Shown here one piece after another: positions 1 through 21,832 of a stretch of 21,832 nucleotides of DNA. Source of the DNA: a virus (Duplodnaviria > Heunggongvirae > Uroviricota > Caudoviricetes). Positions within the stretch are counted from its first letter, which is position 1, and each line of letters starts with the position of its first letter. The DNA is taken from IMG/VR virus record IMGVR_UViG_2778261247_000008; one strand, written 5' to 3'. The notes under the pieces were generated by a model. That model was given only the letters and a program-made list of their open reading frames with translations, was not told the DNA's origin and searched no databases. The position numbers were made by a program, and so were the translations under genes.

Positions 1-755
1 CCAAATTTAAGGTACTGCTCCTCCCCGCAGTGCGGGCAGGCAACATGAAAACGCATAAAATGCGGGGATTCACTGGCAGCACGCTCAATCTGGCAGGTGC
101 CTCTCACTTTGGGCGTGGAGCCACGGATGGACTTTGGCCAGACCGAGCCTTCAATACGCTTGTCGCCCAGGAACGTCGGAGAGCCTTCCTGTTCAATATC
201 ATCATCAAAGGCAGCAAGTTCATCATAACCCGCCACATCCACTGACTTTTCACGGTAGTTTTTTGCCGCTTTACCGCCCAGGCACCAGAAGCCACGCCCA
301 TTGGTGAAACGCTTCATAGTGAGCGTGTTATCCCGGTGCTTTTTGCCATACCACGGGGCCAGCGCCAGCAGCGACGGAATATCACGGATGGTCGGCTCAA
401 CGTGGGTTTTCATAAAGTTTTCGGCATCGCCATCCGTCGGCAACCAGATAAGGGTGTTACGCTGCTTATGCTCTATGAAGTAGGCATAAACACCCAGCAG
501 CATTTTGGAATAACCAACACGGGCAGACTTCACCACATTCACCTCGCGGATGTAGTCGCTGCCCATCGCATTCATGATGGCACGCTGAAAGGGCAGTGTT
601 TCCCAGCGCCCTTCCTGGTATGCGGATTCTTTCGGGAGATAGTAATTGGCATCCGCCCATTCAACGGCGGTCTGTGGCTCCGGCCTGAACAGGGCACGAA
701 GCCCGGCGCGGACAAAATGCCGCAGCCTGTCAACCTGACTGTTCGATATATTCAC
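1..755 (-). CDS. A: terminase large subunit (lambda gpA-like), N-terminal ~251 codons; gene continues beyond window start
   Basis: Minus-strand translation starts at a GTG overlapping the Nu1 3' end (V/M-N-I-S-N-S-Q-V-D-R-L-R-H-F-V-R-A-G-L...) and is still open at position 1 (...H-F-M-R-F-H-V-A-C-P-H-C-G-E-E-Q-Y-L-K-F-G), matching lambda gpA as recalled. Absent from the ORF track because it runs off the edge. Start coordinate +/-1. Confidence 0.88.
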   Translation of the reverse strand, partial: MNISNSQVDRLRHFVRAGLRALFRPEPQTAVEWADANYYLPKESAYQEGRWETLPFQRAIMNAMGSDYIREVNVVKSARVGYSKMLLGVYAYFIEHKQRNTLIWLPTDGDAENFMKTHVEPTIRDIPSLLALAPWYGKKHRDNTLTMKRFTNGRGFWCLGGKAAKNYREKSVDVAGYDELAAFDDDIEQEGSPTFLGDKRIEGSVWPKSIRGSTPKVRGTCQIERAASESPHFMRFHVACPHCGEEQYLKF

Positions 756-1275
756 TCAGCAACCCCGGTATTAGTTCATCCAGCGCGGCTGCTTTGTTCA
801 TGGCTTTGATGATATCCCGCTTCAGGAAATCAATATGCCGGTTATCCAGCTCAGGAAAACGTCGCTGCACCGACAGAGGAATACCGTCGAGAATACTGGA
901 TATTTCCCTTGCTATACGCGACAGCACGAAAGTACAGAATGCGGTTTCCACCACTTCAGCCGATTCTTTGGCATTTTTCAGTTCTTGCGCCGTCGCCTGA
1001 GCACGAGTCAGGCGATGGCGCTCAAATTCAAGTGTTCCGGGGTGAAGATCTGCCTCGCTGGCCAGCCGTAATTCTTCAACCTCCCGGCGCAGCTTTTCGT
1101 TCTCAATTTCAGCATCCCTTTCGGCATACCATTTTATGACGGCGGCAGAGTCATAAAGCACCTCATTACCCTTTCCACCGCCTCGCAGAACGGGCATTCC
1201 CTGCTCCTGCCAGTTCTGAATGGTACGGATACTCGCACCGAAAATGTCAGCCAGCTGCTTTTTGTTGACTTCCAT
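730..1275 (-). CDS. nu1: terminase small subunit (lambda Nu1-like)
   Basis: 181-aa ORF MEVNKKQLADIFGASIRTIQNWQEQGMPVLRGGGKGNEVLYDSAAVIKWY..., near-identical to lambda Nu1 as recalled (winged-HTH N-terminus); overlaps the A start as in lambda. Confidence 0.9.
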   Translation of the reverse strand: MEVNKKQLADIFGASIRTIQNWQEQGMPVLRGGGKGNEVLYDSAAVIKWYAERDAEIENEKLRREVEELRLASEADLHPGTLEFERHRLTRAQATAQELKNAKESAEVVETAFCTFVLSRIAREISSILDGIPLSVQRRFPELDNRHIDFLKRDIIKAMNKAAALDELIPGLLSEYIEQSG

Positions 1276-1279
1276 TGTT

Positions 1280-1464
1280 CATTCCACGGACAAAAACAGA
1301 GAAAGGAAACGACAGAGGCCAAAAGGCCTGTTTTCAGCACCTGTCGTTTCCTTTCTTTTCAGGGGGTGTTTTAAATAAAAACATTAAGTTACGGAGAAGA
1401 AGAACGGAAACGCCTTAAACCGGAAAATTTTCATAAATAGCGAAAACCCGCGCGCCTTCCGCCC
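1280..1464 (-). other. cos region: cosB-like terminase binding sites plus candidate cosN at about 1453..1464
   Basis: Minus-strand reading CGCGGGTTTTCGCTATTTATGAAAATTTTCCGGTTTAAGGCGTTTCCGTTCTTCTTC...GAAAGGAAACGACAGGTGCTGAAAA... is nearly identical to the lambda cosB segment preceding Nu1 as recalled. The 12 nt immediately upstream (GGGCGGAAGGCG) occupy the position of the lambda cohesive end GGGCGGCGACCT. Confidence 0.6.
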
Positions 1465-1529
1465 CGTAGCCTGCCGGATCGCCGGAAAGGACCCGCAAAG
1501 GTGAGAATAATTATCACTTGCATTAATAT

Positions 1530-1706
1530 CCAGCTTCTTCCACCATCGCACCGGACGGGCGACTATGAGGGACAAAACCGCGCACCATAAACGCGGTAAA
1601 AACCCGGTGTGCATCGTTTTTGATTATTTCCGCACACTCGCGCAGAAGGAATTCCCCGTCGGGCTACGGTCATGGTTAATGCGGAAATACGGCGACGATG
1701 CAGCGC
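1530..1706. repeat. direct repeat copy A (~175 bp, ~90% identical to copy B)
   Basis: Aligns with 2481..2656 from ...TTCTTCCACC..ATGAGGGACAAA.. through CGCGGTAAAAACCCGGTGTGCATCGTTTTTGATTATTTCCGCACACTCGCGCAGA.GGA.TTCCCCGTCGGGCTACGGTCATGGTTAATGCGGAAATACGGCGACGATGCAGCGC. Contains the internal inverted repeat ATTTCCGCA/TGCGGAAAT. Confidence 0.8.
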
Positions 1707-1826
1707 ATGATGTGTCAGGCTTGAATACCTTTATCCGTTAAAAGGGATATCAGTTAAGTTATCCCGTGCAGGGTATAAGCCATTATCAAAGCCACTCAGT
1801 AGCGAATGGCTTTTGTAATGGACTAT

Positions 1827-2423
1827 TTAATTAGTGATGCTGCGTGGCTTCATACAAATTTCAGAAATATGATTCTTTTCGTCCAAATGATGCTGGACAT
1901 CATTTTTATCATCACTCAACAACTCTGCTGTTAATACAATCCCTGCTGTCTCAGATTTCCAGGAAATGCTGATATCCTGATCATCTGCATCAACATCATA
2001 TTTTATCGAGTAAGGACTAAAGCTACGTCCAACGAACGCATCATTTACCAGTACACGCCCACCCTGTCTGACCTGAAAGTCAACGCGCCCTGAAAGCTGA
2101 TTTGCTGTTACAAGCAATGCCTTTTTTCTTTTTGTTTTATTGCTCATTGCCACCAACTGTTCAGCCATCTCTCTTGTCACACTACCAGAAACTCTTTCTT
2201 GAATTTTCACAGAAAATTTTCTGGATGTAGTAGCATCGACATTAAAAAATCTGGATGTCATCAGGCAGTTATTAACAATTGGCATCAGCTCACTTACGAT
2301 TGTAAAAAATTCCCGGTAAAGCTCATTTTGCTTTTCAACACACAGCTTTCCACAATCGTCCAGCTTACGCTCAAGAGCACTTAATCTTTCCATTATTGAA
2401 TTAATTTTTTGCAACTCTTTCAT
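1827..2423 (-). CDS. hypothetical protein (198 aa), bracketed by the two direct repeats
   Basis: ATG at 2421..2423 preceded by AGGAGG about 8 nt upstream (MKELQKINSIMERLSALERKLDD...). The longer track ORF 1827..2684 only extends to a GTG inside a palindrome. Confidence 0.5.
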   Translation of the reverse strand: MKELQKINSIMERLSALERKLDDCGKLCVEKQNELYREFFTIVSELMPIVNNCLMTSRFFNVDATTSRKFSVKIQERVSGSVTREMAEQLVAMSNKTKRKKALLVTANQLSGRVDFQVRQGGRVLVNDAFVGRSFSPYSIKYDVDADDQDISISWKSETAGIVLTAELLSDDKNDVQHHLDEKNHISEICMKPRSITN

Positions 2424-2445
2424 CAAAACCTCCTGACAAAGATAC

Positions 2446-2465
2446 CGTGCGACCACGGTCGCACG
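2446..2465. other. sopC-like palindrome (candidate partition centromere / SopB-ParB binding site)
   Basis: CGTGCGACC-AC-GGTCGCACG, perfect 9-bp arms with 2-bp spacer. Core TGCGACCACGGTCGCA differs from the F-plasmid sopC repeat TGGGACCACGGTCCCA (as recalled) at one symmetric position. Confidence 0.55.
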
Positions 2466-2480
2466 CTCCTGAATACATGC

Positions 2481-2656
2481 CCTGTTTCTTCCACCCTCGC
2501 ACAGGACTGGCGAGCATGAGGGACAAACCCGCGAATCATTAGCGCGGTAAAAACCCGGTGTGCATCGTTTTTGATTATTTCCGCACACTCGCGCAGAGGA
2601 GTTCCCCGTCGGGCTACGGTCATGGTTAATGCGGAAATACGGCGACGATGCAGCGC
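2481..2656. repeat. direct repeat copy B (~175 bp)
   Basis: See copy A. Copy B is bracketed by the sopC-like palindromes at 2446..2465 and 2666..2685. Confidence 0.8.
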
Positions 2657-2665
2657 GGTATTTAA

Positions 2666-2685
2666 TGTGCGACCACGGTCGCACA
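2666..2685. other. sopC-like palindrome (candidate partition centromere site)
   Basis: TGTGCGACC-AC-GGTCGCACA, perfect 9-bp arms. Confidence 0.55.
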
Positions 2686-2703
2686 CGAGAAACAAAGAGA
2701 TTT

Positions 2704-3015
2704 TTATGCTACAGAGGAACAAGCTGGCGGGTAATTCAGCGTAGTGAATACCGGCATCTCCATCTTGTATGCGTAATGATACTCAGCAGTTGCTCCAGCA
2801 GACGCTTTCCAGCCAGGAAGCATCAAAATAGCATCAGCACAACGAAGCATTGCAAAGCAAATATCCATGTATTCACGTTGTGTCAGACCATTAGGCAAAG
2901 TGGCTGGATTCAAGACAGAGTGACCATGTCGTGACAAACGATCTGCCTCTTTATTAAAGGCGTCACGATTAAAGTTCTCATATCCAGTCATTGGCCCGGC
3001 AATATAAATTTTCAT
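2704..3015 (-). CDS. DUF4406-like protein (nucleoside 2-deoxyribosyltransferase-like fold)
   Basis: 103-aa ORF MKIYIAGPMTGYENFNRDAFNKEADRLSRHGHSVLNPATL...AILMLPGWKASAGATAEY..MPVF, matching the recalled DUF4406 pattern (MKIY.AGP.TG ... V.NP ... LPGW..S.GA). Confidence 0.6.
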   Translation of the reverse strand: MKIYIAGPMTGYENFNRDAFNKEADRLSRHGHSVLNPATLPNGLTQREYMDICFAMLRCADAILMLPGWKASAGATAEYHYAYKMEMPVFTTLNYPPACSSVA

Positions 3016-3056
3016 TCACTATCCAACAAATTGAGTTCGTTTTTGATACAGAGGGA

Positions 3057-3524
3057 TTAATTCGGGCATTGCGTCTTGATGTATTCCTGAAGCGTTCTCA
3101 GTGCTGTCTGGTCTCTGATGATTCCGTCCCGGATACCGAGAACGTTTCGTCCAGCAACTGGAGAGAGTTCGACGGTGGCATCATTGCCCATGCCGGAGGC
3201 GCTGGAGGTTTCGGCTGAGGATGGCACAGAGCATTTTCCTTTGACGAGCACCCGACCACCATTATCAAGCTTGCGCCGAAGAGCATCATTTTCAGCTTTC
3301 GCATCAGCCAACTCCTTCGTGTATTTTGCATCGAGCGCAGCAACATCACGCTGACGCTGCTGCATGTCAGCGATGGTGGCGGTCGCCTGCTTCAGCTCAC
3401 TGACTTTTTTATCACGCTGTTCTTTGTAGGCGATGGCGTTATCACGGTAATGATTAACAGCCCACGACAGGCAGACGATGATGCAGATAACCAGTGCGGA
3501 GATAATTGCGGTTACTCTGCTCAT
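3057..3524 (-). CDS. Rz: i-spanin Rz
   Basis: From internal ATG: [37 protein letters not shown]..., near-identical to the lambda Rz N-terminus as recalled. N-terminal TM anchor; ATGA overlap with the endolysin stop. Confidence 0.85.
3098..3304 (-). CDS. Rz1: o-spanin Rz1 (lipoprotein embedded in Rz, +1 frame)
   Basis: [21 protein letters not shown]... with lipobox (VVGC) and proline-rich stretch [16 protein letters not shown]. Start taken at the Met matching lambda Rz1 MLKLKMML; track ORF 3098..3349 includes an upstream extension. Confidence 0.7.
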
Positions 3525-4021
3525 TGCTGCCCCCACAAACAGACTTCACGCTCAATCTCACGGCGAGTCATCAGCCCTTTCCATTGCTTACCGCCAGCAT
3601 ATGTCCAGCGACGTAGTTGATCACATGCACCTTTGATATCGCCCTGGTTGATTTTGCGAAGAAGTGTCGATGTTCTGAAATTGCCTGCACCCACGTTGTA
3701 AACGAACGAGTAAAGAGCACCACGCGTTGTTTCCGGTATATCGACTTTGATGTACGGGTTAATTTGTCTGGCGACAGTAGCAAGGTCTTTATTCAGGAGA
3801 GCTTTGCATTCTGCTTCGGTATACGTTTTACCGAGCATAATGTCTTTTCCTGTATGCCCGTAACATACAGTCCATACACCAACGATGTCTTTGTAGGGGT
3901 TATGTCTCACACCTTCCAGACCATCGTTGCCGCTCGGACCAGAGATGAGCACAGATGCTATGGCAATAGCCCCGCCACCAATAGCAGTTGCGACAGCTTT
4001 GCGTAATGATGACTGCATCAT
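3521..4021 (-). CDS. R: SAR endolysin (phage 21 R-type lysozyme)
   Basis: 166 aa with N-terminal signal-anchor-release segment ([20 protein letters not shown]) followed by a lysozyme domain; near-identical to phage 21 R as recalled. Confidence 0.88.
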
Positions 4022-4290
4022 ATTTCCTTCGGTGCTCTCTTTCCCAATTCACCAATAACCATCGCCGTGGCGGAAATATTATTGGCATCAGTTTTATCCA
4101 ATATGTCCTGCAATATCTTCGTGCGCTTCATCTGCTCGCGTTTATTGAGCCGGTATGTAAGTACACCGAGGATAATGCTGAACGCGACACCGATAATGAA
4201 GCCCCAATCCTGCAATGACAGGCTGGCAAAGAACGCAGTAAGACCAGCACTACCATAAGATGCGCTGCTGTATCGTTCATCCATCTTCAT
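4018..4290 (-). CDS. S: holin, pinholin (S21-like) with MKM dual-start motif
   Basis: 90 aa, MKMDER..., weakly hydrophobic TMD1 ([16 protein letters not shown]) plus TMD2 ([18 protein letters not shown]), similar to phage 21 S68 as recalled. GAGGT RBS; ATGA overlap with the endolysin start. Confidence 0.7.
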
Positions 4291-4385
4291 ATCTCTTACC
4301 TCGCAATAGTTGCTGAGGTTTCGGCTTGGAAACTATACGGCGAGAAATAACCCCATCAAAAACGGCAGGGGAATATATTCTTCAG

Positions 4386-5507
4386 TTACTCAAATAACTT
4401 TTTCACTTCATCAACTGTCTGAAGATAACGTTCACCCTCAATCTCAATACCGATTGCCTGACGACCTAACTTCAGCGCGGCTTTAATAGTAGAGCCTGAT
4501 CCCATAAAGAAATCGGCAACGATATCTCCGGGGCGGGAACTACTTTTTATAATATGTTCCATCATCGCTGCAGGTTTTTCACATGGGTGCTTGCCAGGAT
4601 AATATTGCACAGGAGGAAACTCCCATACATCGGTATAAGGTACATCAGCAGTAACATGAAATGGGCGGCGCAAATTTTCATACTGAGCCTTCAAATCATC
4701 ATACTGCTTCTTTACTTCCTCATAACGCAATTTCAGATCGCTATAACGCTTTTCATGTTCTGAATAATCAACATTAAAAGGATATGGACACGGGACACCG
4801 AGTGAATCTGCCTTCCTGCGAAATAATTCGCATAGTTTATTAAAATCACTTAATGATGGAAGCCGCCACTGCGAATAAGAAAACCAGTGCGAACACATCT
4901 GCTTTCCTGTTGCTGAATTAATGTCTGCGGCTGATATATCTAACTGACGGCGAGCCAGCGAAAAAGCATCAATTAGTGGAGAAAAAATATTTTTTCTTAA
5001 ATCTGCACATTTTGAAGCATAACCTGACTGACCTTTAGCATAACCTGACGCGCCGTAATGCTCTGCAAATAATATTCTTTCAGTGGCAGGAAAATAAGCC
5101 CTTAAACTTTCTTTATGACAACCGCGCCACATACCACTGGGTTTAGCCCAAATGATATGGTTCAGAACATTGAAACGGTCGCGAGTTAATAATTCAATTT
5201 TTGACGCAAGGCGAGAGCCGGTAAACATATACAGGCTGCCATTAGGGGCCAATATCCGCCAAAATTCTGCCAAAAATTCATCAATCCACCCCAAAAAGTC
5301 AGCATCGCTATCCCACTGGTTATCCCATGCGTTAGCCTTTACGCCGAAGTATGGTGGGTCTGTTGCAATCAAATTGACCGAGTTATCAGGGATGGTTTTG
5401 ATAAATTGCAGAGAATCTGCGCAAACGAGTTGCGCGCCATGAATATTAGTGGTTTTGAACATAGCTATTATTTTTTTGCCTGGGTAAGCTAACCCGGCGA
5501 TGCGCAT
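4386..5507 (-). CDS. orphan DNA methyltransferase (beta-class N6-adenine/N4-cytosine, DPPY motif)
   Basis: Motif IV ATDPPYF near the N-terminus, AdoMet motif I DFFMGSGST near the C-terminus, coiled-coil middle. No adjacent restriction endonuclease gene. True start may be the internal ATG at 5460..5462 (MFKTTNIHG...). Confidence 0.85.
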   Translation of the reverse strand: MRIAGLAYPGKKIIAMFKTTNIHGAQLVCADSLQFIKTIPDNSVNLIATDPPYFGVKANAWDNQWDSDADFLGWIDEFLAEFWRILAPNGSLYMFTGSRLASKIELLTRDRFNVLNHIIWAKPSGMWRGCHKESLRAYFPATERILFAEHYGASGYAKGQSGYASKCADLRKNIFSPLIDAFSLARRQLDISAADINSATGKQMCSHWFSYSQWRLPSLSDFNKLCELFRRKADSLGVPCPYPFNVDYSEHEKRYSDLKLRYEEVKKQYDDLKAQYENLRRPFHVTADVPYTDVWEFPPVQYYPGKHPCEKPAAMMEHIIKSSSRPGDIVADFFMGSGSTIKAALKLGRQAIGIEIEGERYLQTVDEVKKLFE

Positions 5508-5554
5508 CGCGGGTGGGCTTTAGGTTCAGCCTATAGCTCTGGCATGGGTTGACC

Positions 5555-5580
5555 GCAGGACAAGCTGCAACTTGTCCTGC
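5555..5580. promoter_or_regulatory. perfect 10-bp stem / 6-nt loop hairpin in the methylase leader
   Basis: GCAGGACAAG-CTGCAA-CTTGTCCTGC, about 50-75 nt upstream of the methylase start. Confidence 0.4.
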
Positions 5581-5597
5581 GCCCACTTTTCAGGCAC

Positions 5598-5620
5598 AAA
5601 AAAACCGCCATAAAGGCGGC
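5598..5620 (-). terminator. intrinsic terminator candidate (tR'-like) upstream of the methylase-lysis operon
   Basis: Minus strand: GCCGCC-TTTAT-GGCGG followed by TTTTTTT. Confidence 0.45.
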
Positions 5621-5658
5621 TTGTTGGCTGTTGGGTACAAAAAACCCAACTTAACAAA

Positions 5659-5687
5659 ACAATAACTAAAAACCGTAATTTTGCCAA
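5659..5687 (-). promoter_or_regulatory. candidate sigma70 promoter (possible late promoter)
   Basis: Minus strand TTGGCA-17 nt-TATTGT, followed by hairpin GTTGGGT..ACCCAAC and the terminator above; layout resembles lambdoid pR'-tR'. Confidence 0.3.
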
Positions 5688-5704
5688 GCTTTTTCGTTTT
5701 TGTG

Positions 5705-5726
5705 CTGTGCGACCACGGTCGCACAG
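5705..5726. other. sopC-like palindrome (candidate centromere site), immediately upstream of the candidate late promoter
   Basis: CTGTGCGACC-AC-GGTCGCACAG, 10-bp perfect arms. Confidence 0.55.
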
Positions 5727-5729
5727 TTT

Positions 5730-5957
5730 TTAGAAAGTTGCCTGCTTATATTCATCGGTCAAAGAATATCGACCAGACCCGCTACGCTTTGCAACCCCAA
5801 AACAGATCATCTGTTCGATGATAAATTCAACGGCAGCTTGACTCAAAAAACAGGCTTCGCTTAACTCTTTCAGGGAAATGCGTGGGTATCCACGCATAAC
5901 ACATTCCACACTCAGGGCCGCTTCAGTCATATTTCCACGAATTTCATTAATATTCAT
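5730..5957 (-). CDS. hypothetical protein (75 aa)
   Basis: ORF MNINEIRGNMTEAALSVECVMRGYPRISLKELSEACFLSQAAVEFIIEQ...; codirectional with the late block. Confidence 0.4.
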   Translation of the reverse strand: MNINEIRGNMTEAALSVECVMRGYPRISLKELSEACFLSQAAVEFIIEQMICFGVAKRSGSGRYSLTDEYKQATF

Positions 5958-5970
5958 AACGCCTCTCTAA

Positions 5971-6210
5971 TCAATCTTGAAACTGGAAATCAACATCAGC
6001 CATAAAGCGGTTCAACTCAGCCAGTTTTGGCCCCATAGTCCCAACTAAGCGACCAGCCAGTCGGTCTGCCAGGTTGGTACTGTTGAAACCATATTCCTTT
6101 TCGAAACGTTCAACCTTCTGCCACAACTCATACAGTTCGTTAGCTATCTCCGCAACGTCGTCGCGCATTTTTTCGTTACCTTGATAATTCATAATATCCT
6201 CCAAATTCAT
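5971..6210 (-). CDS. hypothetical protein (79 aa)
   Basis: ORF MNLEDIMNYQGNEKMRDDVAEIANELYELWQKVERFEKEYGF... Confidence 0.4.
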   Translation of the reverse strand: MNLEDIMNYQGNEKMRDDVAEIANELYELWQKVERFEKEYGFNSTNLADRLAGRLVGTMGPKLAELNRFMADVDFQFQD

Positions 6211-6281
6211 ATAGTTAGTGGGTTATTGCCCCTCAATGACACGAACTGTAACTCTGCCAAACGAACACATCCAGTGTTATT

Positions 6282-6299
6282 TTTCACTTTTTAGTGAAA
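6282..6299. promoter_or_regulatory. inverted repeat, candidate operator in the divergent promoter region upstream of the toxin-antitoxin pair
   Basis: TTTCACT-TTTT-AGTGAAA about 60 bp upstream of the toxin start. Confidence 0.3.
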
Positions 6300-6357
6300 T
6301 TTTTAATTTGCGCTTTTTTCTTGTTTTGGTGTATTTTATGGCTATGGAGGCTATAAT

Positions 6358-6669
6358 ATGTTTAACGTGATAACCCACCCTGCAGCACTGGATGAACTGC
6401 TTGAACTACCAGATGATTTGCGAGGTCGCATGACCAGATTAATTGAGCGACTGGAGAAGGAAGGCAACAAACTGAAGATGCCCCATAGCCGTGTAATAGG
6501 TGGAGGGCTTTTTGAACTACGAGTAGGGGATAAAAACATCGCAAGAACGCTGTACGCCTACGCGACTGGTAACGAAATTTATCTATTGCATGCATTTGTA
6601 AAAAAGACACAGAAAACACCGGTGAAGGCTATCGAAATCGCCAGAACTCGCCTGAAGGAGATGAACTGA
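6358..6669 (+). CDS. higB: type II toxin, RelE/HigB superfamily (Gp49-like)
   Basis: 103 aa; GGAGG RBS; toxin-first order with a 1-nt overlap (TGATG) to a downstream XRE-HTH gene. Sequence MFNVITHPAALDELLELPDDLRGRMTRLIERLEKEGNKL... fits the Gp49/HigB-like family as recalled. Confidence 0.7.
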   Translation: MFNVITHPAALDELLELPDDLRGRMTRLIERLEKEGNKLKMPHSRVIGGGLFELRVGDKNIARTLYAYATGNEIYLLHAFVKKTQKTPVKAIEIARTRLKEMN

Positions 6670-6956
6670 TGAAAGCGAAAGGCATCCCGTTTAACGAAGT
6701 AAAAGAAAAACTTCTCAACACTCCAGAAGCCATCAAAGGATATGAAGAGGCCGATAAAGAGCTGGAGATGGTCGAAATGTTATACGAAATGAGGGAAAGA
6801 GCAGGTTTAACGAAATCAGCTCTGGCTGAACGAATGGGGTTGCGACCGTCAGCCATCAGCCGCCTGGAAAGCAATCCTTTAGGGGCAAGTATGAAAACTT
6901 TGGCTAAATATGCTCATGCCTGCGGCGCAACCATCGATATTCGCGCTGTTTATTAA
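6669..6956 (+). CDS. higA: type II antitoxin, XRE-family HTH (HigA-like)
   Basis: 95 aa with HTH (GLTKSALAERMGLRPSAISRLE); translationally coupled to the upstream toxin. Confidence 0.7.
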   Translation: MKAKGIPFNEVKEKLLNTPEAIKGYEEADKELEMVEMLYEMRERAGLTKSALAERMGLRPSAISRLESNPLGASMKTLAKYAHACGATIDIRAVY

Positions 6957-6998
6957 TTAGACTCTTTTACTACCCCGTCCAGAAGGGCGGGGTGTGCA

Positions 6999-7202
6999 TC
7001 AATGATGTGAACGCTCAACAGCGATAGTTTTCTGACAATGCTGGGCAATCTCTCGCGACATGTTGATGAGTCGTGAAACCTCACCAATATGTAGGCTGGC
7101 TTCTGGAGAAGCCAGGGTGACGCTAACCAGATCCAGAACGGCGTCAATATCTCTCAAATTTGAATCGAGTTGTTCAAGAGTTGATACGGCTGCTTCAGAC
7201 AT
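6999..7202 (-). CDS. small hypothetical protein (67 aa) preceded by a LexA box; candidate SOS-induced effector such as an antirepressor
   Basis: ORF MSEAAVSTLEQLDSNLRDIDAVLDLVSVTLASPEASLHIGEVSRLINMSREIAQ.... Consensus LexA box about 40 bp upstream; GC hairpin 6973..6992 just downstream. Confidence 0.4.
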   Translation of the reverse strand: MSEAAVSTLEQLDSNLRDIDAVLDLVSVTLASPEASLHIGEVSRLINMSREIAQHCQKTIAVERSHH

Positions 7203-7238
7203 TAAATCTCATACCATTTAACTAAAAAAGGTTTTTTA

Positions 7239-7258
7239 TACTGTATAAAATTACAGGA
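7239..7258. promoter_or_regulatory. LexA (SOS) box
   Basis: TACTGTATAAAATTACAGGA has the exact CTGT-N8-ACAG core with an AT-rich spacer; lies in the intergenic gap between two minus-strand genes. Confidence 0.6.
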
Positions 7259-7284
7259 TAAAACTCAAACTTTACGGTCAATTT

Positions 7285-7527
7285 TCAATGAATTAACTGC
7301 GTAAACTGCTGTGTGACCCGATACTTATGCTCTCTCCCTATGCCACGATCAACTTTCTCAAGAAGTCCAGTACGGACAGCAGAATCAAGCATCCTTTTAA
7401 CAATTCTGCTATTTAACCCAACATCAAAAGCAAGCATCGAAGCGAAAACAAACCCATCACCACCATCAGAAAAGCTCTTTTCGCTCCGTTTTCGTATCAT
7501 TTCAAAAAGCAATGCCTTTTTATCCAT
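7285..7527 (-). CDS. hypothetical protein (80 aa)
   Basis: ORF MDKKALLFEMIRKRSEKSFSDGGDGFVFASMLAFDVGLNSRIVKRMLDSAVRTGLLEKV... Confidence 0.35.
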   Translation of the reverse strand: MDKKALLFEMIRKRSEKSFSDGGDGFVFASMLAFDVGLNSRIVKRMLDSAVRTGLLEKVDRGIGREHKYRVTQQFTQLIH

Positions 7528-7545
7528 TTATCCCTCCGTGACCAG

Positions 7546-7872
7546 TCACACTTTGAGCGCAAGTTTCAGCCTCGTGGTTGTAAGGTGGCATGACCCTTCG
7601 CCATCAAAAATGCATTCTGAAACAGGCATTTTTTGACCACATCGCGGGCAAGTAGTAGATAGCTGCTTCTGCAGCTCCTTATAGTTTTTCCTGATCAGCA
7701 AACCAATGACTTCGTTCTCCGAATATGGAACTCGCCCTGGTCTACGCAATACACAAATTTCCCCCAACATACGTAACTCGTCAGGTTCTAGAATCCAGTC
7801 CCGTCTTGATGTGCCTTCCTTCTTCAACCGTTCCCTGCGTCTCCTTTGCCGTTCTGCCGGTGTCAGCGCCAT
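7546..7872 (-). CDS. hypothetical protein with arginine-rich N-terminus and C-terminal zinc-ribbon-like cysteines (108 aa)
   Basis: MALTPAERQRRRRERLKKEG... and ...CPRCGQKMPVSECIFDGEGSCH. Confidence 0.4.
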   Translation of the reverse strand: MALTPAERQRRRRERLKKEGTSRRDWILEPDELRMLGEICVLRRPGRVPYSENEVIGLLIRKNYKELQKQLSTTCPRCGQKMPVSECIFDGEGSCHLTTTRLKLALKV

Positions 7873-7887
7873 AAATCCTCCTGAAAA

Positions 7888-8547
7888 TTACTTAACCCAA
7901 CTAACTACACCGCCAGCGGCCACAACCGCCCTTTCACAATCACGCTCATATCTCAAAGGTTGAAATACACCATCAATAAAATATTTATCTCCACCAAACG
8001 CTGCAGGAAGTGAAACAGAAAACTGAACATGACCATCCGGAGTTACCGGAGAGTTGCCAGCCTCATACGCGACCCTTATCCAGTGCATAAACATTTCAGT
8101 ACTTACACATCCACAATCAACATCAATTTTGTCATGCTGCTGTTCCAGCCATTGCTCAAAAGTTAACTTGTAAGTTTGGCTTACAGGTTTGGCTTCCAGT
8201 TCTGCTACGCGCTGTTTTGCAGCATCCAGTTCAATCGACAATTTTTCCAACTGCTCTTTATGCTTCTTGTATTCCTGATATGCGTGCCAGGACTGACCTT
8301 TGCGCACACTATCAGTAATATCAGTAATCTGTTCTGGTGTTAGCGTGGTCAGTGGCTGTGCTGGGAAAATCAGCACTTTCCCGGAATCCCAATCAAAACC
8401 AGCGTGAATTGACTGAACCTCAACTGAGGGTGTTGAACCAATGCTGCCAGGCGAATGAATAACGATTGTTACATCCATATCGCGACGATGGCTGTGGTTG
8501 TTGGACAAAATACGATTCACCAACTCAGAAAATTTGGAAAATTTCAT
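7888..8547 (-). CDS. hypothetical protein (219 aa)
   Basis: Long ORF codirectional with flanking genes; 4-nt overlap with the downstream ORF start. Confidence 0.5.
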   Translation of the reverse strand: MKFSKFSELVNRILSNNHSHRRDMDVTIVIHSPGSIGSTPSVEVQSIHAGFDWDSGKVLIFPAQPLTTLTPEQITDITDSVRKGQSWHAYQEYKKHKEQLEKLSIELDAAKQRVAELEAKPVSQTYKLTFEQWLEQQHDKIDVDCGCVSTEMFMHWIRVAYEAGNSPVTPDGHVQFSVSLPAAFGGDKYFIDGVFQPLRYERDCERAVVAAGGVVSWVK

Positions 8548-8834
8548 GCTGATTCCCCTTTATCTGCTCTCTCCTGTCGGAACATCACTATCATCAGGTC
8601 GCCTTTTGTCGCTATCTTGGCTGTTGTGCCTGGCTCAATGCGGCTAAGTTCAAATGCGTCATAGAACGCCTCTAACACTTTCTGGCGTCTTTCCTGTTTG
8701 CGGTGCTTTCCCCACTGCTTTAGAAAAACAGAGGCCGCCCACTTCCCCGCACTGAACATGATGTAAAACCAACCGAGAAGTGCCAGACCGATATTTAGGG
8801 CCGTATCGATCGTTATCGTGGTGTCGATATTCAC
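8544..8834 (-). CDS. hypothetical membrane protein (96 aa)
   Basis: One predicted TM segment (ALNIGLALLGWFYIMF); coupled overlaps with neighbours. Confidence 0.45.
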   Translation of the reverse strand: MNIDTTITIDTALNIGLALLGWFYIMFSAGKWAASVFLKQWGKHRKQERRQKVLEAFYDAFELSRIEPGTTAKIATKGDLMIVMFRQERADKGESA

Positions 8835-9253
8835 TACGCCACCTCCTGTAAATTTCCCTGATAAAAAGCCAGCACACGCTGCATAACTTCACTTTTCCGG
8901 CAATCGTGACAAATCATGTTCAAGCGCCTGTCGTAACGACGTATTTCTCCGTCAGGTAATGACCAGATAAGGTCTGGATCAACCACTACCGATGTCTTCG
9001 GCTTTACTCTTGATAGTTTTTTACGGGCGTTTTGCCAGTCCTTGCGTGCTTGTGCAGACAGAAATATCCCGGAGCCAGAGATATACAAATCACCACTGGC
9101 AGCAAGCTCTCTTGATAAACGACTAACAGCACACCGGCTAATACCAGTTTCATCCGCAAGTTGCCTAACCGTTCCTCGTCCATTCAGGCGCACGAGTTCC
9201 ACAATTTGTTTATTCAGTTCTTCCCTCTGTTCTGGTGTAAAAGCCTTTGCCAT
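8834..9253 (-). CDS. hypothetical DNA-binding protein (139 aa, HTH-like segment)
   Basis: GTVRQLADETGISRCAVSRLSRELA resembles a helix-turn-helix; C-terminal CHDC pair. Confidence 0.45.
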   Translation of the reverse strand: MAKAFTPEQREELNKQIVELVRLNGRGTVRQLADETGISRCAVSRLSRELAASGDLYISGSGIFLSAQARKDWQNARKKLSRVKPKTSVVVDPDLIWSLPDGEIRRYDRRLNMICHDCRKSEVMQRVLAFYQGNLQEVA

Positions 9254-9852
9254 TACGATTCTCCTTGCCCTTTTACAAGACGGGAGAAAATTGCGGATAC
9301 ATACTTAGCCTGATGAATAGCATCAGCCAGGGCATTGTGTCGTTCACCATCAAATGGCATATCTTTTTTAGGATTGAAACCAATAAACTGACCAAGATTA
9401 ACGATTGTTCGAACATCCTGATCATTAAAATATTCCCACGGACAGGCTAAGCCAACGCGCTCATAAGCACCGCGTAAAATTACATTGTCGAATGTTGCTC
9501 CATTTCCCCATACTTTCAATTTTTTTAAATTACATGCATGGCAAGTAATAAAGTGTGATAATTCAAAAAGTGCATCCTTAATATTAAGGGCATCATTAGT
9601 ACAAATTGCGGCTCTGGCTTCCTTGCTCTGTTTCAACCACCATAAAATGGTATCACCATCGGCGACACCACCATTCAACATCGAGCTTCTGAGATTCACT
9701 GGCACATAAAAAGTAGGACCTAATTCCTCACCTTCTGGAGAAAAAAACACTGCCCCGATAGAAACAATTGGAGCACATGTGTTAGTACCCATTGTTTCAA
9801 GGTCAATCATTACATCAGACCGTTTCCTGTCGTAAATAATCTGATTAGTCAC
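9253..9852 (-). CDS. 3'-5' exonuclease, DEDDh (DnaQ-like) family
   Basis: Exo I-like motif MIDLETMG and Exo III-like motif H-NALADAIH in a 199-aa protein. Confidence 0.65.
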   Translation of the reverse strand: MTNQIIYDRKRSDVMIDLETMGTNTCAPIVSIGAVFFSPEGEELGPTFYVPVNLRSSMLNGGVADGDTILWWLKQSKEARAAICTNDALNIKDALFELSHFITCHACNLKKLKVWGNGATFDNVILRGAYERVGLACPWEYFNDQDVRTIVNLGQFIGFNPKKDMPFDGERHNALADAIHQAKYVSAIFSRLVKGQGES

Positions 9853-9875
9853 GAATAATTCTCCTCAACGTTTAT

Positions 9876-10079
9876 CTATACCCAAATTTTCTGTTGATAT
9901 GTTCTGGATGGTTTTGGTGTTCTTTCTGATTCAGGTAAATGAACATAAACGCAATATCCATCACCTAAAAAATCAGAACGAACAACCAGAACTTTCTTAC
10001 CACGCCGCCGATAAGTATCTGAAAGACGCTCTGCTTCATCATGCGTCATCGGCCCCTGCTTAAATGGCGTTATTTTCAT
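9876..10079 (-). CDS. hypothetical small protein (about 67 aa from internal ATG)
   Basis: Track ORF 9876..10103 begins at a GTG inside the palindrome at 10085..10102; likelier start is MKITPFKQGPMTHDEAERL.... Confidence 0.3.
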   Translation of the reverse strand: MKITPFKQGPMTHDEAERLSDTYRRRGKKVLVVRSDFLGDGYCVYVHLPESERTPKPSRTYQQKIWV

Positions 10080-10380
10080 TTTCTTGTGCGACCACGGTCG
10101 CACCCTCTCTGATTTCCAAGTAACGCTTAATCCAAAGATTTTCTATATGCTTATTACCTGGCTGATTTGATAAATACCAATCGGCAATTACAGACTGCTT
10201 ATTACTATCTGGTCGTGTCCTGTAACCACAAGTTGGACACCAGATAACATATTCATTTCTTACCCCCGAATACCTTAATTCCGGCTTCGACGGTTTCCTG
10301 AACATAACTTGTTTACAAAGGCAGAATGGCACTTCCTGCCCGATGGCGTTTGATGATTTCACTGCGCTTCTCCGCCGCAT
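10060..10380 (-). CDS. hypothetical Cys-containing small protein (zinc-ribbon-like), boundaries uncertain
   Basis: FCLC...(22)...CPTCG pattern; the C-terminal tail is read through the palindrome and may not be real. Confidence 0.3.
   Translation of the reverse strand: MRRRSAVKSSNAIGQEVPFCLCKQVMFRKPSKPELRYSGVRNEYVIWCPTCGYRTRPDSNKQSVIADWYLSNQPGNKHIENLWIKRYLEIREGATVVAQENENNAI
10085..10102. other. sopC-like palindrome (candidate centromere site)
   Basis: GTGCGACC-AC-GGTCGCAC, 8-bp perfect arms. Confidence 0.5.
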
Positions 10381-11023
10381 TTAATAATGCAGTTCGATTT
10401 AAGCTCAGACATCGCGACTTAATTAAAAGCCAGCGTTCTTTATAATCTTGTCTCCAGCTATCAATAGATATATTCAGTAGAAAACTCAGCTGCCTGTCCT
10501 GTTCTCTATCATCAACTGCCTCAGCACACGTAAGTTCTGACTTAACCTGCTGTGCCGCGTAATAAATCAATTTTCTCATGGCTTTTTTCGTGGAGGCCTT
10601 CATTTTTTTAAACCCGCCACCCGAATGCGCAACCAGAAAATCAAGCCATAACCACTGACAAACAATCACATCATTGTTGTAGTTAGGCTTGCATCCGTAG
10701 CAATAATAAAGCCAGGCTGATTCCTCGTTATTCAACTGACCAATAGCCCTGCGCCAGCTGGCGCTCTGAAAATCAATATCAGTGAGCAACATTGATGATT
10801 GTTTAAATGTTTTGCCCTGGTGGAATCTAACCGGCTCAGCAGGAACAGACACTTCGTATGAGTTATCATCACCTACACTGATTGACCGGACTGGTTTATT
10901 GTTAAAGCGTCCTGATCTGCCTAGACGCATCTGCTCAAGCTGGACCTCTAGGATGCCACGCTGGCGATAATGAATATCAGCCAATGCCGTGGAGACGCAG
11001 CTGCGTATATACTCAAGCTCCAC
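10313..11023 (-). CDS. hypothetical protein (236 aa) immediately downstream of cro; possible Q-like late regulator by position only
   Basis: In N15-type phages the gene after cro is, as I recall, the late antiterminator. Contains CYGC; no family match could be confirmed from sequence. Confidence 0.35.
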   Translation of the reverse strand: MELEYIRSCVSTALADIHYRQRGILEVQLEQMRLGRSGRFNNKPVRSISVGDDNSYEVSVPAEPVRFHQGKTFKQSSMLLTDIDFQSASWRRAIGQLNNEESAWLYYCYGCKPNYNNDVIVCQWLWLDFLVAHSGGGFKKMKASTKKAMRKLIYYAAQQVKSELTCAEAVDDREQDRQLSFLLNISIDSWRQDYKERWLLIKSRCLSLNRTALLNAAEKRSEIIKRHRAGSAILPL

Positions 11024-11234
11024 GCTTACGGCTCTCCTTAATCGACTGCTTTACCCGCCGAGTTGTAAAGTCACTCTTCAGCTTGTAAGCAGTACGAACT
11101 TCAATATCACTTTGCCGCAATGAAGGAATCTCTCCAGCGGTTAACCATTGGTAAACAGCACCGGGTGTTACACCTACCCCAGCCGCTGCTTTTTCTACAC
11201 TGCCAAAGTGGCGAATAAGTTCTTCTGGTTTCAT
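11013..11234 (-). CDS. cro: Cro-like HTH regulator
   Basis: HTH AAGVGVTPGAVYQWL; divergent from the repressor gene across an operator-bearing region. Start taken at the internal Met (MKPEELIRHFG...); track ORF extends to 11261. Confidence 0.6.
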   Translation of the reverse strand: MKPEELIRHFGSVEKAAAGVGVTPGAVYQWLTAGEIPSLRQSDIEVRTAYKLKSDFTTRRVKQSIKESRKRGA

Positions 11235-11261
11235 GCGGTTATTATAAGCAATAAATCGCAT

Positions 11262-11303
11262 TTAAAGCCAGCTATAATAAATAAATTTTATAGCCAGCTA
11301 TAA
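11262..11303. promoter_or_regulatory. two 16-bp operator-like near-palindromes between cro and cB
   Basis: TTAAAGCCAGCTATAA (11262..11277) and TTATAGCCAGCTATAA (11288..11303), arms TTATAG/CTATAA. Confidence 0.5.
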
Positions 11304-11325
11304 GAAGATCATTTATGATTAAGCT

Positions 11326-11922
11326 ATGAAAACACGAGGCGAACGACTGAAAGCACGCCGTTTAGAGATGAAGCTGACGTTGCGAGAAGTTGCTGAGGCT
11401 GTCGATATCTCTATTGCAGGCGTCCAAAACTTAGAACGTGGCGACGTAATGCCGTCACTGGAGATAGGTATTGCCCTGGCTAAATGCTTACGCAAGCCAG
11501 TGCATTGGGTGCTGTATGGGACAGAATATGACCCTGATCGCATTCCTGTTATTGGCACAACTGAAAGTGGACCTGATGAAGAGTGGAAGCCAGGACAGGT
11601 TCCAAATACTGAGCGATTCCTGCCATTCATCAGCCAGCGCAATACTGTTTATGCGTTAACTATCAGCAATCTGGCGCAGGGAAACTATCAGCCAGGCGAT
11701 TTTCTCCTGGTCGATTCTGCGCTGGAACTGGTTCCCGGCGAGGATGTTCTGGTTCGTGATACTGCAGGAAATATCACCATCCAGCGCCTGGCCCGTTTTG
11801 ATGATGAAAATTACTATCTGGACGGAACAAATTCACAACGCGCCATCTTCAGGAAAAGCGATCTTGAATTTGTTCACCAAATAGTCGGAACGATCAAATC
11901 ATTCATGGTTGAGGGTAGATGA
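11326..11922 (+). CDS. cB: prophage repressor (CI/CB-like: N-terminal XRE HTH plus C-terminal LexA/CI-like dimerization domain)
   Basis: 198 aa; HTH LTLREVAEAVDISIAGVQNLERG; C-terminal segment aligns with the lambda CI C-terminal domain as recalled (PGDFLLVD...ITIQRLARF versus CI ...FTFKKLIRD). Confidence 0.75.
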   Translation: MKTRGERLKARRLEMKLTLREVAEAVDISIAGVQNLERGDVMPSLEIGIALAKCLRKPVHWVLYGTEYDPDRIPVIGTTESGPDEEWKPGQVPNTERFLPFISQRNTVYALTISNLAQGNYQPGDFLLVDSALELVPGEDVLVRDTAGNITIQRLARFDDENYYLDGTNSQRAIFRKSDLEFVHQIVGTIKSFMVEGR

Positions 11923-12167
11923 CTTAATACGGGGTTTATTGTTTGCTGTAAATCTGGTTTAATGCAGAGCATATGTTCTGTGGGTTGACTCAGGTTACAG
12001 CAGCAGAAAAAAGACGAAAAAAAACCCGAGTCGGCAAACTCGGGTCCTTTTCAGGAAGCAGCCACAGTAACGCGACGGATTCCGTCAATTCAAGATGCGT
12101 TTATTGTGGCTGCTCCTGCGGATTTTTTCAACCCGAAAAAACATAATTCGCATGGAATGGCTAAAAA

Positions 12168-15100
12168 ATGACATTAAACGATTTCTATGCGGATCGCTTT
12201 GGCAGCGATCCGTTCTCGCTAATTGAAGCAGCACGGGATGAACTAACCGAGCTGGCACAGATGGCTGGTATCAACTGGTCTGCCTGTTCCGACAACATCC
12301 AACTCAACCCTCGCGGGGGTGTTGAGCGTTACTCTTCATACAATAAAACATCTCCAGAAGCTCTCGAAAAGAGCCTCAAAGGACGCGTAGAAATTTACTC
12401 CCGGCTGGAACACAGCAAAGGGATTGATTACCCGTTCATTAACTTCGTCCATAAAGGCAGCGATGCTGGCTCATGGAGCGGTTTCTCCTTCCTGTTTTCT
12501 GAATATCGCCGTGAGCAACAACGGAATAATGCGACCGTGGTCGCACAACCGGAAGAAGAACGGGCAAGAATAGAACGTCAGGCCGAAGCACGTCGTCGCC
12601 GTGAAGAACAAAAACGAATTAATGACCTGAAAAACAACCAAATGGACCATGAACGTTTGCTGGGATGGCTGGCATTCCACAGCGCGTGGGAACATGCTCC
12701 TGCAGAAGACGGCTCATGGCCATATGCGATTAAAAAAGGTATTCGTGACGTTTTTAATTCGTGTGATGTGCGTCGCGTGACCAGTCACGACAGCGCAAAA
12801 TGGAGCAGGGGGCCAACCACGTATATGGCTATCCCTCTGGCTCACCTGGACGGTCGTTACGATGGTCGTATTGTGGGTTGGCAGCGAATCGACAAACAAG
12901 GTGGAAAATACCAGACCAGCGCCGTAACCAGCGGCGATTTCGTCGGTGCCTGCTTTGTTATCGGTGAGCTAAAAGGGGCGCAAAACATCGCTGTTACAGA
13001 AGGTTTTGCTACTGGTGCATCCATCTGGCTTGCCACGAAAAAAGATAAACGCTTTGACGCTGTGGTTGTCGCTGTATCCGCTAATAACATGGTTCATGTT
13101 GTGGAACAACTGGTAAACATGTACCCGGCGGCAAAAATCACCTGCGCACTGGATAATGACCGGAAATCAGCCACAGAAGGAAAAGGGAATACCGGCCTGC
13201 GGACTGGCTATGAAATCTTATCGAAATTCAACGATGTCCGCTGCGTCTATCCAACTTTTGAAGACGATCCGCAAATGGAGTGCAGTGACTTCAACGACCT
13301 GCACAAACTGCGTGGACTTCGTGAAACAGCACGTCAACTGTTTGCAACTGCAAACCGCCTGAAAACCGGCACTGATTTGCTATCTCTGACGCTCAACCGC
13401 CTGAAGACAATTAAGCGGGATAACCGTCGTACTTTTGCCAAAGAGCTGCTGAGAGCGGTGGATATTGGCATGCTAACCTGTCCGGTTCCTAACAGTCCGT
13501 CAGACTTATTTAACATGTTCTGCATCGTTCTGCGTGAAATGGGGCTGGAAAATATCTATCGCGCTACGGTAAAAGACCACATTGCCCGTCGCCTGAATAA
13601 AAAGTGCCGTATTGCCCAGGCTCCGCGCTCATTCAGCGAACGCATAACTGATCCCAATAAACGTCCTCAACATATCACCTATAAGCGTTTTGAAACTTCG
13701 GTAATGACCGATGACGTCCTGAAGTATGTGCAATCACTACAGGGGATAGTCATCGTTCGTGCTGGTATGGGTTCCGGCAAATCTACTGGATTGTTACGAC
13801 CTTTAATGCATAGCTCAGAACGTGGTATCTCTGTTGCTCACCGTGTTTCCCTTATTGGTGGCCTGTGGGAAATGATGACAGAAGGAAAAGGTGTAAAAGC
13901 CGATATCCTGCACTATCAGGACCCTGGCTATCAGGAAATGGCTCCATACGCCAGTAAACTGACCATCTGCATAAACTCGATTGTTAAAAACTGCTGGCAA
14001 CCGTTGATGCGCCAGCACGACTATTTTGGCTTTGACGAGGCCACGCAAGGGCTACGTGCCGTTCTTTCCGGTCGGGCTATGGAAAACCCGGTGGCTGTAT
14101 TCAATACGTTAATCGACGCGCTGGCCAGAACGGAACAACACCCAATAATGGTGGATGCTGATGCGAACGATCTGCTGGTTGACCTGGCTGAACTGGCTAT
14201 GAAACGCCGTGAAGAACTAGGTTTACCGGCATGGCTGCAGATCCACGTAATTGAATTACCTGTTGATGTTCGCAACCGCGAAACAGGTGAGCCAATCCGG
14301 GTTTTTTATACAGAAAAAGATCGCATTATGACCGAGGTGGTGAAAGCTGTATCGGATGGCGAAAAAATCATGTTGGCCACCGACAGCTCCACCTTTGCAG
14401 AAGATGTGACAGCCACCCTGAGAATGCATTTTCCTGGTAAGAAATTTCTGTGTGTAAACCAGAAAAACAAACCAGAGCCAGAAGTTGAAGCATTTACCAA
14501 TCAACCGAAAAAGATGGTCAAAAAATACGACGGCCTGATTTATAGCCCGTCTATTTCATCCGGTGTGTCGATTGAGCAAAAACATTTTGACCGTCATTTC
14601 GGCATGTTCTGTGGTGAAGTTGTACCCAGCGACGCAGTGCAAATGCTACGCCGCGACCGTACAGCAAAAGAATTTATTATCGGCTTTGATAAAGCTCGCG
14701 CAAAACGTGAAACTGACCCGCAAAAAATAGAACGAGCATTCGCCCAGGCATTGCTTGCTACCGCAGGCATGAACGGTGAACTGACGGATGTCGTTTTCGA
14801 TGGCGACCGTATATCAATGGGGGTGGCCAATACCGACTTTACCAGGATGAAAATTAAAGCAGCCGCAATTGAAGCGTCTGCGCGTAACGACTACGCCAGC
14901 AACATGATCTGCATCATGCACAGCGACGGTTATAAGGTATCGCCGCTGGCCACCGATTATGCTGCGAATGATATCGGTAAAGATCTGCGTAAAGAAGCGC
15001 GGGATATTGTGTGGGAACAGACACTGGATCTGCATCTCAATACAGAAACTCCACAAGAATCAGAGCGTGAAGAACTGCTAAAAAAACGCGCGCTGACGCT

Positions 15101-16163
15101 TGAAGAACAAGCAAAACTTGTCCGCTGGGATATTGAGAACGAACTGAAACTACCGGTTGAAGAAGGCACGCTGAAATTCTATTTCGATGGTGCTCGAGAC
15201 AAAGTTCGCCGCTATGAAACAATGCTTTTAGATGAGGTAACAGCTCGTCGTTACGACCGGGAAGAAGCAGCCATCAATTTTACCTACGCATACCGTCAGG
15301 CGGGACAGTGGCAATATTTTGTAGTGACCGCGATGACTCGCGAGCAGGCTGATGATGTCTTTAAAACTAAATTCCCTGGAATAATCGACTACAAGGTAAA
15401 AGCTACTCCTACTGTTGAAGTCGGGGCGCGCGGTTTCTATGCGCTTAAATCAGCAACTCTCCGGCAGTACTTTATCGACTGCGGTATCAACCCTGAGACT
15501 ATGACCGGCGAGGCGACTCAGGAGCGTCTCAAATTCGCTCGAGATAACCTCATGACAGCCGAACGCCGTGACCTGTTGAATAACGTTCTGCACATTGGTG
15601 GTTTTATGACGCCAAAAGGGAAGCCTAAAGTGCCGGAAGCGTTGTTTAAAAACATTTGCGACTCTCTTGGCCTTAAAACAGGTAAACGTCGCGGCAGAGA
15701 CGGCGATAAGCGTCCAACCTTGCGTTTTGTTGAGCCTGAATCAGCGGCATTTATGCTGGATATTCTTGTTCAGCGTCAGAAAGATGGCCTAACCCTAAAA
15801 ACGCGTAAAGCCGAGAAGACAGCCATCGAAATGGATCGCGATTTGGATCTCAATATATATATGGATGATAAAACGCGATCCACAAACGAGCAGGTTCAAA
15901 ACGCCCCTCATTCAGTAATTTCTGAGGCTTTGGCCGTATTGCCGGTGGCTGTTCCTGAGTCCTGGGCGATGAGTGCGCTTTCCGGTGAGGAGCTGGCCAC
16001 TATGTCATCATGGTCATCAGCCAGCATAGCTATGACGTTTGCATCTCTGTATCTCACAGAGTTCATGGATCACTTGTCCAGCAATGAATTGCGGCGGTTA
16101 CGAGAATACATTACCGGGAATAGCTCATGCAGCTACGAAGAGCAGGGCGCTTTCTATGGGTAA
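12168..16163 (+). CDS. repA: replication protein RepA, multidomain primase-helicase (N15 RepA-like)
   Basis: Single 1331-aa ORF with Walker A VRAGMGSGKSTGLL in the central region; size and position next to cB match N15 RepA (about 1324 aa, as recalled). Confidence 0.85.
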   Translation: MTLNDFYADRFGSDPFSLIEAARDELTELAQMAGINWSACSDNIQLNPRGGVERYSSYNKTSPEALEKSLKGRVEIYSRLEHSKGIDYPFINFVHKGSDAGSWSGFSFLFSEYRREQQRNNATVVAQPEEERARIERQAEARRRREEQKRINDLKNNQMDHERLLGWLAFHSAWEHAPAEDGSWPYAIKKGIRDVFNSCDVRRVTSHDSAKWSRGPTTYMAIPLAHLDGRYDGRIVGWQRIDKQGGKYQTSAVTSGDFVGACFVIGELKGAQNIAVTEGFATGASIWLATKKDKRFDAVVVAVSANNMVHVVEQLVNMYPAAKITCALDNDRKSATEGKGNTGLRTGYEILSKFNDVRCVYPTFEDDPQMECSDFNDLHKLRGLRETARQLFATANRLKTGTDLLSLTLNRLKTIKRDNRRTFAKELLRAVDIGMLTCPVPNSPSDLFNMFCIVLREMGLENIYRATVKDHIARRLNKKCRIAQAPRSFSERITDPNKRPQHITYKRFETSVMTDDVLKYVQSLQGIVIVRAGMGSGKSTGLLRPLMHSSERGISVAHRVSLIGGLWEMMTEGKGVKADILHYQDPGYQEMAPYASKLTICINSIVKNCWQPLMRQHDYFGFDEATQGLRAVLSGRAMENPVAVFNTLIDALARTEQHPIMVDADANDLLVDLAELAMKRREELGLPAWLQIHVIELPVDVRNRETGEPIRVFYTEKDRIMTEVVKAVSDGEKIMLATDSSTFAEDVTATLRMHFPGKKFLCVNQKNKPEPEVEAFTNQPKKMVKKYDGLIYSPSISSGVSIEQKHFDRHFGMFCGEVVPSDAVQMLRRDRTAKEFIIGFDKARAKRETDPQKIERAFAQALLATAGMNGELTDVVFDGDRISMGVANTDFTRMKIKAAAIEASARNDYASNMICIMHSDGYKVSPLATDYAANDIGKDLRKEARDIVWEQTLDLHLNTETPQESEREELLKKRALTLEEQAKLVRWDIENELKLPVEEGTLKFYFDGARDKVRRYETMLLDEVTARRYDREEAAINFTYAYRQAGQWQYFVVTAMTREQADDVFKTKFPGIIDYKVKATPTVEVGARGFYALKSATLRQYFIDCGINPETMTGEATQERLKFARDNLMTAERRDLLNNVLHIGGFMTPKGKPKVPEALFKNICDSLGLKTGKRRGRDGDKRPTLRFVEPESAAFMLDILVQRQKDGLTLKTRKAEKTAIEMDRDLDLNIYMDDKTRSTNEQVQNAPHSVISEALAVLPVAVPESWAMSALSGEELATMSSWSSASIAMTFASLYLTEFMDHLSSNELRRLREYITGNSSCSYEEQGAFYG
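12530..12545. other. sopC-like palindrome inside repA, opposite orientation (spacer GT)
   Basis: TGCGACC-GT-GGTCGCA, 7-bp arms; on the coding strand all five sites read GCGACCGUGGUCGC in the mRNA sense. Confidence 0.45.
15833..15881. other. candidate replication origin element inside the 3' part of repA
   Basis: GGATCGCG ... CGCGATCC inverted repeat flanking an AT-rich core (ATTTGGATCTCAATATATATATGGATGATAAAA) with GATC sites; N15 ori is reported inside the 3' region of repA (recalled). Confidence 0.3.
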
Positions 16164-16347
16164 TCAGTGGATATTATCTTTGTGTCTCTTGCTTTGTGTG
16201 TTCCAGCAATGGTTTTGGTTCATAGATCGAAAGTCTCACAAGGAAAACATGAAGGCCAGGAAGGCGATGTTTCGTGGTGAACAACTCGCGCAGACTTATC
16301 GTATGTGGAAACGCTTCTATCGTGATTTTTCGGTGAACGGGGAGTAA
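16156..16347 (+). CDS. small hydrophobic/basic protein (63 aa), start overlapping repA stop
   Basis: MGNQWILSLCLLLCVFQQWFWFIDRKSHK...; ATG at 16156 overlaps the repA TAA. Confidence 0.35.
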   Translation: MGNQWILSLCLLLCVFQQWFWFIDRKSHKENMKARKAMFRGEQLAQTYRMWKRFYRDFSVNGE

Positions 16348-16351
16348 AAAT

Positions 16352-16678
16352 ATGTCTACTACTGCATTTTTGGACAAACTTGATTACCGTCAGCTGCAGT
16401 TCTGCCGGGATGAATGCGATCGACGCATTAAGGCTATCCAGGAGGAAGAAAAAAAGGTCGCCTGGGCTGTAACAGATCGTGGCCTTATCTTTGGCTGGTT
16501 CCGTACGGAGGATTACCTGAAAGCAGTGGAATTATTGGCGCGTAAGGCTGCTGAGCGTTGGGAACGAGCCGACAAGGAAAACCCGGAGACGAAGTATGAA
16601 CTGAATCTCTACATCGAGGGCAACCGTCTACCATTGTCAGAGTATAACGCTTTGTTTGCTGATGGTGAGTGGGGTTAA
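16352..16678 (+). CDS. hypothetical protein (108 aa)
   Basis: GGGGAG RBS 7 nt upstream of ATG. Confidence 0.5.
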   Translation: MSTTAFLDKLDYRQLQFCRDECDRRIKAIQEEEKKVAWAVTDRGLIFGWFRTEDYLKAVELLARKAAERWERADKENPETKYELNLYIEGNRLPLSEYNALFADGEWG

Positions 16679-16680
16679 AA

Positions 16681-17076
16681 ATGGCTTTTCAATCATACAA
16701 ATACGAATCCCCTTTGGATAAGGGATACATTCGTATCAAGTTAAGTCGTTCTCAGCATAAGGCTATTTTTAAGGTAAGGAAAATTCGCATATTGGATGCG
16801 TATGCGTATTACTACAACGGTGAAAATGTTGTTGTTGAACACTTTCTTGCACGATGGTTTGTAGCTCTGATTTTTGTCCCTCTCCTGTTAATTGGTACTT
16901 TTGTGGATGGTTTTCCTAGTACATGGCGGGAGATAAAGAAAGGCCTATTCCCGCGTAAGTACGGCAGATTTTCGCAAGATAGCTGGCGAGTTATACCTGG
17001 TAAACATTCTGTGGATGAGCAGCCGATTGTTGATTCCTGGTTGAAGCGTATGGCTGATGCTAAAAAAGTTGATTGA
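16681..17076 (+). CDS. hypothetical membrane protein (131 aa)
   Basis: ATG at 16681 just after the upstream stop; one TM segment (FVALIFVPLLLIGTFV). Track ORF starts at an upstream GTG. Confidence 0.45.
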   Translation: MAFQSYKYESPLDKGYIRIKLSRSQHKAIFKVRKIRILDAYAYYYNGENVVVEHFLARWFVALIFVPLLLIGTFVDGFPSTWREIKKGLFPRKYGRFSQDSWRVIPGKHSVDEQPIVDSWLKRMADAKKVD

Positions 17077-17165
17077 ATAGTGATGACTGTTCAAGTTAAA
17101 CCGTTCTCGGCATATTTTATTTAATGGAATAATACATTATTAATCAAAGAGGTTAAGTTAATATT

Positions 17166-17978
17166 ATGCGTAACAAAAAAACAACAGCTTTATTACTCTC
17201 TCTCTTGTTATTATCTGGATGCACTTATCAATATGATAATAAGGCATCAACGGACGTTGAGTATAAATTCGAAAAAGAAAAAAGAGTACCTATCAACTCT
17301 GTTGGTGATTTTAGCAGCAAAATACTCACAGGTAAGGAATTTAATAGAATTATTGCATCAAAGATAGATGATGGTTCATGGCGTGGATATATCGTTCACT
17401 CATTAACATACGCGCCATACAACAACGTTTTAACATCTCAAGGTTTGTCTATCCCTAGAAGTATCACATACTCAGGAACATATCTTAACCGTGATTTTGT
17501 TGAGAATAGCGGTAGTGATAGCGTGATAACTTCTCGAGATATGTCTGGATGGTATGGTTTTCATGTTGGTTCTTCTGAAATAACAACGCATGGAAACTAT
17601 GTTGGCGTGAATGCTTTGGGAATATCTGCTGATGTAGAAGTGTTAAACACTTTAGGTGCTGAAATTATCTTTGGCAGCACACAAATAAATAAAGAAAATC
17701 CTGAAACAATATGGGCAGATATTGATATAAAAGGACAAATCCCAAAAGATGTTAATGTAAAAGACCTTAGAATTGAATATTTAGCAAAGATAAATGGGTT
17801 AAGCAGTAATCATATTGATGTAACATCACCTACTATTTTTAACCCGTCAGATATGAGCCATAAAACTCAGGTTTTTATGGGTGAGTTATTAGCAGCACGC
17901 CTGATAAATTTTAAAACGGGAGAAATTTACCCAGTACAGTTAGAGTGGGTGTTCCGTTCGCGTGAGGCTTTCTTATAA
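17166..17978 (+). CDS. lipoprotein (270 aa), AT-rich moron-like gene
   Basis: AAGAGG RBS; signal peptide with lipobox MRNKKTTALLLSLLLLSGC; visibly more AT-rich than its flanks. Confidence 0.65.
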   Translation: MRNKKTTALLLSLLLLSGCTYQYDNKASTDVEYKFEKEKRVPINSVGDFSSKILTGKEFNRIIASKIDDGSWRGYIVHSLTYAPYNNVLTSQGLSIPRSITYSGTYLNRDFVENSGSDSVITSRDMSGWYGFHVGSSEITTHGNYVGVNALGISADVEVLNTLGAEIIFGSTQINKENPETIWADIDIKGQIPKDVNVKDLRIEYLAKINGLSSNHIDVTSPTIFNPSDMSHKTQVFMGELLAARLINFKTGEIYPVQLEWVFRSREAFL

Positions 17979-18039
17979 CGGAACAATAACATTGTTCATG
18001 TTGTGATCAGTTGTTCAAGCAAACTATAAAAACACCTGT

Positions 18040-18073
18040 CCCCGTGACTGGTCACGGGGTAAAATGCTTTTTC
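18040..18073 (+). terminator. GC-rich palindrome followed by a T-run; terminator or protein-binding site downstream of the lipoprotein gene
   Basis: CCCCGTGAC-TG-GTCACGGGG then TAAAATGCTTTTT. Confidence 0.4.
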
Positions 18074-18079
18074 AAATTA

Positions 18080-18109
18080 TTGACGTGTGCGTCGTTTTGA
18101 CGGTAAAGT
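18080..18109 (+). promoter_or_regulatory. candidate promoter of the ant-operon leader
   Basis: TTGACG, 18-nt spacer, TAAAGT. Confidence 0.3.
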
Positions 18110-18116
18110 TACTCCG

Positions 18117-18190
18117 CTGCGGCAAATTCCGCAGCCGGGCGTGAGAACCCGGATAAACGAAGCGCACAACACGCGCCAGCGTGTTTTTTT
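18117..18190 (+). ncRNA. candidate c4-like small regulatory RNA / attenuator transcript in the ant-operon leader
   Basis: Two stem-loops (CTGCGG-CAAATT-CCGCAG; CCGGG-CGTGAGAA-CCCGG) followed by an intrinsic terminator (AACACGC-GCCA-GCGTGTT plus T-run). Loop GUGAGAA is complementary to UUCUCAC at 18275..18281 in the downstream leader. Confidence 0.35.
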
Positions 18191-18356
18191 GTGTGTATAT
18201 ACCTGCGCATATCCGATTTATGGTGGCTCAGGCGGGGCTGACTTCGGTCAGGCCGGTTTCTTCGTTTGCCGGTATTCTCACCCCCGCTTGGGCTACCACC
18301 ATTCAAGAGCGTGAGAACTCTGGTGGTAGCACGACCAATTAAACGGAGTGCATACC

Positions 18357-18521
18357 ATGTTCAAATTCAAATTTGCGGCAGTCGTTCGCACAGACAAAAA
18401 GTCACACATCCATCATCTTTCCACCATCGCGTCATCTGAACGGGAAGCTCGTCGCCAGTTCGCCAGCCGGTTTGTCCTGGTATTGTCTGCCCGTATTCCG
18501 GTGCGCGAGGTGGCTGCATGA
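18357..18521 (+). CDS. small protein (54 aa), first gene of the ant operon; possibly Icd-like
   Basis: MFKFKFAAVVRTDKKSHIHHLSTIASSEREARRQFASRFVLVLSARIPVREVAA; GGAG RBS; ATGA overlap with the next ORF. Not in the ORF track (under 60 aa). Confidence 0.4.
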   Translation: MFKFKFAAVVRTDKKSHIHHLSTIASSEREARRQFASRFVLVLSARIPVREVAA

Positions 18522-18748
18522 ATCAGGTAAAAATGAACACTGTTGGCCTGCTGGAATCGTTGGATGAACGTCTGGATCAGGTCTATGCGCTCGTATCATC
18601 AGCCCATCGGACAGTCTCCAGCTGTGAGGCGTCGATTTATCTCTCAGAAGCAGGGAAACTCCTTCAAATTGCGTGTGAGTTAACACACGAAGCACAGGGG
18701 TATTCAGCATCGCTCTCGTCGCAATTGCTAGGCAAGGAGGCTGAATGA
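18518..18748 (+). CDS. hypothetical protein (76 aa), translationally coupled between the small ORF and ant
   Basis: ATGA overlaps at both ends. Confidence 0.45.
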   Translation: MNQVKMNTVGLLESLDERLDQVYALVSSAHRTVSSCEASIYLSEAGKLLQIACELTHEAQGYSASLSSQLLGKEAE

Positions 18749-19530
18749 GCGCGTTAGCAGTTTTTTCCTTTCAGGATGAGCATCAGATACGTGTAGTGAT
18801 GATTAACGGCGAACCGTGGTTTATTGCTGCTGATATTTGCCGTGCTTTAGGTATAGGGAATCCGACAAAAGCTATAAAAAACTTAGATCATGATGAAGTA
18901 GCCCTTACTTCAATTCAGGGCTTAAGTCGAGGTAATGATAAAGCGAATATTGTCAATGAATCAGGTCTATACACCCTGATCCTCCGCTGCCGTGACGCTG
19001 TAAAACAGGGCACGACCGCGTGGCGTTTTCGTAAATGGGTAACGAACGAGGTCTTGCCCTCTATTCGCAAGAATGGAGAGTACGTTTACGTCGAGCCTGA
19101 GCCAATGCGAGCAGCGGAGCCGTTGAACTGGAGGCAGAAGGAGTATCTGCGAGGGCTGATTAACGATATTGCACAAAGTTTTCAATACCGAAATGCCTGG
19201 ATTAGTGGTGTATGGTTGGCTTTGCGTCGGGCGTGTCGTAATCCATCCCCGAACCCCATAACGGTTGATGATTTGCCAGCAATTACGGCAGAACTGCGCC
19301 GGATTTTGACGGCTGCTGAGTCGGCATTGGGGAACATGCGTACGTATGAACGAGAGTTGTTGCGTGATGTCGTTCGTGGGGGTAGGCGGAGTATGTCGTG
19401 TGGTGATTTGCCCATCACCGATATTAACTCTGATCTGGAAAAGGCGTTACCCGCGCATTTTGAACTGGCAGTTCAAAAACTTGAGCAGTTATCCGCGCAG
19501 TTAAAGCCAGCAGAAATCACTAATAAATAG
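18745..19530 (+). CDS. ant: antirepressor with N-terminal BRO-N/Ant domain
   Basis: N-terminal pattern FSFQDEHQIRVVMINGEPWFIAADICRALGIGNPTKAIKNLDHDE is typical of the Bro-N antirepressor domain. Confidence 0.7.
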   Translation: MSALAVFSFQDEHQIRVVMINGEPWFIAADICRALGIGNPTKAIKNLDHDEVALTSIQGLSRGNDKANIVNESGLYTLILRCRDAVKQGTTAWRFRKWVTNEVLPSIRKNGEYVYVEPEPMRAAEPLNWRQKEYLRGLINDIAQSFQYRNAWISGVWLALRRACRNPSPNPITVDDLPAITAELRRILTAAESALGNMRTYERELLRDVVRGGRRSMSCGDLPITDINSDLEKALPAHFELAVQKLEQLSAQLKPAEITNK

Positions 19531-19666
19531 GGTTGACCAGCCCGAATTTATGCCCTTCTTAGAGAAGGGAAGCCTCGCAGTCGGGGCGGTGATGTCTGTG
19601 GTTGCAGCCGCGTTTCCTCCGTTACTTCTGCCCTTTGCAGGGGGCAGGCGAGGTAGGTCACACAAC

Positions 19667-19690
19667 AAGGCACCGTTAATTCGGTGCCTT
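19667..19690. terminator. hairpin between convergent ant and telN (bidirectional terminator candidate)
   Basis: AAGGCACCG-TTAATT-CGGTGCCTT, 9-bp stem, followed on the plus strand by TACTGTATGCTTT. Confidence 0.5.
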
Positions 19691-19701
19691 TACTGTATGC
19701 T

Positions 19702-21603
19702 TTAACCGAAATATGTCAGCCATGCTAACTGCATTGCTGACATGGGGCTGTTTGCACTGCCGGACCACGCATAATTCTGGCCATTATAATGAAACTCAAC
19801 AACGTATGAGCCATCACCAATATTTCTCACCGGCTTAAATACCGGCTTAGATACAGGCGAAGAAGGTGCAGGCGGTTGCTGTTCTTCTACGCTCTCTTCC
19901 TCTTCCTCTTCCTCTTCCTCTATCTCAATTTCGTCGTCATCCAGATCGTCATCCTCTGATAATTCATCCGCCAGTTCAGGTATTGCTTCCTGTTCTTCTT
20001 CGTCAGGCATAACGATTTCTGGAGTATCTATTTTCAGTTGCCATTGTCCGTTTTCGCCAACAAATTGCCCCAGAGCATCAGCAGCAAATTCCAGGTATCG
20101 ACTAATCATTGTTGGGCTAAATTTGAACGCTCTTAGAGTGCTGTTCGTGATTTTTATAGAGGGGTCCTGCTCTACCAGCTGCTTAACTGTGTTATGCAGA
20201 CGAACCCCGGCATCTCCTCTGGCGAATCCAGGCATTTCGTCATCAAGCTGCTGCAATGCTTCCAGCCTGGTATTTTCGTTTCCAGTATTTGGCCTCCATG
20301 TCTTTGAGAAGTTGGCCAGCTTGAATTGCTTATAGTGTAATTGAGTGTTTTCATCGTCATGGCCTAAAATTTCCATAAAGAAAACATCTTCATCTACATT
20401 TTTCCAACGGGGATCTACGCGGAAAAACATTTCATACGCAATGCGGGCATAAATAGCACGACTATCTTTATAAACACGGCGGTCATCTTTGAAAAATGAT
20501 TTAACCCAGGGGTTAAAAGCCTTTGCTAATATGGCATTAATACGTCCGTTTTCAGACCGTGTATCGTTATCTCCATAACCTTTAACGACATCATCAAAAT
20601 CAGATGCTGCTGGGCATGAGCGAAGTACATTTATTAAATAAACAAATGTTTTTGCCTCACATAATGTATATATTTTTCTGGTTATATCATCAGCAGTTCT
20701 TTTTTTAGCTTGACCTAAAAAATCAACGGTATACTTACCAGAAACAGTAAATGTACCTTGATACATAATCTCAATCATTCGTCTTCCTGACAATGCAGCA
20801 AGTGCAAATGCCAAAGGAGCCATACCTGAACGAGTGTTTAGATTATTTAATGTAGCAGGGCTATTTATAATATCGTAAATAGCTTGCATATATTTAGGGT
20901 AGTCAATGACCACTACGTTACGTTTCTTATTGTGTAGAACGTCCGCCCATCGTTGCTGGATAGATGCGCGTTCTGCAGGGCTTAGTTGGAGATGATAGAG
21001 AATCTCATGGTTAACCTTTAGCTGATTCAACTCCTCAAGCAAGGCAGACCCCTGCTGTAGTAATTTATATAAATAATCGCGCTTATCTTTCCAGTTATCA
21101 CTAATTAAATCAGAAATGGCAAATTGCCACTCTTTATATTTATTTGATAATTTTATTAACTTATTATTACTTTTATTATCACCAATTCTGATATTAGATA
21201 AATCTTCGGACAGAGGAATAATTAATTTTAACTTTGCCTGTAAAGCTGACATTCTCCGGCGAATATCGGCAGCAGGTAGAGAAAGCCATGACAATAGCTC
21301 CTCATTATATAAAGGATACTTTTCAGATAGGCGATATATATTTTTTTCAAAACTATGATGAAGTTTATCATCAAACCGTTTTCTGGCCCTGCTCATATAG
21401 GCATTGAATGTGTTGGCTGTAATTCTTTTTTCTAATCCTTTCCCCCGAAACTTTCGCTTGTCATTAAATAATGCATTTTTAAATTTTAATGCAACGGCCT
21501 TTATTTTTTTTGTTTTCTCCCCTTGAGGACGATCAGAGTTATCTATTGACTCAACATCGCTAACAAGTGAGTTTATTAATTCACCGATTTTTACTTTGCT
21601 CAT
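19702..21603 (-). CDS. telN: protelomerase (telomere resolvase) TelN
   Basis: 633 aa; N-terminus MSKVKIGELINSLV...NALFNDKRKFRGKGLEKRITANTFNAYMSRARKRFDDKLHHSF and C-terminus ...GDGSYVVEFHYNGQNYAWSG match N15 TelN (about 631 aa) as recalled. AGGAG RBS; telRL-like palindrome about 150 bp upstream. Confidence 0.9.
   Translation of the reverse strand: MSKVKIGELINSLVSDVESIDNSDRPQGEKTKKIKAVALKFKNALFNDKRKFRGKGLEKRITANTFNAYMSRARKRFDDKLHHSFEKNIYRLSEKYPLYNEELLSWLSLPAADIRRRMSALQAKLKLIIPLSEDLSNIRIGDNKSNNKLIKLSNKYKEWQFAISDLISDNWKDKRDYLYKLLQQGSALLEELNQLKVNHEILYHLQLSPAERASIQQRWADVLHNKKRNVVVIDYPKYMQAIYDIINSPATLNNLNTRSGMAPLAFALAALSGRRMIEIMYQGTFTVSGKYTVDFLGQAKKRTADDITRKIYTLCEAKTFVYLINVLRSCPAASDFDDVVKGYGDNDTRSENGRINAILAKAFNPWVKSFFKDDRRVYKDSRAIYARIAYEMFFRVDPRWKNVDEDVFFMEILGHDDENTQLHYKQFKLANFSKTWRPNTGNENTRLEALQQLDDEMPGFARGDAGVRLHNTVKQLVEQDPSIKITNSTLRAFKFSPTMISRYLEFAADALGQFVGENGQWQLKIDTPEIVMPDEEEQEAIPELADELSEDDDLDDDEIEIEEEEEEEEESVEEQQPPAPSSPVSKPVFKPVRNIGDGSYVVEFHYNGQNYAWSGSANSPMSAMQLAWLTYFG
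19893..19920. repeat. hexanucleotide tandem repeat (TCTTCC)x4 inside telN, encoding a poly-Glu run
   Basis: Four perfect TCTTCC units on the plus strand = (GGAAGA)n on the coding strand = EEEEEEEEE in the acidic linker. Confidence 0.85.
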
Positions 21604-21756
21604 CTTTCTTCTCCTGATTATCCGCTCGGATTATCGTAACACAATTTGAGAATAAGATAACCAATAACGAGTTAACTTACCCACAAAACAACAGAACACA
21701 ATACCAGATTGTAAAAAATAACACAATACAGGAACGTGGAAATTTGTTCCTTGACT

Positions 21757-21832
21757 TTGTTCTGATGATCAGCACATAATTACCCATTATACGCGCGTAT
21801 AATGGGTAATTATGTGCTGATCATCAGAACAA
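21757..21832. other. telRL-like telomere resolution site: 76-bp perfect palindrome abutting the window end
   Basis: TTGTTCTGATGATCAGCACATAATTACCCATTATACGC|GCGTATAATGGGTAATTATGTGCTGATCATCAGAACAA; the central CCATTATACGCGCGTATAATGG is identical to the N15 telO core as recalled. Confidence 0.8.

Follow-up and report, generated by a model that had tools for sequence, protein, structure and literature searches.

A lambda/N15 mosaic window probably represents half of a telomere prophage of the already described PhiR46_1/YDC107_1 lineage

The window, by which we mean the whole 21,832-nucleotide stretch of viral DNA that was analysed (IMG/VR record IMGVR_UViG_2778261247_000008), very probably represents one half, from cos to telomere, of the linear-plasmid prophage that an N15-like temperate telomere phage of the PhiR46_1/YDC107_1 lineage forms in Escherichia. 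We are highly confident that this lineage combines a plasmid and regulatory backbone on the N15 plan with a lambda-near-identical virion and packaging arm and, in the lysis cassette, a small lambdoid R-Rz patch. The lambda/N15 mosaic is genuine, yet the phage lineage has been sequenced and described before and the element is therefore not new. PhiR46_1 (PV340565.1) shares 99.8-99.9% identity with window 1-17091 and, against the whole window, is 99.1% identical over the 92% that aligns; YDC107_1 (CP025712.1, placed under Ravinvirus) shares 97.9% identity with window 1-16070. The window is covered to 80% or more by at least 16 plasmid records from Escherichia/Shigella and by 8 RefSeq E. coli replicons. 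The three collections searched held no record identical to it, the best being NZ_CP165740.1 at 98.8%.

PhiR46_1 was deposited as a complete phage genome, with ECOR13 named as host and telL/telR annotated, which suggests, without proving it, recovery as a phage. It encodes ParA/ParB and the full lambda gene set from Nu1 to J, and over 18 kb its arm has 96.7% identity to lambda. A 2025 preprint had already reported a plasmid region of N15/phiKO2 type joined to a structural cassette like that of lambda, and tails assigned to phage YDC107 are reported to have been imaged by cryoEM (10.1101/2024.12.10.627647). PhiR46_1 and YDC107_1 have in common with the window the holin, R, Rz, the cos allele, the centromere sites, Q, cro, cB, repA and telN. 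PhiR46_1 differs in carrying an 827-bp piece near 1839-1845 that the window is without, in missing antB, which is full in the window, and in an identity of only 91-96% across 18001-21805.

The telomere end of the window consists of two elements.

19702-21603, minus strand: TelN protelomerase, with four TelK/ResT Pfam domains and 77% protein identity to N15 TelN
21757-21832, unstranded: tel palindrome centred at 21794/21795, with perfect 38-nt arms up to the window end

TelN matches the TelK structure 2v6e (E=3e-294) and keeps the LHYKQFKL segment, and the tel core CCCATTATACGCGCGTATAATGGG is common to the telRL sites of N15 and phiKO2. With cos internal and tel terminal, the window has the form of a linear-plasmid prophage, and hairpin ends are predicted from its sequence. 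The tel arms stay identical past the point where the left and right arms of N15, phiKO2 and PhiR46_1 diverge. We also observed that the window end shows hairpin wrap-around.

At the other end lies the packaging module.

1-755, minus strand: gpA, terminase large subunit, first 251 codons, running off the window start; protein identity 99% to lambda A, 89% to N15 gp2 and 74% to phage 21
730-1275, minus strand: Nu1, terminase small subunit (Pfam Phage_Nu1, 318 bits); protein identity 93% to lambda, 54% to N15 and 51% to phage 21
1276-1452, minus strand: cosB, the Nu1 and IHF binding region by homology, about 95% identical to lambda bases 13-190
1453-1464, minus strand: cosN 12-mer, putative cohesive end GGGCGGAAGGCG, aligned to the ends of lambda, phage 21 and N15
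1465-1516, minus strand: cosQ-side sequence (virion chromosome right end), 86.5% identical to lambda 48452-48502, with GGGTCCTTTCCGG kept

An earlier note on this DNA had called Nu1, the gpA N-terminus and cosB near-identical to lambda, and this is borne out by the protein identities above and by a nucleotide identity of 94.8% between window 1-1452 and lambda 1465-13; for Nu1, the gpA N-terminus, cosB and the cosQ side the nucleotide identity to lambda (NC_001416) is 93-97%. The cosB region shows some 9 differences from lambda in 178 bases, and its inverted repeat at 1300-1356 is the counterpart of the lambda R2/R1 region. The terminase type of phage 21 differs from that of the window, as its Nu1 indicates. 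The cosN 12-mer differs from that of lambda at 5 of 12 bases, which the earlier note missed, and from the N15 12-mer GGGCGGCGTCCG; this allele is common, being present in 78 IMG/VR contigs. The lambda int/xis, N, cI, O/P, nin region, S and R are all absent from the window, and the lambda prophage is integrated, in contrast to the predicted hairpin-ended plasmid of the window.

The lysis cassette, listed below in the order of its transcription, is not simply that of phage 21 (OL657228, with S21 pinholin, R21 and Rz/Rz1).

4018-4290, minus strand: class II (two-TMD) holin with an MKM dual-start motif; phrog_1350 holin (E=2e-31), 89% identical to those of Salmonella phages UPF_BP1 and 29485
3521-4021, minus strand: SAR endolysin of R21/RrrD type; matches PDB 3hde (the solved R21 structure, E=3.5e-104) and 4zpu, E about 1e-104
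3057-3524, minus strand: Rz i-spanin (Pfam Phage_lysis); the ORF is listed as 3057-3536, and the Met at 3524 aligns to the lambda Rz start
3098-3304, minus strand: Rz1 o-spanin within Rz, from the ORF translation; lipobox VVGC, 60% identity to the lambda Rz1 region

The endolysin does match phage 21, as had been claimed, with 92.8% protein identity to R and with the SAR segment and Glu-Asp-Thr triad (E36, D45, T51) as in that phage; across 3277-4011 the nucleotide identity to phage 21 is 90.8%. The same claim for the holin fails: tblastn gave no match to it in phage 21, and its identification as S21 was rejected at 34% identity over 53 residues and with scores below the Pfam cut-offs of Phage_holin_2_1 and Phage_holin_2_3. 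The two holins are alike in having two TMDs and a dual start, and differ in length (90 aa in the window, 71 aa in S21). Rz had been matched to lambda, which is true of its N-terminal half only (3277-3524, 89.5% nucleotide identity), the whole protein being 63% identical to lambda Rz and 61% identical to Rz21. The holin-R-Rz trio is also found in Salmonella phage 29485; the lysis genes of N15 are at best distantly related (R 33% identical, holin no match).

Around the lysis genes lie a lambdoid repeat in two copies, N15 homologues and other elements.

1519-1706, unstranded: first copy of a direct repeat whose sequence is common near cos in lambdoid phages; 84% identity to phage 21 41542-41704
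1827-2423, minus strand: 198-aa ORF between the two repeat copies, phrog_2571 (E=9e-108), no match in a Pfam search
2470-2656, unstranded: direct repeat copy 2 of this lambdoid sequence
2704-3015, minus strand: DUF4406 protein (Pfam, 117 bits), homologue of N15 gp57, 84% protein identity
4386-5507, minus strand: N6/N4 DNA methyltransferase (Pfam N6_N4_Mtase), homologue of N15 gp52, 84% protein identity
5602-5687, minus strand: candidate late promoter (5687-5659) and terminator (5622-5602) from a consensus scan, matching in position the annotated N15 pair at 41162-41250

Matches to 1707-3056 occur in 4054 E. coli genomes, in most of which repeat copy 2 alone matches the chromosome.

From 4397 onwards the window runs collinear with N15 (65-81% nucleotide identity), and overall 68% of the window aligns with N15 (NC_001901) at 73.6%, the cos-to-telRL gene order being shared.

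6358-6956, plus strand: RelE/ParE toxin (6358-6669) and HTH antitoxin (6669-6956), 92% and 86% protein identity to N15 gp49 and gp48
7888-9852, minus strand: accessory early genes (Pfam): Ea22/pmgU-like, DUF4752, DUF977 and a DEDDh 3'-5' exonuclease; N15 is without them
10313-11023, minus strand: Q antiterminator (Pfam Phage_antiter_Q, 285 bits), 67% protein identity to N15
11013-11261, minus strand: Cro (Pfam P22_Cro), 87% protein identity to N15
11326-11922, plus strand: CB prophage repressor, HTH_3 and a weak Peptidase_S24 match, 78% protein identity to N15 gp38
12168-16163, plus strand: RepA replication protein (NCBIfam CyRepA1, 259 bits), 75% protein identity to N15 gp37
18103-18303, plus strand: ant operon leader, with a1/b1 target and isrK-like element (18103-18189) and C4-type antisense RNA (18216-18303)
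18403-19530, plus strand: icd-like ORF, antA (18518-18748) and antB with a Bro-N domain (18745-19530)
2447-2464, unstranded: centromere palindrome GTGCGACCACGGTCGCAC, N15/phiKO2 type
2667-2684, unstranded: centromere palindrome
5707-5724, unstranded: centromere palindrome, N15 equivalent at 41124
10086-10103, unstranded: centromere palindrome, N15 equivalent at 35930
12529-12546, unstranded: centromere palindrome within repA

As the earlier note had it, telN, repA, cB and the ant operon follow the N15 plan: with cro and Q, these genes have 62-87% protein identity to N15 in the same order, antA and antB having 62% and 75% to gp31 and gp30. The Icd-like label is taken from pG749_3, and the start at 18403 was mapped from that annotation. 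In the ant leader the Rfam families RF03163, RF01394 and RF01695 scored 48.8, 68.1 and 82.2 bits, all above the gathering score. The five centromere palindromes are dispersed, with a chance expectation of 0, and N15 likewise has such dispersed palindromes, the RelE/HTH pair, the methylase and the telO core; in place of N15 genes 41-45 the window carries a replaced block. The accessory early region contains patches of 92-95% nucleotide identity common to phage-plasmid D6 and other coliphages. The backbones of phiKO2 (Klebsiella) and PY54 (Yersinia) are also of telomere-phage type; phiKO2 has identical 18-bp partition palindromes and 75%, 76% and 77% identity in telN, repA and cB, while PY54 backbone proteins reach no more than 30-49%. 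The heads and terminases of both are HK97-like or P27-like, with no match to window 1-1500.

Binned identity steps sharply between lambda (93-97% in 1-1500), phage 21 (92% in 3501-4000) and N15 (64-81% elsewhere), in agreement with the sharp module boundaries previously described. The recent recombination proposed on that basis stands as module mosaicism and as recent exchange with the lambdoid pool (95-99% identity to lambda or lambdoid prophages, as against about 74% to N15). No single known phage matches at uniform moderate identity; yet PhiR46_1 matches near-uniformly at the very high level given above. As origin of the mosaic we propose exchange, both homologous and illegitimate, with lambdoid prophages resident in the same host, and its joints would lie at gene boundaries near 1519-1706, 3056, 3524 and 4011. 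Alternatively, the lambda-type arm might be native to the Escherichia telomere-phage lineage, with the 97% identity reflecting transfer into integrating lambdoid phages or exchange both ways. This we consider possible but rather unlikely. On the N15 side no identity step is seen, the packaging end (75% over 1-957) being as diverged as the backbone (about 73%), and N15 already owns a collinear lambda-like arm. A prophage of E. coli MS1657, with int beside sbcB, is 98-99% identical to window 1-3524, and its two centromere palindromes are without evident role in an integrated phage. Against this, most E. coli chromosomes contain lambda-type structural and cos sequence (matches to one part or another of the window occur in 5320 of 5426 genomes, for the most part on the chromosome) and telomere plasmids are few, so that by numbers the lambdoid pool is the likelier donor. 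We note, as an observation in its own right, that two N15-type centromere sites sit inside that integrated lambdoid prophage.

By analogy with N15 and lambda, the element would have the following life cycle. The virion DNA, with 12-base cos ends, would circularise at cos after injection; TelN would then cut the tel palindrome and seal each side as a hairpin, giving a linear plasmid with cos internal. RepA would replicate this plasmid and TelN resolve its replicated telomeres, while a partition system of Sop type, whose genes lie beyond the window and are known only from relatives, would act on the five centromere palindromes. CB presumably represses the lytic genes, and the antirepressor operon, gated by the C4-type antisense RNA, could lift this repression. 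Upon induction Cro and Q would switch on the late operon from a promoter just downstream of the 5707 centromere site, which would be read from the methylase gene through those for holin, SAR endolysin and Rz/Rz1 and then, past cos, into Nu1, A and structural genes of lambda type; these last likewise lie beyond the window and are known only from relatives. The Nu1/gpA terminase would recognise the lambda-like cosB and nick cosN, its substrate probably being circular or concatemeric products of lytic replication and not the hairpin-ended plasmid. The element had been put forward as a test of lambda packaging on a hairpin-ended replicon. That proposal is moot, since N15 already possesses a terminase of lambda Nu1/A type, head and tail genes that resemble those of lambda in the same order, and a cos end of 12 bases; lambda-type packaging is therefore the ancestral N15 plan and no new experiment, and PhiR46_1 has been deposited as a complete phage genome with its host named.

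It is improbable that the element is instead a defective, plasmid-only remnant that forms no phage and whose packaging module is a relic. The window shows no more than half of the genome, indels are seen among relatives (the 827-bp piece and antB are variably present) and many related records are truncated or rearranged; but all late, lysis, regulatory and replication genes in the window are intact and full length against N15, lambda and phage 21, the 99.8%-identical PhiR46_1 was deposited complete with its host named, and YDC107-assigned tails are reported to have been seen by cryoEM. An assembly chimera, in which a lambdoid prophage contig was joined to an N15-like plasmid contig via shared repeats, is most improbable, for although a 188-bp lambdoid repeat found in thousands of chromosomes occurs twice near the junction, and the window end and several related records have wrap-around inverted duplications that are assembly artefacts, the junctions recur in PhiR46_1 and YDC107_1 as well as in at least 16 plasmids that were assembled independently and come from different hosts and countries, accessory genes, lysis genes and methylase follow cos in the order known from N15, and centromere palindromes flank the repeat on both sides.

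Window 17092-18000 was absent from both phages when compared with them, and holds an orphan predicted lipoprotein gene in a variable cargo slot.

17166-17978, plus strand: predicted lipoprotein of 270 aa, low G+C, with an LLSGC lipobox

The protein had no match in Pfam, PHROGs, PADLOC or NCBIfam and has 3 homologue clusters; its gene is absent from PhiR46_1 and YDC107_1, which carry at this position a Spackle-like gene and other ORFs, respectively.

The element is not new: its lineage has already been sequenced, PhiR46_1 and YDC107_1 being deposited along with dozens of plasmid records. A whole-window megablast against 50,697 phage records gave a single near-full match, Escherichia phage PhiR46_1 (PV340565.1; 92% of the window covered at 99.0% identity), followed by Escherichia phage YDC107_1 (CP025712.1; 73% covered at 98.2%). 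Furthermore, at least 16 PLSDB plasmids and 8 RefSeq E. coli replicons, hosted by E. coli, E. fergusonii, E. albertii and Shigella sonnei, hold at least 80% of the window at 96-99% identity, with NZ_CP165740.1 the best match among them (98.8% over 1-21765). In the PhiR46_1 record, deposited as a complete phage genome (host ECOR13), the annotation includes telL and telR sites, ParA/ParB, a “primase” (RepA) and a repressor of cI type, together with the full run of lambda genes from Nu1 to J, plus lom and stf. In the orientation opposite to that record, the window reads gpA N-terminus, Nu1, cos, lysis, methylase, early genes, Q/cro/cB, repA, ant operon, telN and telomere. The element is well understood, a telomere phage on the N15 plan whose packaging and virion arm is of lambda type, and the mosaic described in the earlier note is for the most part borne out. 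Local blastn against PhiR46_1 gave 99.8% identity over 1-1845 and 99.9% over 1839-17091, with an 827-bp piece of PhiR46_1 missing from the window where these two matches join; 17092-18000 found no counterpart there, and identity was 91% over 18001-18834 and 95.8% over 19641-21805.

The lambda and N15/phiKO2 mosaic of this lineage has likewise been noted in print. A 2025 preprint on phage-plasmids of clinical Enterobacteriaceae reports on Escherichia and Shigella N15-like contigs and describes their repA/sopAB/telN region as resembling phiKO2 and NAR688 (10.1101/2025.09.12.675607). Pfeifer & Rocha 2024 cover N15-like elements by group-level statistics only, the source paper for YDC107 does not discuss the phage itself, and literature searches for PhiR46, for ECOR13 with lambdoid phages and in Genome Res 2025 found no paper describing PhiR46_1. 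With the lineage deposited and the mosaic reported, the window has small value as a discovery; its value is as a gene-by-gene map of the joints. That the window might be an assembly chimera was considered and rejected.

Module by module, blastn, tblastn and identity in 500-bp bins were used to compare the window with the genomes of lambda, N15, phiKO2, PY54 and phage 21; the phage 21 reference, OL657228.1, was found by tblastn with an S21 sequence, which it matched at 97%. The window and N15 are collinear from 4397 to the window end, with nucleotide identities of 64-81% in the individual bins. At the protein level, identity to N15 is 84% for the methylase, 75-81% for gp51/gp50, 92% for RelE, 86% for the HTH protein, 67% for Q, 87% for Cro, 78% for CB, 75% for RepA (gp37), 62% for AntA, 75% for AntB and 77% for TelN, so that the proposal that telN, repA, cB and the ant operon follow the N15 plan holds well, with collinear genes and 62-78% protein identity. 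RepA, at 1331 aa, scores 259 bits against NCBIfam CyRepA1 (cut-off 200) and is a multidomain primase/helicase/origin-binding protein, divergent from the adjoining cB repressor. The antirepressor operon lies under a C4/CA-type antisense RNA: a C4-type RNA occupies 18216-18303 (Rfam RF01695, 82.2 bits) and is accompanied by its a1/b1 target and an isrK-like element (RF03163, RF01394), all three scoring above gathering and lying shortly ahead of icd-antA-antB.

18103-18303, plus strand: C4-type antisense RNA, a1/b1 target and isrK-like element (Rfam)

Since these matches overlie the listed ORF 18087-18314, we take that stretch to be RNA rather than protein and have ruled it out as a gene.

The partition sites also follow N15. 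The 18-bp palindrome annotated in phiKO2 as a partition site occurs five times in the window, against none expected by chance, at 2447, 2667, 5707, 10086 and 12529 (the last with one mismatch, inside repA), and these positions correspond to those of the N15 copies. After the 5707 copy come a promoter-like site and then a terminator, as in N15. The window has the five dispersed palindromes; the sopAB genes lie outside it and occur in PhiR46_1 as ParA/ParB. By ICTV practice, membership of the genus Ravinvirus calls for about 70% or more genome-wide nucleotide similarity to N15; PhiR46_1 aligns with N15 over 55% of its length at 74% identity, such that identical bases make up 41% of the genome and fall short of that figure. 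In its record YDC107_1 is nonetheless assigned to Ravinvirus.

Two blocks, 7873-10042 and 16000-18000, are not shared with N15, and each holds one of the following features.

7873-10042: early accessory block with Ea22/pmgU-like, DUF4752, DUF977 and DEDDh exonuclease genes
17166-17978, plus strand: predicted lipoprotein of 270 aa, with a signal ending in LLSGC and about 35% G+C

Phage-plasmid D6, phages of about 108 kb (CMS-2020a, PhiR41_1) and vB_EcoM-Ro157c2YLVW share patches of 92-95% identity with the early block, suggesting exchange with other phages, D6 included. The predicted lipoprotein gene sits in a variable cargo slot between the repA and ant operons, where PhiR46_1 instead has a Spackle-like exclusion gene. 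Searches of Pfam, PHROGs, PADLOC and NCBIfam gave no match to it, no more than three homologue clusters were found among 5.8 billion proteins, and its AlphaFold2 model (mean pLDDT 44) was too poor for a fold search. Identity to YDC107_1 drops from 97-99% to 82-92% across the final 1.6 kb of repA (14501-16163) and is gone beyond 16070, while PhiR46_1 is still about 100% identical across 14501-16163; a recombination joint inside the lineage, within the 3' part of repA, is indicated.

At the other end of the window, TelN is a protelomerase of the TelN/TelK type with its catalytic tyrosine: it carries four TelK/ResT protelomerase Pfam domains and, in alignment with the TelK structure 2v6e (E=3e-294), conserves the LHYKQFKL segment. 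Beside telN lies the telomere palindrome.

21757-21832: tel palindrome, 76 bases, perfect, centred at 21794/21795

The palindrome holds the telO core and has CCCATTATACGCGCGTATAATGGG and ATCAGCACA in common with N15 and phiKO2. Its two arms are identical across all 38 bases, to the last base of the window, whereas in N15, phiKO2 and PhiR46_1 the left and right tel arms part beyond about 28 bases. A telRL junction, as expected of a virion or circular form, would be marked by a sop-side flank beyond 21832, e.g. ...ATGTTCTTG. Given arms that stay identical to the window end, that end seems to come from reading through the hairpin telomere in assembly rather than from a telRL junction. Related records show kilobase-scale inverted duplications around telN, and such inverted repeats have been put down to wrap-around reads (10.1101/2025.08.29.673033). 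Because cos is internal and tel terminal, the window would represent the plasmid-prophage form, and the sequence is consistent with covalently closed hairpin ends and with circularly permuted virion and prophage maps. Between telN and the palindrome, (G/T)AACACAAT occurs in three copies within 90 bp (21637-21727), and comparable repeats flank telR in PhiR46_1; these may be the flanking TelN-associated repeats described for N15. Across the whole window GAACACAAT-like repeats are not enriched (5 found against 7.6 expected), and they are notable only for their clustering at 21637-21727.

The packaging end has a different affinity. Positions 1-1452 are 94.8% identical to lambda 1465-13 by blastn, and the lambda-type small and large terminase subunits are both present: Nu1 (Pfam Phage_Nu1, 318 bits) has 93% protein identity to lambda, 54% to N15 and 51% to phage 21, and the gpA N-terminus, of which the window holds the first 251 codons only, has 99%, 89% and 74%, respectively (tblastn). 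On either side of cosN are a cosB with the R3-I1-R2-R1 arrangement, in which about 9 of 178 positions are unlike lambda (about 95% identity to lambda 13-190), and a cosQ-side element (1465-1516) that is 86.5% identical to lambda 48452-48502. The earlier note had called Nu1, the gpA N-terminus and cosB near-identical to lambda, and these figures bear it out. Some relatives, matched over 1535-21832 only, seemed to have a different packaging module; in one of them, the plasmid record pG749_3, Nu1 and A proved to be the same (98% identity), the match having been split by an indel.

Between the two flanks the cohesive end itself departs from lambda. The 12-mer at 1453-1464, positioned by alignment to the lambda end, would be GGGCGGAAGGCG, and the lambda cohesive-end sequence GGGCGGCGACCT, shared by phage 21, is not present at the window cos (7 of 12 positions match, 5 of 12 differ); that of N15 is different again, GGGCGGCGTCCG. 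The GGGCGGAAGGCG allele is common to PhiR46_1, YDC107_1, pG749_3 and one integrated prophage. As it was also found in 78 IMG/VR contigs, beside at least 120 with the lambda allele, we infer that this cosN is a distinct but common natural variant.

The earlier note further suggested that the element would be a useful test of whether lambda packaging works on a hairpin-ended replicon. This has already been answered in principle by N15: its record shows a terminase of lambda type, lambda-like head and tail genes in collinear order and a 12-base cohesive end, and PhiR46_1 is deposited as a complete phage genome. By analogy with the replication of N15, TelN would act on circular dimer intermediates (PMC12624138). 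By extension from the biology of lambda and N15, the terminase would be expected to act on circular or concatemeric DNA and not on the hairpin plasmid.

The lysis cassette, which had been assigned to phage 21 for the endolysin and holin and to lambda for Rz, is on present alignments a three-way mosaic. The assignment stands for the endolysin (3521-4021, minus strand), which has 92.8% protein identity to phage 21 R by tblastn, aligns with the solved structures of R21 and RrrD at E ~1e-104 (PDB 3hde, E=3.5e-104) and has the features of an R21-type SAR endolysin, its translation showing an N-terminal Gly/Ala-rich signal-arrest-release segment and the Glu-Asp-Thr triad E36/D45/T51. It fails for the holin (4018-4290, minus strand), for which tblastn found no match in phage 21, N15, phiKO2, PY54 or lambda. 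Its identity to S21 is 34% over 53 residues, its score of 22.1 bits against Pfam Phage_holin_2_1 (cut-off 26) leaves it outside the S21 family, and it falls under the Pfam cut-offs of both class II holin families. It does match PHROG holin family 1350 (E=2e-31). Salmonella phages UPF_BP1 and 29485 carry close relatives (89% protein identity), and 29485 has the same holin, lysozyme and endopeptidase genes side by side, with 79% nucleotide identity. For Rz the claim is half right: identity to lambda Rz is 63% overall, mostly within the first ~88 residues, so the N-terminal half (3277-3524, 89.5% nucleotide identity by blastn) is lambda-like and the rest is not. The R-Rz block as a whole (3056-4011) is matched at 89-93% by many lambdoid and P22-like phages.

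Two stretches are lambdoid-like: one from 1 to about 1706, with the terminase, cos and a 188-bp lambdoid repeat, and one at 3056-4011, with Rz and R. The intervening 1707-3056 is of N15-plan content, with a gp57-like DUF4406 gene and two centromere sites. At genome scale PhiR46_1 aligns with lambda over 42% of its length at 96% (40% of bases shared), set against the 41% that it shares with N15 at 74%. The sharp module boundaries that had been read as a sign of recent recombination are thus real steps in identity and imply that DNA was recently exchanged with lambdoid phages of that pool. Compared with N15, the packaging end (75% identical) and the backbone (about 73%) are equally divergent.

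For this region, a lambdoid prophage integrated in E. coli MS1657 serves as a comparison; it matches 1-3524 at 98-99% identity, the match ending exactly at the start of Rz. This prophage has its integrase beside sbcB, a LexA-family repressor gene with rexA after it, and a lambda-family holin, and it holds both cos-proximal centromere palindromes (2447-2464 and 2667-2684, corresponding to 23281-23298 and 23501-23518 of the prophage, L009) in a segment 99% identical to that of the window; the lambda genome has none of these palindromes. We know of no evident use for centromere sites in an integrated prophage, and their presence there suggests capture from a telomere phage. The cos-proximal segment (about 1707-3056) would, on this evidence, have come to the integrating phage from a telomere phage-plasmid, and integrating lambdoid phages may have taken their cos-terminase end from a telomere phage. 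In 28 E. coli genomes a single match covers at least 80% of 1707-3056; 4054 E. coli genomes match in all, most of the others over only short parts of it, e.g. the repeat. Centromere sites in an integrated lambdoid prophage hint at two-way traffic between phage-plasmids and prophages, and we tentatively speculate, while stopping just short of favoring the idea, that this lineage actively links telomere phage-plasmids to integrating lambdoid prophages, with DNA leaving the plasmid as well as entering it. Among IMG/VR loci, with plasmid and integrated forms pooled, centromere-like palindromes lie near cos in 17 of 78 with the GGGCGGAAGGCG allele and in 4 of 80 with the lambda allele; because the two forms are pooled, this count was set aside.

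The 188-bp lambdoid repeat is itself present twice, as direct copies at 1519-1706 and 2470-2656 that are 87-98% identical and flank a phrog_2571 ORF (1827-2423) together with one centromere site. At the same locus PhiR46_1 has its additional 827 bp, with a further ORF, and the locus looks like a hotspot for insertion and deletion of cargo, putatively mediated by the repeat.

Follow-up and report, generated by a model that had tools for sequence, protein, structure and literature searches.

The DNA analysed here, called the window below, is a stretch of 21,832 nt that is 100% identical to a Ravinvirus record, the phage-plasmid Escherichia phage YDC107_1. Following the late transcript, the final conserved late-region gene ahead of the repeat region encodes a DUF4406 protein, and it is succeeded by a non-coding element (copy B) with a palindrome on each side, a single ORF, a 120-nt extension, a second copy of the element (copy A), the cos region and the terminase genes (Table 1). 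The pair of direct repeats described in the earlier note is real: a repeat search aligned 1519-1646 with 2470-2597 at 87% and 1647-1706 with 2597-2656 at 98%, and BLAST gave 93% identity between the copies over 172 nt (E=7e-70), or about 90% overall. The unit is some 10 nt longer than proposed, beginning at 1519 and 2470 rather than at 1530 and 2481, with the rest of its span as described, and the offset between the copies (951/950) reflects one 1-nt indel. The 198-aa ORF is indeed the only one between the copies, and the two paired motifs reported earlier, a 9-bp inverted repeat (ATTTCCGCA, 1627-1635; TGCGGAAAT, 1680-1688) and a CCGCG (1578-1582)/CGCGG (1592-1596) stem whose loop differs between copies, were found in both. 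Within the cos region a Nu1-binding-type inverted repeat occupies 1300-1356, and the 12-nt cohesive end is probably GGGCGGAAGGCG on the minus strand at 1453-1464, as judged by its alignment to lambda GGGCGGCGACCT. Elsewhere in the window there is a c4/isrK match.

Table 1. Features of the repeat region, numbered from the first letter of the window
Feature	Position	Strand	Remark
Terminase small subunit Nu1	730..1275	-	First packaging gene that the late transcript reaches after the element
cos region	1290..1500	.	Putative right junction of the inserted cassette, from alignment to L122/L096
Element copy A	1519..1706	-	Covariance-model match 1521-1714, 226 bits, E 1.5e-79
Copy A helices (predicted)	P1 1701-1695/1617-1611; P2 1689-1679/1635-1625	-
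Copy A helices (predicted)	P2a 1663-1661/1656-1654; P2b 1647-1645/1639-1637	-
Copy A helices (predicted)	P3 (variable hairpin) 1595-1593/1581-1579; P4 1554-1550/1534-1530	-
Extension, 120 nt	1707..1826	-	Between cargo stop codon and copy A
Cargo ORF, 198 aa	1827..2423	-	Truncated remnant of a two-gene cargo
SopB-type palindrome 1	2447..2464	.	Homology to element-palindrome-cos relatives stops at its cargo-side edge
Element copy B	2470..2656	-	Covariance-model match 2472-2664, 216 bits
Copy B helices (predicted)	P1 2651-2645/2568-2562; P2 2639-2629/2586-2576	-
Copy B helices (predicted)	P3 2546-2544/2532-2530; P4 2505-2501/2485-2481	-
SopB-type palindrome 2	2667..2684	.	19 nt past the DUF4406 gene
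DUF4406/nucleoside 2-deoxyribosyltransferase-like gene	2704..3015	-	Homologue of N15 gene 57 and phiKO2 gp58

In the enclosed ORF, the first ~195 residues of a 286-aa protein (phrog_2571) run into the very last bases of a 149-aa gene (phrog_3054) that is otherwise lost; a deletion of 826 bp, with 7 bp of microhomology around 1839-1845, created the fusion. PhiR46_1 carries the intact pair of 286-aa and 149-aa genes. Neither PHROG family has an annotated function, no Pfam family was found, and PADLOC matches were insignificant (E 0.01-0.05); an anti-phage defence system was set aside, since no defence family of PADLOC or Pfam gave a significant match. The extension next to the cargo is common to Ayreon, Stx2 phage 1717, PhiR70_1 and Chlobot and is missing from copy B, and the annotation of phage Ayreon treats a hairpin within it (~1779-1806) as a terminator.

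The palindromes around copy B, previously called sopC-like, turned out to be exact N15 SopB sites. The 18-bp palindrome GTGCGACCACGGTCGCAC is found on both sides of copy B, with further sites at 5707, 10086 and, with one mismatch, 12529, against a shuffle expectation of 0. The four centromere sites IR1-IR4 of N15, whose sequences are printed in PMC7205306 (Table 4), share the palindrome pattern GTGCGACCNNGGTCGCAC, to which the window sites conform, those at 2447, 2667, 5707 and 10086 being identical to IR1/IR4. By their sequence, then, these are N15-type SopB centromere sites, and the palindrome at 2667 corresponds in place to the partition site annotated behind gp58 of phiKO2.

The copy number and context of the unit in relatives, to which the earlier note had drawn attention, reveal an element that is widespread and single-copy in 424 phage records. 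In lambda it lies at about 46,869-47,032, between bor and lambdap78, and the K-12 prophage DLP12 carries it as well. Among 5,426 complete E. coli genomes, 4,587 (~85%) contain the element, at 11,756 places in all and with up to 11 copies per genome; among the matches listed, 11 of 12 have no annotated feature beneath them. Its boundaries are sharp, with a mean pairwise identity of 0.89 in the 5' domain versus 0.41-0.53 in the flanks. Its setting is likewise constant: Rz is upstream on the same strand in 117/117 loci, and downstream lie Nu1, also on the same strand (63/63), TerL (60/60) or a 933W-type TerS (8/8). The orientation of the element is thus fixed to the late transcript, after Rz and before the terminase genes. 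No constant downstream target is evident, as Nu1 is ~1.6 kb from the element in lambda and terS 111 nt from it in the 933W-type phages. The element is absent from N15, HK97, phi80, Gifsy-2 and phiKO2 and truncated in one record (L089); phages can thus do without it, and this is easier to reconcile with an accessory role than with a core cis-regulatory one. The copy in L125 has itself been a target of IS629, and ColV plasmids retain just the iss-proximal half of the element.

Several familiar identities can be set aside. A 58-aa ORF at 1565-1741, annotated as a hypothetical protein in PhiR46_1 and others, was rejected as a gene because its frame is broken in copy B by a stop codon and a 1-nt deletion; moreover, it has no PHROG family, and lambda and several other lineages carry 1-nt indels within the conserved blocks of the element. 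The covariance models of Rfam 15 gave no match in 1280-2760 at the gathering threshold, and at E<=10 the element region drew only noise matches, all far under threshold. A transposable element or MITE was rejected since the ends (TGCGCTG... and ...ACCGGA) are not inverted repeats and every full copy sits in one syntenic slot in one orientation. Resemblances to ops/RfaH sites, boxA/boxB and Chi were imperfect and non-conserved when inspected by eye. In the literature, the element sequence retrieved unrelated primers only and no description of the element was found; a review of phage sRNAs from 2025 has no entry for its locus.

What the element does appear to be is a non-coding, folded RNA. The RNAalifold consensus comprises 32 pairs and describes a 5' domain in which a 7-bp P1 closes an 11-bp P2, followed by a replaceable hairpin (P3) and a terminal hairpin (P4) with a conserved loop, GGAAGAAAC. 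Pairing is kept in 99.0% of paired cells, versus 34-60% when the partners are slid, and the observed covariation score was reached by none of 500 shuffles. The helices are maintained on the late-sense strand only: in 141 unique sequences there are 523 G.U cells versus 20 A.C cells, and seven pairs show at least two Watson-Crick types. P4 of copy B (CCUGU/ACAGG) is compensatory relative to that of copy A. Because C/T and G/A polymorphism is balanced in the unpaired columns, the G.U/A.C asymmetry is not a mutation bias. The consensus energy likewise favours one strand (-33.45 kcal/mol sense versus -17.36 antisense; -26.5 versus -2.0 in a larger set), paired columns are invariant more often than unpaired ones (75% versus 42%), and P3 has been exchanged for unrelated sequences, which fold into a hairpin in that position too. 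The loops and junctions are very strongly conserved. Targeted scans for uncompensated variants in the invariant pairs, with 0 and 1 matches, carry no weight either way. Against the model, pair 35-86 is U.C in 15 sequences, and MFE z-scores computed against dinucleotide shuffles fall short of significance on both strands (-2 to 0). The effective number of sequences is 1.64, and with so low a diversity the covariation rests on about seven pairs, with statistics that ignore relatedness. Within a low-diversity set treated without regard to kinship, the compensatory and wobble changes on one strand are those that would be expected of a structured RNA in general.

The two copies have histories of their own. 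Their 5' domains are 97% identical and their 3' domains 82%, and the 3' domain of copy B is 98.7% identical to the single-copy element of L122 and of a subtype unlike copy A, which suggests that A and B differ in origin and are not a simple duplication of each other. The relatives L122 and L096 have the layout element-palindrome-cos, and the homology they share with the window ends precisely at the edge of a palindrome; as homology to the single-copy relatives ends at the cargo-side edge of the palindrome at 2447-2464, this marks the left cassette junction. Comparison with these relatives suggests that an ancestor like L122/L096, with element (B), centromere palindrome and cos, received from another phage a cassette of two cargo genes, the 120-nt extension and element (A), joined between palindrome and cos; gene conversion would later have homogenised the 5' halves of A and B, and the 826-bp deletion would have shortened the cargo. 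The double occurrence of the element would then be a by-product of cargo-cassette insertion. Conversion tracts and mosaics are seen elsewhere: L014 shows such a tract, and PA11 combines a lambda-type 5' half beside bor with a 933W-type 3' half beside terS. That recombination between the copies would remove the gene and one palindrome, as had been predicted, is borne out by a natural plasmid, NZ_CP148365.1, in which DUF4406, palindrome, a hybrid element and cos follow one another without the cargo and without one palindrome; the hybrid has the B flank, a B-type indel and an A-type 3' half. The direct repeats are a substrate for cargo loss by recombination, and the A x B product exists in nature.

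Of the three functions considered in the earlier note (a duplicated regulatory module, a structured RNA or an insertion scar), the second is favoured by the covariation and strand-specific pairing, and the third by the apparent cassette insertion and the homology break with L122/L096. That note missed the fact that the repeat is a widespread lambdoid element, normally single-copy and locked in orientation to the late operon, that it is not simply duplicated here, and that the enclosed ORF is truncated.

We consider it probable, though by no means assured, that the ~180-nt element works as an RNA in the late operon of lambdoid phages and that its two copies in the window arose through cassette insertion. 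It would act as RNA within the Q-antiterminated late transcript. Terminators cannot make RNA ends in an antiterminated transcript, and the likeliest role would be that of a cis-acting processing or stability signal, or of a small stable RNA cut from the late transcript; this mechanistic step is a guess that we hold to be doubtful. Tentatively, and with reservations, the element may represent a functional RNA that has so far escaped description in lambdoid phages, generated from the late transcript and serving an accessory role rather than a core step of lytic growth: candidate forms include a stable RNA excised by host RNases, one that processes itself or one that associates with a host protein, with host takeover, anti-defence or late-mRNA control as examples of what it could do.

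The element could instead have no RNA function and be a conserved stretch of linker DNA where two modules meet, spread by homologous recombination among lambdoid phages and prophages, the duplication being one more exchange. The mosaic joints at and inside the element (PA11), the homogenised 5' halves of A and B, the conversion tract in L014, the natural A x B recombination and the non-significant MFE z-scores are all in keeping with this reading, which we nevertheless regard as unlikely, since neutral DNA would not keep pairing on one strand with such a wobble asymmetry and no mutation bias, nor would it be expected to retain a hairpin when P3 is replaced by unrelated sequences, to hold its paired columns the more invariant, or to be tied in every instance to the direction of the late transcript.

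An RNA function is also preferred to the improbable alternative that the element is double-stranded regulatory DNA (a promoter, operator or upstream element) for the opposite-strand, lysogen-expressed morons bor/iss and ybcV/lambdap78. In its favour, bor stands on the opposite strand at a distance of 177 nt in 39 loci, the YbcV end lies 7-10 nt away in 38, a sigma-70 promoter is annotated in HK629 at the bor-proximal edge of the element, and the ColV plasmids keep the iss-proximal half alone; yet most copies have neither bor nor ybcV nearby, and in the window, in Ayreon and in Stx2 phage 1717 it is flanked by same-strand genes unrelated to these. Moreover, inverted repeats bound by a dimer would not allow G.T on one strand while barring A.C, and what we take to be a PhoP box in lambda and DLP12, TGTTTAGGGTTTGTTTAA, falls outside the element, between it and bor.

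No more credible is an independent gene, equipped with a promoter and a terminator, for a small RNA that acts in trans on host mRNAs in the manner of the prophage sRNAs AgvB, AsxR and Pas. Lambdoid prophages do abound in trans-acting sRNAs (PMC4104026; bioRxiv 10.64898/2026.05.13.724894), and strong conservation of loops and junctions would suit such a gene. Nevertheless, the upstream flank is not conserved (0.53 identity), a promoter scan found no promoter-like site beside copy A or B, and a terminator scan found no conserved terminator, the 3' hairpin having no U-run and the sole terminator-like hairpin being the non-conserved P3 of copy A. The known prophage sRNAs were rejected as identities for the element: AgvB, AsxR and at least PasA, PasC and PasD belong to another locus, near PR' and ahead of the lysis genes, and those models of such sRNAs that are in Rfam are unmatched here.

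That faulty assembly produced the repeat, or a tandem duplication of very recent date and no wider significance, is hardly conceivable: although the apparent second duplication in L429 does stem from misassembly, with N at the junction, and was discarded, the two-copy layout recurs in independent phage isolates (PhiR46_1 among them), in the IMG/VR metagenome contigs L014 and L027 and in at least eight independent closed RefSeq plasmids (45-75 kb), contrary to the assembly duplication that had been contemplated, and the 3' halves differ by 18%, each resembling another outside relative.

The element is unannotated in lambda, in DLP12, in Stx phages and in ~85% of complete E. coli genomes, despite the intense study of lambda. 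If it is a functional RNA, it would be an unrecognised player in late gene expression or phage-host interaction in the medically important Stx phages, and would merit an RNA family of its own. It also accounts for a recurrent spurious annotation as a hypothetical protein, marks a hotspot of cargo gain and loss by homologous recombination in phages and phage-plasmids, and explains the lambda-derived sequence beside the iss serum-survival gene of ColV plasmids.

Among known systems, the dispersed centromere sites IR1-IR4 of N15, SopB-binding palindromes reportedly described by Ravin and Lane in 1999, provide the closest match for the palindromes: in N15 and phiKO2, as here, they are dispersed and intergenic in the late region, with one just after the DUF4406 gene. 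The window differs in having five sites in 21.8 kb, versus four in the entire N15, two of them merely 220 bp apart with a non-coding element between them. The 180-nt repeat is separate from these palindromes and occurs most often in non-plasmid phages.

Cis-acting structured RNAs of lambdoid transcripts include HK022 put, the lambda nut boxB, the sib retroregulator and the cIII thermosensor. Like them, the element is non-coding, embedded in a long antiterminated operon, built of conserved hairpins and orientation-dependent, but it has no similarity to them in sequence or Rfam model; it is larger (~180 nt, multi-helix), accessory rather than universal, and placed behind the lysis genes of the late operon, a location for which we know of no cis-acting RNA. 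The c4 RNA of P1 and the CA RNA of N15 are small RNAs processed from longer phage transcripts, and they share with the element a compact, embedded domain with a terminal closing helix and no promoter or terminator of its own, although there is no homology and no antisense target is known for the element. AgvB, AsxR, PasA-D, Esr41 and STnc100 are similarly non-coding, hold fixed positions in lambdoid prophages and occur in several copies per genome; the interval from Q/PR' to the holin gene is home to AgvB and AsxR and to no fewer of the Pas sRNAs than PasA, PasC and PasD, whereas the element is downstream of Rz, and AgvB and AsxR are sRNAs of 51-60 nt with mapped 5' ends, in contrast to an element of ~180 nt without transcription signals of its own. 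Finally, boundary or linker sequences are said to have been postulated at the mosaic junctions of lambdoid modules, by Susskind and Botstein and by Juhala and colleagues in 2000. The element resembles these in its place at the junction of the lysis and packaging modules, in the joints at and within it, and in mediating the gain and loss of cargo; it differs in its strand-specific conservation of base pairs, for which a pure recombination linker would have no need.

The direct repeats described in the earlier note are real, and both their origin and their consequence can be explained. Copy A (1519-1706) and copy B (2470-2656) align in two blocks, 87% and 98% identical with a 1-nt indel between them (BLAST E=7e-70). 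ORF 1827-2423, the cargo, is indeed the sole ORF that they enclose, each of the two inverted repeats (one of 9 bp, the other the CCGCG/CGCGG stem) is found in both copies, and the centromere palindrome GTGCGACCACGGTCGCAC stands on either side of copy B, at 2447 and 2667. The possibility of an assembly artefact falls away, as PhiR46_1, IMG/VR contigs and at least eight closed RefSeq plasmids all show this layout. Reversed, the window matches Escherichia phage YDC107_1 (CP025712.1) at 100% identity; this member of the genus Ravinvirus is a linear, N15-like phage-plasmid. The late genes of the window lie on the - strand without exception, in an order running from the methylase gene to Nu1, and the late transcript thus crosses the repeat region from right to left. 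When aligned with lambda-type relatives, the window has its presumed 12-nt cohesive end at 1453-1464 (- strand), reading GGGCGGAAGGCG, as against GGGCGGCGACCT in lambda, the single-copy relative L122 and the two-copy contig L014, so that the cos overhang differs among close relatives sharing these repeats. Elsewhere, window 18103-18303 (+) gave Rfam matches above the gathering threshold to C4 antisense RNA (82 bits), isrK (68 bits) and the c4 a1/b1 target (49 bits), which mark a P1/P7-type antisense immunity module within this N15-like phage-plasmid.

Features of the window and predicted helices of the element RNA
Feature	Position	Strand	Remarks
DNA methylase gene	4386-5507	-	first of the listed late genes; then holin
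Lysozyme gene	3521-4021	-	late region, after holin
Rz gene	3057-3536	-	late region, after lysozyme
DUF4406 gene	2704-3015	-	between Rz and repeat region
Cargo ORF	1827-2423	-	after DUF4406 gene, before cos
cos	~1290-1500		between cargo ORF and terminase genes
Nu1 terminase gene	730-1275	-	beyond cos
Further SopB-type palindromes	5707-5724, 10086-10103, 12529-12546		last with one mismatch
P1			7 bp; closes 5' domain (RNAalifold)
P2			11 bp; core is the 9-bp inverted repeat; encloses two small hairpins (RNAalifold)
P3			variable hairpin; the CCGCG/CGCGG stem (RNAalifold)
P4			terminal hairpin; conserved GGAAGAAAC loop (RNAalifold)

Identity between the two copies is 97% for the 5' domain and 82% for the 3' domain, and the 3' domain of B shares 98.7% identity with the one copy in L122. 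In L122 and L096, both single-copy relatives, the order is B-type element, TATTCAGGAGC, palindrome, ~75 nt and cos; the window matches them until the far edge of the palindrome at 2447-2464, then runs instead into the cargo gene's ribosome-binding site, and the match is regained at TTGCGGGTCCTTTCCGG, immediately before cos. A cassette made up of cargo genes, a 120-nt extension (1707-1826) and element A would have joined in between palindrome and cos; this gene-extension-element order is usual in Ayreon, Stx2-1717 and others. A rare U-A variant in P2 common to A and B, together with the presence of B's 1-nt deletion in copy A of L014, points to exchange of the 5' halves by gene conversion.

The cargo itself has been reduced. 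PhiR46_1 and the two-copy contig L027 have 826 bp more, with a 286-aa gene (phrog_2571) and a 149-aa gene (phrog_3054), for neither of whose proteins Pfam or PADLOC gave a family. In the window a 7-bp microhomology deletion (~1839-1845, against 3067-3892 in the compared sequence L003) took these 826 bp, and with them the C-terminal third of the 286-aa protein and nearly the whole of its 149-aa partner, leaving of the larger gene just its initial ~195 codons; copy A of L027 is also truncated, beside another palindrome. The recombination between copies that the earlier note foresaw, with loss of the gene and one palindrome, has a natural match in plasmid pZ1323HEC0355-3 (NZ_CP148365.1, 45,924 bp), which reads DUF4406, palindrome, one element, cos, Nu1. 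Cargo, extension and palindrome 2447 are gone, the lone element has the left flank and 1-nt deletion of B and the 3' half of A, and the plasmid is thus the product of homologous recombination between A and B.

The element is more interesting than its duplication. Phage records matched numbered 427 with the whole region as query and 424 with the 188-nt unit alone, and include Stx1/Stx2 phages, mEp460, Ayreon, 434, HK629 and lambda, where the element (~46,869-47,032) together with the bor promoter region takes up the whole bor-lambdap78 gap. In K-12 it lies in DLP12 (~579,000-579,182), between borD and ybcV, with no annotated RNA at that locus, and 4,587 of the 5,426 complete E. coli genomes carry it, at 11,756 places (median 2, maximum 11 per genome). 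A covariance model detects two copies and no more in the window, each on the - strand, and none in N15, HK97, phi80, Gifsy-2 or phiKO2, so the element is common yet dispensable; since several lambdoid phages lack it, its role may be accessory. Some 590 PLSDB plasmids, mostly conjugative, hold its 5' half only. In one of these, the ColV-type conjugative plasmid pAPEC-1 (NC_011980.1, 1501-1596; 86.5% identity), that half lies ~170 nt from iss, a bor homologue, and therefore looks like a remnant of a lambda-like Rz-bor segment. The element is split by IS629 within the variable hairpin in the compared sequence L125 (4155-5655; 96% identity to IS629 of Stx2 phage 1717) and by a ~1.27-kb insertion in L376 (3010-4465). 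An apparent second duplication in L429 (6658-7315), made of a full copy and a 3' part with a period of 475 bp, is most likely an artefact of assembly wrap-around: its junction, in cos-proximal sequence, holds an N, and the neighbouring gene is repeated without any difference.

Among 134 loci oriented relative to the element, Rz lies upstream on the same strand in 117/117 (median 505 nt) and lysozyme in 92/92, and downstream, again on the same strand, are found Nu1 (63/63), lambda-type TerL (60/60) and, 111 nt away, 933W-type TerS (8/8). The intervening genes vary (bor, Rha, KilA-N, small ORFs, YbcV), with bor on the opposite strand in 39 loci and YbcV, likewise opposite, ending 7-10 nt from the element in 38. 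Given these fixed neighbours, the element marks the junction of the lysis and packaging modules, and it does so across siphoviruses, HK97-like phages with HNH/TerS, 933W-like podoviruses and phage-plasmids. The element is sharply bounded: mean pairwise identity is 0.41-0.53 over the eight or nine bases beyond its ends, compared with 0.89 for the 5' domain, 0.60 for the variable middle and 0.84 for the last hairpin. In HK629 an annotated sigma-70 promoter aimed at bor (1514-1540) sits on the bor-proximal edge, and in lambda and DLP12 (~3440-3470 of the compared K-12 sequence) TGTTTAGGGTTTGTTTAA, which resembles a PhoP box, stands between bor and the element; the bor control region thus abuts the element. 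Compared with lambda and POCJ13, phage PA11 (3001-3181) has a chimeric element, with a 5' half identical to lambda's and linked to bor and a 3' half identical to the 933W/POCJ13 type and linked to terS, a recombination joint lying within the element.

RNAalifold, run on 66 unique copies, predicts the helices P1-P4, read on the - strand, the sense of the late transcript. Paired cells amount to 99.0%, against 34-60% with partners slid by 1-3 columns, and the covariation score was reached by 0/500 shuffles in a phylogeny-blind test. With the set enlarged to 141 unique cores by three more collection scans, seven pairs have at least two Watson-Crick types; covarying pairs include 17-106 (UA/UG/CG), 31-90 (UA/UG/CG), 36-85 (CG/UG/GC) and 169-191 (GC/GU/UA). 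In these 141 cores the predicted pairs hold 523 G.U and 20 A.C cells. Each G.U is a C.A mismatch on the opposite strand, and in unpaired columns both C/T and G/A polymorphism are balanced (16 vs 13 and 25 vs 25 columns), so that the asymmetry reflects selection rather than mutation bias. The consensus folds with an energy of -33.45 kcal/mol on the late strand and -17.36 on the opposite one; for the larger set the two values are -26.5 and -2.0. P3 is swapped for an unrelated hairpin-forming sequence at the same place in the 933W and Chlobot types. Sequence diversity is low (effective sequence number 1.64), one predicted pair is U.C in 15 sequences, and single-sequence MFE z-scores gave no significance.

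A 58-aa ORF antisense to the element (1565-1741, +) is called 'hypothetical protein' in several GenBank records (e.g. L003, 2786-2962). A stop and a frameshift break its frame in copy B, 1-nt indels shift it in lambda and other lineages, and no PHROG family matched, all of which indicate that the gene call is spurious. No Rfam 15 family matches the element at any threshold tried, the known prophage sRNAs AgvB/AsxR, PasA, PasC and PasD are located across the lysis genes from it, a 2025 review of phage sRNAs has no entry at its locus, and no published sequence of it was found in the searchable literature, older papers being beyond reach of search. It is apparently an undescribed structured-RNA-like element of lambda-family phages.

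The element is, then, conserved, orientation-locked and non-coding, with base pairing kept on the late-transcript strand, and it would act as RNA inside the Q-antiterminated late transcript. Promoter-like sites adjoin neither copy A nor copy B, no conserved terminator was found at the element, and Q-modified polymerase ignores terminators, which favours a processing or stability signal or an excised RNA. The former would punctuate those parts of the message that serve lysis and morphogenesis; the latter would be a compact stable RNA cut from the transcript, its 5' domain closed by P1. The unpaired nucleotides are strongly conserved, which suggests that the element has a partner, either protein or RNA. 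A pure recombination linker at the module junction explains less of the evidence than does such an RNA, and the same is true of regulatory DNA for bor/ybcV-type morons, neighbours that lie on the opposite strand. An independent sRNA gene likewise explains less.

The palindrome GTGCGACCACGGTCGCAC has three additional occurrences in the window, where 0 are expected. Degenerate SopB palindromes (e.g. GTGTGACTGTGGTCGCAAG) are found just 3' of the element in L081, L054, L025 and L028, apparently ordinary lambda-like prophages, at the spot between element and cos that holds an intact site in L122 and L096. Letter for letter, GTGCGACCACGGTCGCAC is the N15 centromere site IR1/IR4 (PMC7205306 Table 4). 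N15 has four such sites (IR1-IR4) in its whole genome, whereas the window has five SopB-type palindromes in 21.8 kb. Palindrome 2667 comes directly after the DUF4406 gene, just as an annotated partition site of phiKO2 comes after gp58; in phiKO2 an annotated partition site is also placed 20 nt ahead of the putative late promoter.

Follow-up and report, generated by a model that had tools for sequence, protein, structure and literature searches.

Five dispersed palindromes that are very probably SopB partition sites in an N15-like linear plasmid-prophage of E. coli

A 21,832-nucleotide stretch of tailed-phage DNA (all of it analyzed here and referred to as the window) carries five copies of a short palindrome at phage regulatory landmarks. 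A sequence-only reading had taken them for a dispersed partition centromere related to sopC of the F plasmid. Our analysis supports that reading in part: its core was right, but three side claims attached to it fail or need correction. We conclude that the five palindromes are very probably dispersed parS-type centromere sites of a SopABC system in an N15-like linear plasmid-prophage. This conclusion is carried by the identity to the N15 SopB sites, positional conservation, the SopB and SopA of relatives, and selection on the arms, all shown here. The idea of a dispersed centromere is already known and was established in N15 as early as 1999-2001; N15 SopABC and its dispersed centromere, IR1-IR4, are reportedly the subject of Ravin & Lane 1999, Grigoriev & Lobocka 2001, and Ravin, Rech & Lane 2008.

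The window is a complete draft contig (NODY01000036.1, assembly GCA_002517525.1) that ends at a telomere, and its closest sequences in phage, plasmid, and E. coli collections are 98.8 to 99% identical to it. With TelK domains, terminal telomere sequence, and RepA all present (Table 1), the host element is an N15-like linear plasmid-prophage of E. coli. The hairpin that follows the late promoter-like site is a candidate Q antitermination target, and N15 and phiKO2 have an annotated stem-loop or terminator at the equivalent place. A Pfam search gave no match for the 198-aa ORF or for the ylcI-like ORF.

Table 1. Putative SopB sites and neighboring features, in positions of the window
Feature	Position	Strand	Remarks
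IR1-type SopB site (putative)	12529..12546	.	repA codons 121-127, NATVVAQ; homologue of N15 33479, phiKO2 37905
IR2-type SopB site (putative)	10086..10103	.	210 bp 3' of Q; homologue of N15 IR2 35930, phiKO2 40345
IR3-type SopB site (putative)	5707..5724	.	22-bp palindrome 5705-5726; 19 bp 5' of late promoter -35
IR4-type SopB site (putative)	2667..2684	.	directly 3' of DUF4406 gene; ~1.2 kb from cosN
Fifth site, named IR5 (putative SopB site)	2447..2464	.	24 bp 5' of ATG of ORF 1827-2423(-)
Protelomerase gene	19702..21603	-	TelK domains
Telomere/telRL half	~21768-21832		contig end, 3' of protelomerase; telomere matches
repA (primase/replicase, 1331 aa)	12168..16163	+	holds IR1; annotated in relatives as primase / CyRepA1 family
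Q antiterminator gene	10313..11023	-	PF06323, E=4e-85
DUF4406 gene	2704..3015	-	precedes IR4; PF14359, E=3.7e-34
Late promoter-like site	5659..5687	-	TTGGCA, 17 nt, TATTGT; position shared with late promoters annotated in N15 and phiKO2
Intrinsic terminator-like hairpin	5602..5622	-	between late promoter and methylase gene
cosN cohesive end GGGCGGAAGGCG (inferred)	1454..1465	-	aligned with a lambda-type cos; N15 ends compared
ylcI/ynfO-like copy A	1519..1706	+	next to cos; intact 58-aa ORF 1565-1741; without palindrome
ylcI/ynfO-like copy B, pseudogene	2470..2656	+	between IR5 and IR4; stop at codon 9

A motif scan of the window found GTGCGACCACGGTCGCAC exactly at IR5, IR4, IR3, and IR2, and the general form GTGCGACC-NN-GGTCGCAC returned the same four exact sites (starts 2447, 2667, 5707, and 10086). 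The copy in repA, ATGCGACCGTGGTCGCAC, reads aTGCGACC-GT-GGTCGCAC, with one outer mismatch and a perfect 16-bp palindrome at 12530-12545; the window has no further match to GTGCGACCACGGTCGCAC at up to 3 mismatches. Chance expectation, estimated from dinucleotide-preserving shuffles, was 0.00 for the 18-mer (up to 3 mismatches) and 0.03 for the 14-bp core (up to 1 mismatch), and the claim of five dispersed palindromes is thus confirmed. The coordinates first given for them mostly mark perfect palindromes slightly longer than the 18-mer (2446-2465, 2666-2685, and 5705-5726, the last of 22 bp), and the remainder were shifted by one base. The closest pair (2447/2667) is 220 bp apart, the others are separated by 2.4 to 4.4 kb, and the total spread is 10 kb. 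The description of three sites as clustered near cos and the late promoter was loose: cosN is ~1.0 to 1.2 kb from two of them but 4.2 kb from the third, which is at the late promoter. The site said to lie within repA is there, and the GTG-initiated ORFs that had been dismissed as artifacts of the palindromes (“MRPWSH”) were also found: ORFs 1827-2684(-) and 9876-10103(-) both begin at a palindrome GTG and read VRPWSH. Their true starts are likely ATG 2423, with AGGAGG upstream, and ATG 10079 or 10049, respectively. Across 185,579 species genomes scanned, the motif was, among the matches listed, almost always a singleton and in GC-rich DNA.

We compared the arms and flanks of these sites with those in N15, phiKO2, and a Citrobacter plasmid-prophage. 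The arms were identical at 16/16 positions for IR2 (flanks, 65 to 77% identical) and IR3 (flanks, 63 to 80%) and at 14 to 16 of 16 positions for IR1 (flanks, 75 to 78%); overall, eight of the nine comparisons gave 16/16 arms within flanks of 63 to 80% identity, and the center read GT, GA, GC, AT, or AC. The arms are therefore under purifying selection across diverged relatives, and the center is free. Fixed arms around a variable central dinucleotide are what a site bound by a dimer would be expected to show. This variability also limits the suggestion that all sites share one orientation relative to transcription, which holds in the window but is not a conserved feature. Read along transcription in relatives, the central dinucleotide is AC, GC, GT, AT, or TC at IR2, AC, GC, or AT at IR3, and GT or AC (9:9) at IR4, and the state of IR3 in the window occurs in 0 of 31 distinct relatives.

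The 8-bp arms in the window are identical to those of the N15 IR1-IR4 oligonucleotides (PMC7205306), and the N15 genome contains exactly four GCGACC-NN-GGTCGC sites, which are the published IR1-4. The F sopC repeat had been given correctly as cTGGGACCACGGTCCCAc (the F region examined has 9 copies of the core pattern), and the single symmetric difference from it, TGGGACC in F and TGCGACC in the window, falls at one position per half-site. N15 and F sites are known to differ by one base per half-site, and exchanging helix-turn-helix residues 179-200 switches the specificity of SopB (PMC2910045). N15 SopB forms foci on 4xIR, built from the IR1-4 oligonucleotides, with SopB alone, whereas N15 IR sites are not bound by an N15/F hybrid SopB whose DNA-binding domain comes from F (PMC7205306), and F SopB is reported to be nonfunctional with N15 sites (earlier work cited in PMC7205306).

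The window itself has no SopB gene, as had been noted, because the contig stops at the telomere. The proposal that sopAB lies beyond telRL agrees with the relatives, from which alone the cognate protein is known: sopA/sopB adjoin telR in PhiR46_1 and pPEC1013-3 (99% identical), and SopB (PF18090) and SopA are encoded across telRL in L134, a contig with an identical protelomerase. A genome-wide count in the complete relatives PhiR46_1 and pPEC1013-3 gave exactly five sites in each, every one on the arm covered by the window. The SopB proteins of relatives are 72 to 74% identical to N15 SopB and share its recognition helix ([IV]DRNI, compared with ISRKI in F), with a GSRRRK box in all, in line with the proposed change of specificity relative to F. 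In the resulting model, a SopB dimer of the ParB-family helix-turn-helix type, its gene beside sopA near telR on the opposite arm, would recognize the two GTGCGACC half-sites and nucleate partition complexes at the sites, and the SopA ATPase would position these complexes, with the outcome that both daughter cells inherit the low-copy linear prophage. Binding, stabilization, and regulatory effects in the window's own element are extrapolated here from experiments in N15.

The fifth site (2447) is missing from N15 and phiKO2 and present in all close E. coli relatives. It is a lineage-specific extra copy that arrived with a duplicated ylcI-like cassette near cos; the two ylcI/ynfO-like copies (1519-1706 and 2470-2656) form a direct repeat, and the family name YlcI/YnfO is the annotation of the copy B sequence in some E. 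coli chromosomes. The best BLAST matches include at least 29 lambdoid prophages in E. coli chromosomes that carry either the IR4-ylcI-like-IR5 cassette or single copies of it, and in at least 13 lambdoid loci, IR5 is the exact boundary of homology with lambdoid prophages. Because integrated lambdoid prophages with no need of a centromere carry one or both of the two leftmost sites, the presence of a site alone is no proof of centromere use. IR4 and IR5 could accordingly be passive passengers, or recombination junctions within the mosaic of lambdoid late genes, with partition served by IR1 to IR3 only, and mutated IR4 alleles in several elements, some of them N15-like, point the same way; the decay of IR4 in at least one N15-like contig (L082) indicates that not every site is indispensable. 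Yet the IR4 position still has an intact site in N15 and phiKO2 even though the flanks have diverged by ~25%, IR4 and IR5 are both perfect in every complete E. coli plasmid relative examined, and decay in chromosomes fits neutral drift without SopB, so we consider the passenger explanation unlikely. A firm contrast in decay between chromosomes and plasmids was dropped from the argument: three of eight chromosomal copies are mutated, but decayed IR4 alleles are also found in N15-like contigs, and the IMG/VR loci had been preselected for exact matches.

A main role for the palindromes in RNA, as hairpins or intrinsic terminators punctuating operons, with the likeness to SopB sites secondary, is much harder to sustain. 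The N15 record does annotate IR4 as a putative rho-independent terminator stem-loop, and copies of two motif families (X and Y) directly follow the major capsid gene, a place occupied in phiKO2 by an ordinary terminator hairpin. By our terminator scan (GC-rich hairpin, 3- to 8-nt loop, and T-run), however, only IR5 scored, and weakly, with a terminator-like hairpin on the - strand; IR2, IR3, and IR4 failed and lack the required T-run, and IR1 lies inside the repA coding sequence. A hairpin would allow covarying arms and needs a loop of more than 2 nt, whereas the 8-bp arms are identical at every site and in every lineage without compensatory changes and only the 2-bp center varies. Binding of N15 SopB to this sequence is, moreover, experimentally documented, and we regard the terminator explanation as very improbable. 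The idea that the post-capsid motif families belong to some non-Sop system is countered for at least some of their carriers, which are SopAB plasmid-prophages. Least credible of all, and scarcely to be expected, is that the sites are operators of a phage transcription regulator such as the CB repressor, Cro, or an antirepressor, as their placement ahead of the late promoter, behind Q, and in the early part of repA might suggest, because the N15 CB operators (34056-34094 and 34729-34793) overlap none of the four GCGACC-NN-GGTCGC sites, specificity follows the SopB helix-turn-helix in swap experiments (PMC2910045), and SopB alone gives foci on 4xIR (PMC7205306).

By analogy with N15, Sop is probably also coupled to late transcription through the sites that follow Q and precede the late promoter. 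The effect would run against the one first suggested, that SopB spreading could silence late genes: a published N15 study is reported to have found the opposite, with Sop facilitating late gene expression. The silencing known from N15 was that of a weak promoter beside an artificial 4xIR array under induced SopB (PMC7205306).

The dispersed-centromere design of N15 is thus kept base for base in abundant E. coli N15-like phage-plasmids, and their SopB sites lend themselves to automated annotation from sequence. The count can depart from four, and sites move with late-gene modules into ordinary prophages. The interest of these points for phage-plasmid incompatibility and mosaic evolution is modest, and they open no new mechanism; the minor additions made here are the fifth site in a duplicated ylcI-like cassette, a different fifth site elsewhere, and copies in integrated lambdoid prophages. 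We speculate, with little confidence, that the SopB site is a small portable cis-element of which fifth copies were gained independently (cos-proximal in E. coli and post-capsid in Citrobacter) and leaked into lambdoid prophages. If so, lambdoid copies might be centromere decoys that cause incompatibility with incoming N15-like phage-plasmids or, alternatively, preferred recombination junctions, and the cos-proximal extra sites could extend the reported Sop-dependent coupling of Q and the late promoter to the packaging region.

Among known systems, F sopC resembles the window in its 7-bp inverted repeat, 2-bp center, and protein family but consists of tandem 43-bp repeats directly 3' of sopB, whereas the window has solitary sites dispersed over 10 kb. 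No tandem 43-bp array of the F type was found in the window, and no F-type GGGACC-NN-GGTCCC in the window or its relatives. Chromosomal ParABS systems, such as that of Bacillus subtilis Spo0J, have scattered single palindromic parS sites, some of them inside genes. The window is similar in having several single palindromic ParB loading sites over a region, some intragenic, and SopB, as in those systems, is a ParB-family protein with an arginine-rich GxRRxK box; in contrast, the site sequence is different, SopB belongs to the plasmid type Ia subgroup, and the window sites lie at phage regulatory landmarks.

The closest parallels are the N15-like elements. phiKO2 has the same 18-mer as the window, and its repA site ends in GCAT as does that of the window; each of its four homologous sites is labeled “putative plasmid partitioning site” in the phiKO2 record (NC_005857). 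The phiKO2 site at 45384, with the late -35 at 45421 (~19-bp spacing), repeats the layout of IR3, and the site at 48618, directly after gp58, is placed with respect to the DUF4406-family gene as IR4 is. Unlike the window, phiKO2 lacks a fifth site, and its head module is of the HK97 type; Citrobacter pRHBSTW-00524_3, with a phiKO2-type head, has its fifth site after the capsid gene instead. N15 has four sites rather than five, the extra one in the window lying 220 bp from IR4 across the ylcI-like pseudogene, and one methylase gene separates N15 IR4 (45561) from the DUF4406 gene; the late and structural genes of the window are lambda-type (Nu1/A), with another cos sequence, and the central dinucleotides differ. 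In N15, nevertheless, IR3 (41124) and the late -35 (41162) have the same layout as in the window, both elements are linear plasmid-prophages with a protelomerase, and, in a comparison that also took in a Citrobacter plasmid-prophage, four of the window sites match N15 and phiKO2 in position: one in repA, one behind Q, one ahead of the late promoter, and one close to the right end or cos.

The window contains four exact plus-strand copies of the 18-mer GTGCGACCACGGTCGCAC and one further copy reading ATGCGACCGTGGTCGCAC; named after the N15 sites, the variant copy is IR1, and the exact copies are IR2 to IR4 and the additional site, IR5. No further copies were found in the window when up to three mismatches were allowed, and 0.00 to 0.03 matches were expected by chance from dinucleotide-preserving shuffles. 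These copies and the shuffle expectation bear out the five palindromes of the sequence-only reading, whose coordinates mark slightly longer perfect palindromes or are shifted by one base. That reading also rightly regarded ORFs starting at palindrome GTGs as artefacts. Two mechanically called ORFs, 1827-2684(-) and 9876-10103(-), begin in this way (reading VRPWSH), and each has a better start: ATG 2423, with AGGAGG in front of it, for the first, and ATG 10079 or 10049 for the second. Near IR3, a terminator-like hairpin follows the promoter-like sequence.

Palindromic sites in the window, in N15, and downstream of major capsid genes
Site	Element	Position	Context
IR1	Window	12529-12546	Inside repA, codons 121-127 (NATVVAQ)
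IR2	Window	10086-10103	210 bp past Q
IR3	Window	5707-5724	19 bp upstream of promoter-like TTGGCA-17-TATTGT
IR4	Window	2667-2684	Directly past DUF4406 gene
IR5	Window	2447-2464	With IR4, brackets a 202-bp segment
N15 site	N15	33479	In repA
N15 site	N15	35930	After Q
N15 site	N15	41124	21 bp before annotated late-promoter -35
N15 site	N15	45561	After gene 58, close to right end
Capsid-downstream motif	L030	4071-4088
Capsid-downstream motif	L016	7220-7237
Capsid-downstream motif	L133	24288-24305

The window is 99% identical to Escherichia phage PhiR46_1 across 92% of its length, is collinear with E. coli plasmid pPEC1013-3 (98.8% identity), and shares blocks at 72 to 77% identity with N15 and Klebsiella telomere phages. 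Its genes encode a protelomerase, a large RepA primase/replicase, a CB-type repressor, Q, a late-region methylase, a DUF4406 protein, and a lambda-type Nu1. Exact protein matches identify it as the complete 21,832-bp contig NODY01000036.1 (assembly GCA_002517525.1), which has telomere sequence at its end, as one arm of a linear plasmid-prophage should.

Several structural features of this arm were also observed. An 826-bp deletion relative to PhiR46_1 at 1839-1845 takes out a 149-aa ORF and shortens a 286-aa ORF, with no assigned function, to 198 aa (1827-2423, -); the shorter form is common to YDC107_1 and pPEC1013-3. Nu1 and the cosB region are lambda-like, but the inferred cohesive-end sequence (1454-1465, -), GGGCGGAAGGCG, is neither that of lambda (GGGCGGCGACCT) nor that of N15 (GGGCGGCGTCCG). 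Homology to N15 and to the Klebsiella telomere phages at the DNA level starts at 10043-10047, about 40 bp beyond IR2, so that IR2 lies on a mosaic boundary, the margin of the conserved replication-immunity-Q module. The repA-protelomerase interval is a variable accessory/immunity region: the segments 17091-18001 and 18834-19641, which contain part of a Bro-N antirepressor-like gene and a 270-aa ORF for which no Pfam hit is recorded, are not shared with PhiR46_1, and 18001-18834 matches it at only 91%. In the public “phage” record YDC107_1 (L003, CP025712.1), which is without sopAB, the protelomerase-to-repA arm is present twice, inverted (34650-46701), in what looks like assembly read-through of the hairpin telomere.

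Motif counts and partition genes could be assessed genome-wide in the nearest complete relatives, PhiR46_1 and pPEC1013-3. Each has exactly five sites, all on the window-equivalent arm, and ParA/SopA and ParB/SopB genes that adjoin telR, across telRL from the protelomerase. The same location is occupied by SopA and SopB (PF18090, SoPB_HTH) genes in a 45.6-kb contig (L134) whose protelomerase is identical to that of the window. The SopBs of these three elements share 72 to 74% identity with N15 SopB and 49% with F SopB, match solved F SopB structures (E=6e-39), and contain the GSRRRK box. Their specificity segment, [IV]DRNI, is common to N15, phiKO2, and a Citrobacter plasmid-prophage, whereas that of F is ISRKI.

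We compared IR1 to IR3 of the window with those of N15, phiKO2, and the Citrobacter element (nine comparisons). The 150-bp flanks were 63 to 80% identical, whereas the 16 arm positions were identical (16/16) in eight of the nine comparisons and 14/16 in the other, with changes confined to the outermost bases. The central dinucleotide varied (GT, GA, GC, AT, or AC). This pattern of conserved arms around a variable centre fits a symmetric dimer binding site, not an RNA hairpin. In a background scan of 185,579 species (one genome each), the exact motif was almost always a singleton in GC-rich DNA (118 of 120 among the loci listed; median GC, 0.67), and the sole enterobacterial two-site locus among the matches listed was a 46-kb Pseudocitrobacter contig. 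The first 120 IMG/VR loci hold 157 sites, 112 of which have the surroundings that IR2, IR3, IR4, or IR5 has in N15-like phages.

A uniform orientation of the centres relative to transcription, also proposed from the sequence, proved peculiar to the window. Among relatives, the centre of IR2 is AC, GC, GT, AT, or TC, that of IR3 is AC, GC, or AT, and that of IR4 is GT or AC equally often; only at IR1, where the repA reading frame imposes a constraint, is the centre nearly fixed. At the IR3 centre (5715-5716), PhiR46_1, YDC107_1, and pPEC1013-3, with flanks ~99% identical to the window's, differ from the window by an exact 2-bp inversion (AC in the window versus GT), and the window's state was found in none of 31 distinct relatives. 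Inversion or template switching inside the palindrome may account for the flip.

The segment between IR4 and IR5 is a degenerate ylcI/ynfO-like copy (copy B, 2470-2656, +) with a stop at codon 9. It forms a ~190-bp direct repeat (87 to 98% identity) with copy A (1519-1706, +), which adjoins cos and is intact (58 aa). By itself, the element is found in 3,181 of the 5,426 E. coli genomes (~4,900 places), and a palindrome accompanies it at only a small minority of these places. Some N15-like contigs have a mutated IR4 allele with IR5 retained, which suggests that the two sites are redundant.

Among the top matches, at least 29 lambdoid prophages in E. coli chromosomes carried one or both of the IR4/IR5 palindromes, and IR5 is an exact homology boundary in many lambdoid loci, between the ylcI-like element and cos. 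In the six lambdoid prophages fetched, three of eight copies were mutated within flanks 91 to 97% identical, which is compatible with neutral drift. These integrated prophages (L007-L012; e.g., L012, 5002-5019) carry N15-type SopB palindromes without sopAB nearby, typically between the ylcI-like element and cos; the mutated forms are GCGGCC, GAGCGACCACGATCGCAC, and an outer GCAA variant. Independently of the window's fifth site, the exact motif recurs right behind the major capsid gene in phages whose heads are of the phiKO2 type, including the IMG/VR loci L030 and L016; its surroundings there fall into two context families. In one of these (family X), the arms reach 13 bp, and the allelic extensions ACGCT and ACTCT occur in all four left/right combinations. 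In Citrobacter pRHBSTW-00524_3, which encodes SopA, SopB, protelomerase, and RepA, the capsid-downstream motif is a fifth site besides IR1 to IR4; site number is thus not fixed at four in the N15-type family.

The N15 genome has exactly four GCGACC-NN-GGTCGC sites, which are the IR1 to IR4 sequences of Table 4 in PMC7205306. A 4xIR array supports focus formation by N15 SopB, and a weak promoter 50 bp from it is silenced when this SopB is induced (PMC7205306). Silencing of late genes by SopB spreading, as had been suggested for the window, is possible in principle, but the likely regulatory sign is the opposite, as Sop is reported in a separate N15 study to promote late gene expression. An N15/F hybrid SopB whose DNA-binding domain comes from F fails to bind the 4xIR array, and F SopB is non-functional with N15 sites, according to earlier work cited there (PMC7205306). 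N15 and F centromere sites differ by one nucleotide per half-site, and swapping helix-turn-helix residues 179-200 changes SopB specificity between the two (PMC2910045); we confirmed the F repeat as cTGGGACCACGGTCCCAc. In the phiKO2 RefSeq record, four annotated “putative plasmid partitioning sites” coincide exactly with the window 18-mer at the same four landmarks. The system is already known, and variable site number, centre flipping, and sites in integrated prophages are only mildly novel. Together with the N15 sites and the SopB and SopA of relatives, the phiKO2 annotation upholds the reading of a scattered partition centromere: the window palindromes are very probably the well-studied N15-type dispersed Sop centromere, with a lineage-specific fifth site.

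Follow-up and report, generated by a model that had tools for sequence, protein, structure and literature searches.

In the window, by which the whole analysed stretch of 21,832 nucleotides is meant, the late genes are encoded on the minus strand behind a short control segment with a late promoter, and they comprise a methylase gene, a holin-like gene, a lysozyme gene and Rz, after which terminase and portal genes follow. Over positions 5300-6000 the window is 99.7% identical to the Escherichia phages YDC107_1 and PhiR46_1, which belong to Ravinvirus, the genus of N15, and its ORFs include a 1331-aa replication protein and a 633-aa ORF of protelomerase size; a C4-type antisense RNA locus is present as well. 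Judged by its sequence, the window is an N15-like linear phage-plasmid or plasmid-prophage. At lower stringency, the control segment matches N15 (75.8%), an Enterobacter relative, phiKO2 and other Klebsiella phages, and the Yersinia phages PY54 and P840 match it over 81 nt only. When a query of 561 nt was compared with PY54, the alignable part was confined to 5579-5659, which reaches from the start site to the terminator. About 40 relatives in IMG/VR share the whole layout of the control region. For YDC107_1 and PhiR46_1, which are nearly identical to the window, the public records annotate none of the signals described here.

The first gene of the late operon encodes a DNA methylase (4386-5462, minus strand), as indicated by its match to PF01555 (E = 1.3e-46) and by the annotation of YDC107_1. 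The conserved start of this gene is not the ORF start at 5507 but the ATG at 5462, which is kept in all relatives. A 53-aa ORF at 5526-5687 was considered as a further gene and dismissed, as it has no family match and its frame is not conserved.

The late promoter is composed of the -35 hexamer TTGGCA (5682-5687, minus strand) and the -10 hexamer TATTGT (5659-5664, minus strand) with a 17 bp spacer, exactly where the initial annotation had placed it. In the promoter scan it reaches 9/12 matches, and promoters of this strength were found 8 times in 2.7 kb where 4.6 +/- 2.1 are expected, which is not significant alone. It is credible because its hexamers align exactly with the hexamers that are annotated in N15 and in phiKO2: the -35 is invariant in the three-way alignment of the window, N15 and phiKO2, and the -10 reads TATCTT in N15 and TATCGT in phiKO2. 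The same alignment shows the conservation of a palindrome upstream of the promoter, of the block TAAGTTGGG, of the terminator, and of the start of the leader. From the spacing, transcription can be predicted to start at A5652.

At this predicted start site there is a second -10-like hexamer, TAAGTT, that is followed by GGG (5645-5653, minus strand). The hexamer covers -1 to +5 and the whole block -1 to +8. Among the about 40 relatives, in which it has the form TA[AT]G[TC]T, the A at position 2 and the T at position 6 are kept in almost all cases, while the -35 and the spacer vary, and its distance to the -10 is constant in almost all of them (one relative, L031, has one extra A). These two positions are the critical ones of a -10 element. 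In a direct comparison, PR' of lambda has the -10 TAAATT, then six bases, and then AACGAT-GGG at +1 to +9. In lambda PR', the -10-like element retains the sigma-containing polymerase in a pause where Q loads (Roberts laboratory; PMC9388147). Because TAAGTT with its GGG is placed like the lambda PR' element, it is regarded here as a candidate sigma-dependent pause and Q-loading element, and this promoter-proximal geometry is an addition of the present analysis. The hexamer was also considered as the real late -10, and this was rejected: a -35-like hexamer is absent 16-18 bp upstream of it, and it is TTGGCA-17-TATYNT that is conserved instead.

Downstream of the start site two hairpins follow on the minus strand. 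The 5' hairpin (hairpin 1, GTTGGGT/ACCCAAC) occupies 5630-5650, one base off the 5631-5651 that had been given for it, and consists of 7 bp (arms 5650-5644 and 5636-5630) with a 7-nt loop. The intrinsic terminator (5599-5622) had been described with seven T and indeed has an 8-bp stem (5622-5602, with 5 G-C pairs) and a T7 run at 5605-5599. It is found by the terminator scan and is annotated in N15 and phiKO2, and 23 aligned relatives show no variation in its stem or its T-run. When the predicted 55-nt RNA (5652-5598) is folded, precisely these two hairpins result, with -23.3 kcal/mol (z = -5.5). For hairpin 1, a fully pairing partner (5/5) is present at the same place in 25 of 27 distinct relatives, and seven variants of its 3' arm all still pair on the late strand, with 22 G-U and 0 A-C combinations. 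Hairpin 1 is conserved as RNA on the late strand, where it may serve to stabilise the 5' end.

A short terminated RNA of this kind (about 54 nt) could in principle have a function of its own and act in trans as a regulatory RNA in lysogens, like StxS of the Shiga-toxin phages. StxS, to which the RNA of the window can be likened, is made constitutively in the prophage as an early-terminated late-promoter RNA, and this short PR' transcript is a functional Hfq-type sRNA (PMC7547250). The RNA of the window begins with a hairpin and ends with a U7 terminator, with a single-stranded linker between the two, but this linker (5629-5623 and its neighbours) varies more than any other part of the module, so that, unlike in StxS, there is no conserved single-stranded seed. 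Rfam 15, searched with both strands of 5350-5800, gave nothing at the gathering threshold, and the sole resemblance was a generic one to AgrB with 27.3 bits, the gathering cutoff being 40. A regulatory role of this RNA in trans is thus quite improbable.

The protein that is expected to overcome the terminator is encoded far away from it. The initial annotation had pointed to the gene at 10313-11023 (minus strand) as a Q-like candidate, and its product matches PF06323 with E = 4e-85 (the cut-off being 25 bits) and is 67% identical to gp40 of N15, which is annotated as 'late transcription activator' and 'Q: antiterminator'. PF06323 corresponds to the Q82 family. Among the three families of lambdoid Q proteins, which are unrelated to each other, it is the one whose mechanism was still open in 2022, when this was listed as a priority (PMC9388147). 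Between the Q gene and the late promoter, which is 4.6 kb further downstream, there are about a dozen genes, a pair of which is on the opposite strand, and also in N15 the Q gene is not found directly before the late promoter. A search of PDB sequences with this Q retrieved no related solved structure. If the promoter-proximal block were a sequence-specific site for Q, it would be odd that the Q of PY54 is only 30% identical to that of the window, although the block itself is the same in both. A late-promoter motif that is common to the N15 group was found in none of the four lambdoid Q82-family phages that were compared. As these lambdoid phages differ and the PY54 Q has diverged, the block is at most a candidate for the Q-binding element.

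Upstream of the -35, at 5705-5726, there is a perfect 10 + 2 + 10 repeat that the initial annotation had correctly recognised as a sopC-like palindrome. It is the ortholog of IR3 of N15 and aligns with the 'putative plasmid partitioning site' of phiKO2. Its 18-bp core GTGCGACCnnGGTCGCAC is found without mismatch at 5707-5724, and if up to two mismatches are allowed, the window contains five dispersed copies of it (starting at 2447, 2667, 5707, 10086 and 12529), as compared to 0.01 expected. The other copies are found inside repA, after Q, and at the flanks of an intergenic gap, and the one after Q (10086-10103, about 210 bp past the Q stop codon) is the positional equivalent of N15 IR2. In the N15 genome, the same core occurs about 180 bp after Q (IR2), 20 bp before the late -35 (IR3), and near the right end (IR4), and the N15 repA carries it with one mismatch. 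IR1-4 are the natural SopB sites of N15, and the IR3 that is given in an oligonucleotide table is the palindrome of the window (PMC7205306). In the 99.7%-identical phage PhiR46_1 there are genes for ParA and for a ParB homologous to SopB of F (E = 6e-39), and this sopAB-type operon lies outside the window. The palindrome at 5705-5726 is thereby predicted to be a SopB binding site and one of several dispersed centromere sites.

In the window the centre of this palindrome is at -63.5 from the predicted late start, and in 37 distinct N15-type relatives it is found at -62.5 to -64.5. Nine distinct relatives have the PY54-type palindrome GGGACCnnGGTCCC with its centre at -52.5, and this site, although shifted by 11 bp, which is about one helical turn, is still directly upstream of the -35. 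In two relatives (L010 and L043) a palindrome is missing up to a distance of about 80 bp from the start site. As a different palindrome keeps the place beside the -35, the site must have been swapped together with the partition specificity. That the placement is kept across non-homologous partition sites is an addition of this analysis, and this conserved placement gives comparative support to a coupling of partition and late transcription, which the initial annotation had suggested from the adjacency alone. The palindrome might also be purely a centromere site that came to lie beside the promoter since non-coding DNA is scarce, without any effect on transcription. This would go along with the unrelated places of the remaining copies and with the two relatives that have no nearby site. 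A position that is fixed within +/- 1 bp in the 37 N15-type relatives is difficult to reconcile with it, as is the reappearance of the PY54-type palindrome immediately upstream of the -35, and already the title of the 2008 paper by Ravin, Rech and Lane states that 'the Sop system of ... N15 facilitates late gene expression'. A sole centromere function is therefore unlikely.

From the terminator to the methylase ATG there are 135 nt that show both conservation and structure, and it is here that the data lead away from the late transcript. A 97-nt structured element (5494-5590, plus strand) was delimited opposite the late leader by a covariance model (R1), by covariation, and by the polarity of its wobble pairs. 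It consists of a hairpin (Hx1), a helix P1 that closes a three-way junction with P3 and P2, and a terminal U-run, which is U4 in the window and 3-6 nt long in relatives, and 8-10 nt further there is the late terminator in reversed orientation. The helix P2 (5554-5581), whose arms 5554-5567 and 5568-5581 form 11 Watson-Crick pairs around a 6-nt loop, is what had been described as a perfect 10-bp hairpin before the methylase start and counted among the elements of the late transcript. The hairpin as such exists, but it is probably not a structure of the late mRNA and rather a helix of the opposite-strand element, as covariation and wobble pairs sit on the plus strand.

R1 was trained with relatives of the Klebsiella/Yersinia type only and nevertheless finds 5494-5590 of the window on the plus strand (39 bits, E ~1e-6) and recovers every E. 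coli-type relative in full length on that strand, with only weak partial matches on the minus strand; lambdoid Q82-family phages gave no match with it. MAFFT and RNAalifold, when applied to the whole family, misaligned the subfamilies and gave a poor consensus, and the covariance-model alignment was used instead. In this alignment 93.3% of the cells are paired, as compared to 77.8% in shuffles and 36-45% with slid partners, and P2 is paired to 99.6%, all of which are somewhat inflated percentages, as the alignment on which the counts are based had been fitted to R1. Changes on both sides are found in 26 of the 33 pairs of the element, and 9 of the 11 pairs of P2 are compensated. The wobble pairs number 64 on the plus strand and 14 on the minus strand, in P2 even 24 versus 0, and hairpin 1, just 60 nt away, has the opposite polarity and thus serves as an internal control. 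Folding also favours the plus strand over the late strand, by 5-26 kcal/mol, in each of the seven diverse relatives that were compared, and the consensus foldings point in the same direction, with -55.3 versus -41.7 kcal/mol in one subfamily and -47.9 versus -32.0 kcal/mol in the other; in the window, the z values are -5.2 (plus) and -4.2 (minus). Among the matches listed, the element accompanies the late promoter and the methylase in every relative, and a plus-strand motif scan of viral contigs recovered at least 8 further real members, all in the same genomic context. A scan of genome contigs with TTTTTRTGCCT-N-TGGGCGC gave 2 real members among the 120 matches listed, the rest being almost all chance. 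A protein gene on the plus strand had been considered as well, but there is no conserved open frame.

If the element is an RNA, it needs a promoter, and the candidate is weak: a TAAGCT at 5485-5490 (plus strand) could be a -10. It is found as TA[AG][AG]CT in the relatives, with T-A-x-x-C-T being invariant, and is always 6-7 nt before Hx1, although the local structures of the two subfamilies differ. In the Klebsiella-, Yersinia- and L010-type relatives it has the extended -10 form TGnTAGGCT. The leading, still tentative reading is that 5494-5590 is a cis-antisense sRNA that starts a few bases after this motif and silences the methylase-lysis operon in the prophage. Strong covariation that reaches from one subfamily to the other, the preference of wobble pairs and of folding for the plus strand, the reversed polarity of hairpin 1, and the fixed distance of the motif from Hx1 all argue for it. 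It is weakened by the promoter scan, which found no acceptable -35 and called no promoter at this place, by the E. coli-type relatives, in which the canonical TGn spacing is absent, by the short U-run after P1, which the terminator scan did not call, by the lack of an Rfam family, by a literature search for such an RNA that found nothing, and by the inflated pairing percentages. Such an antisense RNA would add a layer to the late-operon control and not replace it. Its 3' end might be at the U-run after P1 or at a shared bidirectional terminator, and it could act either on readthrough late transcripts, with which it would pair, or through transcription that converges with that of the late operon.

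Somewhat more specific, and held with slightly less confidence, is the idea that an undescribed cis-antisense RNA of about 95-130 nt, opposite the leader that the Q-modified polymerase crosses, could be a second lock on the methylase-lysis operon. In this case the antisense transcription would converge on the late promoter across the shared bidirectional terminator, and antiterminated late transcription, by crossing the antisense promoter, would open the lock. The alternatives to an antisense RNA are a structure of single-stranded DNA and a structure in the leader of the late mRNA, where it could stabilise the 5' end, be a site for RNase III, or control the translation of the methylase. The element is indeed always in the late leader beside the methylase start, the minus strand folds significantly too, and P1 as well as most of P2 and Hx1 consist of Watson-Crick pairs and thus exist on both strands. 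However, on the late strand at least one A-C mismatch is found in 11 of the 18 distinct P2 variants while the stem has no G-U pair there, the P3 of E. coli-type relatives needs two G-U pairs that are A-C on the late strand, and the consensus energies mentioned above are less favourable for the sense strand in both subfamilies. A function inside the late mRNA is thus not what one would expect, and it appears about half as probable as the cis-antisense RNA.

Taken together, it is likely that the segment is the on/off control region for the late operon of an N15-like linear plasmid-prophage. In the proposed mechanism, the sigma-70 promoter TTGGCA-17-TATTGT would start transcription near A5652, and TAAGTT with its GGG would probably retain the sigma-containing polymerase in a promoter-proximal pause, as in lambda PR'. 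Without the antiterminator, an RNA of about 54 nt would be made that consists of the 5' hairpin, the linker and the terminator hairpin and stops at U7. The Q82-family protein would convert the polymerase into a termination-resistant form, and this polymerase could then transcribe the genes for the methylase, the holin, the endolysin, Rz, and packaging. SopB at the palindrome may aid late expression, as it has been reported for N15, and in the 2008 study of the N15 Sop system, antitermination by Q was reportedly involved, as were the IR sites that lie near Q and near the late promoter. The hairpin at 5554-5581 would be outside of this switch and belong to the separate structure on the opposite strand.

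The initial annotation had seen a resemblance to the lambdoid pR'-tR' arrangement, and this view finds support in the annotation of N15 and phiKO2, in the Q82 match, and in the lysis genes downstream. All elements that it listed are present, within a base or two. The resemblance and the link to partition are both supported, yet already known in N15 and phiKO2. What is added here is the geometry of the pause element, the placement of non-homologous partition sites, and the structured element on the plus strand. An uncharacterised phage-plasmid of E. coli can thereby be seen to use the late-gene circuit of N15, with coordinates for signals that are absent from the records of its closest relatives. 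A partition site that keeps its position after a swap of specificity gives comparative support to a direct role of a segregation protein in the late transcription of a phage, and the loading site of Q82-family proteins may be sought in the promoter-proximal block of the N15 group, which is compact and highly conserved. Should the plus-strand element prove to be a real RNA, a well-studied group of model phages would gain a new component of its regulation.

The closest known systems are N15 and phiKO2, in which the region upstream of gene 52 is orthologous to that of the window, with about 76% and 73% DNA identity, respectively. The N15 record has a -35, a -10 and a rho-independent terminator annotated on the same aligned bases, and the phiKO2 record lists a 'putative late promoter', a terminator and the partitioning site in the same order. 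In both phages the succession is as in the window: palindrome, TTGGCA, -10, the block TAAGTTGGG or TATGTTGGG, hairpin, terminator, and leader. They also share the flanking genes, gp51 and the methylase gene, and their sop sites are likewise dispersed, with copies close to Q, within repA, and downstream. There are also differences: hairpin 1 of N15 has 6 bp with two G-U pairs, whereas that of the window is a perfect 7-bp helix, and there are two downstream sop sites in the window (2447 and 2667) but only one in N15 (IR4). The palindrome of the window differs from the sopC site of F at one position per half-site (PMC2910045). In F, sopC is made up of 10 tandem copies at one locus, whereas the window and N15 have dispersed single copies, one of which adjoins a promoter.

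With the PR'-6S RNA-tR'-Q system of lambda the window shares the promoter, a -10-like hexamer with GGG at the start, and a terminator before the late genes, and the need for a phage antiterminator for readthrough, which is established for lambda, is proposed likewise for the window. The Q of lambda is unrelated in sequence to the Q82-family Q of the window, the terminated RNA has 194 nt in lambda and about 54 nt in the window, and in the window Q is 4.6 kb away, a methylase gene is the first late gene, and a partition site flanks the promoter. When compared with the Q-dependent late cassette as it has been defined for lambdoid phages (PMC9388147), the window has the Q gene, the intrinsic terminator between promoter and late genes, and the late genes downstream, but its promoter is not directly downstream of Q. 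Lambdoid relatives with the same Q82 family (Gifsy-1, PPompW, phiES15 and LLS), whose Q proteins are 25-30% identical to that of the window, also have a short promoter-terminator unit before the late genes. In these phages the promoter follows directly after Q, the early transcribed sequence is a different one, and the -10-like element seems to be about 10 nt into the transcript. TAAGTTGGG, a sop palindrome and the plus-strand element are all absent from their cassettes.

In two divergent relatives from IMG/VR, L010 and L043, the promoter-proximal block, the terminator and the plus-strand element are all retained, and no palindrome was found up to about 80 bp from the start site; in L010 a palindrome, GTGGGACCGTGGTCCCAC, lies further upstream, at roughly 110-120 bp by our own count. 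The relative L052 (IMGVR_UViG_3300036846_000707, region of about 6370-6600) is missing the late promoter, hairpin 1 and the palindrome, because unrelated DNA has been substituted upstream of the 3' arm of the terminator, and it still has an intact plus-strand element and methylase start.

In the window, the gene of gp51 (75 aa; 5730-5957, minus strand) terminates 3 bp ahead of the palindrome at 5705-5726. The protein has weak winged-helix matches (HTH_24 at E = 0.003, which is below the cut-off), and in one Klebsiella record it is named 'PhiH1 repressor-like'. As a putative small DNA-binding protein that is encoded adjacent to the late promoter, gp51 may be of relevance here.

The 5' end of the methylase gene carries a further conserved palindrome, CACTGT-N7-ACAGTG, in the Klebsiella/Yersinia-type relatives (L003, L005, L009, L015 and others), where it spans codons 4-10 within the first 30 nt of the gene; it is absent in the window and in N15. 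In the N15 record (L002/L297), the methylase gene, gene 52, has its annotated start at 41621. The ATG that is common to all relatives lies some 236 nt upstream of this position, and the N15 annotation may thus make the methylase too short. In the gap between the methylase gene and the holin-like gene, a terminator is annotated in N15 and phiKO2. The window has a sigma-70-like site, TTGATG-16-TATAGT (4332-4359, minus strand), between the methylase stop and the start of the holin-like gene.

In the YDC107_1 record (L298, CP025712.1 35300-41500), the protelomerase genes are present as an inverted duplicate, which suggests that the sequence was assembled across the hairpin telomere. The stretch 18103-18303 (plus strand) of the window, with gathering-level Rfam matches to c4-a1b1 targets, isrK and C4 antisense RNA, is the locus at which the antirepressor region is controlled by antisense RNA, of the type known from N15.

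Sop sites occur also elsewhere in the window. Two perfect palindromes (2447-2464 and 2667-2684) lie at either side of a 280-bp gap that separates the genes annotated at 1827-2423 and 2704-3015, whereas N15 has only one site, IR4, at the equivalent place. A further copy (12529-12546), which has one mismatch, lies within the replication gene (12168-16163), and likewise the repA gene of N15 holds an internal sop copy with one mismatch.

Follow-up and report, generated by a model that had tools for sequence, protein, structure and literature searches.

In a 21,832-nucleotide stretch of caudoviricete DNA (the window, here and below), two small, overlapping plus-strand genes very probably form a type II toxin–antitoxin (TA) addiction module, one of the Gp49/Tad-Ata (HigB1-like) group, on an N15-like linear plasmid-prophage; we would put the probability of this reading at roughly 0.85. 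As far as sequence can say, the pair is also an already known TA system, the orthologue of N15 gp49/gp48, because that orthologue has been published and exactly this sequence is annotated in databases as TA. The pair has little weight as a discovery, and what we add is modest and comparative: an operator prediction for antitoxins of the N15 gp48 class, the boundaries of a cassette, and a slot in which one TA pair appears to have been swapped for another. The last of these—a different TA pair in the same slot of a related phage-plasmid—bears on how phage-plasmids gain stabilisation or defence cargo.

How would such a module work? A weak promoter with an extended -10 element would give a short bicistronic mRNA. 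The RelE-fold toxin made from it would enter the ribosomal A site and cut mRNA, bringing growth to a stop, and the antitoxin, made by coupled translation, would bind and neutralise the toxin. The antitoxin would have a second task as well: as a dimer, it would bind a TTTCAC-N6-GTGAAA dyad upstream of the promoter and repress the operon. Were the low-copy prophage lost, the labile antitoxin would decay unreplaced and the cured cell would be arrested, and in this way the plasmid would be stabilised in the population. Our own analysis supplies the families, the order of the genes and their coupling, the fold as predicted, the conserved catalytic residues, the orthology, and a dyad that is conserved and covaries. 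That the first product is toxic, that the pair stabilises and that cleavage depends on ribosomes is carried over from the literature on the orthologue and on homologues; that the antitoxin is unstable, binds the dyad and represses from about -51 is what we infer. The features on which the argument draws are collected in Table 1.

Table 1. Features of the window discussed in the text, in order of position
Feature	Position	Strand	Remarks
Terminator downstream of the late promoter	5622..5602	-	
Late promoter TTGGCA-17-TATTGT	5687..5659	-	in the interval from gp51 to the methylase gene, as is its terminator
Sop-type centromere palindrome	5707..5724		precedes the late promoter
Dyad TTTCACT-TTTT-AGTGAAA (= TTTCAC-N6-GTGAAA)	6282..6299	+	arms 6282..6288 and 6293..6299
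Predicted promoter	6307..6335	+	weak -35 TTTGCG or TTGCGC, 6307..6313; extended -10 TG, 6327..6328, and TGTATT, 6330..6335
Predicted toxin gene, N15 gp49 orthologue	6358..6669	+	103 aa, ATG, PF05973
Predicted antitoxin gene, N15 gp48 orthologue	6669..6956	+	95 aa, ATG, HTH_3
G+C-rich hairpin	6972..6993	both	in the 43-bp gap from the antitoxin stop to the convergent gp47; outside the mobile cassette
Protelomerase gene	19702..21603		four TelK/ResT domains

A resident pair of an N15-like phage-plasmid

The window is an N15-like linear plasmid-prophage (a phage-plasmid), because it encodes a protelomerase and an N15-type RepA and belongs to an element classified as Ravinvirus; the first-pass annotation, made from the letters of the DNA without database searches, had spoken of a linear plasmid prophage, and on this point it is borne out. 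Domain searches found, besides the N15-type RepA, a CB-like HTH repressor and a Q antiterminator among the other products. In nucleotide searches, the segment 5900..7300 matched phage PhiR46_1 at 99.8% identity and Escherichia phage YDC107_1 (CP025712.1, genus Ravinvirus) letter for letter (100%).

Where in this element does the pair lie? That annotation had described it as inserted antisense within the late-gene block. The neighbours are all on the minus strand, as it said: as annotated, they run from the lysis genes to gp50/gp51 in one flank and from gp47 to Q/cro in the other flank. The late block is another matter. The late promoter, in a region that aligns base for base with a promoter annotated in N15 (the aligned promoter is called a ‘putative late promoter’ in phiKO2), lies some 670 bp left of the pair, which is thus upstream of it, and together with its downstream terminator it puts the pair ahead of the late operon rather than within it. 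By position, then, the pair sits among the small early-right genes downstream of cro-Q. As for “inserted,” the word can be kept only in the sense of a mobile cassette, for the same slot between gp50 and gp47 also holds the pair in N15, phiKO2 and Klebsiella relatives.

The layout of the two genes, toxin first, is just as first described in its coordinates, strand, order and 1-nt overlap. The toxin stop codon TGA (6667..6669) and the antitoxin ATG (6669..6671) have a base in common, making TGATG, and both genes have good Shine-Dalgarno sequences (GGAGG at 6346..6350 for the toxin and AAGGAG at 6655..6660 for the antitoxin). The toxin comes first and the genes overlap, by 1, 4, 8 or 11 nt, in all 21 loci examined. 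Through the TGATG overlap, translation of the antitoxin is predicted to be coupled to that of the toxin gene.

The likeness to N15 goes well beyond this. The toxin is 92% identical in protein sequence to N15 gp49—the namesake and founding member of Pfam family PF05973—and 91% identical to phiKO2 Gp49, and the antitoxin is 86% identical to N15 gp48. The gp50/gp47 slot, the orientation, the gene lengths (103 and 95 aa) and the 1-nt overlap are the same in N15 and in the window, as are the arms of the dyad, and the promoter block is conserved. The DNA itself has diverged, to the point that megablast gave no match to N15. The -10 element reads TATATT in N15 and TGTATT in the window, and some 380 bp separate gene 48 from gene 47 in N15, whereas in the window the gap is 43 bp and contains a G+C-rich hairpin. 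No functional difference between the two is apparent.

That hairpin may mark the end of the transcript of the pair. It folds at -19.4 kcal/mol on the plus strand and at -14.6 kcal/mol on the minus strand; no U-tract follows it on either strand, and the terminator scan made no call there. We considered it as a bidirectional terminator and rejected this, as there is no U-tract on either strand and the hairpin is not conserved.

What had been said of the orthologue already? Dziewit et al. (2007, J Bacteriol 189:1983) reported N15 gp49-gp48 among the Tad-Ata systems, as a TA pair with a stabilising role in which the toxin reportedly halts growth and the antitoxin restores it, and that work is cited in PMC2701414 (for this very point), PMC3581621, PMC5906591 and PMC2654960. 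The Tad toxins and gp49 have been placed in the RelE superfamily (PMC2701414), and a 2025 survey treats the gp49 family PF05973, with about 22,000 members, as ribosome-dependent mRNA-degrading toxins encoded in toxin-then-antitoxin order (PMC11980606). RefSeq, for its part, labels exactly this DNA as encoding a ‘type II toxin-antitoxin system RelE/ParE family toxin’ and an HTH regulator. The system of Dziewit et al. reportedly has two promoters, one before the toxin gene and one before the antitoxin gene, and a toxin that is bacteriostatic. A consensus scan of the window for an internal antitoxin promoter of this kind found no plus-strand promoter inside 6358..6669.

The predicted toxin and antitoxin

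A profile search had been proposed as the check on the pair, and it assigns both proteins clearly. The toxin matches Pfam Gp49 (PF05973) with an E value of 2.5e-29 and 101.6 bits, far above the gathering cut-off of 23.9 bits, over positions 1-90 of the 90 in the profile; the same family is found in all the listed toxin homologues. This makes the toxin, by sequence family, a member of the Gp49/Tad/HigB1 branch of the RelE/ParE superfamily. The antitoxin matches HTH_3 (E 1.6e-12, 47.7 bits, residues 38-90) and is, by the same standard, an Xre/Cro-type HTH protein. Searches against PDB sequences lead to similar relatives: M. tuberculosis HigB1 and S. pneumoniae HigB (E 5.5e-5) for the toxin, and HipB, M. 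tuberculosis HigA2 (7ewc) and S. pneumoniae HigA (6af3_B; E 7.9e-3) for the antitoxin. Each chain of the S. pneumoniae HigBA complex, whose structure is solved, thus has its match in the pair.

The name “HigB/HigA-like,” which the pair had been given at first, holds in a broad sense, through PF05973 and the matches to HigBA systems, and fails for the classical HigB family, whose profile PF05015 gave no match to the toxin at E <= 0.1. Nor was there a match to the ParE profile PF05016, and in NCBIfam the toxin reached only a sub-threshold RelE/ParE match (15.1 bits against a threshold of 62.85). The predicted structure, a confident AlphaFold2 model built on 39 homologues (mean pLDDT 89.6, pTM 0.83), has a beta-alpha-alpha arrangement, four strands and a long C-terminal helix (89-102), the RelE/ParE or BECR fold. 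Among solved structures searched with Foldseek, its best match was ribosome-bound M. tuberculosis HigB1 (7nbu_Y, TM 0.79), and S. pneumoniae HigB followed (6af3 and 6af4, TM 0.71-0.75), then YoeB and RelE. Classical HigB structures from E. coli and Shigella scored about 0.53-0.58, and ParE structures ranked low, at 0.41-0.51. Two other readings of the toxin were set aside on these grounds: a ParE-like gyrase poison, given the missing PF05016 match and the low rank of the ParE folds, and a classical HigB, given the missing PF05015 match and the weak fold match.

Within the favoured branch, the toxin is predicted to be a ribosome-dependent mRNA endonuclease. Mansour et al. (PMC9098466) proposed K58, E66, R68, N73, R77, F93, K95, Q98 and K99 as the residues of the HigB1 catalytic pocket, and the sequence alignment pairs these with R45, E53, R55, N60, R63, F80, K82, Q85 and K86 of the toxin, respectively, the R77/R63 correspondence requiring a one-residue shift in the HigB1 alignment. 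In the alignment, the proposed catalytic residues are thus identical or conservatively replaced in the toxin, and five of the nine positions (E53, R55, R63, F80 and K82) are invariant across the 39 homologues. Does this make it toxic? Family membership alone is no proof, because HigB2 and HigB3 of M. tuberculosis are Gp49-family members and are non-toxic; these two lack K58, N73, F93 and K99 (PMC9098466). The counterparts of all four—R45, N60, F80 and K86—are kept in the toxin of the window, which argues for an active RNase.

The upstream dyad, the promoter and the cassette

In the promoter region, an inverted repeat, TTTCACT-N4-AGTGAAA at 6282..6299, had been proposed as an autoregulatory operator, and the repeat is there exactly as claimed. 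The dyad alone is not significant, because a perfect 7-bp repeat with a loop of 2-8 nt occurs in about 9% of random 165-bp regions of the same A+T-rich composition (P about 0.09). Its support has to come from conservation and covariation, and there we have more to say.

Fifteen loci that share the upstream architecture of the window were aligned, and in 12 of them the dyad lies at -76 +/- 2 from the toxin ATG. Its arms are invariant in N15 and phiKO2. Elsewhere the two arms change in compensation for each other: TTTCTCT/AGAGAAA in Xenorhabdus, TTTCTATT/AATAGAAA in LSJC7, TTTAGTT/AACTAAA in Erwinia and TTTCAT/ATGAAA in IncI; of the seven pairs, three have changed in both arms. Covariation scores 0.297, as against 0.150 when shuffled, and none of 500 shuffles reached 0.297; paired cells make up 88.6%, where the shuffles give 79.6% and sliding the partner columns never gives more than 54%. 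The shuffle control overstates the significance, the loci being related to one another; the slide control is fairer, and it too is clear. Of the 15 loci, three have a degenerate dyad: E. tarda, Pseudocitrobacter and, in part, the Klebsiella phages, where there is one mismatch.

The full dyad is present only once in the window. We also looked for a second operator by searching each locus, from -140 to +330, for copies of its own half-sites, and found no consistently placed site. A stretch at 6317..6337 that loosely resembles the dyad, agreeing with it by eye at 15 of 21 bases, was dropped as unconvincing in such T-rich DNA.

Downstream of the dyad, a promoter block TTG.G ... TGGTATATT is held in register across the loci, where the -10 element may instead read TATAAT, TAGAAT or TAAACT; in the window, the extended -10 is TGG-TGTATT (6327..6335). 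Transcription is predicted to start at about 6341..6344, which would place the centre of the dyad some 51 bp upstream of the start, beside the core promoter and upstream of the -35 element. The consensus promoter scan made no call at the promoter we propose. Its sole plus-strand promoter nearby, at 6188..6215 (TTCATA-16-TATAGT), was not adopted; it overlaps the start of gp50 and lies outside the region that other replicons share.

The dyad is also a boundary. Homology to IncI and IncF plasmids starts at 6281, the first base before it, and stops at 6954, two bases short of the last base of the antitoxin stop codon (6956), and by these alignments the dyad marks the left edge of a mobile cassette of about 680 bp. 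This cassette is found on 610 plasmids in PLSDB, and on unrelated IncI-gamma and IncFIA plasmids it lies between IS elements. Among 5426 complete E. coli genomes, 16 carry it, always on plasmids and never on the chromosome. A related Ravinvirus, Enterobacter phage MStein-2023a, gives the view from the other side: its similarity to the window breaks just before the dyad, and its gp50/gp47 slot is occupied by a hicA/hicB pair with a 63-aa remnant of gp48. The slot thus looks like a site where TA modules are swapped.

What might the dyad be for? Its covariation and conserved position, its place at the cassette boundary and the core that it shares with a mapped operator together suggest that it is a functional part of the module. 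That operator is the one bound by HigA2 (Rv2021c) of M. tuberculosis, which in EMSA binds ATATCAC-N6-GTGATAT (PMC11205783). The TCAC-N6-GTGA core and spacing are those of the window dyad, and the parallel, which is an analogy, extends to the proteins: HigA2 is a homologous Xre-HTH antitoxin with a Gp49-family partner, and the recognition helices are similar (RPSAISRLES in the window antitoxin, RQSRVSSIEN in HigA2). The HigA2 operator differs in its flanking bases and in lying inside the higB2 coding region, whereas the window dyad lies upstream of the promoter. A HigA of the Gp49 type in A. baumannii acts as a repressor at its own promoter, where the toxin is the corepressor (PMC5906591). From these comparisons, the dyad is most likely the binding site of the antitoxin dimer—a candidate autoregulatory operator, as first proposed. 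Three observations speak against a simple operator: the dyad lies beside the core promoter and does not cover it, it is degenerate in some loci, and no consistently placed second site turned up.

When the recognition helices of the antitoxins are set beside the dyads, LSJC7 and Erwinia differ in both, which is suggestive, with too few independent cases to say more.

Other roles, and relatives among HigBA systems

Could the dyad instead act as RNA? One might imagine it as a weak intrinsic terminator or an insulator hairpin that shields the cassette from transcription originating to its left, and the thought is not ours alone: the GenBank record of N15 has a ‘putative rho-independent transcription terminator’ at the homologous stem-loop, on the gene 49 strand. 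On the plus strand, TTTTT comes directly after the hairpin, the edge of a cassette is where an insulator would be useful, and several variants, among them IncF and IncI copies, pair only through G-U in the plus-strand RNA, which fits an RNA structure better than a DNA palindrome. The stem, however, consists of seven A/U-rich pairs worth only -6.2 kcal/mol, the T-run is down to three in N15 and broken up in other loci, the terminator scan made no call at the dyad, and in the phage there is no plus-strand gene upstream. Moreover, the 11-bp spacing of the half-sites and the TCAC-N6-GTGA core match the mapped operator of a homologous antitoxin. We regard the terminator as improbable and stay with the operator.

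The pair itself invites two further questions, the first of which is whether addiction is its main business at all. It might serve chiefly to defend the lysogen against other phages, by abortive infection or superinfection exclusion: in an infected cell the antitoxin would run short or be tied up, and the RNase so released would bring translation to a halt. The support for this is indirect. The C-terminal half of the toxin matches a domain of the PADLOC candidate NsnC (E 2.6e-7; a partial match, 229-282 of 293), toxins of the RelE/ParE fold, the gp49 family included, have been argued to be widely defensive (review PMC11980606), the hicAB pair in the slot of MStein-2023a recalls the variable cassette slots of prophages, and distant homologues in Stx prophages adjoin a Ren-like exclusion gene. 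Yet no system model in PADLOC-DB 2.0 covers the pair (the toxin match is to a shared domain and the antitoxin matches are generic HTH ones), our literature search yielded no published phage-challenge data for gp49/gp48, and the cassette is equally common on conjugative plasmids, beside other stabilisation genes, in keeping with addiction. The two roles are compatible, and defence as the main one seems to us unlikely, if a little less so than the terminator. Addiction has its own limits. Deleting the homologue in SXT brought no rise in loss of the element (PMC2654960), so stabilisation of a test plasmid need not mean a role in the native element, and addiction may add little here, because N15-like prophages also carry a Sop partition system. 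The second question is whether the pair has been domesticated, with a degenerate “toxin” that is non-toxic and an HTH protein whose main work is to regulate transcription of other genes, of the phage or of the host. Precedents exist: HigB2 and HigB3 belong to the same Pfam family and are non-toxic, and HigA2 regulates several unrelated genes (PMC11205783). The residues missing from HigB2 and HigB3 are, however, the ones that the window toxin keeps; the N15 orthologue, at 92% identity, has been reported to work as a TA stabilising system; and the full dyad occurs just once in the window. We give domestication very little credence, and the addiction module is the reading with which we continue.

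It is tempting to join these threads. The stretch 6281..6956 would then be a self-contained cassette passed between N15-like phage-plasmids and conjugative plasmids of the IncI and IncF types, with the gp50/gp47 slot as a site of TA swaps, a pair that might protect the lysogen from other phages, and a dyad that would serve as an operator of the TCAC-N6-GTGA class, known also from mycobacterial HigA2, acting from the unusual position near -51. We put this composite forward as speculation, and would be somewhat surprised if it held.

How does the addiction module compare with HigBA systems studied elsewhere? The closest solved fold to the toxin is that of M. tuberculosis HigB1 (Rv1955, ‘HigB-TAC’; PDB 7awk and 7nbu), at only about 27% sequence identity. 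The two share the Pfam family, a long C-terminal helix, the proposed catalytic residues and a toxin-first order with an Xre-HTH antitoxin. They differ in that no gene for a SecB-like chaperone follows the window pair, in the C-terminal helix, which is shorter in the window toxin and offers no counterpart to the tRNA-contacting R117 of HigB1, and in setting, HigB1 being chromosomal and the window pair resident on a phage-plasmid. S. pneumoniae HigBA (6af3, 6af4) matches both proteins in sequence; its toxin carries an N-terminal extension of about 30 residues, the identity is about 25% and the locus is chromosomal. The classical HigBA of plasmid Rts1 and Proteus vulgaris resembles the pair in its toxin-first order, its ribosome-dependent RNase of RelE fold, its Xre-HTH antitoxin and its part in plasmid stabilisation, and differs in that its toxin belongs to PF05015 and its operators overlap the core promoter.

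The gp50/gp47 slot and its cassettes

Between gp50 and gp47, the interval 6280..6956 looks like a place where one toxin-antitoxin cassette can be swapped for another. In Enterobacter phage MStein-2023a (CP115603.1), a related Ravinvirus, a hicAB pair occupies the equivalent slot: the toxin, HicA (PF07927), has 60 aa and the antitoxin, HicB, has 143 aa. The pair stands where the window has its dyad, its promoter and the gene for the gp49 toxin, and a remnant of the gp48 antitoxin, truncated to 63 aa, persists after the old TGATG junction. The gp49/gp48 cassette is also found in 610 plasmids in PLSDB. In an IncI-gamma plasmid of E. fergusonii and an IncFIA plasmid of Shigella boydii, both large and conjugative or mobilizable, its DNA is 82-84% identical to that of the window and lies between insertion sequences (IS66, IS110, IS91); the Shigella copy has the effector gene ospE2 nearby.

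Features of the slot, its neighborhood and its counterparts
Feature	Coordinates	Strand	Remark
Late-promoter region	5602..5724	-
Palindrome GTGCGACCGTGGTCGCAC, 18 bp	5707..5724	-	matches phiKO2 annotation "putative plasmid partitioning site"
Late promoter TTGGCA-17-TATTGT	5687..5659	-	after palindrome
Strong terminator	5622..5602	-	after late promoter
G+C-rich hairpin CCCCGTCC-AGAA-GGGCGGGG	6972..6993		-19.4 kcal/mol
gp47 homologue, small protein	6999..7202	-
Cassette copy	L006 2501..3176		IncI-gamma plasmid, E. fergusonii
Cassette copy	L007 2501..3176		IncFIA plasmid, Shigella boydii
Broken dyad	L010 about 1420..1445		Pseudocitrobacter vendiensis
Broken dyad	L008 about 2515..2540		Edwardsiella tarda
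Perfect palindrome ATAACAAATTTGTTAT, 16 bp, with the toxin ATG at 2432	L005 2406..2434		Shigella phage 75/02 Stx, NC_029120.1
Counterpart of the window's 6280..6956 slot	L090 941..1900		MStein-2023a

Operator-like sites in other copies

In the Pseudocitrobacter and Edwardsiella copies, the left arm is TTTATC(T/C), like that of Xenorhabdus bovienii, and the right arm is AGTGA(A/G)A, of the N15 type, and therefore the dyad is broken, even though the proteins share more than 90% identity with those of the N15 type. Recombination between operator types may have produced these sites, or they may be decaying. The distantly homologous pair in the Shigella phage (toxin identity, 47%) has a palindrome unlike the window dyad, lying ~10 bp ahead of an ATG at 2432. 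Read from that ATG, the toxin is full-length; RefSeq places the start at 2498, which seems to remove the first 22 residues.

Sequences on either side of the slot

Downstream, the antitoxin and gp47 genes converge on a 43-bp gap that contains the hairpin, with no U-tract beside it on either strand; N15 instead has ~380 bp of unrelated sequence there. The gp47 homologue has no Pfam match, and it matches its own PHROG family, of unknown function, and secondarily an "anti-repressor" family (phrog_10889, E 6e-8). In the late-promoter region, the palindrome, promoter and terminator are all three conserved in N15 and phiKO2, a layout that resembles a Q-antiterminated late promoter with an adjoining partition site.

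Follow-up and report, generated by a model that had tools for sequence, protein, structure and literature searches.

A predicted LexA-controlled antC module in an N15-like linear plasmid-prophage

LexA-controlled antirepressors and the N15 system

In phage N15, the antC switch was reportedly worked out experimentally by Mardanov and Ravin in 2007, with antC as a LexA-repressed antirepressor of the prophage repressor CB. Secondary accounts likewise describe a LexA-controlled AntC that acts on a non-proteolytic CB (PMC4488713, PMC3121763, PMC11652158, PMC10432266), with LexA repressing the antC promoter and derepression following upon DNA damage (PMC11652158, PMC3121763), AntC binding and inactivating CB (PMC4488713), and AntC listed among the LexA-controlled antirepressors (PMC3121763). 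According to the same accounts, induction of N15 needs both the control of the antC promoter by LexA and the action of AntC against CB.

Several other systems resemble this arrangement in part. For Tum of phage 186 and the Gifsy antirepressors GfoA, GfhA and GftA, a LexA operator is likewise found on a small gene outside the immunity region, the product of which binds and inactivates a non-cleavable repressor (PMC3121763). Tum, however, comprises 146 aa with a DinI-like half, whereas AntC is a predicted helical hairpin of 67 aa, and no sequence similarity of AntC to DinI or Tum was detected with Pfam or NCBIfam; as judged from these comparisons, the likeness of AntC to Tum and the Gifsy antirepressors is one of analogy, not membership. 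Small telomere-type phage proteins that inactivate cI without proteolysis are also encoded by the smORFs of Vibrio linear plasmid-phages (Silpe et al. 2023, PMC10432266), but these are switched on by a phage transcription factor of their own, independently of SOS, and are located in the repA-telN interval (PMC10432266). Finally, the immI operon of P1 and the immA operon of N15 (C4/CA antisense RNA, icd, Ant/AntA) also set an antirepressor against the prophage repressor, and an operon of this type is found in the DNA analysed here; it differs from antC in its control by antisense RNA, its large BRO-N protein and its separate locus. Secondary accounts place this operon under RNA control and not under LexA (Ravin et al. 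1999, cited in PMC4488713).

The present analysis concerns a 67-aa gene in a viral DNA of 21,832 nucleotides, the whole of which is referred to below as the window. An earlier note on this DNA had proposed that a small LexA-repressed effector acts against a non-cleavable CB, and had presented the gene as the best SOS-linked candidate in the window. The proposal is supported, the gene being the syntenic homolog of a LexA-box ORF in N15. The note overlooked that the switch was known: the gene is an unannotated copy of a known N15 system, and since the AntC switch of N15 had already been described, its recovery constitutes a rediscovery from raw sequence and not new biology. We are confident in assigning the locus to an N15-like telomere phage as its antC module, in which LexA-repressed AntC inactivates a non-cleavable CB; the biochemical steps of this reading are drawn from the N15 literature, while the window supports the operator, the coding capacity, the synteny and the loss of the catalytic dyad. 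In a lysogen, host LexA bound at 7239..7258 would cover the -10 element and keep the 67-aa gene silent. Upon DNA damage, active RecA would lead to LexA self-cleavage and transcription of antC, and the two-helix AntC would bind CB, which is predicted to be unable to cleave itself because Asn and Gln replace its catalytic Ser and Lys. Binding of AntC would strip CB from its operators, derepressing cro, Q and repA and leading to lytic growth.

Gene order and probable correspondence to N15 antC

Over bases 6600..7900 the window has 100% identity with Escherichia phage YDC107_1 (Ravinvirus) and 99.7% with PhiR46_1, and comparison of the annotated record with our ORF map revealed the gene order of N15 in reverse orientation. 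By its sequence the window is a Ravinvirus, i.e. an N15-like linear plasmid-prophage. Among 5,426 complete E. coli genomes, 12 carry the locus, invariably on a plasmid and mostly on one of ~46 kb, which fits a linear plasmid-prophage. The features of the window are as follows.

Ahead of the toxin-antitoxin pair in window order: terminase, lysis genes, methylase, then gp51 and gp50
6358..6956, plus strand: toxin-antitoxin pair, Gp49/HigB-RelE-like toxin (PF05973, 2.5e-29) and HTH_3 antitoxin
6973..6992: GC-rich hairpin where antC and the antitoxin gene converge, 6 nt past the antC stop codon
6999..7202, minus strand: antC ortholog of 67 aa with ATG start, stop codon within the coordinates; sequence MSEAAVSTLEQLDSNLRDIDAVLDLVSVTLASPEASLHIGEVSRLINMSREIAQHCQKTIAVERSHH
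7239..7258: predicted LexA operator (SOS box) TACTGTATAAAATTACAGGA, gene-strand reading TCCTGTAATTTTATACAGTA
7240..7245, minus strand: inferred -10 hexamer TACAGT, inside the LexA box, invariant in all relatives
7263..7268, minus strand: inferred -35 hexamer TTGAGT
7285..7527, same strand as antC: gp47 homolog, then gp46
After gp46: further genes on the same strand, including pmgU and the exonuclease, then Q and cro
11326..11922, plus strand: cB, prophage repressor and presumed AntC target, with an N-terminal HTH_3 and a degenerate S24-like C-terminal domain
12168..16163: repA, in N15-type gene order
18103..18155, plus strand: c4-a1b1 target element (Rfam), directly upstream of the BRO-N ant gene
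18116..18189, plus strand: isrK element (Rfam)
18216..18303, plus strand: C4 antisense RNA (Rfam, 82 bits)
18745..19530: BRO-N ant gene, 261 aa, of the anti-immunity operon, ~11 kb from antC
19702..21603: telN, in N15-type gene order

When 50,697 phage records were searched by tblastn with the 67-aa product, matches were returned in N15-like phages only, comprising N15, phiKO2, six Klebsiella telomere phages, one Enterobacter Ravinvirus and two near-identical E. coli phages. The N15 match (39619..39807) covers 63 of the 67 residues at 55.6% identity (E = 9e-16), with the reciprocal search in agreement, and belongs to an ORF (39619..39831) that sits between genes 47 and 48, where N15 has no annotation. 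Upstream of this ORF, at a distance of 37 nt, lies the box CCCTGTGTTTATATACAGTA (39562..39581; 22.4 bits), one of just two strong LexA boxes in the 46,375-bp genome, where the third-ranked site reaches 10.1 bits by an approximate matrix of E. coli operators. The strongest N15 box (TACTGTATAAAAAAACAGTT; 21658..21677, 25.1 bits) is located 15 nt upstream of the UmuD-like gene 26. Given that the sole other LexA-box gene of N15 is this umuD homolog, the ORF at 39619..39831 is very probably the published antC. The secondary literature on N15 AntC yielded no coordinates for antC, which we take to map between genes 47 and 48.

The order gp46, gp47, antC, followed by a convergent HTH antitoxin and RelE-like toxin, is common to the window, N15, phiKO2 and KpLi5; the toxin-antitoxin pair of the window, which corresponds to N15 genes 49 and 48, immediately adjoins antC. 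The two Ravinvirus loci thus share a position between gp47 and the gp48/gp49 pair, together with a nearly equal distance from box to start codon (36 nt in the window, 37 nt in N15), an invariant SPEASL turn, assignment to phrog_6301, and a partner CB with a dead S24 dyad. They differ, at the identity given above, in the C-terminal tail of the protein (AVERSHH in the window, ADELIRQAGE in N15), in the left half of the box (TCCTGTAA and CCCTGTGT, respectively) and in the downstream hairpin, which in the window lacks the canonical A-run/T-run terminator form of N15.

Annotation of the family was found to lag behind these correspondences. Both the GenBank and RefSeq records of N15 (NC_001901, 39515..39895) leave antC unannotated, the YDC107_1 record applies the name ‘putative gp47’ to the 67-aa ORF as well as to the true gp47 homolog, and the database copies found in E. 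coli, Klebsiella and Enterobacter, including one with the exact N15 sequence, are labelled ‘hypothetical protein’. No database entry naming any member of the AntC family was found, the word-indexed search reaching only near-identical, unnamed E. coli proteins. A rule for annotation may be drawn from the features described here, namely an ORF of 66-76 aa with a SPEASL motif and a LexA box 36-40 nt upstream, carried by a telomere phage in which Gln replaces the catalytic Lys of CB. With it, the induction trigger could be annotated automatically in these phage-plasmids, which are common in clinical Klebsiella.

The AntC product and its presumed target

Coding capacity of the ORF at 6999..7202, as originally claimed, is borne out by its ATG start and by dN/dS values against relatives of 0.10-0.38 (wherever synonymous sites are unsaturated), which indicate that purifying selection acts on a genuine protein-coding gene. 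The start can lie no further upstream than the ATG at 7202, which an in-frame TGA precedes by 9 nt. The predicted protein matched phrog_6301, a family of unknown function, at 1.8e-35, and more weakly and remotely phrog_10889, annotated as ‘anti-repressor’, at 6e-8, a pattern also seen for the proteins of N15 and phiKO2. Neither Pfam nor NCBIfam yielded a family at E <= 0.01, the Pfam search revealed neither a BRO-N nor an ANT domain, and a sequence-profile search of the PDB gave nothing below E = 0.18. Structure prediction, which the earlier note had suggested, gave a confident two-helix hairpin with AlphaFold2 (pLDDT 89.7), its helices spanning residues 2-29 and 33-66 and its turn coinciding with the invariant SPEASL motif. 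Foldseek searches of PDB and BFVD recovered generic helical hairpins only (E >= 0.38), so that the predicted structure adds nothing about function. EsxA/WXG100, Rop and designed bundles, which were among these matches, were rejected as uninformative structural relatives at such E-values. One copy of the protein, encoded on an ENA contig of 783 bp (P0008), carries an unrelated stretch in place of residues 30-50 between identical ends; this stretch most likely represents a compensated double frameshift caused by sequencing error.

With respect to the presumed target, the earlier claim that CB lacks the catalytic lysine of the autocleavage dyad proved correct and extends to the serine. CB carries an HTH_3 domain (Pfam, 3.4e-11), and its match to Peptidase_S24 is partial and sub-threshold (21.3 bits against a cut-off of 23.3, covering profile positions 29-97 of 116). 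Where LexA reads TVKRL and lambda CI reads TFKKL, CB reads TIQRL, placing Gln153 at the position of the catalytic Lys (Lys156 of LexA, Lys192 of lambda CI); similarly, QRNT in CB aligns with GMSM and GNSM of LexA and lambda CI, such that Asn106 replaces the catalytic Ser. CB therefore shows neither the Ser-Lys dyad nor the full Peptidase_S24 domain of a self-cleaving S24-type repressor. Consistent with these features, a cleavage site and Ser/Lys dyad were not detected in CB of N15 and phiKO2 (PMC4997575), and the N15 repressor is uncleaved upon SOS induction (PMC10432266, Fig. 1b). Between the window and N15, CB is conserved at 78% identity and AntC at only 55.6%; the window AntC would presumably bind its own CB.

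We also compiled a comparative set of 54 loci from GTDB genomes and IMG/VR, comprising 19 distinct proteins at 49-100% identity, and retrieved full-length CB homologs from 10-kb flanks. Among the 49 AntC-linked CBs so obtained, the Lys position was Gln in every case (49/49), while the Ser position was occupied by Asn (31), Glu (12) or Ser (6). In these sequences AntC thus co-occurs strictly with repressors predicted to be unable to cleave themselves, which is what an antirepressor model predicts. NAR688, which carries a homolog, is inducible with mitomycin C (PMC12042878).

Since phage 186 Tum has been described with a DinI-like half (PMC3121763), and the 67-aa protein combines a generic helical hairpin fold with the lack of any functional domain in Pfam or NCBIfam, we considered whether the gene may be SOS-induced for a purpose other than antirepression, whether by modulating RecA/LexA in the manner of DinI, by inhibiting division, or by modulating the HigB/RelE-type pair that it directly adjoins in convergent orientation. 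Such a role is, in our view, very unlikely. The protein resembles neither DinI nor any other family, and its remote similarity is to a PHROG annotated as anti-repressor; its ortholog is the sole LexA-box gene of N15 besides umuD, and the LexA-controlled gene of N15 acts, according to the secondary accounts, on CB. The strict association with dyad-dead CBs, which need an effector for SOS induction, likewise argues for an antirepressor.

Proposed promoter, operator and downstream hairpin

Comparison of the 30 distinct upstream sequences among the related loci revealed a small number of invariant columns within drifting flanks, comprising TTTG, a CTGT half-site (reading ATGT in phiKO2 only), TT.TATACAGTA, which contains the right half-site TATACAGTA, and GGTA near the start codon. 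The TTTG columns are taken to mark the proposed -35 hexamer, and 17 nt separate TTGAGT from the proposed -10 hexamer, TACAGT. This pair agrees with the sigma-70 consensus at 8 of 12 positions, and a consensus promoter and terminator scan of 6900..7400, with a threshold of 9/12, called nothing; the promoter proposed here is derived from comparative conservation and lies below the threshold of the scanning tool. These features are suggestive of a weak sigma-70 promoter with its -10 element within the LexA operator, and because the hexamer overlaps the operator, bound LexA would be expected to occlude RNA polymerase. At the level of sequence, overlap of operator and promoter is accompanied by a strong site (21.2 bits), a 36-nt distance to the gene, and presence of the box in 54/54 loci.

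The gene had been described as isolated, which goes too far, as it is the last member of a long same-strand array running from Q through gp46 and gp47 to antC, with no hairpin or terminator between gp47 (ending at 7285) and antC. The lack of such an element, together with the weakness of the proposed promoter (8/12, and uncalled by the scan), leaves room for a reading in which the LexA box serves as a roadblock or attenuator that gates read-through from the early operon (Q ... gp46, gp47), such that antC would belong among the early lytic genes and would not trigger induction. This we consider less probable still. Because the early operon is kept off by CB in a lysogen, read-through could not account for SOS induction, and in N15, as reported in secondary accounts, LexA represses the antC promoter. 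Furthermore, TTTG, the 17-nt spacer and TACAGT have remained invariant in 30 diverged upstream sequences while their neighbours drift, a pattern that fits a promoter overlapped by its operator.

As to the operator, the claim of an exact CTGT-N8-ACAG core at 7239..7258 was confirmed: the core CTGTATAAAATTACAG (7241..7256) is the sole occurrence of this pattern in the 21.8-kb window. The bare pattern constitutes weak evidence, with 0.22 occurrences expected by chance and at least one found in 18 of 100 shuffles, and all 20 positions were therefore scored by a matrix. This approximate matrix consists of symmetrised weights from 20 E. coli LexA operators, reportedly those compiled by Lewis in 1994 and by Fernandez de Henestrosa in 2000. 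By this measure the box scores 21.2 bits, within the range of the E. coli operators from which the matrix was made (12.5-25.6 bits), while the second-ranked 20-mer in the window reaches 11.0 bits and none of 300 shuffled windows attained 21.2 bits (top shuffle, 20.4). Description of the site as a ‘consensus’ box is slightly generous, as 16 of its 20 positions agree with the consensus TACTGTATATATATACAGTA, although it is a strong site; the note placed it ‘about 40 bp’ upstream of the ORF, and the actual gap to the ATG is 36 nt. Across the comparative set, a LexA box of 18.5-25.0 bits was found 36-40 nt upstream of the start codon in each of the 54 loci. By its sequence, the box is a real operator, statistically significant and conserved in position.

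That the box is a chance match or decayed site before an unexpressed ORF, as the 18/100 shuffles with a bare core might suggest, is effectively refuted by the failure of all 300 shuffles at the full 20-position score, the fixed distance in 54/54 loci and dN/dS values of 0.10-0.38. Even when added together, the three alternatives to a LexA-controlled antirepressor of CB (another SOS function, a read-through gate, and chance) are improbable.

Consistent with the observation that no LexA box precedes the BRO-N ant gene, the matrix scan of the window detected no LexA-like site above 11 bits near this gene. Its lack of a box is accounted for by its membership in an RNA-controlled operon of the P1 immI/N15 immA type, with a C4 RNA upstream. 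Given the absence of a LexA site and the presence of the C4 RNA and its a1/b1 targets directly upstream, BRO-N ant was rejected as an SOS target.

The GC hairpin reported to follow the ORF exists at 6973..6992. Folded on the antC (minus) strand it contains a C/A mismatch and has a predicted energy of -14.6 kcal/mol (z = -1.8), which is matched by 11 of 200 shuffles, and it is more stable on the plus strand, that of the toxin-antitoxin pair (-19.4 kcal/mol). A U-tract follows it on neither strand and the terminator scan makes no call, leading us to reject a canonical intrinsic terminator for the window lineage. In nearly all relatives, a strong hairpin is found directly 3' of the stop codon, usually preceded by an A-run and followed by a T-run, a layout that corresponds to a bidirectional terminator and of which the version in the window lineage is a weaker form without the U-tract. 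Judged by its sequence and position, the hairpin is probably a transcription stop, albeit a non-canonical one.

Distribution and divergence of AntC

An exhaustive HMMER survey of 1.84 billion cluster representatives identified only five members, which indicates that the AntC family is confined to the N15-like phage group. Wherever a locus reaches far enough, it includes a CB homolog, with cB located 4-6 kb upstream of antC. The two proteins have diverged to differing degrees: in the loci L069-L078, AntC is 76-78% identical to that of the window, beside CB at 99-100% and gp46 at 97-100% identity, marking antC as a local hot spot of divergence or recombination in genomes that are nearly identical elsewhere, and across the family AntC falls to 45-60% identity while CB is still at 75-80%. 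One might speculate, by analogy, that antC is a fast-evolving specificity determinant, with variants that tune cross-induction or insulation between co-resident N15-like plasmid-prophages, in a manner that we liken to the crosstalk of Gifsy antirepressors; we regard this as unlikely, though not negligibly so. AntC may also possess a further target besides CB. The much faster divergence of AntC than of CB could bear on cross-induction between co-resident telomere phages.

A second strong LexA box, CACTGTAAAAATAAACAGTG (17.6-20.4 bits), was identified where the DNA methyltransferase gene (gp52) begins in Klebsiella-type relatives, comprising L003 (4268..4287; phiKO2, about 45657..45676), L008, L039, L041, L042 and L044; neither N15 nor the window lineage carries it. 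To our knowledge, no SOS-controlled methylase has been described in N15-like phages.

Two copies of the antC locus were observed on each of five IMG/VR contigs (3300045988_113976, 2791355284_000001, 2609459977_000002, 2703718687_000004 and 2667527966_000002), as well as on the 75-kb E. coli plasmid NZ_CP019258.1. On the five IMG/VR contigs the copies lie in opposite orientation, and some of the two-copy contigs approach twice the length of the phage genome. Such contigs probably represent head-to-head assemblies or replication intermediates that were read across the hairpin telomeres of the linear plasmid.

Follow-up and report, generated by a model that had tools for sequence, protein, structure and literature searches.

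Does the 3′ part of repA in the viral contig IMGVR_UViG_2778261247_000008 contain the site at which replication of this virus begins, and which bases of the gene would make up that site? The question was addressed in a stretch of 21,832 nt, referred to here as the window. In N15, the origin lies within repA, and replication begins there and is bidirectional (PMC4165912; PMC2847241). The RepA of N15 is reported to function only in cis (PMC3155836). A preliminary description of the window had proposed an internal origin at 15797-15905, made up of an 8-bp inverted repeat around an AT-rich spacer, GATC sites, and three copies of AAAACGC. For the related phage PY54, Ziegelin et al. in 2005 reportedly mapped an origin of 212 bp in the 3′ portion of repA and found that RepA acts in trans and that initiation is replicon-specific. 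Mardanov and Ravin in 2006 are said to have characterised repA and ori of N15 and to have placed ori inside repA.

The window was assigned to an N15-like telomere phage (a linear plasmid-prophage), because it carries a protelomerase gene and a perfect telRL-type palindrome (Table 1) and because the 701-nt query covering 15500-16200 was 99.9% identical to Escherichia phage PhiR46_1 (PV340565.1). After PhiR46_1, the relatives nearest to this query were further telomere phages of the N15 type, from Escherichia, Klebsiella, Enterobacter, and Yersinia. In full-length alignments, the RepA of the window showed 76% amino acid identity to N15 RepA and 50% to PY54 RepA. The repA product is a replication initiator that joins a Toprim-like primase region to a UL9-like SF2 helicase. 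The Pfam model Herpes_ori_bp matched residues 522-674 with 25.2 bits, above the cut-off of 20, and Toprim_3 matched residues 274-383 with 22.4 bits, which is under its cut-off of 27.2.

Table 1 Features of the window that bear on the candidate origin in repA.
Feature	Position	Strand	Basis or remark
Phage methylase	4386-5507		N6_N4_Mtase family
repA, 1331 aa (1331-codon ORF), contains the element	12168-16163	+	ORF list and translation
8-bp inverted repeat, GGATCGCG / CGCGATCC	15833-15840 / 15874-15881
Left arm TGGATCGCGATTT, candidate RepA half-site	15832-15844		inverted repeat and covariation
Probable origin core, GATC-N39-GATC, 47 bp, two-fold symmetry	15834-15880		the window's only such pair
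Inner-left GATC	15846-15849		three Dam sites, counting the outer GATCs at 15834 and 15877
AT-rich centre ATCTCAATATATATATGGATGATAA, candidate DNA-unwinding region	15847-15871		20% GC, lowest of any 25-mer across repA
Right arm AAAACGCGATCCA	15870-15882		holds the sole AAAACGC copy belonging to the element (15870-15876)
Clade-specific flank with raised synonymous conservation, possible accessory origin part	15883-15920		window, Klebsiella, and N15 lineages only
Protelomerase	19702-21603	-	same window
telRL-type palindrome, 76 bp, perfect	21757-21832		window's end

All the features that the preliminary description had listed, namely the inverted repeat, the spacer, the GATC sites, and the AAAACGC copies, were found at the positions it gave. 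The spacer between the 8-bp repeats (15841-15873) is 33 nt long with 79% A + T, and contains TATATATA at 15854, the sole copy of this sequence in the 21.8-kb window. The inverted repeat extends to arms of 13 nt that are 92% complementary, with one mismatch, and the 12-13-bp arms flank a spacer of 25 nt with 72% A + T. The three GATC sites make 15834-15880 the only 47-nt span of the window with that many; a fourth has decayed to GATG at 15864-15867, a position at which Klebsiella-phage lineages have GATC. Copies of AAAACGC start at 15798, 15870, and 15898, and an inverted copy lies at 15722. The 47-bp core is located at 92% of the length of repA, with 283 nt from its end to the last base of the stop codon. 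When the region was folded as single-stranded DNA, it scored better than shuffled sequences (z = -3.5).

Judged from the window alone, neither the inverted repeat nor the AAAACGC triplet clearly exceeds chance. With spacers of 10-40 nt, approximately 13 perfect inverted repeats of 8 bp and 3.3 of 9 bp are expected per window. AAAACGC occurs nine times in the window compared with 5.1 ± 2.3 expected, a count of at least nine being reached in 7 of 100 shuffles. The single GATC-N39-GATC compares with an expectation of 0.21, and at least one was found in 19 of 100 shuffles; GATC as such is under-represented across the window (46 observed, approximately 84 expected). The element is nevertheless highly non-random, as established by the comparison with relatives and not by the window sequence alone.

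This comparison used 68 unique repA coding sequences representing 33 lineages, defined as clusters at 93% nucleotide identity, which were obtained from annotated phage records and from genome and viral contig collections. Most lineages were IMG/VR contigs, and protein identity to the RepA of the window ranged from 43 to 100%. Hosts were named for 19 loci, all of them Enterobacterales. GATC-N39-GATC was present exactly once in every one of the 68 genes, at homologous codons and in the same frame (CDS nt 3666-3714). The 32 distinct lineage sequences, including those of N15 and PY54, aligned without gaps over 77 columns (alignment A2) around an invariant GATC...T.T...GATC, and a central TATA(T/G)AT motif was invariant or nearly so. 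Four GATCs were counted within the 47 bp in 26 of the 33 lineages, three in six, and two in one, corresponding to a density of 80 per kb in the core and 4.3 per kb elsewhere in repA (approximately 18-fold). The inner GATCs shift among lineages to roughly mirror-image positions (+6/+37, +12/+30, and +13/+31), with their number being kept.

The last 700 nt of repA showed a single stretch of blastn similarity to KpLi5 and to the complete genome of N15, at 15804-15968, with the element in its centre. The homologous positions are 30145-30191 in N15 (AF064539.1) and 27863-27909 in PY54 (AJ564013.1), and the N15 record U63085.1 annotates three 11-nt repeat regions within repA at bases homologous to the element. 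The comparison also refined the preliminary description. Its span of 15797-15905 includes the element, but the conserved core is narrower, at 15832-15882. Among the three AAAACGC copies to which it had drawn attention, the middle one belongs to the conserved right arm, whereas those at 15798 and 15898 were lost even in YDC107, the closest other lineage, and look like incidental chance occurrences. The triplet was rejected as a set of iterons, its count being within chance and its flanking copies unconserved.

Synonymous conservation was scanned along repA as the per-codon identity of codons among pairs of sequences sharing the amino acid. The top peak of the entire 1331-codon gene was found at 15825-15880, with values of 0.83-0.87 versus a mean of 0.46 (z = 5.5-5.9), and the same peak was already visible with six lineages. 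High per-codon values were confined to 15831-15878 and the flanks were at background (Mann-Whitney p = 3.5e-6). Amino acid identity at 15825-15880 was 0.37-0.45, below the average of the protein, and a rare ATA codon in the core was retained in 99% of the comparisons. The test that the preliminary description had set for its proposal, synonymous conservation across homologs, was thus passed decisively, with the core as the strongest peak of the gene. The next two peaks in rank lay at palindromes, likewise conserved, in the 5′ region of repA and served as internal positive controls. One of them, a sopC-like palindrome, carries the annotation of a putative partition site in phiKO2, so the scan evidently detects real cis sites; its peak was lower than that of the core. 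The element is a DNA-level feature under strong purifying selection, embedded in a weakly conserved, indel-prone stretch of RepA.

Beyond the shared core, conservation extended in a lineage-dependent manner. In the clade of the window, six-codon windows starting at 15822-15903 reached 0.79-1.00 compared with a clade mean of 0.56, covering 15822 to approximately 15911. In PY54-like lineages, the extension lay on the left side instead, at approximately 15795-15830. These extensions hint at lineage-specific accessory parts and would fit an origin that is larger than the shared core.

Arm sequence varies from lineage to lineage, yet complementarity is maintained, as in the pairs GGATCGCGATTT/AAATCGCGATCC, GATCTAACTTG/CAAGTTGGATC, CTGATCCAGCTTTTA/TAAAAGCTGGATCAG, and TGATCCAGATCTTT/AAAGATCTGGATCA. 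Three lineages (L127, L108, and L016) have perfect arms of 12-15 bp that are specific to each of them. For a helix of 12 pairs (columns 15-26 versus 52-63 of A2), 86.7% of the cells were paired versus 72.2% in shuffles, and none of 500 shuffles reached the observed value. The covariation score was 0.344 versus 0.129 in shuffles (again reached by none of 500), and was at most 0.111 when the partners were slid against each other. Compensating changes on both sides were present in seven of the 12 arm pairs.

We conclude that the element of 47-51 bp at 15832-15882 is most probably the core of a RepA-dependent replication origin. Its location inside the 3′ part of repA, as the preliminary description had it, is supported by the synonymous peak, the position at 92% of the gene, the alignment with the repeats annotated in U63085.1, and the literature on N15. 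An intragenic origin in repA is known for the N15/PY54 family, and a find of this kind was expected. By homology, the core is most likely the ortholog of that origin in a PhiR46_1-like phage. The genes are orthologous, the position at the 3′ end is the same, and the element aligns without gaps to both N15 and PY54. The three differ in detail. PY54 has the inner arm sequences TAACTTG/CAAGTTG where the window phage has GCGATTT/AAAACGC. Counting against the origin reading, the outer arms have degenerated in the N15 clade, with 6-8 nt complementary compared with 13 nt and one mismatch in the window phage. The core holds three GATCs in the window phage, three in N15, and four in PY54.

It is unlikely, in our assessment, that the element is a DNA-level cis site with a task other than initiation, such as RepA autoregulation, copy control, incompatibility of a handcuffing-like type, or a Dam/SeqA switch of transcription through repA. 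Conservation, symmetry, and GATC clustering show that there is a function at the DNA level without specifying which, and a symmetric site with Dam targets could be an operator. However, no promoter-like site was found in or near the element, and the known control region of repA, with the CB operators and the promoter, lies upstream of the gene. A least stable, AT-rich centre between inverted sites is, moreover, the typical build of an origin core, and the literature puts ori inside repA.

A hairpin in the repA mRNA, with a stem of 12-13 bp and a loop of 25 nt, that controls translation, stability, or processing would also account for the covariation of the arms and for the folding score, but we consider it very improbable. 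G-U pairs are not favoured among the mismatches, the approximately 15 G-U cells against 51 other mismatches being near the chance share of 2 in 12. The supposed loop is the most conserved part and carries the invariant TATA motif, and the palindromic GATCs, their exact spacing of 43 bp, and the mobility of the inner GATCs point to double-stranded DNA and methylation. Rfam yielded no matching family, the best hit reaching 20 bits where the gathering score is 95, the T-run of a terminator is missing, and neither an internal promoter nor a terminator was found at the element.

The probability is smaller still that SopB/ParB binds the element as a plasmid centromere for partition. Sites of this kind are scattered in N15-type prophages, and N15 has one within repA (PMC2847241), but in the window the sopC-like palindromes of the type TGGGACC-N2-GGTCCCA are absent from the element and occur elsewhere in repA, as TGCGACCGTGGTCGCA at 12530-12545, which matches the putative partition site annotated in phiKO2, and as CGTGACCAGTCACG at 12776-12789. 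These palindromes share a consensus, a 7-bp inverted repeat around a gap of 2 bp, to which the 47-bp element bears no relation. Finally, an explanation by chance, by conservation acting at the protein level alone, or by a small gene overlapping the site might draw credit from the chance-level counts of the inverted repeat and of AAAACGC in the single sequence and from two antisense ORFs of 35 and 38 aa that overlap the site. It is already refuted, because synonymous positions here are the most conserved of the gene while amino acid identity is low, GATC-N39-GATC is universal, the arms covary, and the antisense ORFs are broken by stops in 17 and 22 of the 33 lineages, respectively.

With an origin core as the preferred reading, the element was compared with other origins. 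The core of herpes simplex virus (HSV) oriS consists of two inverted initiator sites around a short AT-rich spacer. The window shares this arrangement of inverted sites flanking an AT-rich spacer, and its RepA carries a UL9-type SF2 helicase region. By contrast, the UL9 box (CGTTCGCACTT) is absent from the element, the Pfam match covers the helicase motifs only (profile positions 46-198 of 820) and not the UL9 DNA-binding domain, the RepA of the window also carries its own primase, and the GATC methylation sites are a bacterial feature. The likeness to oriS is a resemblance in mechanism and not a family membership, since both the UL9 box and the UL9 DNA-binding domain are absent.

Origins under Dam/SeqA control, namely E. 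coli oriC with its 13-mers and P1 oriR with its GATC heptamers, likewise have a GATC cluster inside an AT-rich region. Unlike these, the element has no DnaA box, and the initiator of the window is the phage's own helicase-primase. The best DnaA-box matches at the element had two mismatches (CGATCCACA at 15876 and TCATCCATA at 15860) and were not kept in PY54-like lineages; matches of this quality are common in the window, with 92 found versus 67 expected from shuffles. No IHF consensus was found at the element. An origin dependent on DnaA or IHF is thus unsupported, there being no convincing DnaA box or IHF site. Iteron origins (F oriS, P1 oriR, R6K, and pSC101) share with the element a candidate Rep-bound cis site adjoining an AT-rich region, but the element consists of one unit with two-fold symmetry, located within the rep gene. 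Arrays of direct-repeat iterons of 17-22 bp were not found in 15500-16200, where only two-copy chance matches occurred.

From these features, we infer that RepA, which fuses a primase to a UL9-like SF2 helicase, recognises the arms of 12-13 bp as two units in opposite orientation, and that melting takes place in the AT-rich 25 bp lying between them. RepA would then load in both directions and prime, leading to bidirectional replication as reported for N15. The variable inner parts of the arms, which read GCGATTT in the window phage, TAACTTG in PY54, and CAGATCTTT in an Erwinia-type lineage, would probably set replicon specificity. The 47-bp core alone may be insufficient for origin function, because the minimal origin of PY54 is reportedly larger.

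A more tentative proposal concerns control. It is possible, though we would not count on it, that the origins of telomere phages are gated by Dam methylation and SeqA sequestration and that the inner arm bases act as a replicon-specificity code. The gating is proposed because the outer GATCs are invariant and the inner GATCs are mobile with their number kept. Firing by RepA would require full methylation of the site, and re-initiation would be gated by SeqA bound to its hemimethylated form, as at oriC and P1 oriR. The GATC spacings of 12, 31, and 43 bp correspond to approximately one, three, and four helical turns and would place the sites on one face of the helix. Enterobacterales as a group are Dam-positive. 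The conservation of the GATCs could instead reflect a recognition sequence of RepA rather than Dam/SeqA control. The methylase encoded by the phage was rejected as a Dam homolog and gives the GATC link no support, because it belongs to the N6_N4_Mtase family. The literature search returned no paper linking N15-type origins to Dam or SeqA, and no description of such gating or of an arm specificity code for the telomere-phage family was found in the literature searched.

The analysis narrows the probable origin core of N15-like linear plasmid-prophages to 47-51 bp that can be recognised by sequence alone, by one GATC-N39-GATC per repA, covarying arms, and a TATA(T/G)AT centre. This makes it possible to annotate ori in the numerous telomere phages being found in Klebsiella and E. 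coli, and helps in designing pJAZZ-type minimal linear vectors. The element is also a clean case of a cis-acting DNA site overriding codon choice within a gene, and it offers a testable idea for Dam/SeqA control and replicon specificity. If that idea is true, the gating would couple linear-prophage copy number to the cell cycle of the host, and the specificity code in the inner arm bases would let related telomere phages coexist.

Downstream of the right arm of the inverted repeat in the candidate origin core of the replication gene repA, the clade A alignment (window, Klebsiella and N15 lineages) showed conserved synonymous sites across the motif GCCCC(T/A)CA(T/A)TCAGTA (15883-15920). Lineage comparison indicated that this motif was not conserved in the PY54-like lineages, and it may be an accessory origin site specific to certain lineages.

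The codon-level scan of synonymous conservation in repA also ranked two palindromes in the gene second and third. The homolog of the second-ranked, 16-bp palindrome in phiKO2 is annotated as “putative plasmid partitioning site”, and the PY54-like lineages carry at this position the sopC-like form TGGGACC-N2-GGTCCCA. The third-ranked palindrome, which may serve as a second centromere site, was the top peak inside the PY54-like clade; the lineages of that clade have a sopC-like sequence, TGGGACCGTGGTCACA, several codons further downstream. An N15-like repA was also found on a 52-kb contig assigned to Limoniibacter endophyticus (NZ_BMZO01000013.1), with 81% identity over the best segment and a seemingly interrupted ORF. 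The name L. endophyticus is an alphaproteobacterial one; this repA may reflect contamination or an unexpected host.

Features identified in the window
Feature	Position	Strand	Remarks
DNA methylase	4386-5507	-	373 aa; N6_N4_Mtase family; phage-encoded
Perfect 16-bp palindrome	12530-12545		TGCGACCGTGGTCGCA; within 5' part of repA
Further conserved palindrome	12776-12789		CGTGACCAGTCACG; within repA; candidate second centromere site
270-aa ORF	17166-17978		No Pfam match; within 16100-19800
Bro-N antirepressor-like ORF	18745-19530		Within 16100-19800
Perfect 76-bp palindrome	21757-21832		Centre TACGCGCGTA; reaches final base of the window

The phage methylase is annotated as “DNA adenine methylase” in the closely related Escherichia phage PhiR46_1. 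GATC was scarce across the whole window, with 46 sites observed versus approximately 84 expected from base composition.

The stretch from repA to the protelomerase gene (16100-19800) was mosaic, with alignable shares of approximately 54% to PhiR46_1 and 57% to YDC107_1, another close lineage. Because this stretch aligned only partly, the window differs from PhiR46_1 itself.

The 76-bp palindrome, which adjoins the protelomerase gene, is a telRL-type telomere resolution site in its uncut state. The window sequence therefore represents the unresolved form (virion or circular, or joined) and not a hairpin end.

Follow-up and report, generated by a model that had tools for sequence, protein, structure and literature searches.

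The window analysed here is a 21,832-nucleotide stretch of DNA from a virus of the class Caudoviricetes (IMG/VR record IMGVR_UViG_2778261247_000008). It contains three translationally coupled genes behind a structured leader; all of these features lie on the plus strand. The first gene, icd (18357..18521), encodes a 54-residue protein resembling the host cell division inhibitor Icd (NCBIfam NF033153, phage_ICD_like, 67 bits) and is 94% identical to N15 Icd (gp32) over the full length. Its stop overlaps the start of antA (18518..18748) in an ATGA. The 76-residue AntA matches PHROG 10889 ‘anti-repressor’ and is 62% identical to N15 gp31 over the full length; phiKO2 Gp28 carries the note ‘antirepressor AntA’. 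A second ATGA joins the antA stop to antB (18745..19530), whose 261-residue product contains a BRO-N domain (Pfam Bro-N, 75.7 bits), matches PHROG 130 (Ant), and is 75% identical to N15 gp30 over the full length. An initial annotation of the window had recognized the three coupled genes, with overlaps at 18518 and 18745, and had named the BRO-N gene Ant. The domain is present, but in the annotation of N15 and phiKO2 the 76-residue AntA is the antirepressor proper and the BRO-N protein AntB is auxiliary. From annotation and the literature, AntA would antagonise the prophage repressor and Icd would block cell division.

The operon faces a convergent telN gene on the minus strand (19702-21603), which encodes a 633-residue protein with four TelK/ResT Pfam domains. 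Between antB and telN is a hairpin, AAGGCACCG-UUAAUU-CGGUGCCUU (19667..19690, no strand assigned; -16.5 kcal/mol), that is probably a bidirectional terminator closing the operon. The phiKO2 record has a ‘putative bidirectional terminator’ at the matching position; a terminator consensus scan left the hairpin of the window unflagged, and its U run is short. Sequence comparison identifies this operon as the N15 immA ortholog (icd-antA-antB, adjoining telN) and its carrier as an N15-like linear phage-plasmid. The leader (18060-18370) shows 100% identity to a 47-kb linear Escherichia fergusonii plasmid and is approximately 79-81% identical to the N15 region annotated as cA, terminator, and gp32-gp31-gp30. 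The RNA-controlled “anti-immunity” operon of N15-like linear phage-plasmids is a system already known; the present analysis identified all of its parts in the window, their orthology to N15, the folds, and the co-evolution of the three-site pairing.

Transcription would begin at a promoter-like site equivalent to N15 Pa (18080..18109), with a -35 hexamer TTGACG (18080-85), an 18-nt spacer, and a -10 hexamer TAAAGT (18104-09), and probably starts near G18116. Almost all of the 17 relatives have both hexamers at the same distance from the start of the leader, and the P1 record annotates the promoter P1c4 (P51b) at the equivalent place. No LexA box was found at the immA promoter; the sole perfect CTGT-N8-ACAG of the window is at 7241. 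A conserved palindrome lies upstream of the promoter and differs from the P1 C1 operator Op51. The palindrome at 18040-59 was considered as an N15 SopB centromere repeat and rejected, given that the N15 IR1-4 sequences are GTGCGACCNNGGTCGCAC.

The leader was searched with the Rfam families RF01394 (isrK, gathering threshold 50 bits), RF03163 (c4-a1b1, 46.7), and RF01695 (C4, 45), and all three matched above their thresholds. The first two recognize the 5’ element (18116..18190), a predicted short terminated RNA homologous to IsrK, P4 seqA, and c4-a1b1, with 68.1 bits for isrK at 18116-89 and 48.8 bits for c4-a1b1 at 18103-55. The element is made up of hairpin 1 (18116-35; stem 18116-22/18129-35), in which five of the seven pairs have changed on both sides among homologs, hairpin 2 (18136-51; stem 18136-39/18148-51), a linker, and an intrinsic terminator. 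This Rho-independent terminator (18168..18190) has a 7-bp stem (18168-74/18179-85), a GCCA loop, and a U7 run; it is strong by sequence (-10 kcal/mol for the hairpin), and the N15 and phiKO2 records annotate a terminator at the matching place. It must nevertheless be leaky, since the C4 RNA and the genes lie downstream. IsrK itself is a discrete short RNA that ends at a Rho-independent terminator and binds Hfq.

The C4/CA antisense RNA follows 26 nt downstream of the 5’ element. The search with the C4 covariance model, which the initial annotation had suggested as a check, returned a match of 82.2 bits at 18216..18303 that covers positions 1-87 of 87 in the model. By analogy with the annotated 77-nt P1 c4, the mature RNA would span approximately 18222-18300, i.e. 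79 nt. It lies within the leader of the operon that it is predicted to control, in a region that had been read as further stem-loops. Its fold is well supported by comparison with 16 homologs. The closing stem (18221-37/18282-98) has 17 pairs that are 100% paired, with 7/17 changed on both sides; the UUCG hairpin (18238-42/18247-51) has five pairs, likewise 100% paired, with 4/5 changed on both sides; and hairpin 2 (18252-57/18268-73) is 97.9% paired. For the leader helices together, 98% of cells are paired and 19 pairs have changed on both sides, a result reached by none of 500 shuffles. The initial annotation had placed the promoter, the two stem-loops, the terminator, the UUCG hairpin, and the GUGAGAA and UUCUCAC segments correctly. 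The 17-bp closing stem, which competes with a long-range helix described below, was absent from it.

Two segments of the C4 RNA are complementary to sites on either side of it. In P1 nomenclature, antisense segment a’ (UUCUCAC, 18275..18281), in the single-stranded junction of C4, pairs with site a1 (GUGAGAA, 18141..18147), in the loop of hairpin 2 of the 5’ element, and with site a2 (GUGAGAA, 18311-17), in the loop of a small AGAG/CUCU hairpin (18306..18321) whose four pairs are 100% paired. Antisense segment b’ (CUUCGUUUG, 18260..18268), in the loop of C4 hairpin 2, pairs with site b1 (UAAACGAAG, 18154..18162; nine pairs), in the linker before the terminator, and with site b2 (UAAACGGAG, 18340..18348; nine pairs). 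Site b2 includes the icd Shine-Dalgarno sequence GGAG (18345-48), 8 nt before the ATG; such an overlap is also found in P1, P4, Gifsy-1, and most relatives. The 5’ element therefore carries sites complementary to both C4 segments. The duplexes of a’ with a1 and with a2 are equally stable (-9.2 kcal/mol each), and b’ pairs slightly better with b1 (-11.2 kcal/mol) than with b2 (-9.1 kcal/mol), the b1 pairing having one fewer G-U. The GTGAGAA motif is concentrated here: three of its five matches in 21.8 kb, counting both strands, lie within 177 nt. That GUGAGAA, UUCUCAC, and GUGAGAA form a triple had been seen before, and it corresponds to the a1, a’, and a2 sites of P1; the second triple, b1/b’/b2, which covers the icd Shine-Dalgarno sequence, had been missed.

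Comparative analysis provides strong evidence that both triples pair, as judged from their joint changes across the window and 17 relatives. Helix covariation was scored in 16 homologs and site runs in all 18 loci. Over 16 sequences the seven a1:a’ pairs are 93.8% paired; both sides have changed in 26 cells, and the covariation is 0.612 (0.130 for shuffles). The seven a’:a2 pairs are 97.3% paired; here 30 cells show changes on both sides, and the covariation is 0.711 (0.153 for shuffles). Contiguous runs of 7-8 nt are found for both a’:a1 and a’:a2 in 18/18 loci, across seven different site sequences. For b’:b1 the runs are 7-11 nt in 18/18 loci (mean 8.8) and for b’:b2 they are 4-10 nt (mean 7.7), across approximately ten sequences. 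Among non-cognate partners the mean runs are 4.2-6.0 nt, and 0/20000 permutations of the partners gave means as high as those observed; these permutation tests ignore phylogeny, and the weight of the argument lies in how many independent site classes there are. Whole-segment calculations are less discriminating. In the cognate/non-cognate RNAduplex matrix, the cognate partner is best in only 5/18 rows for the downstream target, a noisy result in that conserved GGCCGG/CCGGG stems cross-pair. Likewise, cofolding C4 with either the short RNA or the mRNA start (RNAcofold) gives almost no net gain (ddG approximately -0.7 kcal/mol), since loop-loop kissing is pseudoknotted and falls outside nested cofolding.

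The leader can also adopt another fold. An alternative helix within 18292..18330 joins GCUACCACC (18292-300) to GGUGGUAGC (18322-30), the two segments (GCTACCACC and GGTGGTAGC in the sequence) forming nine perfect pairs. It is 95.8% paired, and 5/9 pairs have changed on both sides (e.g. GCUAUCGCC/GGCGAUAGC in P4). This is the long-range helix that had been described as ending at the ribosome-binding site of the first gene; the nine pairs are real, but the helix ends 15 nt before the Shine-Dalgarno sequence. It is mutually exclusive with the C4 fold, because both draw on the 3’ strand of that fold’s closing stem. For the whole unprocessed leader, the minimum-free-energy structure contains the alternative helix and pairs a1/b1 with a’/b’ in cis. 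As this structure differs from the C4 fold, either co-transcriptional folding or processing must be needed for C4 to form. No convincing candidate was found in the leader for an antiterminator that b’:b1 pairing would disrupt. Pairing of GCGC (18161-64) with GCGC (18172-75) was rejected as an antiterminator, being 4 bp long and not conserved in YDC107.

The order of an isrK element followed by C4 is common to 17/17 relatives, including N15 and P4, and is also found in P1 and Gifsy-1. The closest known system is N15 immA (record AF064539, genes 32-30), a direct ortholog with the promoter in the same position and likewise an isrK-like element with terminator, a C4 RNA, coupled icd-antA-antB, and a convergent telN. 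Ravin, Svarchevsky, and Deho reportedly described it in 1999 as an anti-immunity operon with a CA RNA. The composition of immA as icd, antA, and antB is given elsewhere (PMC4488713). The genes upstream of the operon differ between N15 and the window, as do the pairing sites: N15 has UCUCAAC/GUUGAGA for a and ACAAGAAG/CUUCUUGU for b, compared with GUGAGAA/UUCUCAC and UAAACGAAG/CUUCGUUUG in the window. Because both pairing specificities differ, the two elements should be heteroimmune at this locus.

The immI region of P1 (NC_005856) shares the whole layout, namely a promoter, a1 in the loop of hairpin 2, b1 in the linker, a terminator-like hairpin, c4, a2, b2 over the Shine-Dalgarno sequence, icd, and then the antirepressor. 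The immI of P1 and P7, with its c4 antisense RNA, icd, and ant1/ant2, is said to have been described by Citron and Schuster in 1990. The P1 record places a1, b1, c4, a2, and b2 at matching structural positions; b2 lies over the Shine-Dalgarno sequence and bears the note ‘repression of icd ant translation’. P1 c4 and c4-a1b1 were founding members of the Rfam families found in the window. The initial annotation had called the operon P1 immI-like, which is apt for the RNA cassette and its layout but not for the proteins: BLASTP of the window Icd against P1 Icd gave no alignment and AntB against P1 Ant1 gave E = 0.14. P1 also encodes nested Ant1/Ant2 from one gene, whereas the window has two separate ant genes, and its 5’ element scores 35.1 bits for isrK, below gathering, compared with 68.1 in the window. 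P1 has the C1 operator Op51 at the promoter; none is recognisable in the window, and P1 C1 is not known to have a counterpart in N15-like phages.

P4 immunity similarly combines an isrK-like seqA with a C4-family CI RNA. IsrK-like elements have been equated with seqA and C4 with the CI RNA, and similar RNA systems have been noted in P1, P7, and N15 (PMC3632133). The a-site of P4 (GUGAGAA/UUCUCAC/GUGAGAA) is identical to that of the window, its alternative helix co-varies, and the product of the first ORF downstream shares 50% identity with the window Icd. However, the P4 b site (UUCACAGG/CCUGUGAA) is unlike that of the window, 107 nt rather than 26 nt separate the 5’ element from CI, and the system controls replication genes rather than an antirepressor and is itself the primary immunity system. 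In the lambdoid prophage Gifsy-1, which is integrated, the corresponding region is IsrK/STnc1160/orf45-anrP (isrK 79 bits, C4 69 bits), with a2 and with b2 over the Shine-Dalgarno sequence of an antirepressor-like gene. It lacks icd and antA, C4 lies directly before anrP, and AnrP has no significant similarity to the window AntB. The Gifsy-1 paper describes the C4 region as coding for orf45 and IsrK as an activator (PMC4825925). Mutation of IsrK G28/G31 or orf45 C162/C159 derepresses anrP (Hershko-Shalev et al. 2016, PMC4825925), and our site comparison places these residues exactly on a1 and a’; the published pairs G28A/C162U and G31A/C159U (‘helix b-I’) are a1:a’. Double mutants that compensate a1 and a’ failed to restore full repression (PMC4825925), which fits a three-site model and indicates that the logic is not simple.

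Taken as a whole, the locus is very probably an immA operon in which a C4/CA RNA blocks icd translation and thereby expression of antA and antB. The C4/CA-type control of an antirepressor operon that had been proposed is supported by the Rfam matches and the covariation, with a different part of the leader as the antisense RNA. We infer C4 processing, Shine-Dalgarno occlusion, polarity, and the way in which a1/b1 act as follows. A constitutive-looking promoter (18080-18109) would initiate near 18116, and most transcripts would stop at the terminator (18168-90), yielding an RNA of approximately 75 nt that carries a1 and b1. The read-through transcript would comprise the C4/CA RNA (approximately 18222-18300), a2, b2, and icd-antA-antB. 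C4 would be excised from this leader; in P1, P7, and P4, C4-type RNAs are released by RNase P and 3’ trimming. The exposed b’ (hairpin 2 loop) and a’ (junction) of C4 would then pair with b2 and a2 on the mRNA. Given that b2 contains the icd Shine-Dalgarno sequence, icd would remain untranslated. As antA and antB are coupled to icd by ATGA overlaps and the untranslated leader would be open to Rho, both would be off and the repressor unantagonised. Sites a1 and b1 would be a second cognate site for C4, either as a co-target that aids repression in cis or, on the short RNA, as a decoy that titrates C4.

Two readings assign the repressor differently. The initial annotation took the terminated RNA of approximately 74 nt as the c4-like antisense repressor, its GUGAGAA binding UUCUCAC of the leader and thereby silencing ant. 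In its favour, the two segments are truly complementary and co-vary, the RNA is predicted to be a discrete terminated transcript, and the Gifsy-1 homolog IsrK acts in trans (PMC4825925). We nevertheless regard this as very unlikely: the Rfam C4 family matches the downstream element (18216-18303), and the 74-nt RNA matches isrK and the a1/b1-target family instead. Since its GUGAGAA has the same sense as a2, the short RNA cannot pair with a2/b2 and can pair only with C4; GUGAGAA is the target a1, and UUCUCAC is the antisense a’ of C4. The Gifsy-1 homolog, moreover, activates antirepressor translation 139-fold (PMC4825925). Still more improbable, to the point of being negligible, is that 18220-18342 encodes a small regulatory protein rather than an RNA. 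The region does bear protein labels: PGAP ‘ash family protein’, N15 ‘cA secondary immunity repressor’, P4 ‘cI gene product’, and Gifsy-1 ‘orf45’. An open 40-residue ORF is annotated in the identical plasmid record, comparable coding sequences are annotated in N15 and P4, and Gifsy-1 orf45 was detected as a tagged protein (PMC4825925). In relatives, however, the ORF from the conserved ATG varies from 8 to 115 residues; its reading frame shifts beyond hairpin 2, and the position of its stop ranges from -106 to +211 nt with respect to the first gene. No Shine-Dalgarno sequence precedes ATG 18220, the substitutions are compensatory in RNA stems, and the IsrK authors themselves found the nucleotide but not the amino-acid sequence to be conserved (PMC4825925).

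Two further readings keep C4 as the antisense RNA and differ in how it acts or is counteracted. Under IsrK-type positive control, a serious possibility to which we give somewhat less than even chances, the short RNA would bind a’/b’ in trans and free a2/b2 with the icd Shine-Dalgarno sequence. The a’/b’ bound could be those of C4 or of the read-through transcript, such that this control may coexist with the preferred explanation; the balance between terminated and read-through transcripts would then determine antirepressor output. The isrK score of the 5’ element (68 bits), the slightly better energy of b1 over b2 as partner of b’, and the longer b’:b1 runs across loci are in line with it. In Gifsy-1, IsrK supplied in trans raises anrP translation 139-fold and the a1 mutants G28A and G31A are inactive, but a1 mutations in cis increase translation, which means that a1 also contributes to repression (PMC4825925). 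In addition, the IsrK-like seqA of P4 is reported to be necessary for the establishment of immunity (PMC3632133). We are more doubtful that C4 pairing on nascent transcripts mainly ends transcription prematurely instead of blocking translation, although a strong terminator lies immediately 3’ of b1. Premature termination is reportedly the main effect of the N15 CA RNA. P4 provides a precedent, its CI RNA pairing with seqA and seqC to cause termination, and IsrK in trans also raised Gifsy-1 transcription 8-fold (summary and data in PMC4825925). That b2 lies over the Shine-Dalgarno sequence in the window as well as in P1, P4, Gifsy-1, and most relatives suggests that translation is the direct target, and termination can follow secondarily through lost coupling. 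Our division between translational block and premature termination is based in part on record annotations.

Returning to the preferred explanation of a C4 block on icd translation, we offer one extension only tentatively, and doubt it more than we believe it. In N15-type phage-plasmids one promoter may supply two opposing RNAs, an abundant a1/b1 decoy and the rarer C4, such that terminator efficiency rather than the promoter sets output, with the a and b sites serving as independently exchangeable ‘immunity barcodes’. The compared loci contain seven a-types and approximately ten b-types, assorted in mosaic fashion. As the window shares its a-type exactly with the satellite P4, half-site cross-talk between co-resident elements would, if this extension holds, be possible.

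The practical value of these results lies in annotation; the known biology is unchanged. The public record of the identical plasmid leaves the three RNA elements unannotated and has a spurious ‘ash family protein’ coding sequence running across the C4 RNA. Older protein names (cA, cI, ‘transcriptional repressor’) are still found in the records of N15, P4, PY54, and phiKO2. The analysis also unites three naming schemes, namely a1/b1/c4/a2/b2 of P1, seqA/CI/seqC of P4, and IsrK/orf45/STnc1160 of Gifsy-1. The telomere phage-plasmid family is common in Escherichia, Klebsiella, Citrobacter, and Salmonella. Correct labels single out the locus that is the probable determinant of both anti-immunity and heteroimmunity in this family.

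The window was scanned against Rfam with curated thresholds, and again at permissive settings. Three families matched: C4 antisense RNA at 18216-18303 (82.2 bits against a threshold of 45), isrK at 18116-18189 (68.1 bits against 50), and c4-a1b1, described as “a1, b1 targets of C4 antisense RNA”, at 18103-18155 (48.8 bits against 46.7). The initial annotation had read the ~74-nt terminated RNA as c4-like. The C4 covariance model does find a match, but on the downstream structure; the ~74-nt RNA is instead matched by isrK and c4-a1b1. Judged by these matches, the ~74-nt RNA is the upstream element bearing the target sites of C4, and the c4-like role falls to the downstream structure with the UUCG hairpin. 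The kind of system had been correctly recognized: the three families and orthology to the anti-immunity operon of phage N15 (immA; icd-antA-antB) identify a c4/CA-RNA-controlled antirepressor operon. The isrK-like element precedes C4 in all 17 relatives compared, including N15, PY54, phiKO2, P4, and an Stx2 phage. The same order is seen in P1 and the Salmonella prophage Gifsy-1, with the P1 isrK score (35.1 bits) falling below the gathering threshold.

The individual elements first described in the leader were all borne out. They comprise a promoter-like site at 18080-18109 (TTGACG, 18-nt spacer, TAAAGT), hairpin 1 (18116-22/18129-35), hairpin 2 (18136-39/18148-51) with GUGAGAA (18141-47) within its loop, a terminator (18168-74/18179-85) followed by U7, the UUCG hairpin (18238-51) that is part of the C4 structure, UUCUCAC, the GUGAGAA repeats, and ATGA overlaps between the three genes at 18518 and 18745. 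The long-range helix (18292-300 with 18322-30) does have nine perfect pairs, but was wrongly thought to end at the ribosome-binding site; the Shine-Dalgarno (SD) sequence GGAG (18345-48) sits 15 nt further on, and the icd start codon is corrected to the ATG at 18357. Overlooked were a 17-bp stem (18221-37/18282-98) and a second triple of complementary sites (b1/b'/b2). The whole leader folds far better than shuffles (z = -6.1). GTGAGAA occurs five times in the 21.8-kb window, counting both strands, and three of these matches crowd into 177 nt.

The P1 GenBank record annotates a1, b1, c4 (77 nt), a2, b2, icd, and ant1/2. Sites were located by reading the P1 sequence alongside the Rfam alignments, then transferred to the window. 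In P1, a1 lies within the hairpin-2 loop and b1 in the linker ahead of a terminator-like hairpin; b' occupies the loop of c4 hairpin 2 and a' the junction 3' of that hairpin; on the mRNA side, a2 is immediately 3' of c4 and b2 lies over the icd SD. The window counterparts are a1 (GUGAGAA, 18141-47), b1 (UAAACGAAG, 18154-62), b' (CUUCGUUUG, 18260-68), a' (UUCUCAC, 18275-81), a2 (GUGAGAA, 18311-17), and b2 (UAAACGGAG, 18340-48), the last with the SD inside. TAAACGRAG occurs only twice in the window, as b1 and b2. The hairpin-1 loop (18123-18128) shows strong conservation: it reads CAAAUU here and, in most relatives, CAAAAU, and two of its A's never vary among the 16 aligned sequences; no complementary partner for it was found in C4 or the leader.

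The three-way complementarity GUGAGAA/UUCUCAC/GUGAGAA, proposed from the outset, is present and co-varies across 18 loci (the window and 17 relatives). The a sites co-change through seven sequences, with a1/a' reading GUGAGAA/UUCUCAC in the window, P4, and others, UCUCAAC/GUUGAGA in N15 and YDC107, UCGCAA/UUGCGA in PhiR46 and Kpn74, GUAGGAA/UUCCUAC in PY54, phiKO2, and others, UUGGAAC/GUUCCAA in 020009, GUCGAAA/UUUCGAC in ARM81ld, and UUAGGAC/GUCCUAA in the Stx2 phage. The b sites fall into ~10 sequence types, and P1 and Gifsy-1 contribute further ones. Cognate contiguous complementarity spans 7-8 nt for a':a1 and a':a2 (18/18 loci), 7-11 nt for b':b1, and 4-10 nt for b':b2, against non-cognate means of 4.2-6.0 nt; for each of the four pairings, 0/20,000 partner permutations reached the observed mean. 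In a 16-sequence MAFFT alignment, a':a2 is 97.3% paired, both partners having changed in 30 cells (covariation 0.711 versus 0.153 shuffled), and a1:a' is 93.8% paired with 26 such cells (0.612 versus 0.130); the shuffles take no account of phylogeny, and the case rests chiefly on how many different site types there are.

Taken separately, the folds are 98% paired; both partners have changed in 19 pairs, a result that none of 500 shuffles reached. The C4 closing stem and the C4 tetraloop hairpin are each 100% paired, and two-sided changes affect 7/17 of the pairs in the stem, 4/5 in the tetraloop hairpin, and 5/7 in hairpin 1; the near-invariance of hairpin 2 and of much of the terminator makes them uninformative. 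The long-range helix is 95.8% paired (5/9 changed on both sides). As strand 18292-98 is common to both, this helix and the C4 closing stem are mutually exclusive. In its minimum-free-energy fold, the unprocessed leader forms this long-range alternative helix and has a1/b1 paired to a'/b' in cis, an arrangement similar to “structure A” in the Gifsy-1 paper.

Counted from the IsrK 5' end (locus 34131-34316, minus strand), Gifsy-1 G28 and G31 fall within the hairpin-2 loop UUGGCG, equivalent to a1, and C162 and C159 in the C4 junction CGCCAA, equivalent to a' (28+162 = 31+159 = 190). By position, the compensatory pairs G28/C162 and G31/C159 of the published “helix b-I” correspond exactly to the a1:a' pairing. 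With the mutations G28A, G31A, C162U, and C159U, anrP translation is derepressed, going from ~4 Miller units to 93-926; IsrK provided in trans raises translation 139-fold unless it carries G28A or G31A, and a ~80-nt processed RNA, STnc1160, was detected from the “orf45” region (PMC4825925). Gifsy-1 b2 lies over the anrP SD, with the sRNA isrJ 3' of anrP. IsrK has been likened to P4 seqA (PMC4825925); Barquist et al. equate IsrK-like elements with seqA and C4 with CI RNA, and noted RNA systems of similar structure in P1, P7, and N15 (PMC3632133).

The gene products are related to those of N15. Icd (18357-18521; NCBIfam phage_ICD_like, 67 bits) is 94% identical to N15 Icd, AntA (18518-18748; PHROG “anti-repressor”) 62% identical to gp31, and AntB (18745-19530; BRO-N domain) 75% identical to gp30. 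Naming the BRO-N protein Ant was imprecise, as the phiKO2 annotation of the three genes is Icd-like, AntA (antirepressor), and AntB (auxiliary antirepressor). BLASTP found no likeness of the three products to P1 Icd, P1 Ant1, or Gifsy-1 AnrP; hence the RNA cassette is conserved and the cargo different. Existing records suggest another reading, in which the C4 region encodes protein. NZ_CP055678.1 carries a 40-aa CDS, named “ash family protein” by PGAP, wholly over C4 (18220-18342), with the RNA genes not annotated. Similar calls are N15 “cA” (gene 32 extended over C4), the P4 “cI gene product”, phiKO2 Gp30, and one in KpLi5, and the Gifsy-1 counterpart, “orf45”, overlaps a C4-family RNA (Rfam, 69 bits). 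Among relatives, this ORF varies from 8 to 115 aa, changes frame, and stops -106 to +211 nt from the first gene, ruling it out as a conserved coding sequence.

The window is assigned to an N15-type linear phage-plasmid, of which it is part, on three grounds: a minus-strand 633-aa protein (19702-21603) has all four protelomerase (TelK/ResT) Pfam domains; 17980-19700 finds its matches among N15-like phages (91% for YDC107_1 across 92% of the query, 81% for N15 itself, spanning leader and icd); and leader 18060-18370 is 100% identical to NZ_CP055678.1, a linear 47-kb Escherichia fergusonii plasmid. In N15, the equivalent region is labeled with genes 32, 31, and 30, which converge on the telomerase gene, together with a putative rho-independent terminator and the old “cA secondary immunity repressor”. 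Leader and icd match CP025712.1 (YDC107_1), a close relative, at two places, the second icd copy (40012-40173) being 100% identical, so the cassette appears duplicated there. Directly upstream of immA, a 270-aa ORF (17166-17978), whose N-terminus resembles that of a lipoprotein (LLLLSGC), is matched by no Pfam, NCBIfam, or PHROG family. This position looks like a variable accessory-gene slot: relatives hold unrelated genes, namely gp33-36 in N15, a “Spackle exclusion protein” in PhiR46, a serine acetyltransferase in C. freundii, and a 377-aa minus-strand gene in 48ST307.

The palindrome GTGACTGGTCAC is present at exactly three places in the window (18040-18059, 7538-7549, 12777-12788), against ~1 match expected even if two mismatches are tolerated. 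The copy CCCCGTGACTGGTCACGGGG (18040-18059), located 20 bp ahead of the immA -35 hexamer, is conserved at that position in most N15-like relatives, N15 among them; of the others, one is within repA and one directly ahead of the RBS of minus-strand ORF 7285-7527. It could be an operator or hairpin; the N15 SopB centromere repeat is ruled out, being GTGCGACCNNGGTCGCAC. The sole perfect LexA-type box in the window, CTGTATAAAATTACAG (7241-7256), lies ~40 nt upstream of an ORF of 67 aa on the minus strand (6999-7202) with an unannotated N15 homolog (39619-39807, 56% identity), equivalent to phiKO2 Gp47. This ORF may encode AntC, an antirepressor under SOS control in N15; its product has no similarity to AntA. 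The antB-telN intergenic region (19531-19701, 171 nt) folds at -70.4 kcal/mol (z = -2.8), with several GC-rich hairpins preceding a terminal bidirectional hairpin (19667-90), and has no Rfam match; the equivalent position in Gifsy-1, 3' of the antirepressor, holds isrJ.

In the most probable mechanism, transcription would start near 18116 and most transcripts would stop at 18190. Read-through transcripts would yield C4, then excised from the leader; in P1/P7 and P4, RNase P generates the 5' end of the C4-type RNA. C4 a' and b' would pair with a2 and b2, covering the icd SD, and antA and antB would be silent since the ATGA overlaps couple both to icd. Biere, Citron and Schuster reportedly found in 1992 that c4 represses icd translation, with Rho-dependent termination as a consequence; such polarity is probable here. 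The a1/b1 element is a second cognate partner for the C4 segments and, as the Gifsy-1 data show, can act both in cis, adding to repression, and in trans, activating. The analysis establishes what the parts are, their orthology, the folds, and the coevolving sites; C4 processing, SD occlusion, polarity, and the sign of the a1/b1 effect are inferred.

Among telomere phage-plasmids, a and b types assort independently. The window's a type is exactly that of satellite P4 and several Klebsiella and Citrobacter elements, and its b type is common to a different set; a Salmonella plasmid combines this b type with another a type, and a C. freundii plasmid the reverse. This independent assortment suggests modular exchange of immunity specificity, and half-site cross-talk between elements is possible. 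The C4 portion alone (18216-18330; query positions 157-271) matches ~1,600 plasmid records at ~76% identity, mostly conjugative Escherichia or Salmonella plasmids and often under an “ash family protein” CDS; on these matches, C4-family RNAs appear widespread on conjugative plasmids outside phages. The locus itself already falls within three Rfam families and is an unremarkable ortholog of the known system characterized in N15, P1/P7, P4, and Gifsy-1.

Follow-up and report, generated by a model that had tools for sequence, protein, structure and literature searches.

Background

The telomere phages of the N15 type, their protelomerases TelN and TelK, and the telRL site on which these enzymes act are textbook material. 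TelN introduces staggered cuts into a palindrome, the self-complementary overhangs fold back, and the folded ends are sealed into hairpins (PMC10612081); RepA-driven replication duplicates the telomeres, and the duplicates are resolved by TelN (PMC2847241). The staggered cuts are made at TACGCGCGTA, and the central decamer is common to N15 and PY54 (PMC3540006). The natural target of N15 TelN spans 310 bp, namely the 56-bp telRL, which comprises the core and the arm motifs L3 and R3, together with the flanking degenerate copies L1/L2 and R1/R2 (PMC12624138; the L3/R3 motifs are described there). The degenerate copies may be bound by the CTD1 domain of TelN to form a protective assembly, TelN bound to the ends blocks SbcCD, and the Y425F substitution in TelN is catalytically dead and abolishes resolution (PMC12624138). 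This mechanism is established for N15, phiKO2 and PY54; for the element analyzed here it would hold by homology.

Here we analyze a stretch of viral DNA of 21,832 nucleotides (hereafter, the window), for which the original prediction had proposed a linear, hairpin-ended phage-plasmid with a TelN-like gene adjacent to a telRL palindrome. This reading of the sequence is supported by the protelomerase, the telO core and the N15-type gene set described below. The system itself is already known, given that a 99%-identical phage with annotated telL and telR is present in GenBank, and contains nothing that is biologically new; furthermore, the same protein family is named in RefSeq for many plasmids of E. 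coli, E. fergusonii, E. albertii and Shigella. The features of the telomere-proximal part of the window are as follows.

19702-21603, minus strand: telN, encoding a 633-aa predicted protelomerase (telomere resolvase), identified by Pfam, PDB 2v6e and the alignment with N15 TelN
21638-21645, plus strand: third copy of AACACAAT, starting 149 nt from the dyad, 35-42 nt upstream of the telN ATG
21695-21704, plus strand: copy of the decamer AACACAATAC, starting 92 nt from the dyad; candidate accessory TelN site
21720-21729, plus strand: copy of the decamer AACACAATAC, starting 67 nt from the dyad; candidate accessory TelN site of the L2/L1 type
21730-21751: inverted repeat AGGAAC-N10-GTTCCT with a 7-pair stem, between the repeats and the telL arm
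21757-21794: telL arm, very likely the terminal 38 bp of real duplex, with the hairpin tip between 21794 and 21795; the arm is also found in L005, L007 and PhiR46_1
21768-21783: ATCAGCACATAATTAC, the outer half-site within the telL arm, corresponding to the L3 motif region of N15
21784-21805: 22-bp core CCATTATACGCGCGTATAATGG, the same as in N15 telO and containing TACGCGCGTA
21795-21832: very likely a fold-back copy, that is, the complement of 21757-21794 re-read round the tip (or from a replicated telLL junction), with no extra DNA

The protelomerase gene

The four Pfam domains of TelK (TelK_N, TelK_muzzle, ResT-TelK_cat and TelK_stirrup) are all detected in the 633-aa product, far above the gathering scores (E-values from 7e-25 to 8e-51); the crystallized phiKO2 TelK (PDB 2v6e) is matched by residues 1-536 (E=3e-294), and N15 TelN aligns over the full length with 77% identity. 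The gene thus is indeed TelN-like, as originally proposed. An alignment was also expected to reveal the catalytic tyrosine and the recombinase fold; Tyr424, located in the motif TQLHYKQF, is aligned to Tyr425 of N15 TelN and to the corresponding TelK tyrosine, and the TelK catalytic domain is recognizable. The active-site blocks SGRRMIEIM, GQAKKR and YKDSRAIYARIAYEMFF are fully or almost fully conserved in the comparison with TelN and TelK, and the C-terminal part of the protein is acidic and contains poly-Glu. Structure prediction and a fold search were unnecessary because of the near full-length match to the solved TelK structure. Judging from its sequence, the product is a protelomerase, with the cleaving-joining activity predicted by homology.

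The telN start codon, at 21603, is separated by 153 nt from the edge of the palindrome (about 150 bp in the original prediction) and by 191 nt from the dyad. A promoter scan of 21604-21832 detected no minus-strand sigma-70-like site for telN.

The telomere site

The palindrome predicted at 21757-21832 is perfect over 76 bp: the two arms, 21757-21794 and 21795-21832, consist of 38 nt each, are 100% complementary and are separated by a spacer of 0 nt, with the dyad at 21794/21795. Such a structure cannot have arisen by chance. The final base of the second arm is the last base of the window (21832), in agreement with the claim that the palindrome extends to the very end. The central 22-bp core, CCATTATACGCGCGTATAATGG, shows no difference from the N15 telO core, and this part of the prediction was correct to the letter; the cut site of N15 is annotated at 24802/3. 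As in N15, the palindromic tel site with TACGCGCGTA at its center is located directly upstream of telN. In the alignment, ATTATGTGCTGAT shows little or no variation among N15, phiKO2 and the lineage of the window, and the GGAACA...GTTCC arms of the inverted repeat at 21730-21751 are retained within the E. coli lineage and less so in N15 and phiKO2. The promoter scan also picked up a plus-strand TTGACT-18-CATAAT inside the arm.

The repeats between telN and the telomere site

The direct repeats that had been noticed between telN and the palindrome exist, with the starts shifted by one base (21695 and 21720, rather than 21694 and 21721), and a third copy is present at 21638. No exact copy of AACACAAT other than these three exists in the 21.8-kb window; the three lie on the same strand and within 90 bp. 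At least three copies were obtained in 13 of 100 shuffles, and the total by itself accordingly is not unusual; what counts is the clustering of the repeats and their conservation. In an alignment of the telN-side flanks of eight sequences (the window contig, five E. coli relatives, N15 and phiKO2), motifs of the ATTGTGTT type, the reverse complement of AACACAAT, are present at +67/68, +92 and +149 from the dyad in all eight. The copy at +149 is the most conserved of the three, with ATTGTGTTA invariant in each of the aligned sequences, and the spacing is kept in N15, phiKO2 and the lineage of the window despite DNA identity of only about 75%. Copies of the motif in the opposite orientation are found on the sop side of the relatives, and N15 is mirrored likewise. 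The repeat motif resembles the outer arm of the tel site, ATT(A/G)TGTGCTGAT, and the flank carries degenerate L3/R3-like copies at +67, +92 and +149, in the manner of the extended, tos-type target of N15.

The suggestion that these repeats are accessory TelN sites was part of the original prediction and is already in the literature; it appears reasonable on sequence grounds because it agrees with what has been published on the N15 target. A literature search for the phrase 'telomerase occupancy site' gave no match. A more speculative possibility, to which we assign a rather low probability, is that the three motifs are phased sites for the loading of multiple TelN molecules, which would act as a shield against SbcCD and in autoregulation of telN, and/or that palindromic contig ends of k-1 bases are a signature of hairpin telomeres. 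Autoregulation comes to mind because the +149 copy abuts a GATAAT hexamer, similar to a -10 element, 35 nt upstream of the ATG. If the signature holds, perfect palindromic contig ends of k-1 bases would provide an assembler-independent means of mining for hairpin telomeres, and millions of short-read draft assemblies would come within its scope.

Where the DNA ends

An exact look-up of the TelN protein led to the contig NODY01000036.1 (GCA_002517525.1), which, at 21,832 bp, is the whole window; the 12,131 bases returned for comparison match the tel-side end of the window at every position. The question of whether the parent contig ends at the palindrome or continues into sopBA and tail genes is thereby answered: it ends here, and the window stops at the telomere because it is an entire draft contig. 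The palindrome does not run on into chromosomal sequence; the contig ends, and the matches in complete E. coli genomes are all plasmid-borne. Exact scans of viral and genome contig collections with the 50-bp tel pattern yielded no match.

One of the relatives is L005, in which TelN and the telN-side arm are identical to those of the window and the contig crosses the site into sopA, although the overall identity to the window is only 98%. The arms of L005 are complementary for 20 nt only, and the other arm diverges from +21: past the mirror, L005 has CTCTGTTATGTTCTTGAT, but the window continues with TGCTGATCATCAGAACAA, which mirrors its own arm exactly (over a longer stretch, ...ATGCTCTGTTATGTTCTTGAT in L005 versus ...ATGTGCTGATCATCAGAACAA in the window). 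In six more site-crossing relatives, the perfect arms span 12-21 nt and lead into ATGTTCTTGAT on the sopA side, and joining the two ends of PhiR46_1 produces perfect arms of 27 nt; the native perfect palindrome of the relatives thus spans 24-54 bp. The sopA-side arm expected across the site is GCGTATAATGGG.AATTATG, followed by a non-mirror continuation that ends in ...TTATGTTCTTGAT. Because the other arm of the relatives differs there, positions 21815-21832 of the window are not the sequence of an intact telRL.

The end points of other assemblies point in the same direction. Among contigs with 100%-identical sequence, L007 (AASHXG020000040.1) ends at +27 and the Logan contig L014 at +15, compared to +38 for the window; these overshoots equal (k-1)/2 for k = 55, 31 and 77, respectively, the k values being inferred. 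In a toy de Bruijn graph built from the window sequence, hairpin-only reads resulted in contigs ending at +38, +27 and +15 for k = 77, 55 and 31, whereas with an intact telRL the contig went straight through at k = 55 and 77, and a mixture of hairpin and telRL caused a stop at +20 for the same two values of k. The +15 of the Logan contigs fits k = 31 only if the perfect telL/telR palindrome is shorter than 31 bp, which is the case in some relatives (arms of 12-13 nt) but not in L005 (20 nt). Many short-read contigs of the relatives cross telRL, and therefore intact junction molecules, or joins made by the assembler, occur in some of the relatives' samples.

Fold-backs have been seen at both telomeres among the relatives. 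The 62.5-kb 'circular' record of pG749_3 contains an inverted duplication of telN round the dyad, with two inverted protelomerase genes, and L018 contains an inverted duplication of sopA/sopB round the same dyad. The latter emerged from a search for SopA homologues that also yielded further site-crossing relatives; none of the 10 places listed, out of many, in this search was a sopA-side contig from GCA_002517525.1. The record of the E. fergusonii plasmid NZ_CP055678.1, whose telN region is 99.7% identical, breaks off 46 nt before the dyad and has a trimmed sop end, and the arms are absent from it.

Taken together, the arms of the relatives, the end points of the other assemblies and the toy graph agree that the DNA physically ends, with high probability, in the telL hairpin at 21794 and that 21795-21832 is a second reading of the telL arm rather than the second half of an intact telRL. 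The sequence bears the marks of a hairpin, with the axis of the mirror on the telO dyad and a mirror length that tracks (k-1)/2 across assemblies. Accordingly, the length of 76 bp is not a property of the site, the outer part being set by the k-mer of the assembler. The original prediction had left the choice between an intact telRL and an assembler reading round a hairpin, and the relatives, the assemblies and the toy graph all favor the second option; its statement that the window ends inside the telomere site is right in that the window stops at the telomere and wrong in that it overshoots the DNA end by 38 nt.

Alternative explanations

The window could, in principle, represent an intact telRL, from phage DNA or a circular replicative form, with a natural perfect palindrome of at least 76 bp, such that the contig stops because a palindrome longer than k-1 is untraversable. 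The series of 38, 27 and 15 is, taken alone, compatible with this explanation, given that a natural palindrome of at least k-1 bp also ends contigs (k-1)/2 past the dyad, and the sopA-side arm of the same strain is absent from the sequences that we compared in this respect; the presence of TGCTGATCATCAGAACAAAGTCAAGG beside the core on the sopA side would mean that the natural palindrome is indeed 76 bp or longer. However, in every relative in which the site is crossed, the arms extend for 12-21 nt (27 for the reconstructed PhiR46_1) and then give way to ATGTTCTTGAT, which is unrelated to the mirror of the telN arm, and even L005, with its identical TelN and identical telN arm, leaves the mirror for a sopA side of the ATGTTCTTGAT type. 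The known tel sites are shorter as well, at 56 bp in N15, 50 bp in phiKO2 and 42 bp in PY54, and we consider a natural palindrome of this length very improbable. Even less credible is the possibility that the terminal mirror is a chimera of the library or the assembly that has nothing to do with a hairpin, the element being either a plasmid of circular form or a prophage integrated in a chromosome. Chimeric palindromes are known from sequencing libraries, but here the axis of the mirror coincides exactly with the dyad of the 22-bp telO core, that is, the TelN cut site, beside telN; the same axis is found in independent NCBI and Logan assemblies and in long-read fold-backs at both ends of the relatives, and there is no chromosomal copy in 5,426 complete E. 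coli genomes.

An alternative closer to the preferred reading, and less improbable than the other two but still unlikely, is that the mirror reads come mainly from unresolved, replicated telLL head-to-head junctions rather than from closed hairpin tips. A fragment that contains a hairpin and a single ligated Y-adapter is an amplifiable template, which counts against the need for such junctions, and in a stable lysogen with its own telN the junctions should be transient and rare compared to hairpins. Nevertheless, N15 replication does generate palindromic telomere junctions that are cut by TelN, and with limiting TelN, unresolved dimers are observed (PMC2847241). A telLL junction and a hairpin tip give the same sequence, and both imply the hairpin lifestyle.

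A model for the formation of the end

Under the preferred interpretation, that of a hairpin telomere at 21794, the genome would circularize at cos after infection, whereupon TelN (19702-21603) would recognize the palindromic tel site and cut it in a staggered manner round the central CGCGCG. The reaction would proceed through a phosphotyrosyl intermediate at Tyr424, and each strand would be resealed onto its own complement, giving rise to the telL and telR hairpins, for which we infer covalent closure. After replication, the telLL and telRR junctions would be resolved by TelN likewise. TelN probably remains on the ends and on the three AACACAAT accessory motifs, putative sites of TelN binding, and would thereby protect the ends from SbcCD. 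The molecule that was sequenced would have ended at 21794, reads round the tip would have supplied the mirror sequence, and the k-mer graph assembler would have carried the contig (k-1)/2 = 38 nt beyond the tip, until it met its own reverse complement.

Gene content and distribution of the element

The window corresponds to the telN arm of an N15-type phage-plasmid. The 1331-aa RepA-type ORF (12168-16163) aligns at the DNA level to gene 37 of N15, and its relatives are named 'plasmid replication protein, CyRepA1 family'. The window also encodes a CI-like HTH/S24 repressor, a Q antiterminator, a Bro-N antirepressor, a DNA methylase, lysis genes, Nu1 and the start of the terminase. The RepA-type gene and the CI-like/Cro/Q region thus share the telN arm, as they do in N15, and the terminase and lysis genes form one contiguous block, as they do in the prophage map of PhiR46_1. 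A search of the window for lambda cosN with up to two mismatches gave no match, and cos was not located. The sopAB genes lie across the tel site in relatives with an identical or near-identical TelN (L005, L016-L021 and pEC12401-3); the window contig ends at the site. The gene layout also matches that of the linear E. fergusonii plasmid.

Matching sequences occupy 23 places in 17 of the 5,426 complete E. coli genomes; all 23 are in plasmids and none is chromosomal, consistent with extrachromosomal maintenance of the element. All 33 PLSDB matches are typed as non-mobilizable. Related records also come from plasmids of E. fergusonii, E. albertii and Shigella, where the gene is named 'protelomerase family protein'.

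These observations bear primarily on annotation. The true end of the replicon is most likely 21794, and the last 38 nt are neither sequence to be counted nor part of an unusually long telRL. Several 'complete, circular' records of 60-90 kb in this plasmid family may be mis-assembled fold-backs (one is verified and the others are flagged), and the oversized 'circular' records of the family deserve re-examination.

Comparison with known systems

The closest described element is the Escherichia phage PhiR46_1 (PV340565.1), which is 99.0% identical to the window over 92% of its length and has the same gene order. The record is given in the orientation of the linear prophage, with the telL site beside the protelomerase gene and telR beside ParA/ParB, and annotates exactly the 22-bp core as telL and telR; the protelomerase itself is annotated merely as 'hypothetical protein', and no paper on this phage was found in a literature search. 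The differences between PhiR46_1 and the window are concrete: identity drops to 95.8% in the telN region, the telL arm reads TTTCCC/GATTTTCAG in the phage versus TTACCC/GATCATCAG in the window, and the 270-aa ORF region of the window (17092-18003) as well as the Bro-N region are occupied by other cassettes in PhiR46_1, with 'Spackle' at the first of these.

In N15, TelN is 77% identical, the 22-bp core is identical, and telN starts about 190 nt from the dyad, as it does in the window; the motifs of the ATTGTGTT type are at the same positions, +67/68, +92 and +149, and have mirrored counterparts on the sop side, and the layout of RepA, the CI-like repressor, Cro and Q is common to both. The DNA identity between the two is only about 76%, over part of the window, and the outer arms differ, with GGGTAATTATG in the window versus GGACTATTGTG in N15. 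In the window, the genes for head, tail and lysis functions are lambda-like, with matches of 92-94% to other lambdoid phages of E. coli.

The Klebsiella phage phiKO2 provides the structural reference: its TelK (PDB 2V6E) aligns along nearly the entire protein, all four TelK Pfam domains included, and it shares with the window the same 11-nt half-core, the outer arm ATTATGTGCTGAT and the position of the telRL, annotated as 50 bp, upstream of the gene. It differs in the host genus and in a diverged intergenic flank, and the tail of TelK beyond residue 536 is not comparable. With respect to the contig end itself, the nearest counterparts are the long-read fold-back artefacts, pG749_3 and, at the sop end, L018, which are inverted duplications centered on the tel dyad and of which the window is the short-read version. 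Long-read assemblers can run on for kilobases, whereas the reflection in the window spans 38 nt only, because a k-mer graph stops on meeting its own reverse complement.

Assemblies across the telomere site

The contig CATUDY010000047.1 (L023), which represents the sopA side (the partition-gene arm) of a relative, begins, within its first 60 bases, as a 27-nt stretch of telN-type arm, and this start differs from the mirror of its own sopA-side arm. The contig therefore reflects either reads across an intact telRL, the uncut site, or an assembler join, so that telRL-spanning reads from the phage or its replicative form exist in this sample unless the assembler made the connection. Among relatives, numerous further short-read contigs likewise run across telRL.

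Within this N15-like family, several plasmids recorded as "complete" are 60-90 kb long, compared with the expected about 46 kb, and contain the telN region in at least two copies.

Oversized plasmid records with at least two telN regions
NZ_CP014491.1 (L002, 10560-11020)
NZ_LT906558.1, NZ_CP019258.1, NZ_CP126957.1, CP088738.1, CP088810.1, CP088562.1, CP088430.1

The inspection covered a single record, the plasmid pG749_3, and the remaining ones were flagged by at least two places in the record. Labeled as circular, pG749_3 nevertheless contains an inverted duplication centered on the tel dyad, and the sequence at the tip, CGCACG, has an erroneous base. The record is a mis-assembly produced by long-read fold-back.

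Variable regions and accessory genes

6358-6956, + strand: pair of small ORFs
17166-17978, + strand: 270-aa ORF inside the cassette 17092-18003
18745-19530, + strand: Bro-N domain antirepressor-like gene adjoining telN
18835-19640: region around the Bro-N gene differing from PhiR46_1

Compared with the phage PhiR46_1, the telN region is only 95.8% identical and positions 18004-18834 only 91%, against 99.8-99.9% for the rest of the window; in place of the Bro-N gene, PhiR46_1 has far shorter ORFs. These differences suggest mosaic exchange close to the telomere. The 17092-18003 cassette is also missing from PhiR46_1, where a gene for a "Spackle exclusion protein" occupies the corresponding position. 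The 270-aa ORF is present in pG749_3 and the linear E. fergusonii plasmid, where it is named "hypothetical protein", and has no matches in Pfam, PHROGs or PADLOC. Lying between repA and telN, the cassette may represent a variable slot for accessory or exclusion genes.

The counterparts of the small ORF pair in the E. fergusonii relative are annotated as a RelE/ParE toxin and an HTH antitoxin; the pair is a predicted plasmid-addiction module carried by the prophage. Nu1 and the terminase of the window are lambda-like, although the lambda cosN 12-mer was not found anywhere in the window with up to 2 mismatches, and the cos site (region of interest 1276-1830) was not located.

Signals flanking telN

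19667-19690: stem-loop (9-bp stem, 6-nt loop), AAGGCACCG TTAATT CGGTGCCTT, in the interval where bro and telN converge
21613-21637, telN strand: GATAATCCGAGCGGATAATC, between the +149 repeat (a candidate TelN site) and the telN ribosome-binding site

The upstream element, a short palindrome flanked by two GATAATC copies, is retained within the E. coli lineage and could form the -10 region or an operator for telN. The stem-loop was not called by the terminator scan of the window because it lacks a T-run; it is likely a bidirectional terminator for bro and telN, similar to the terminator annotated after the protelomerase gene of phiKO2.
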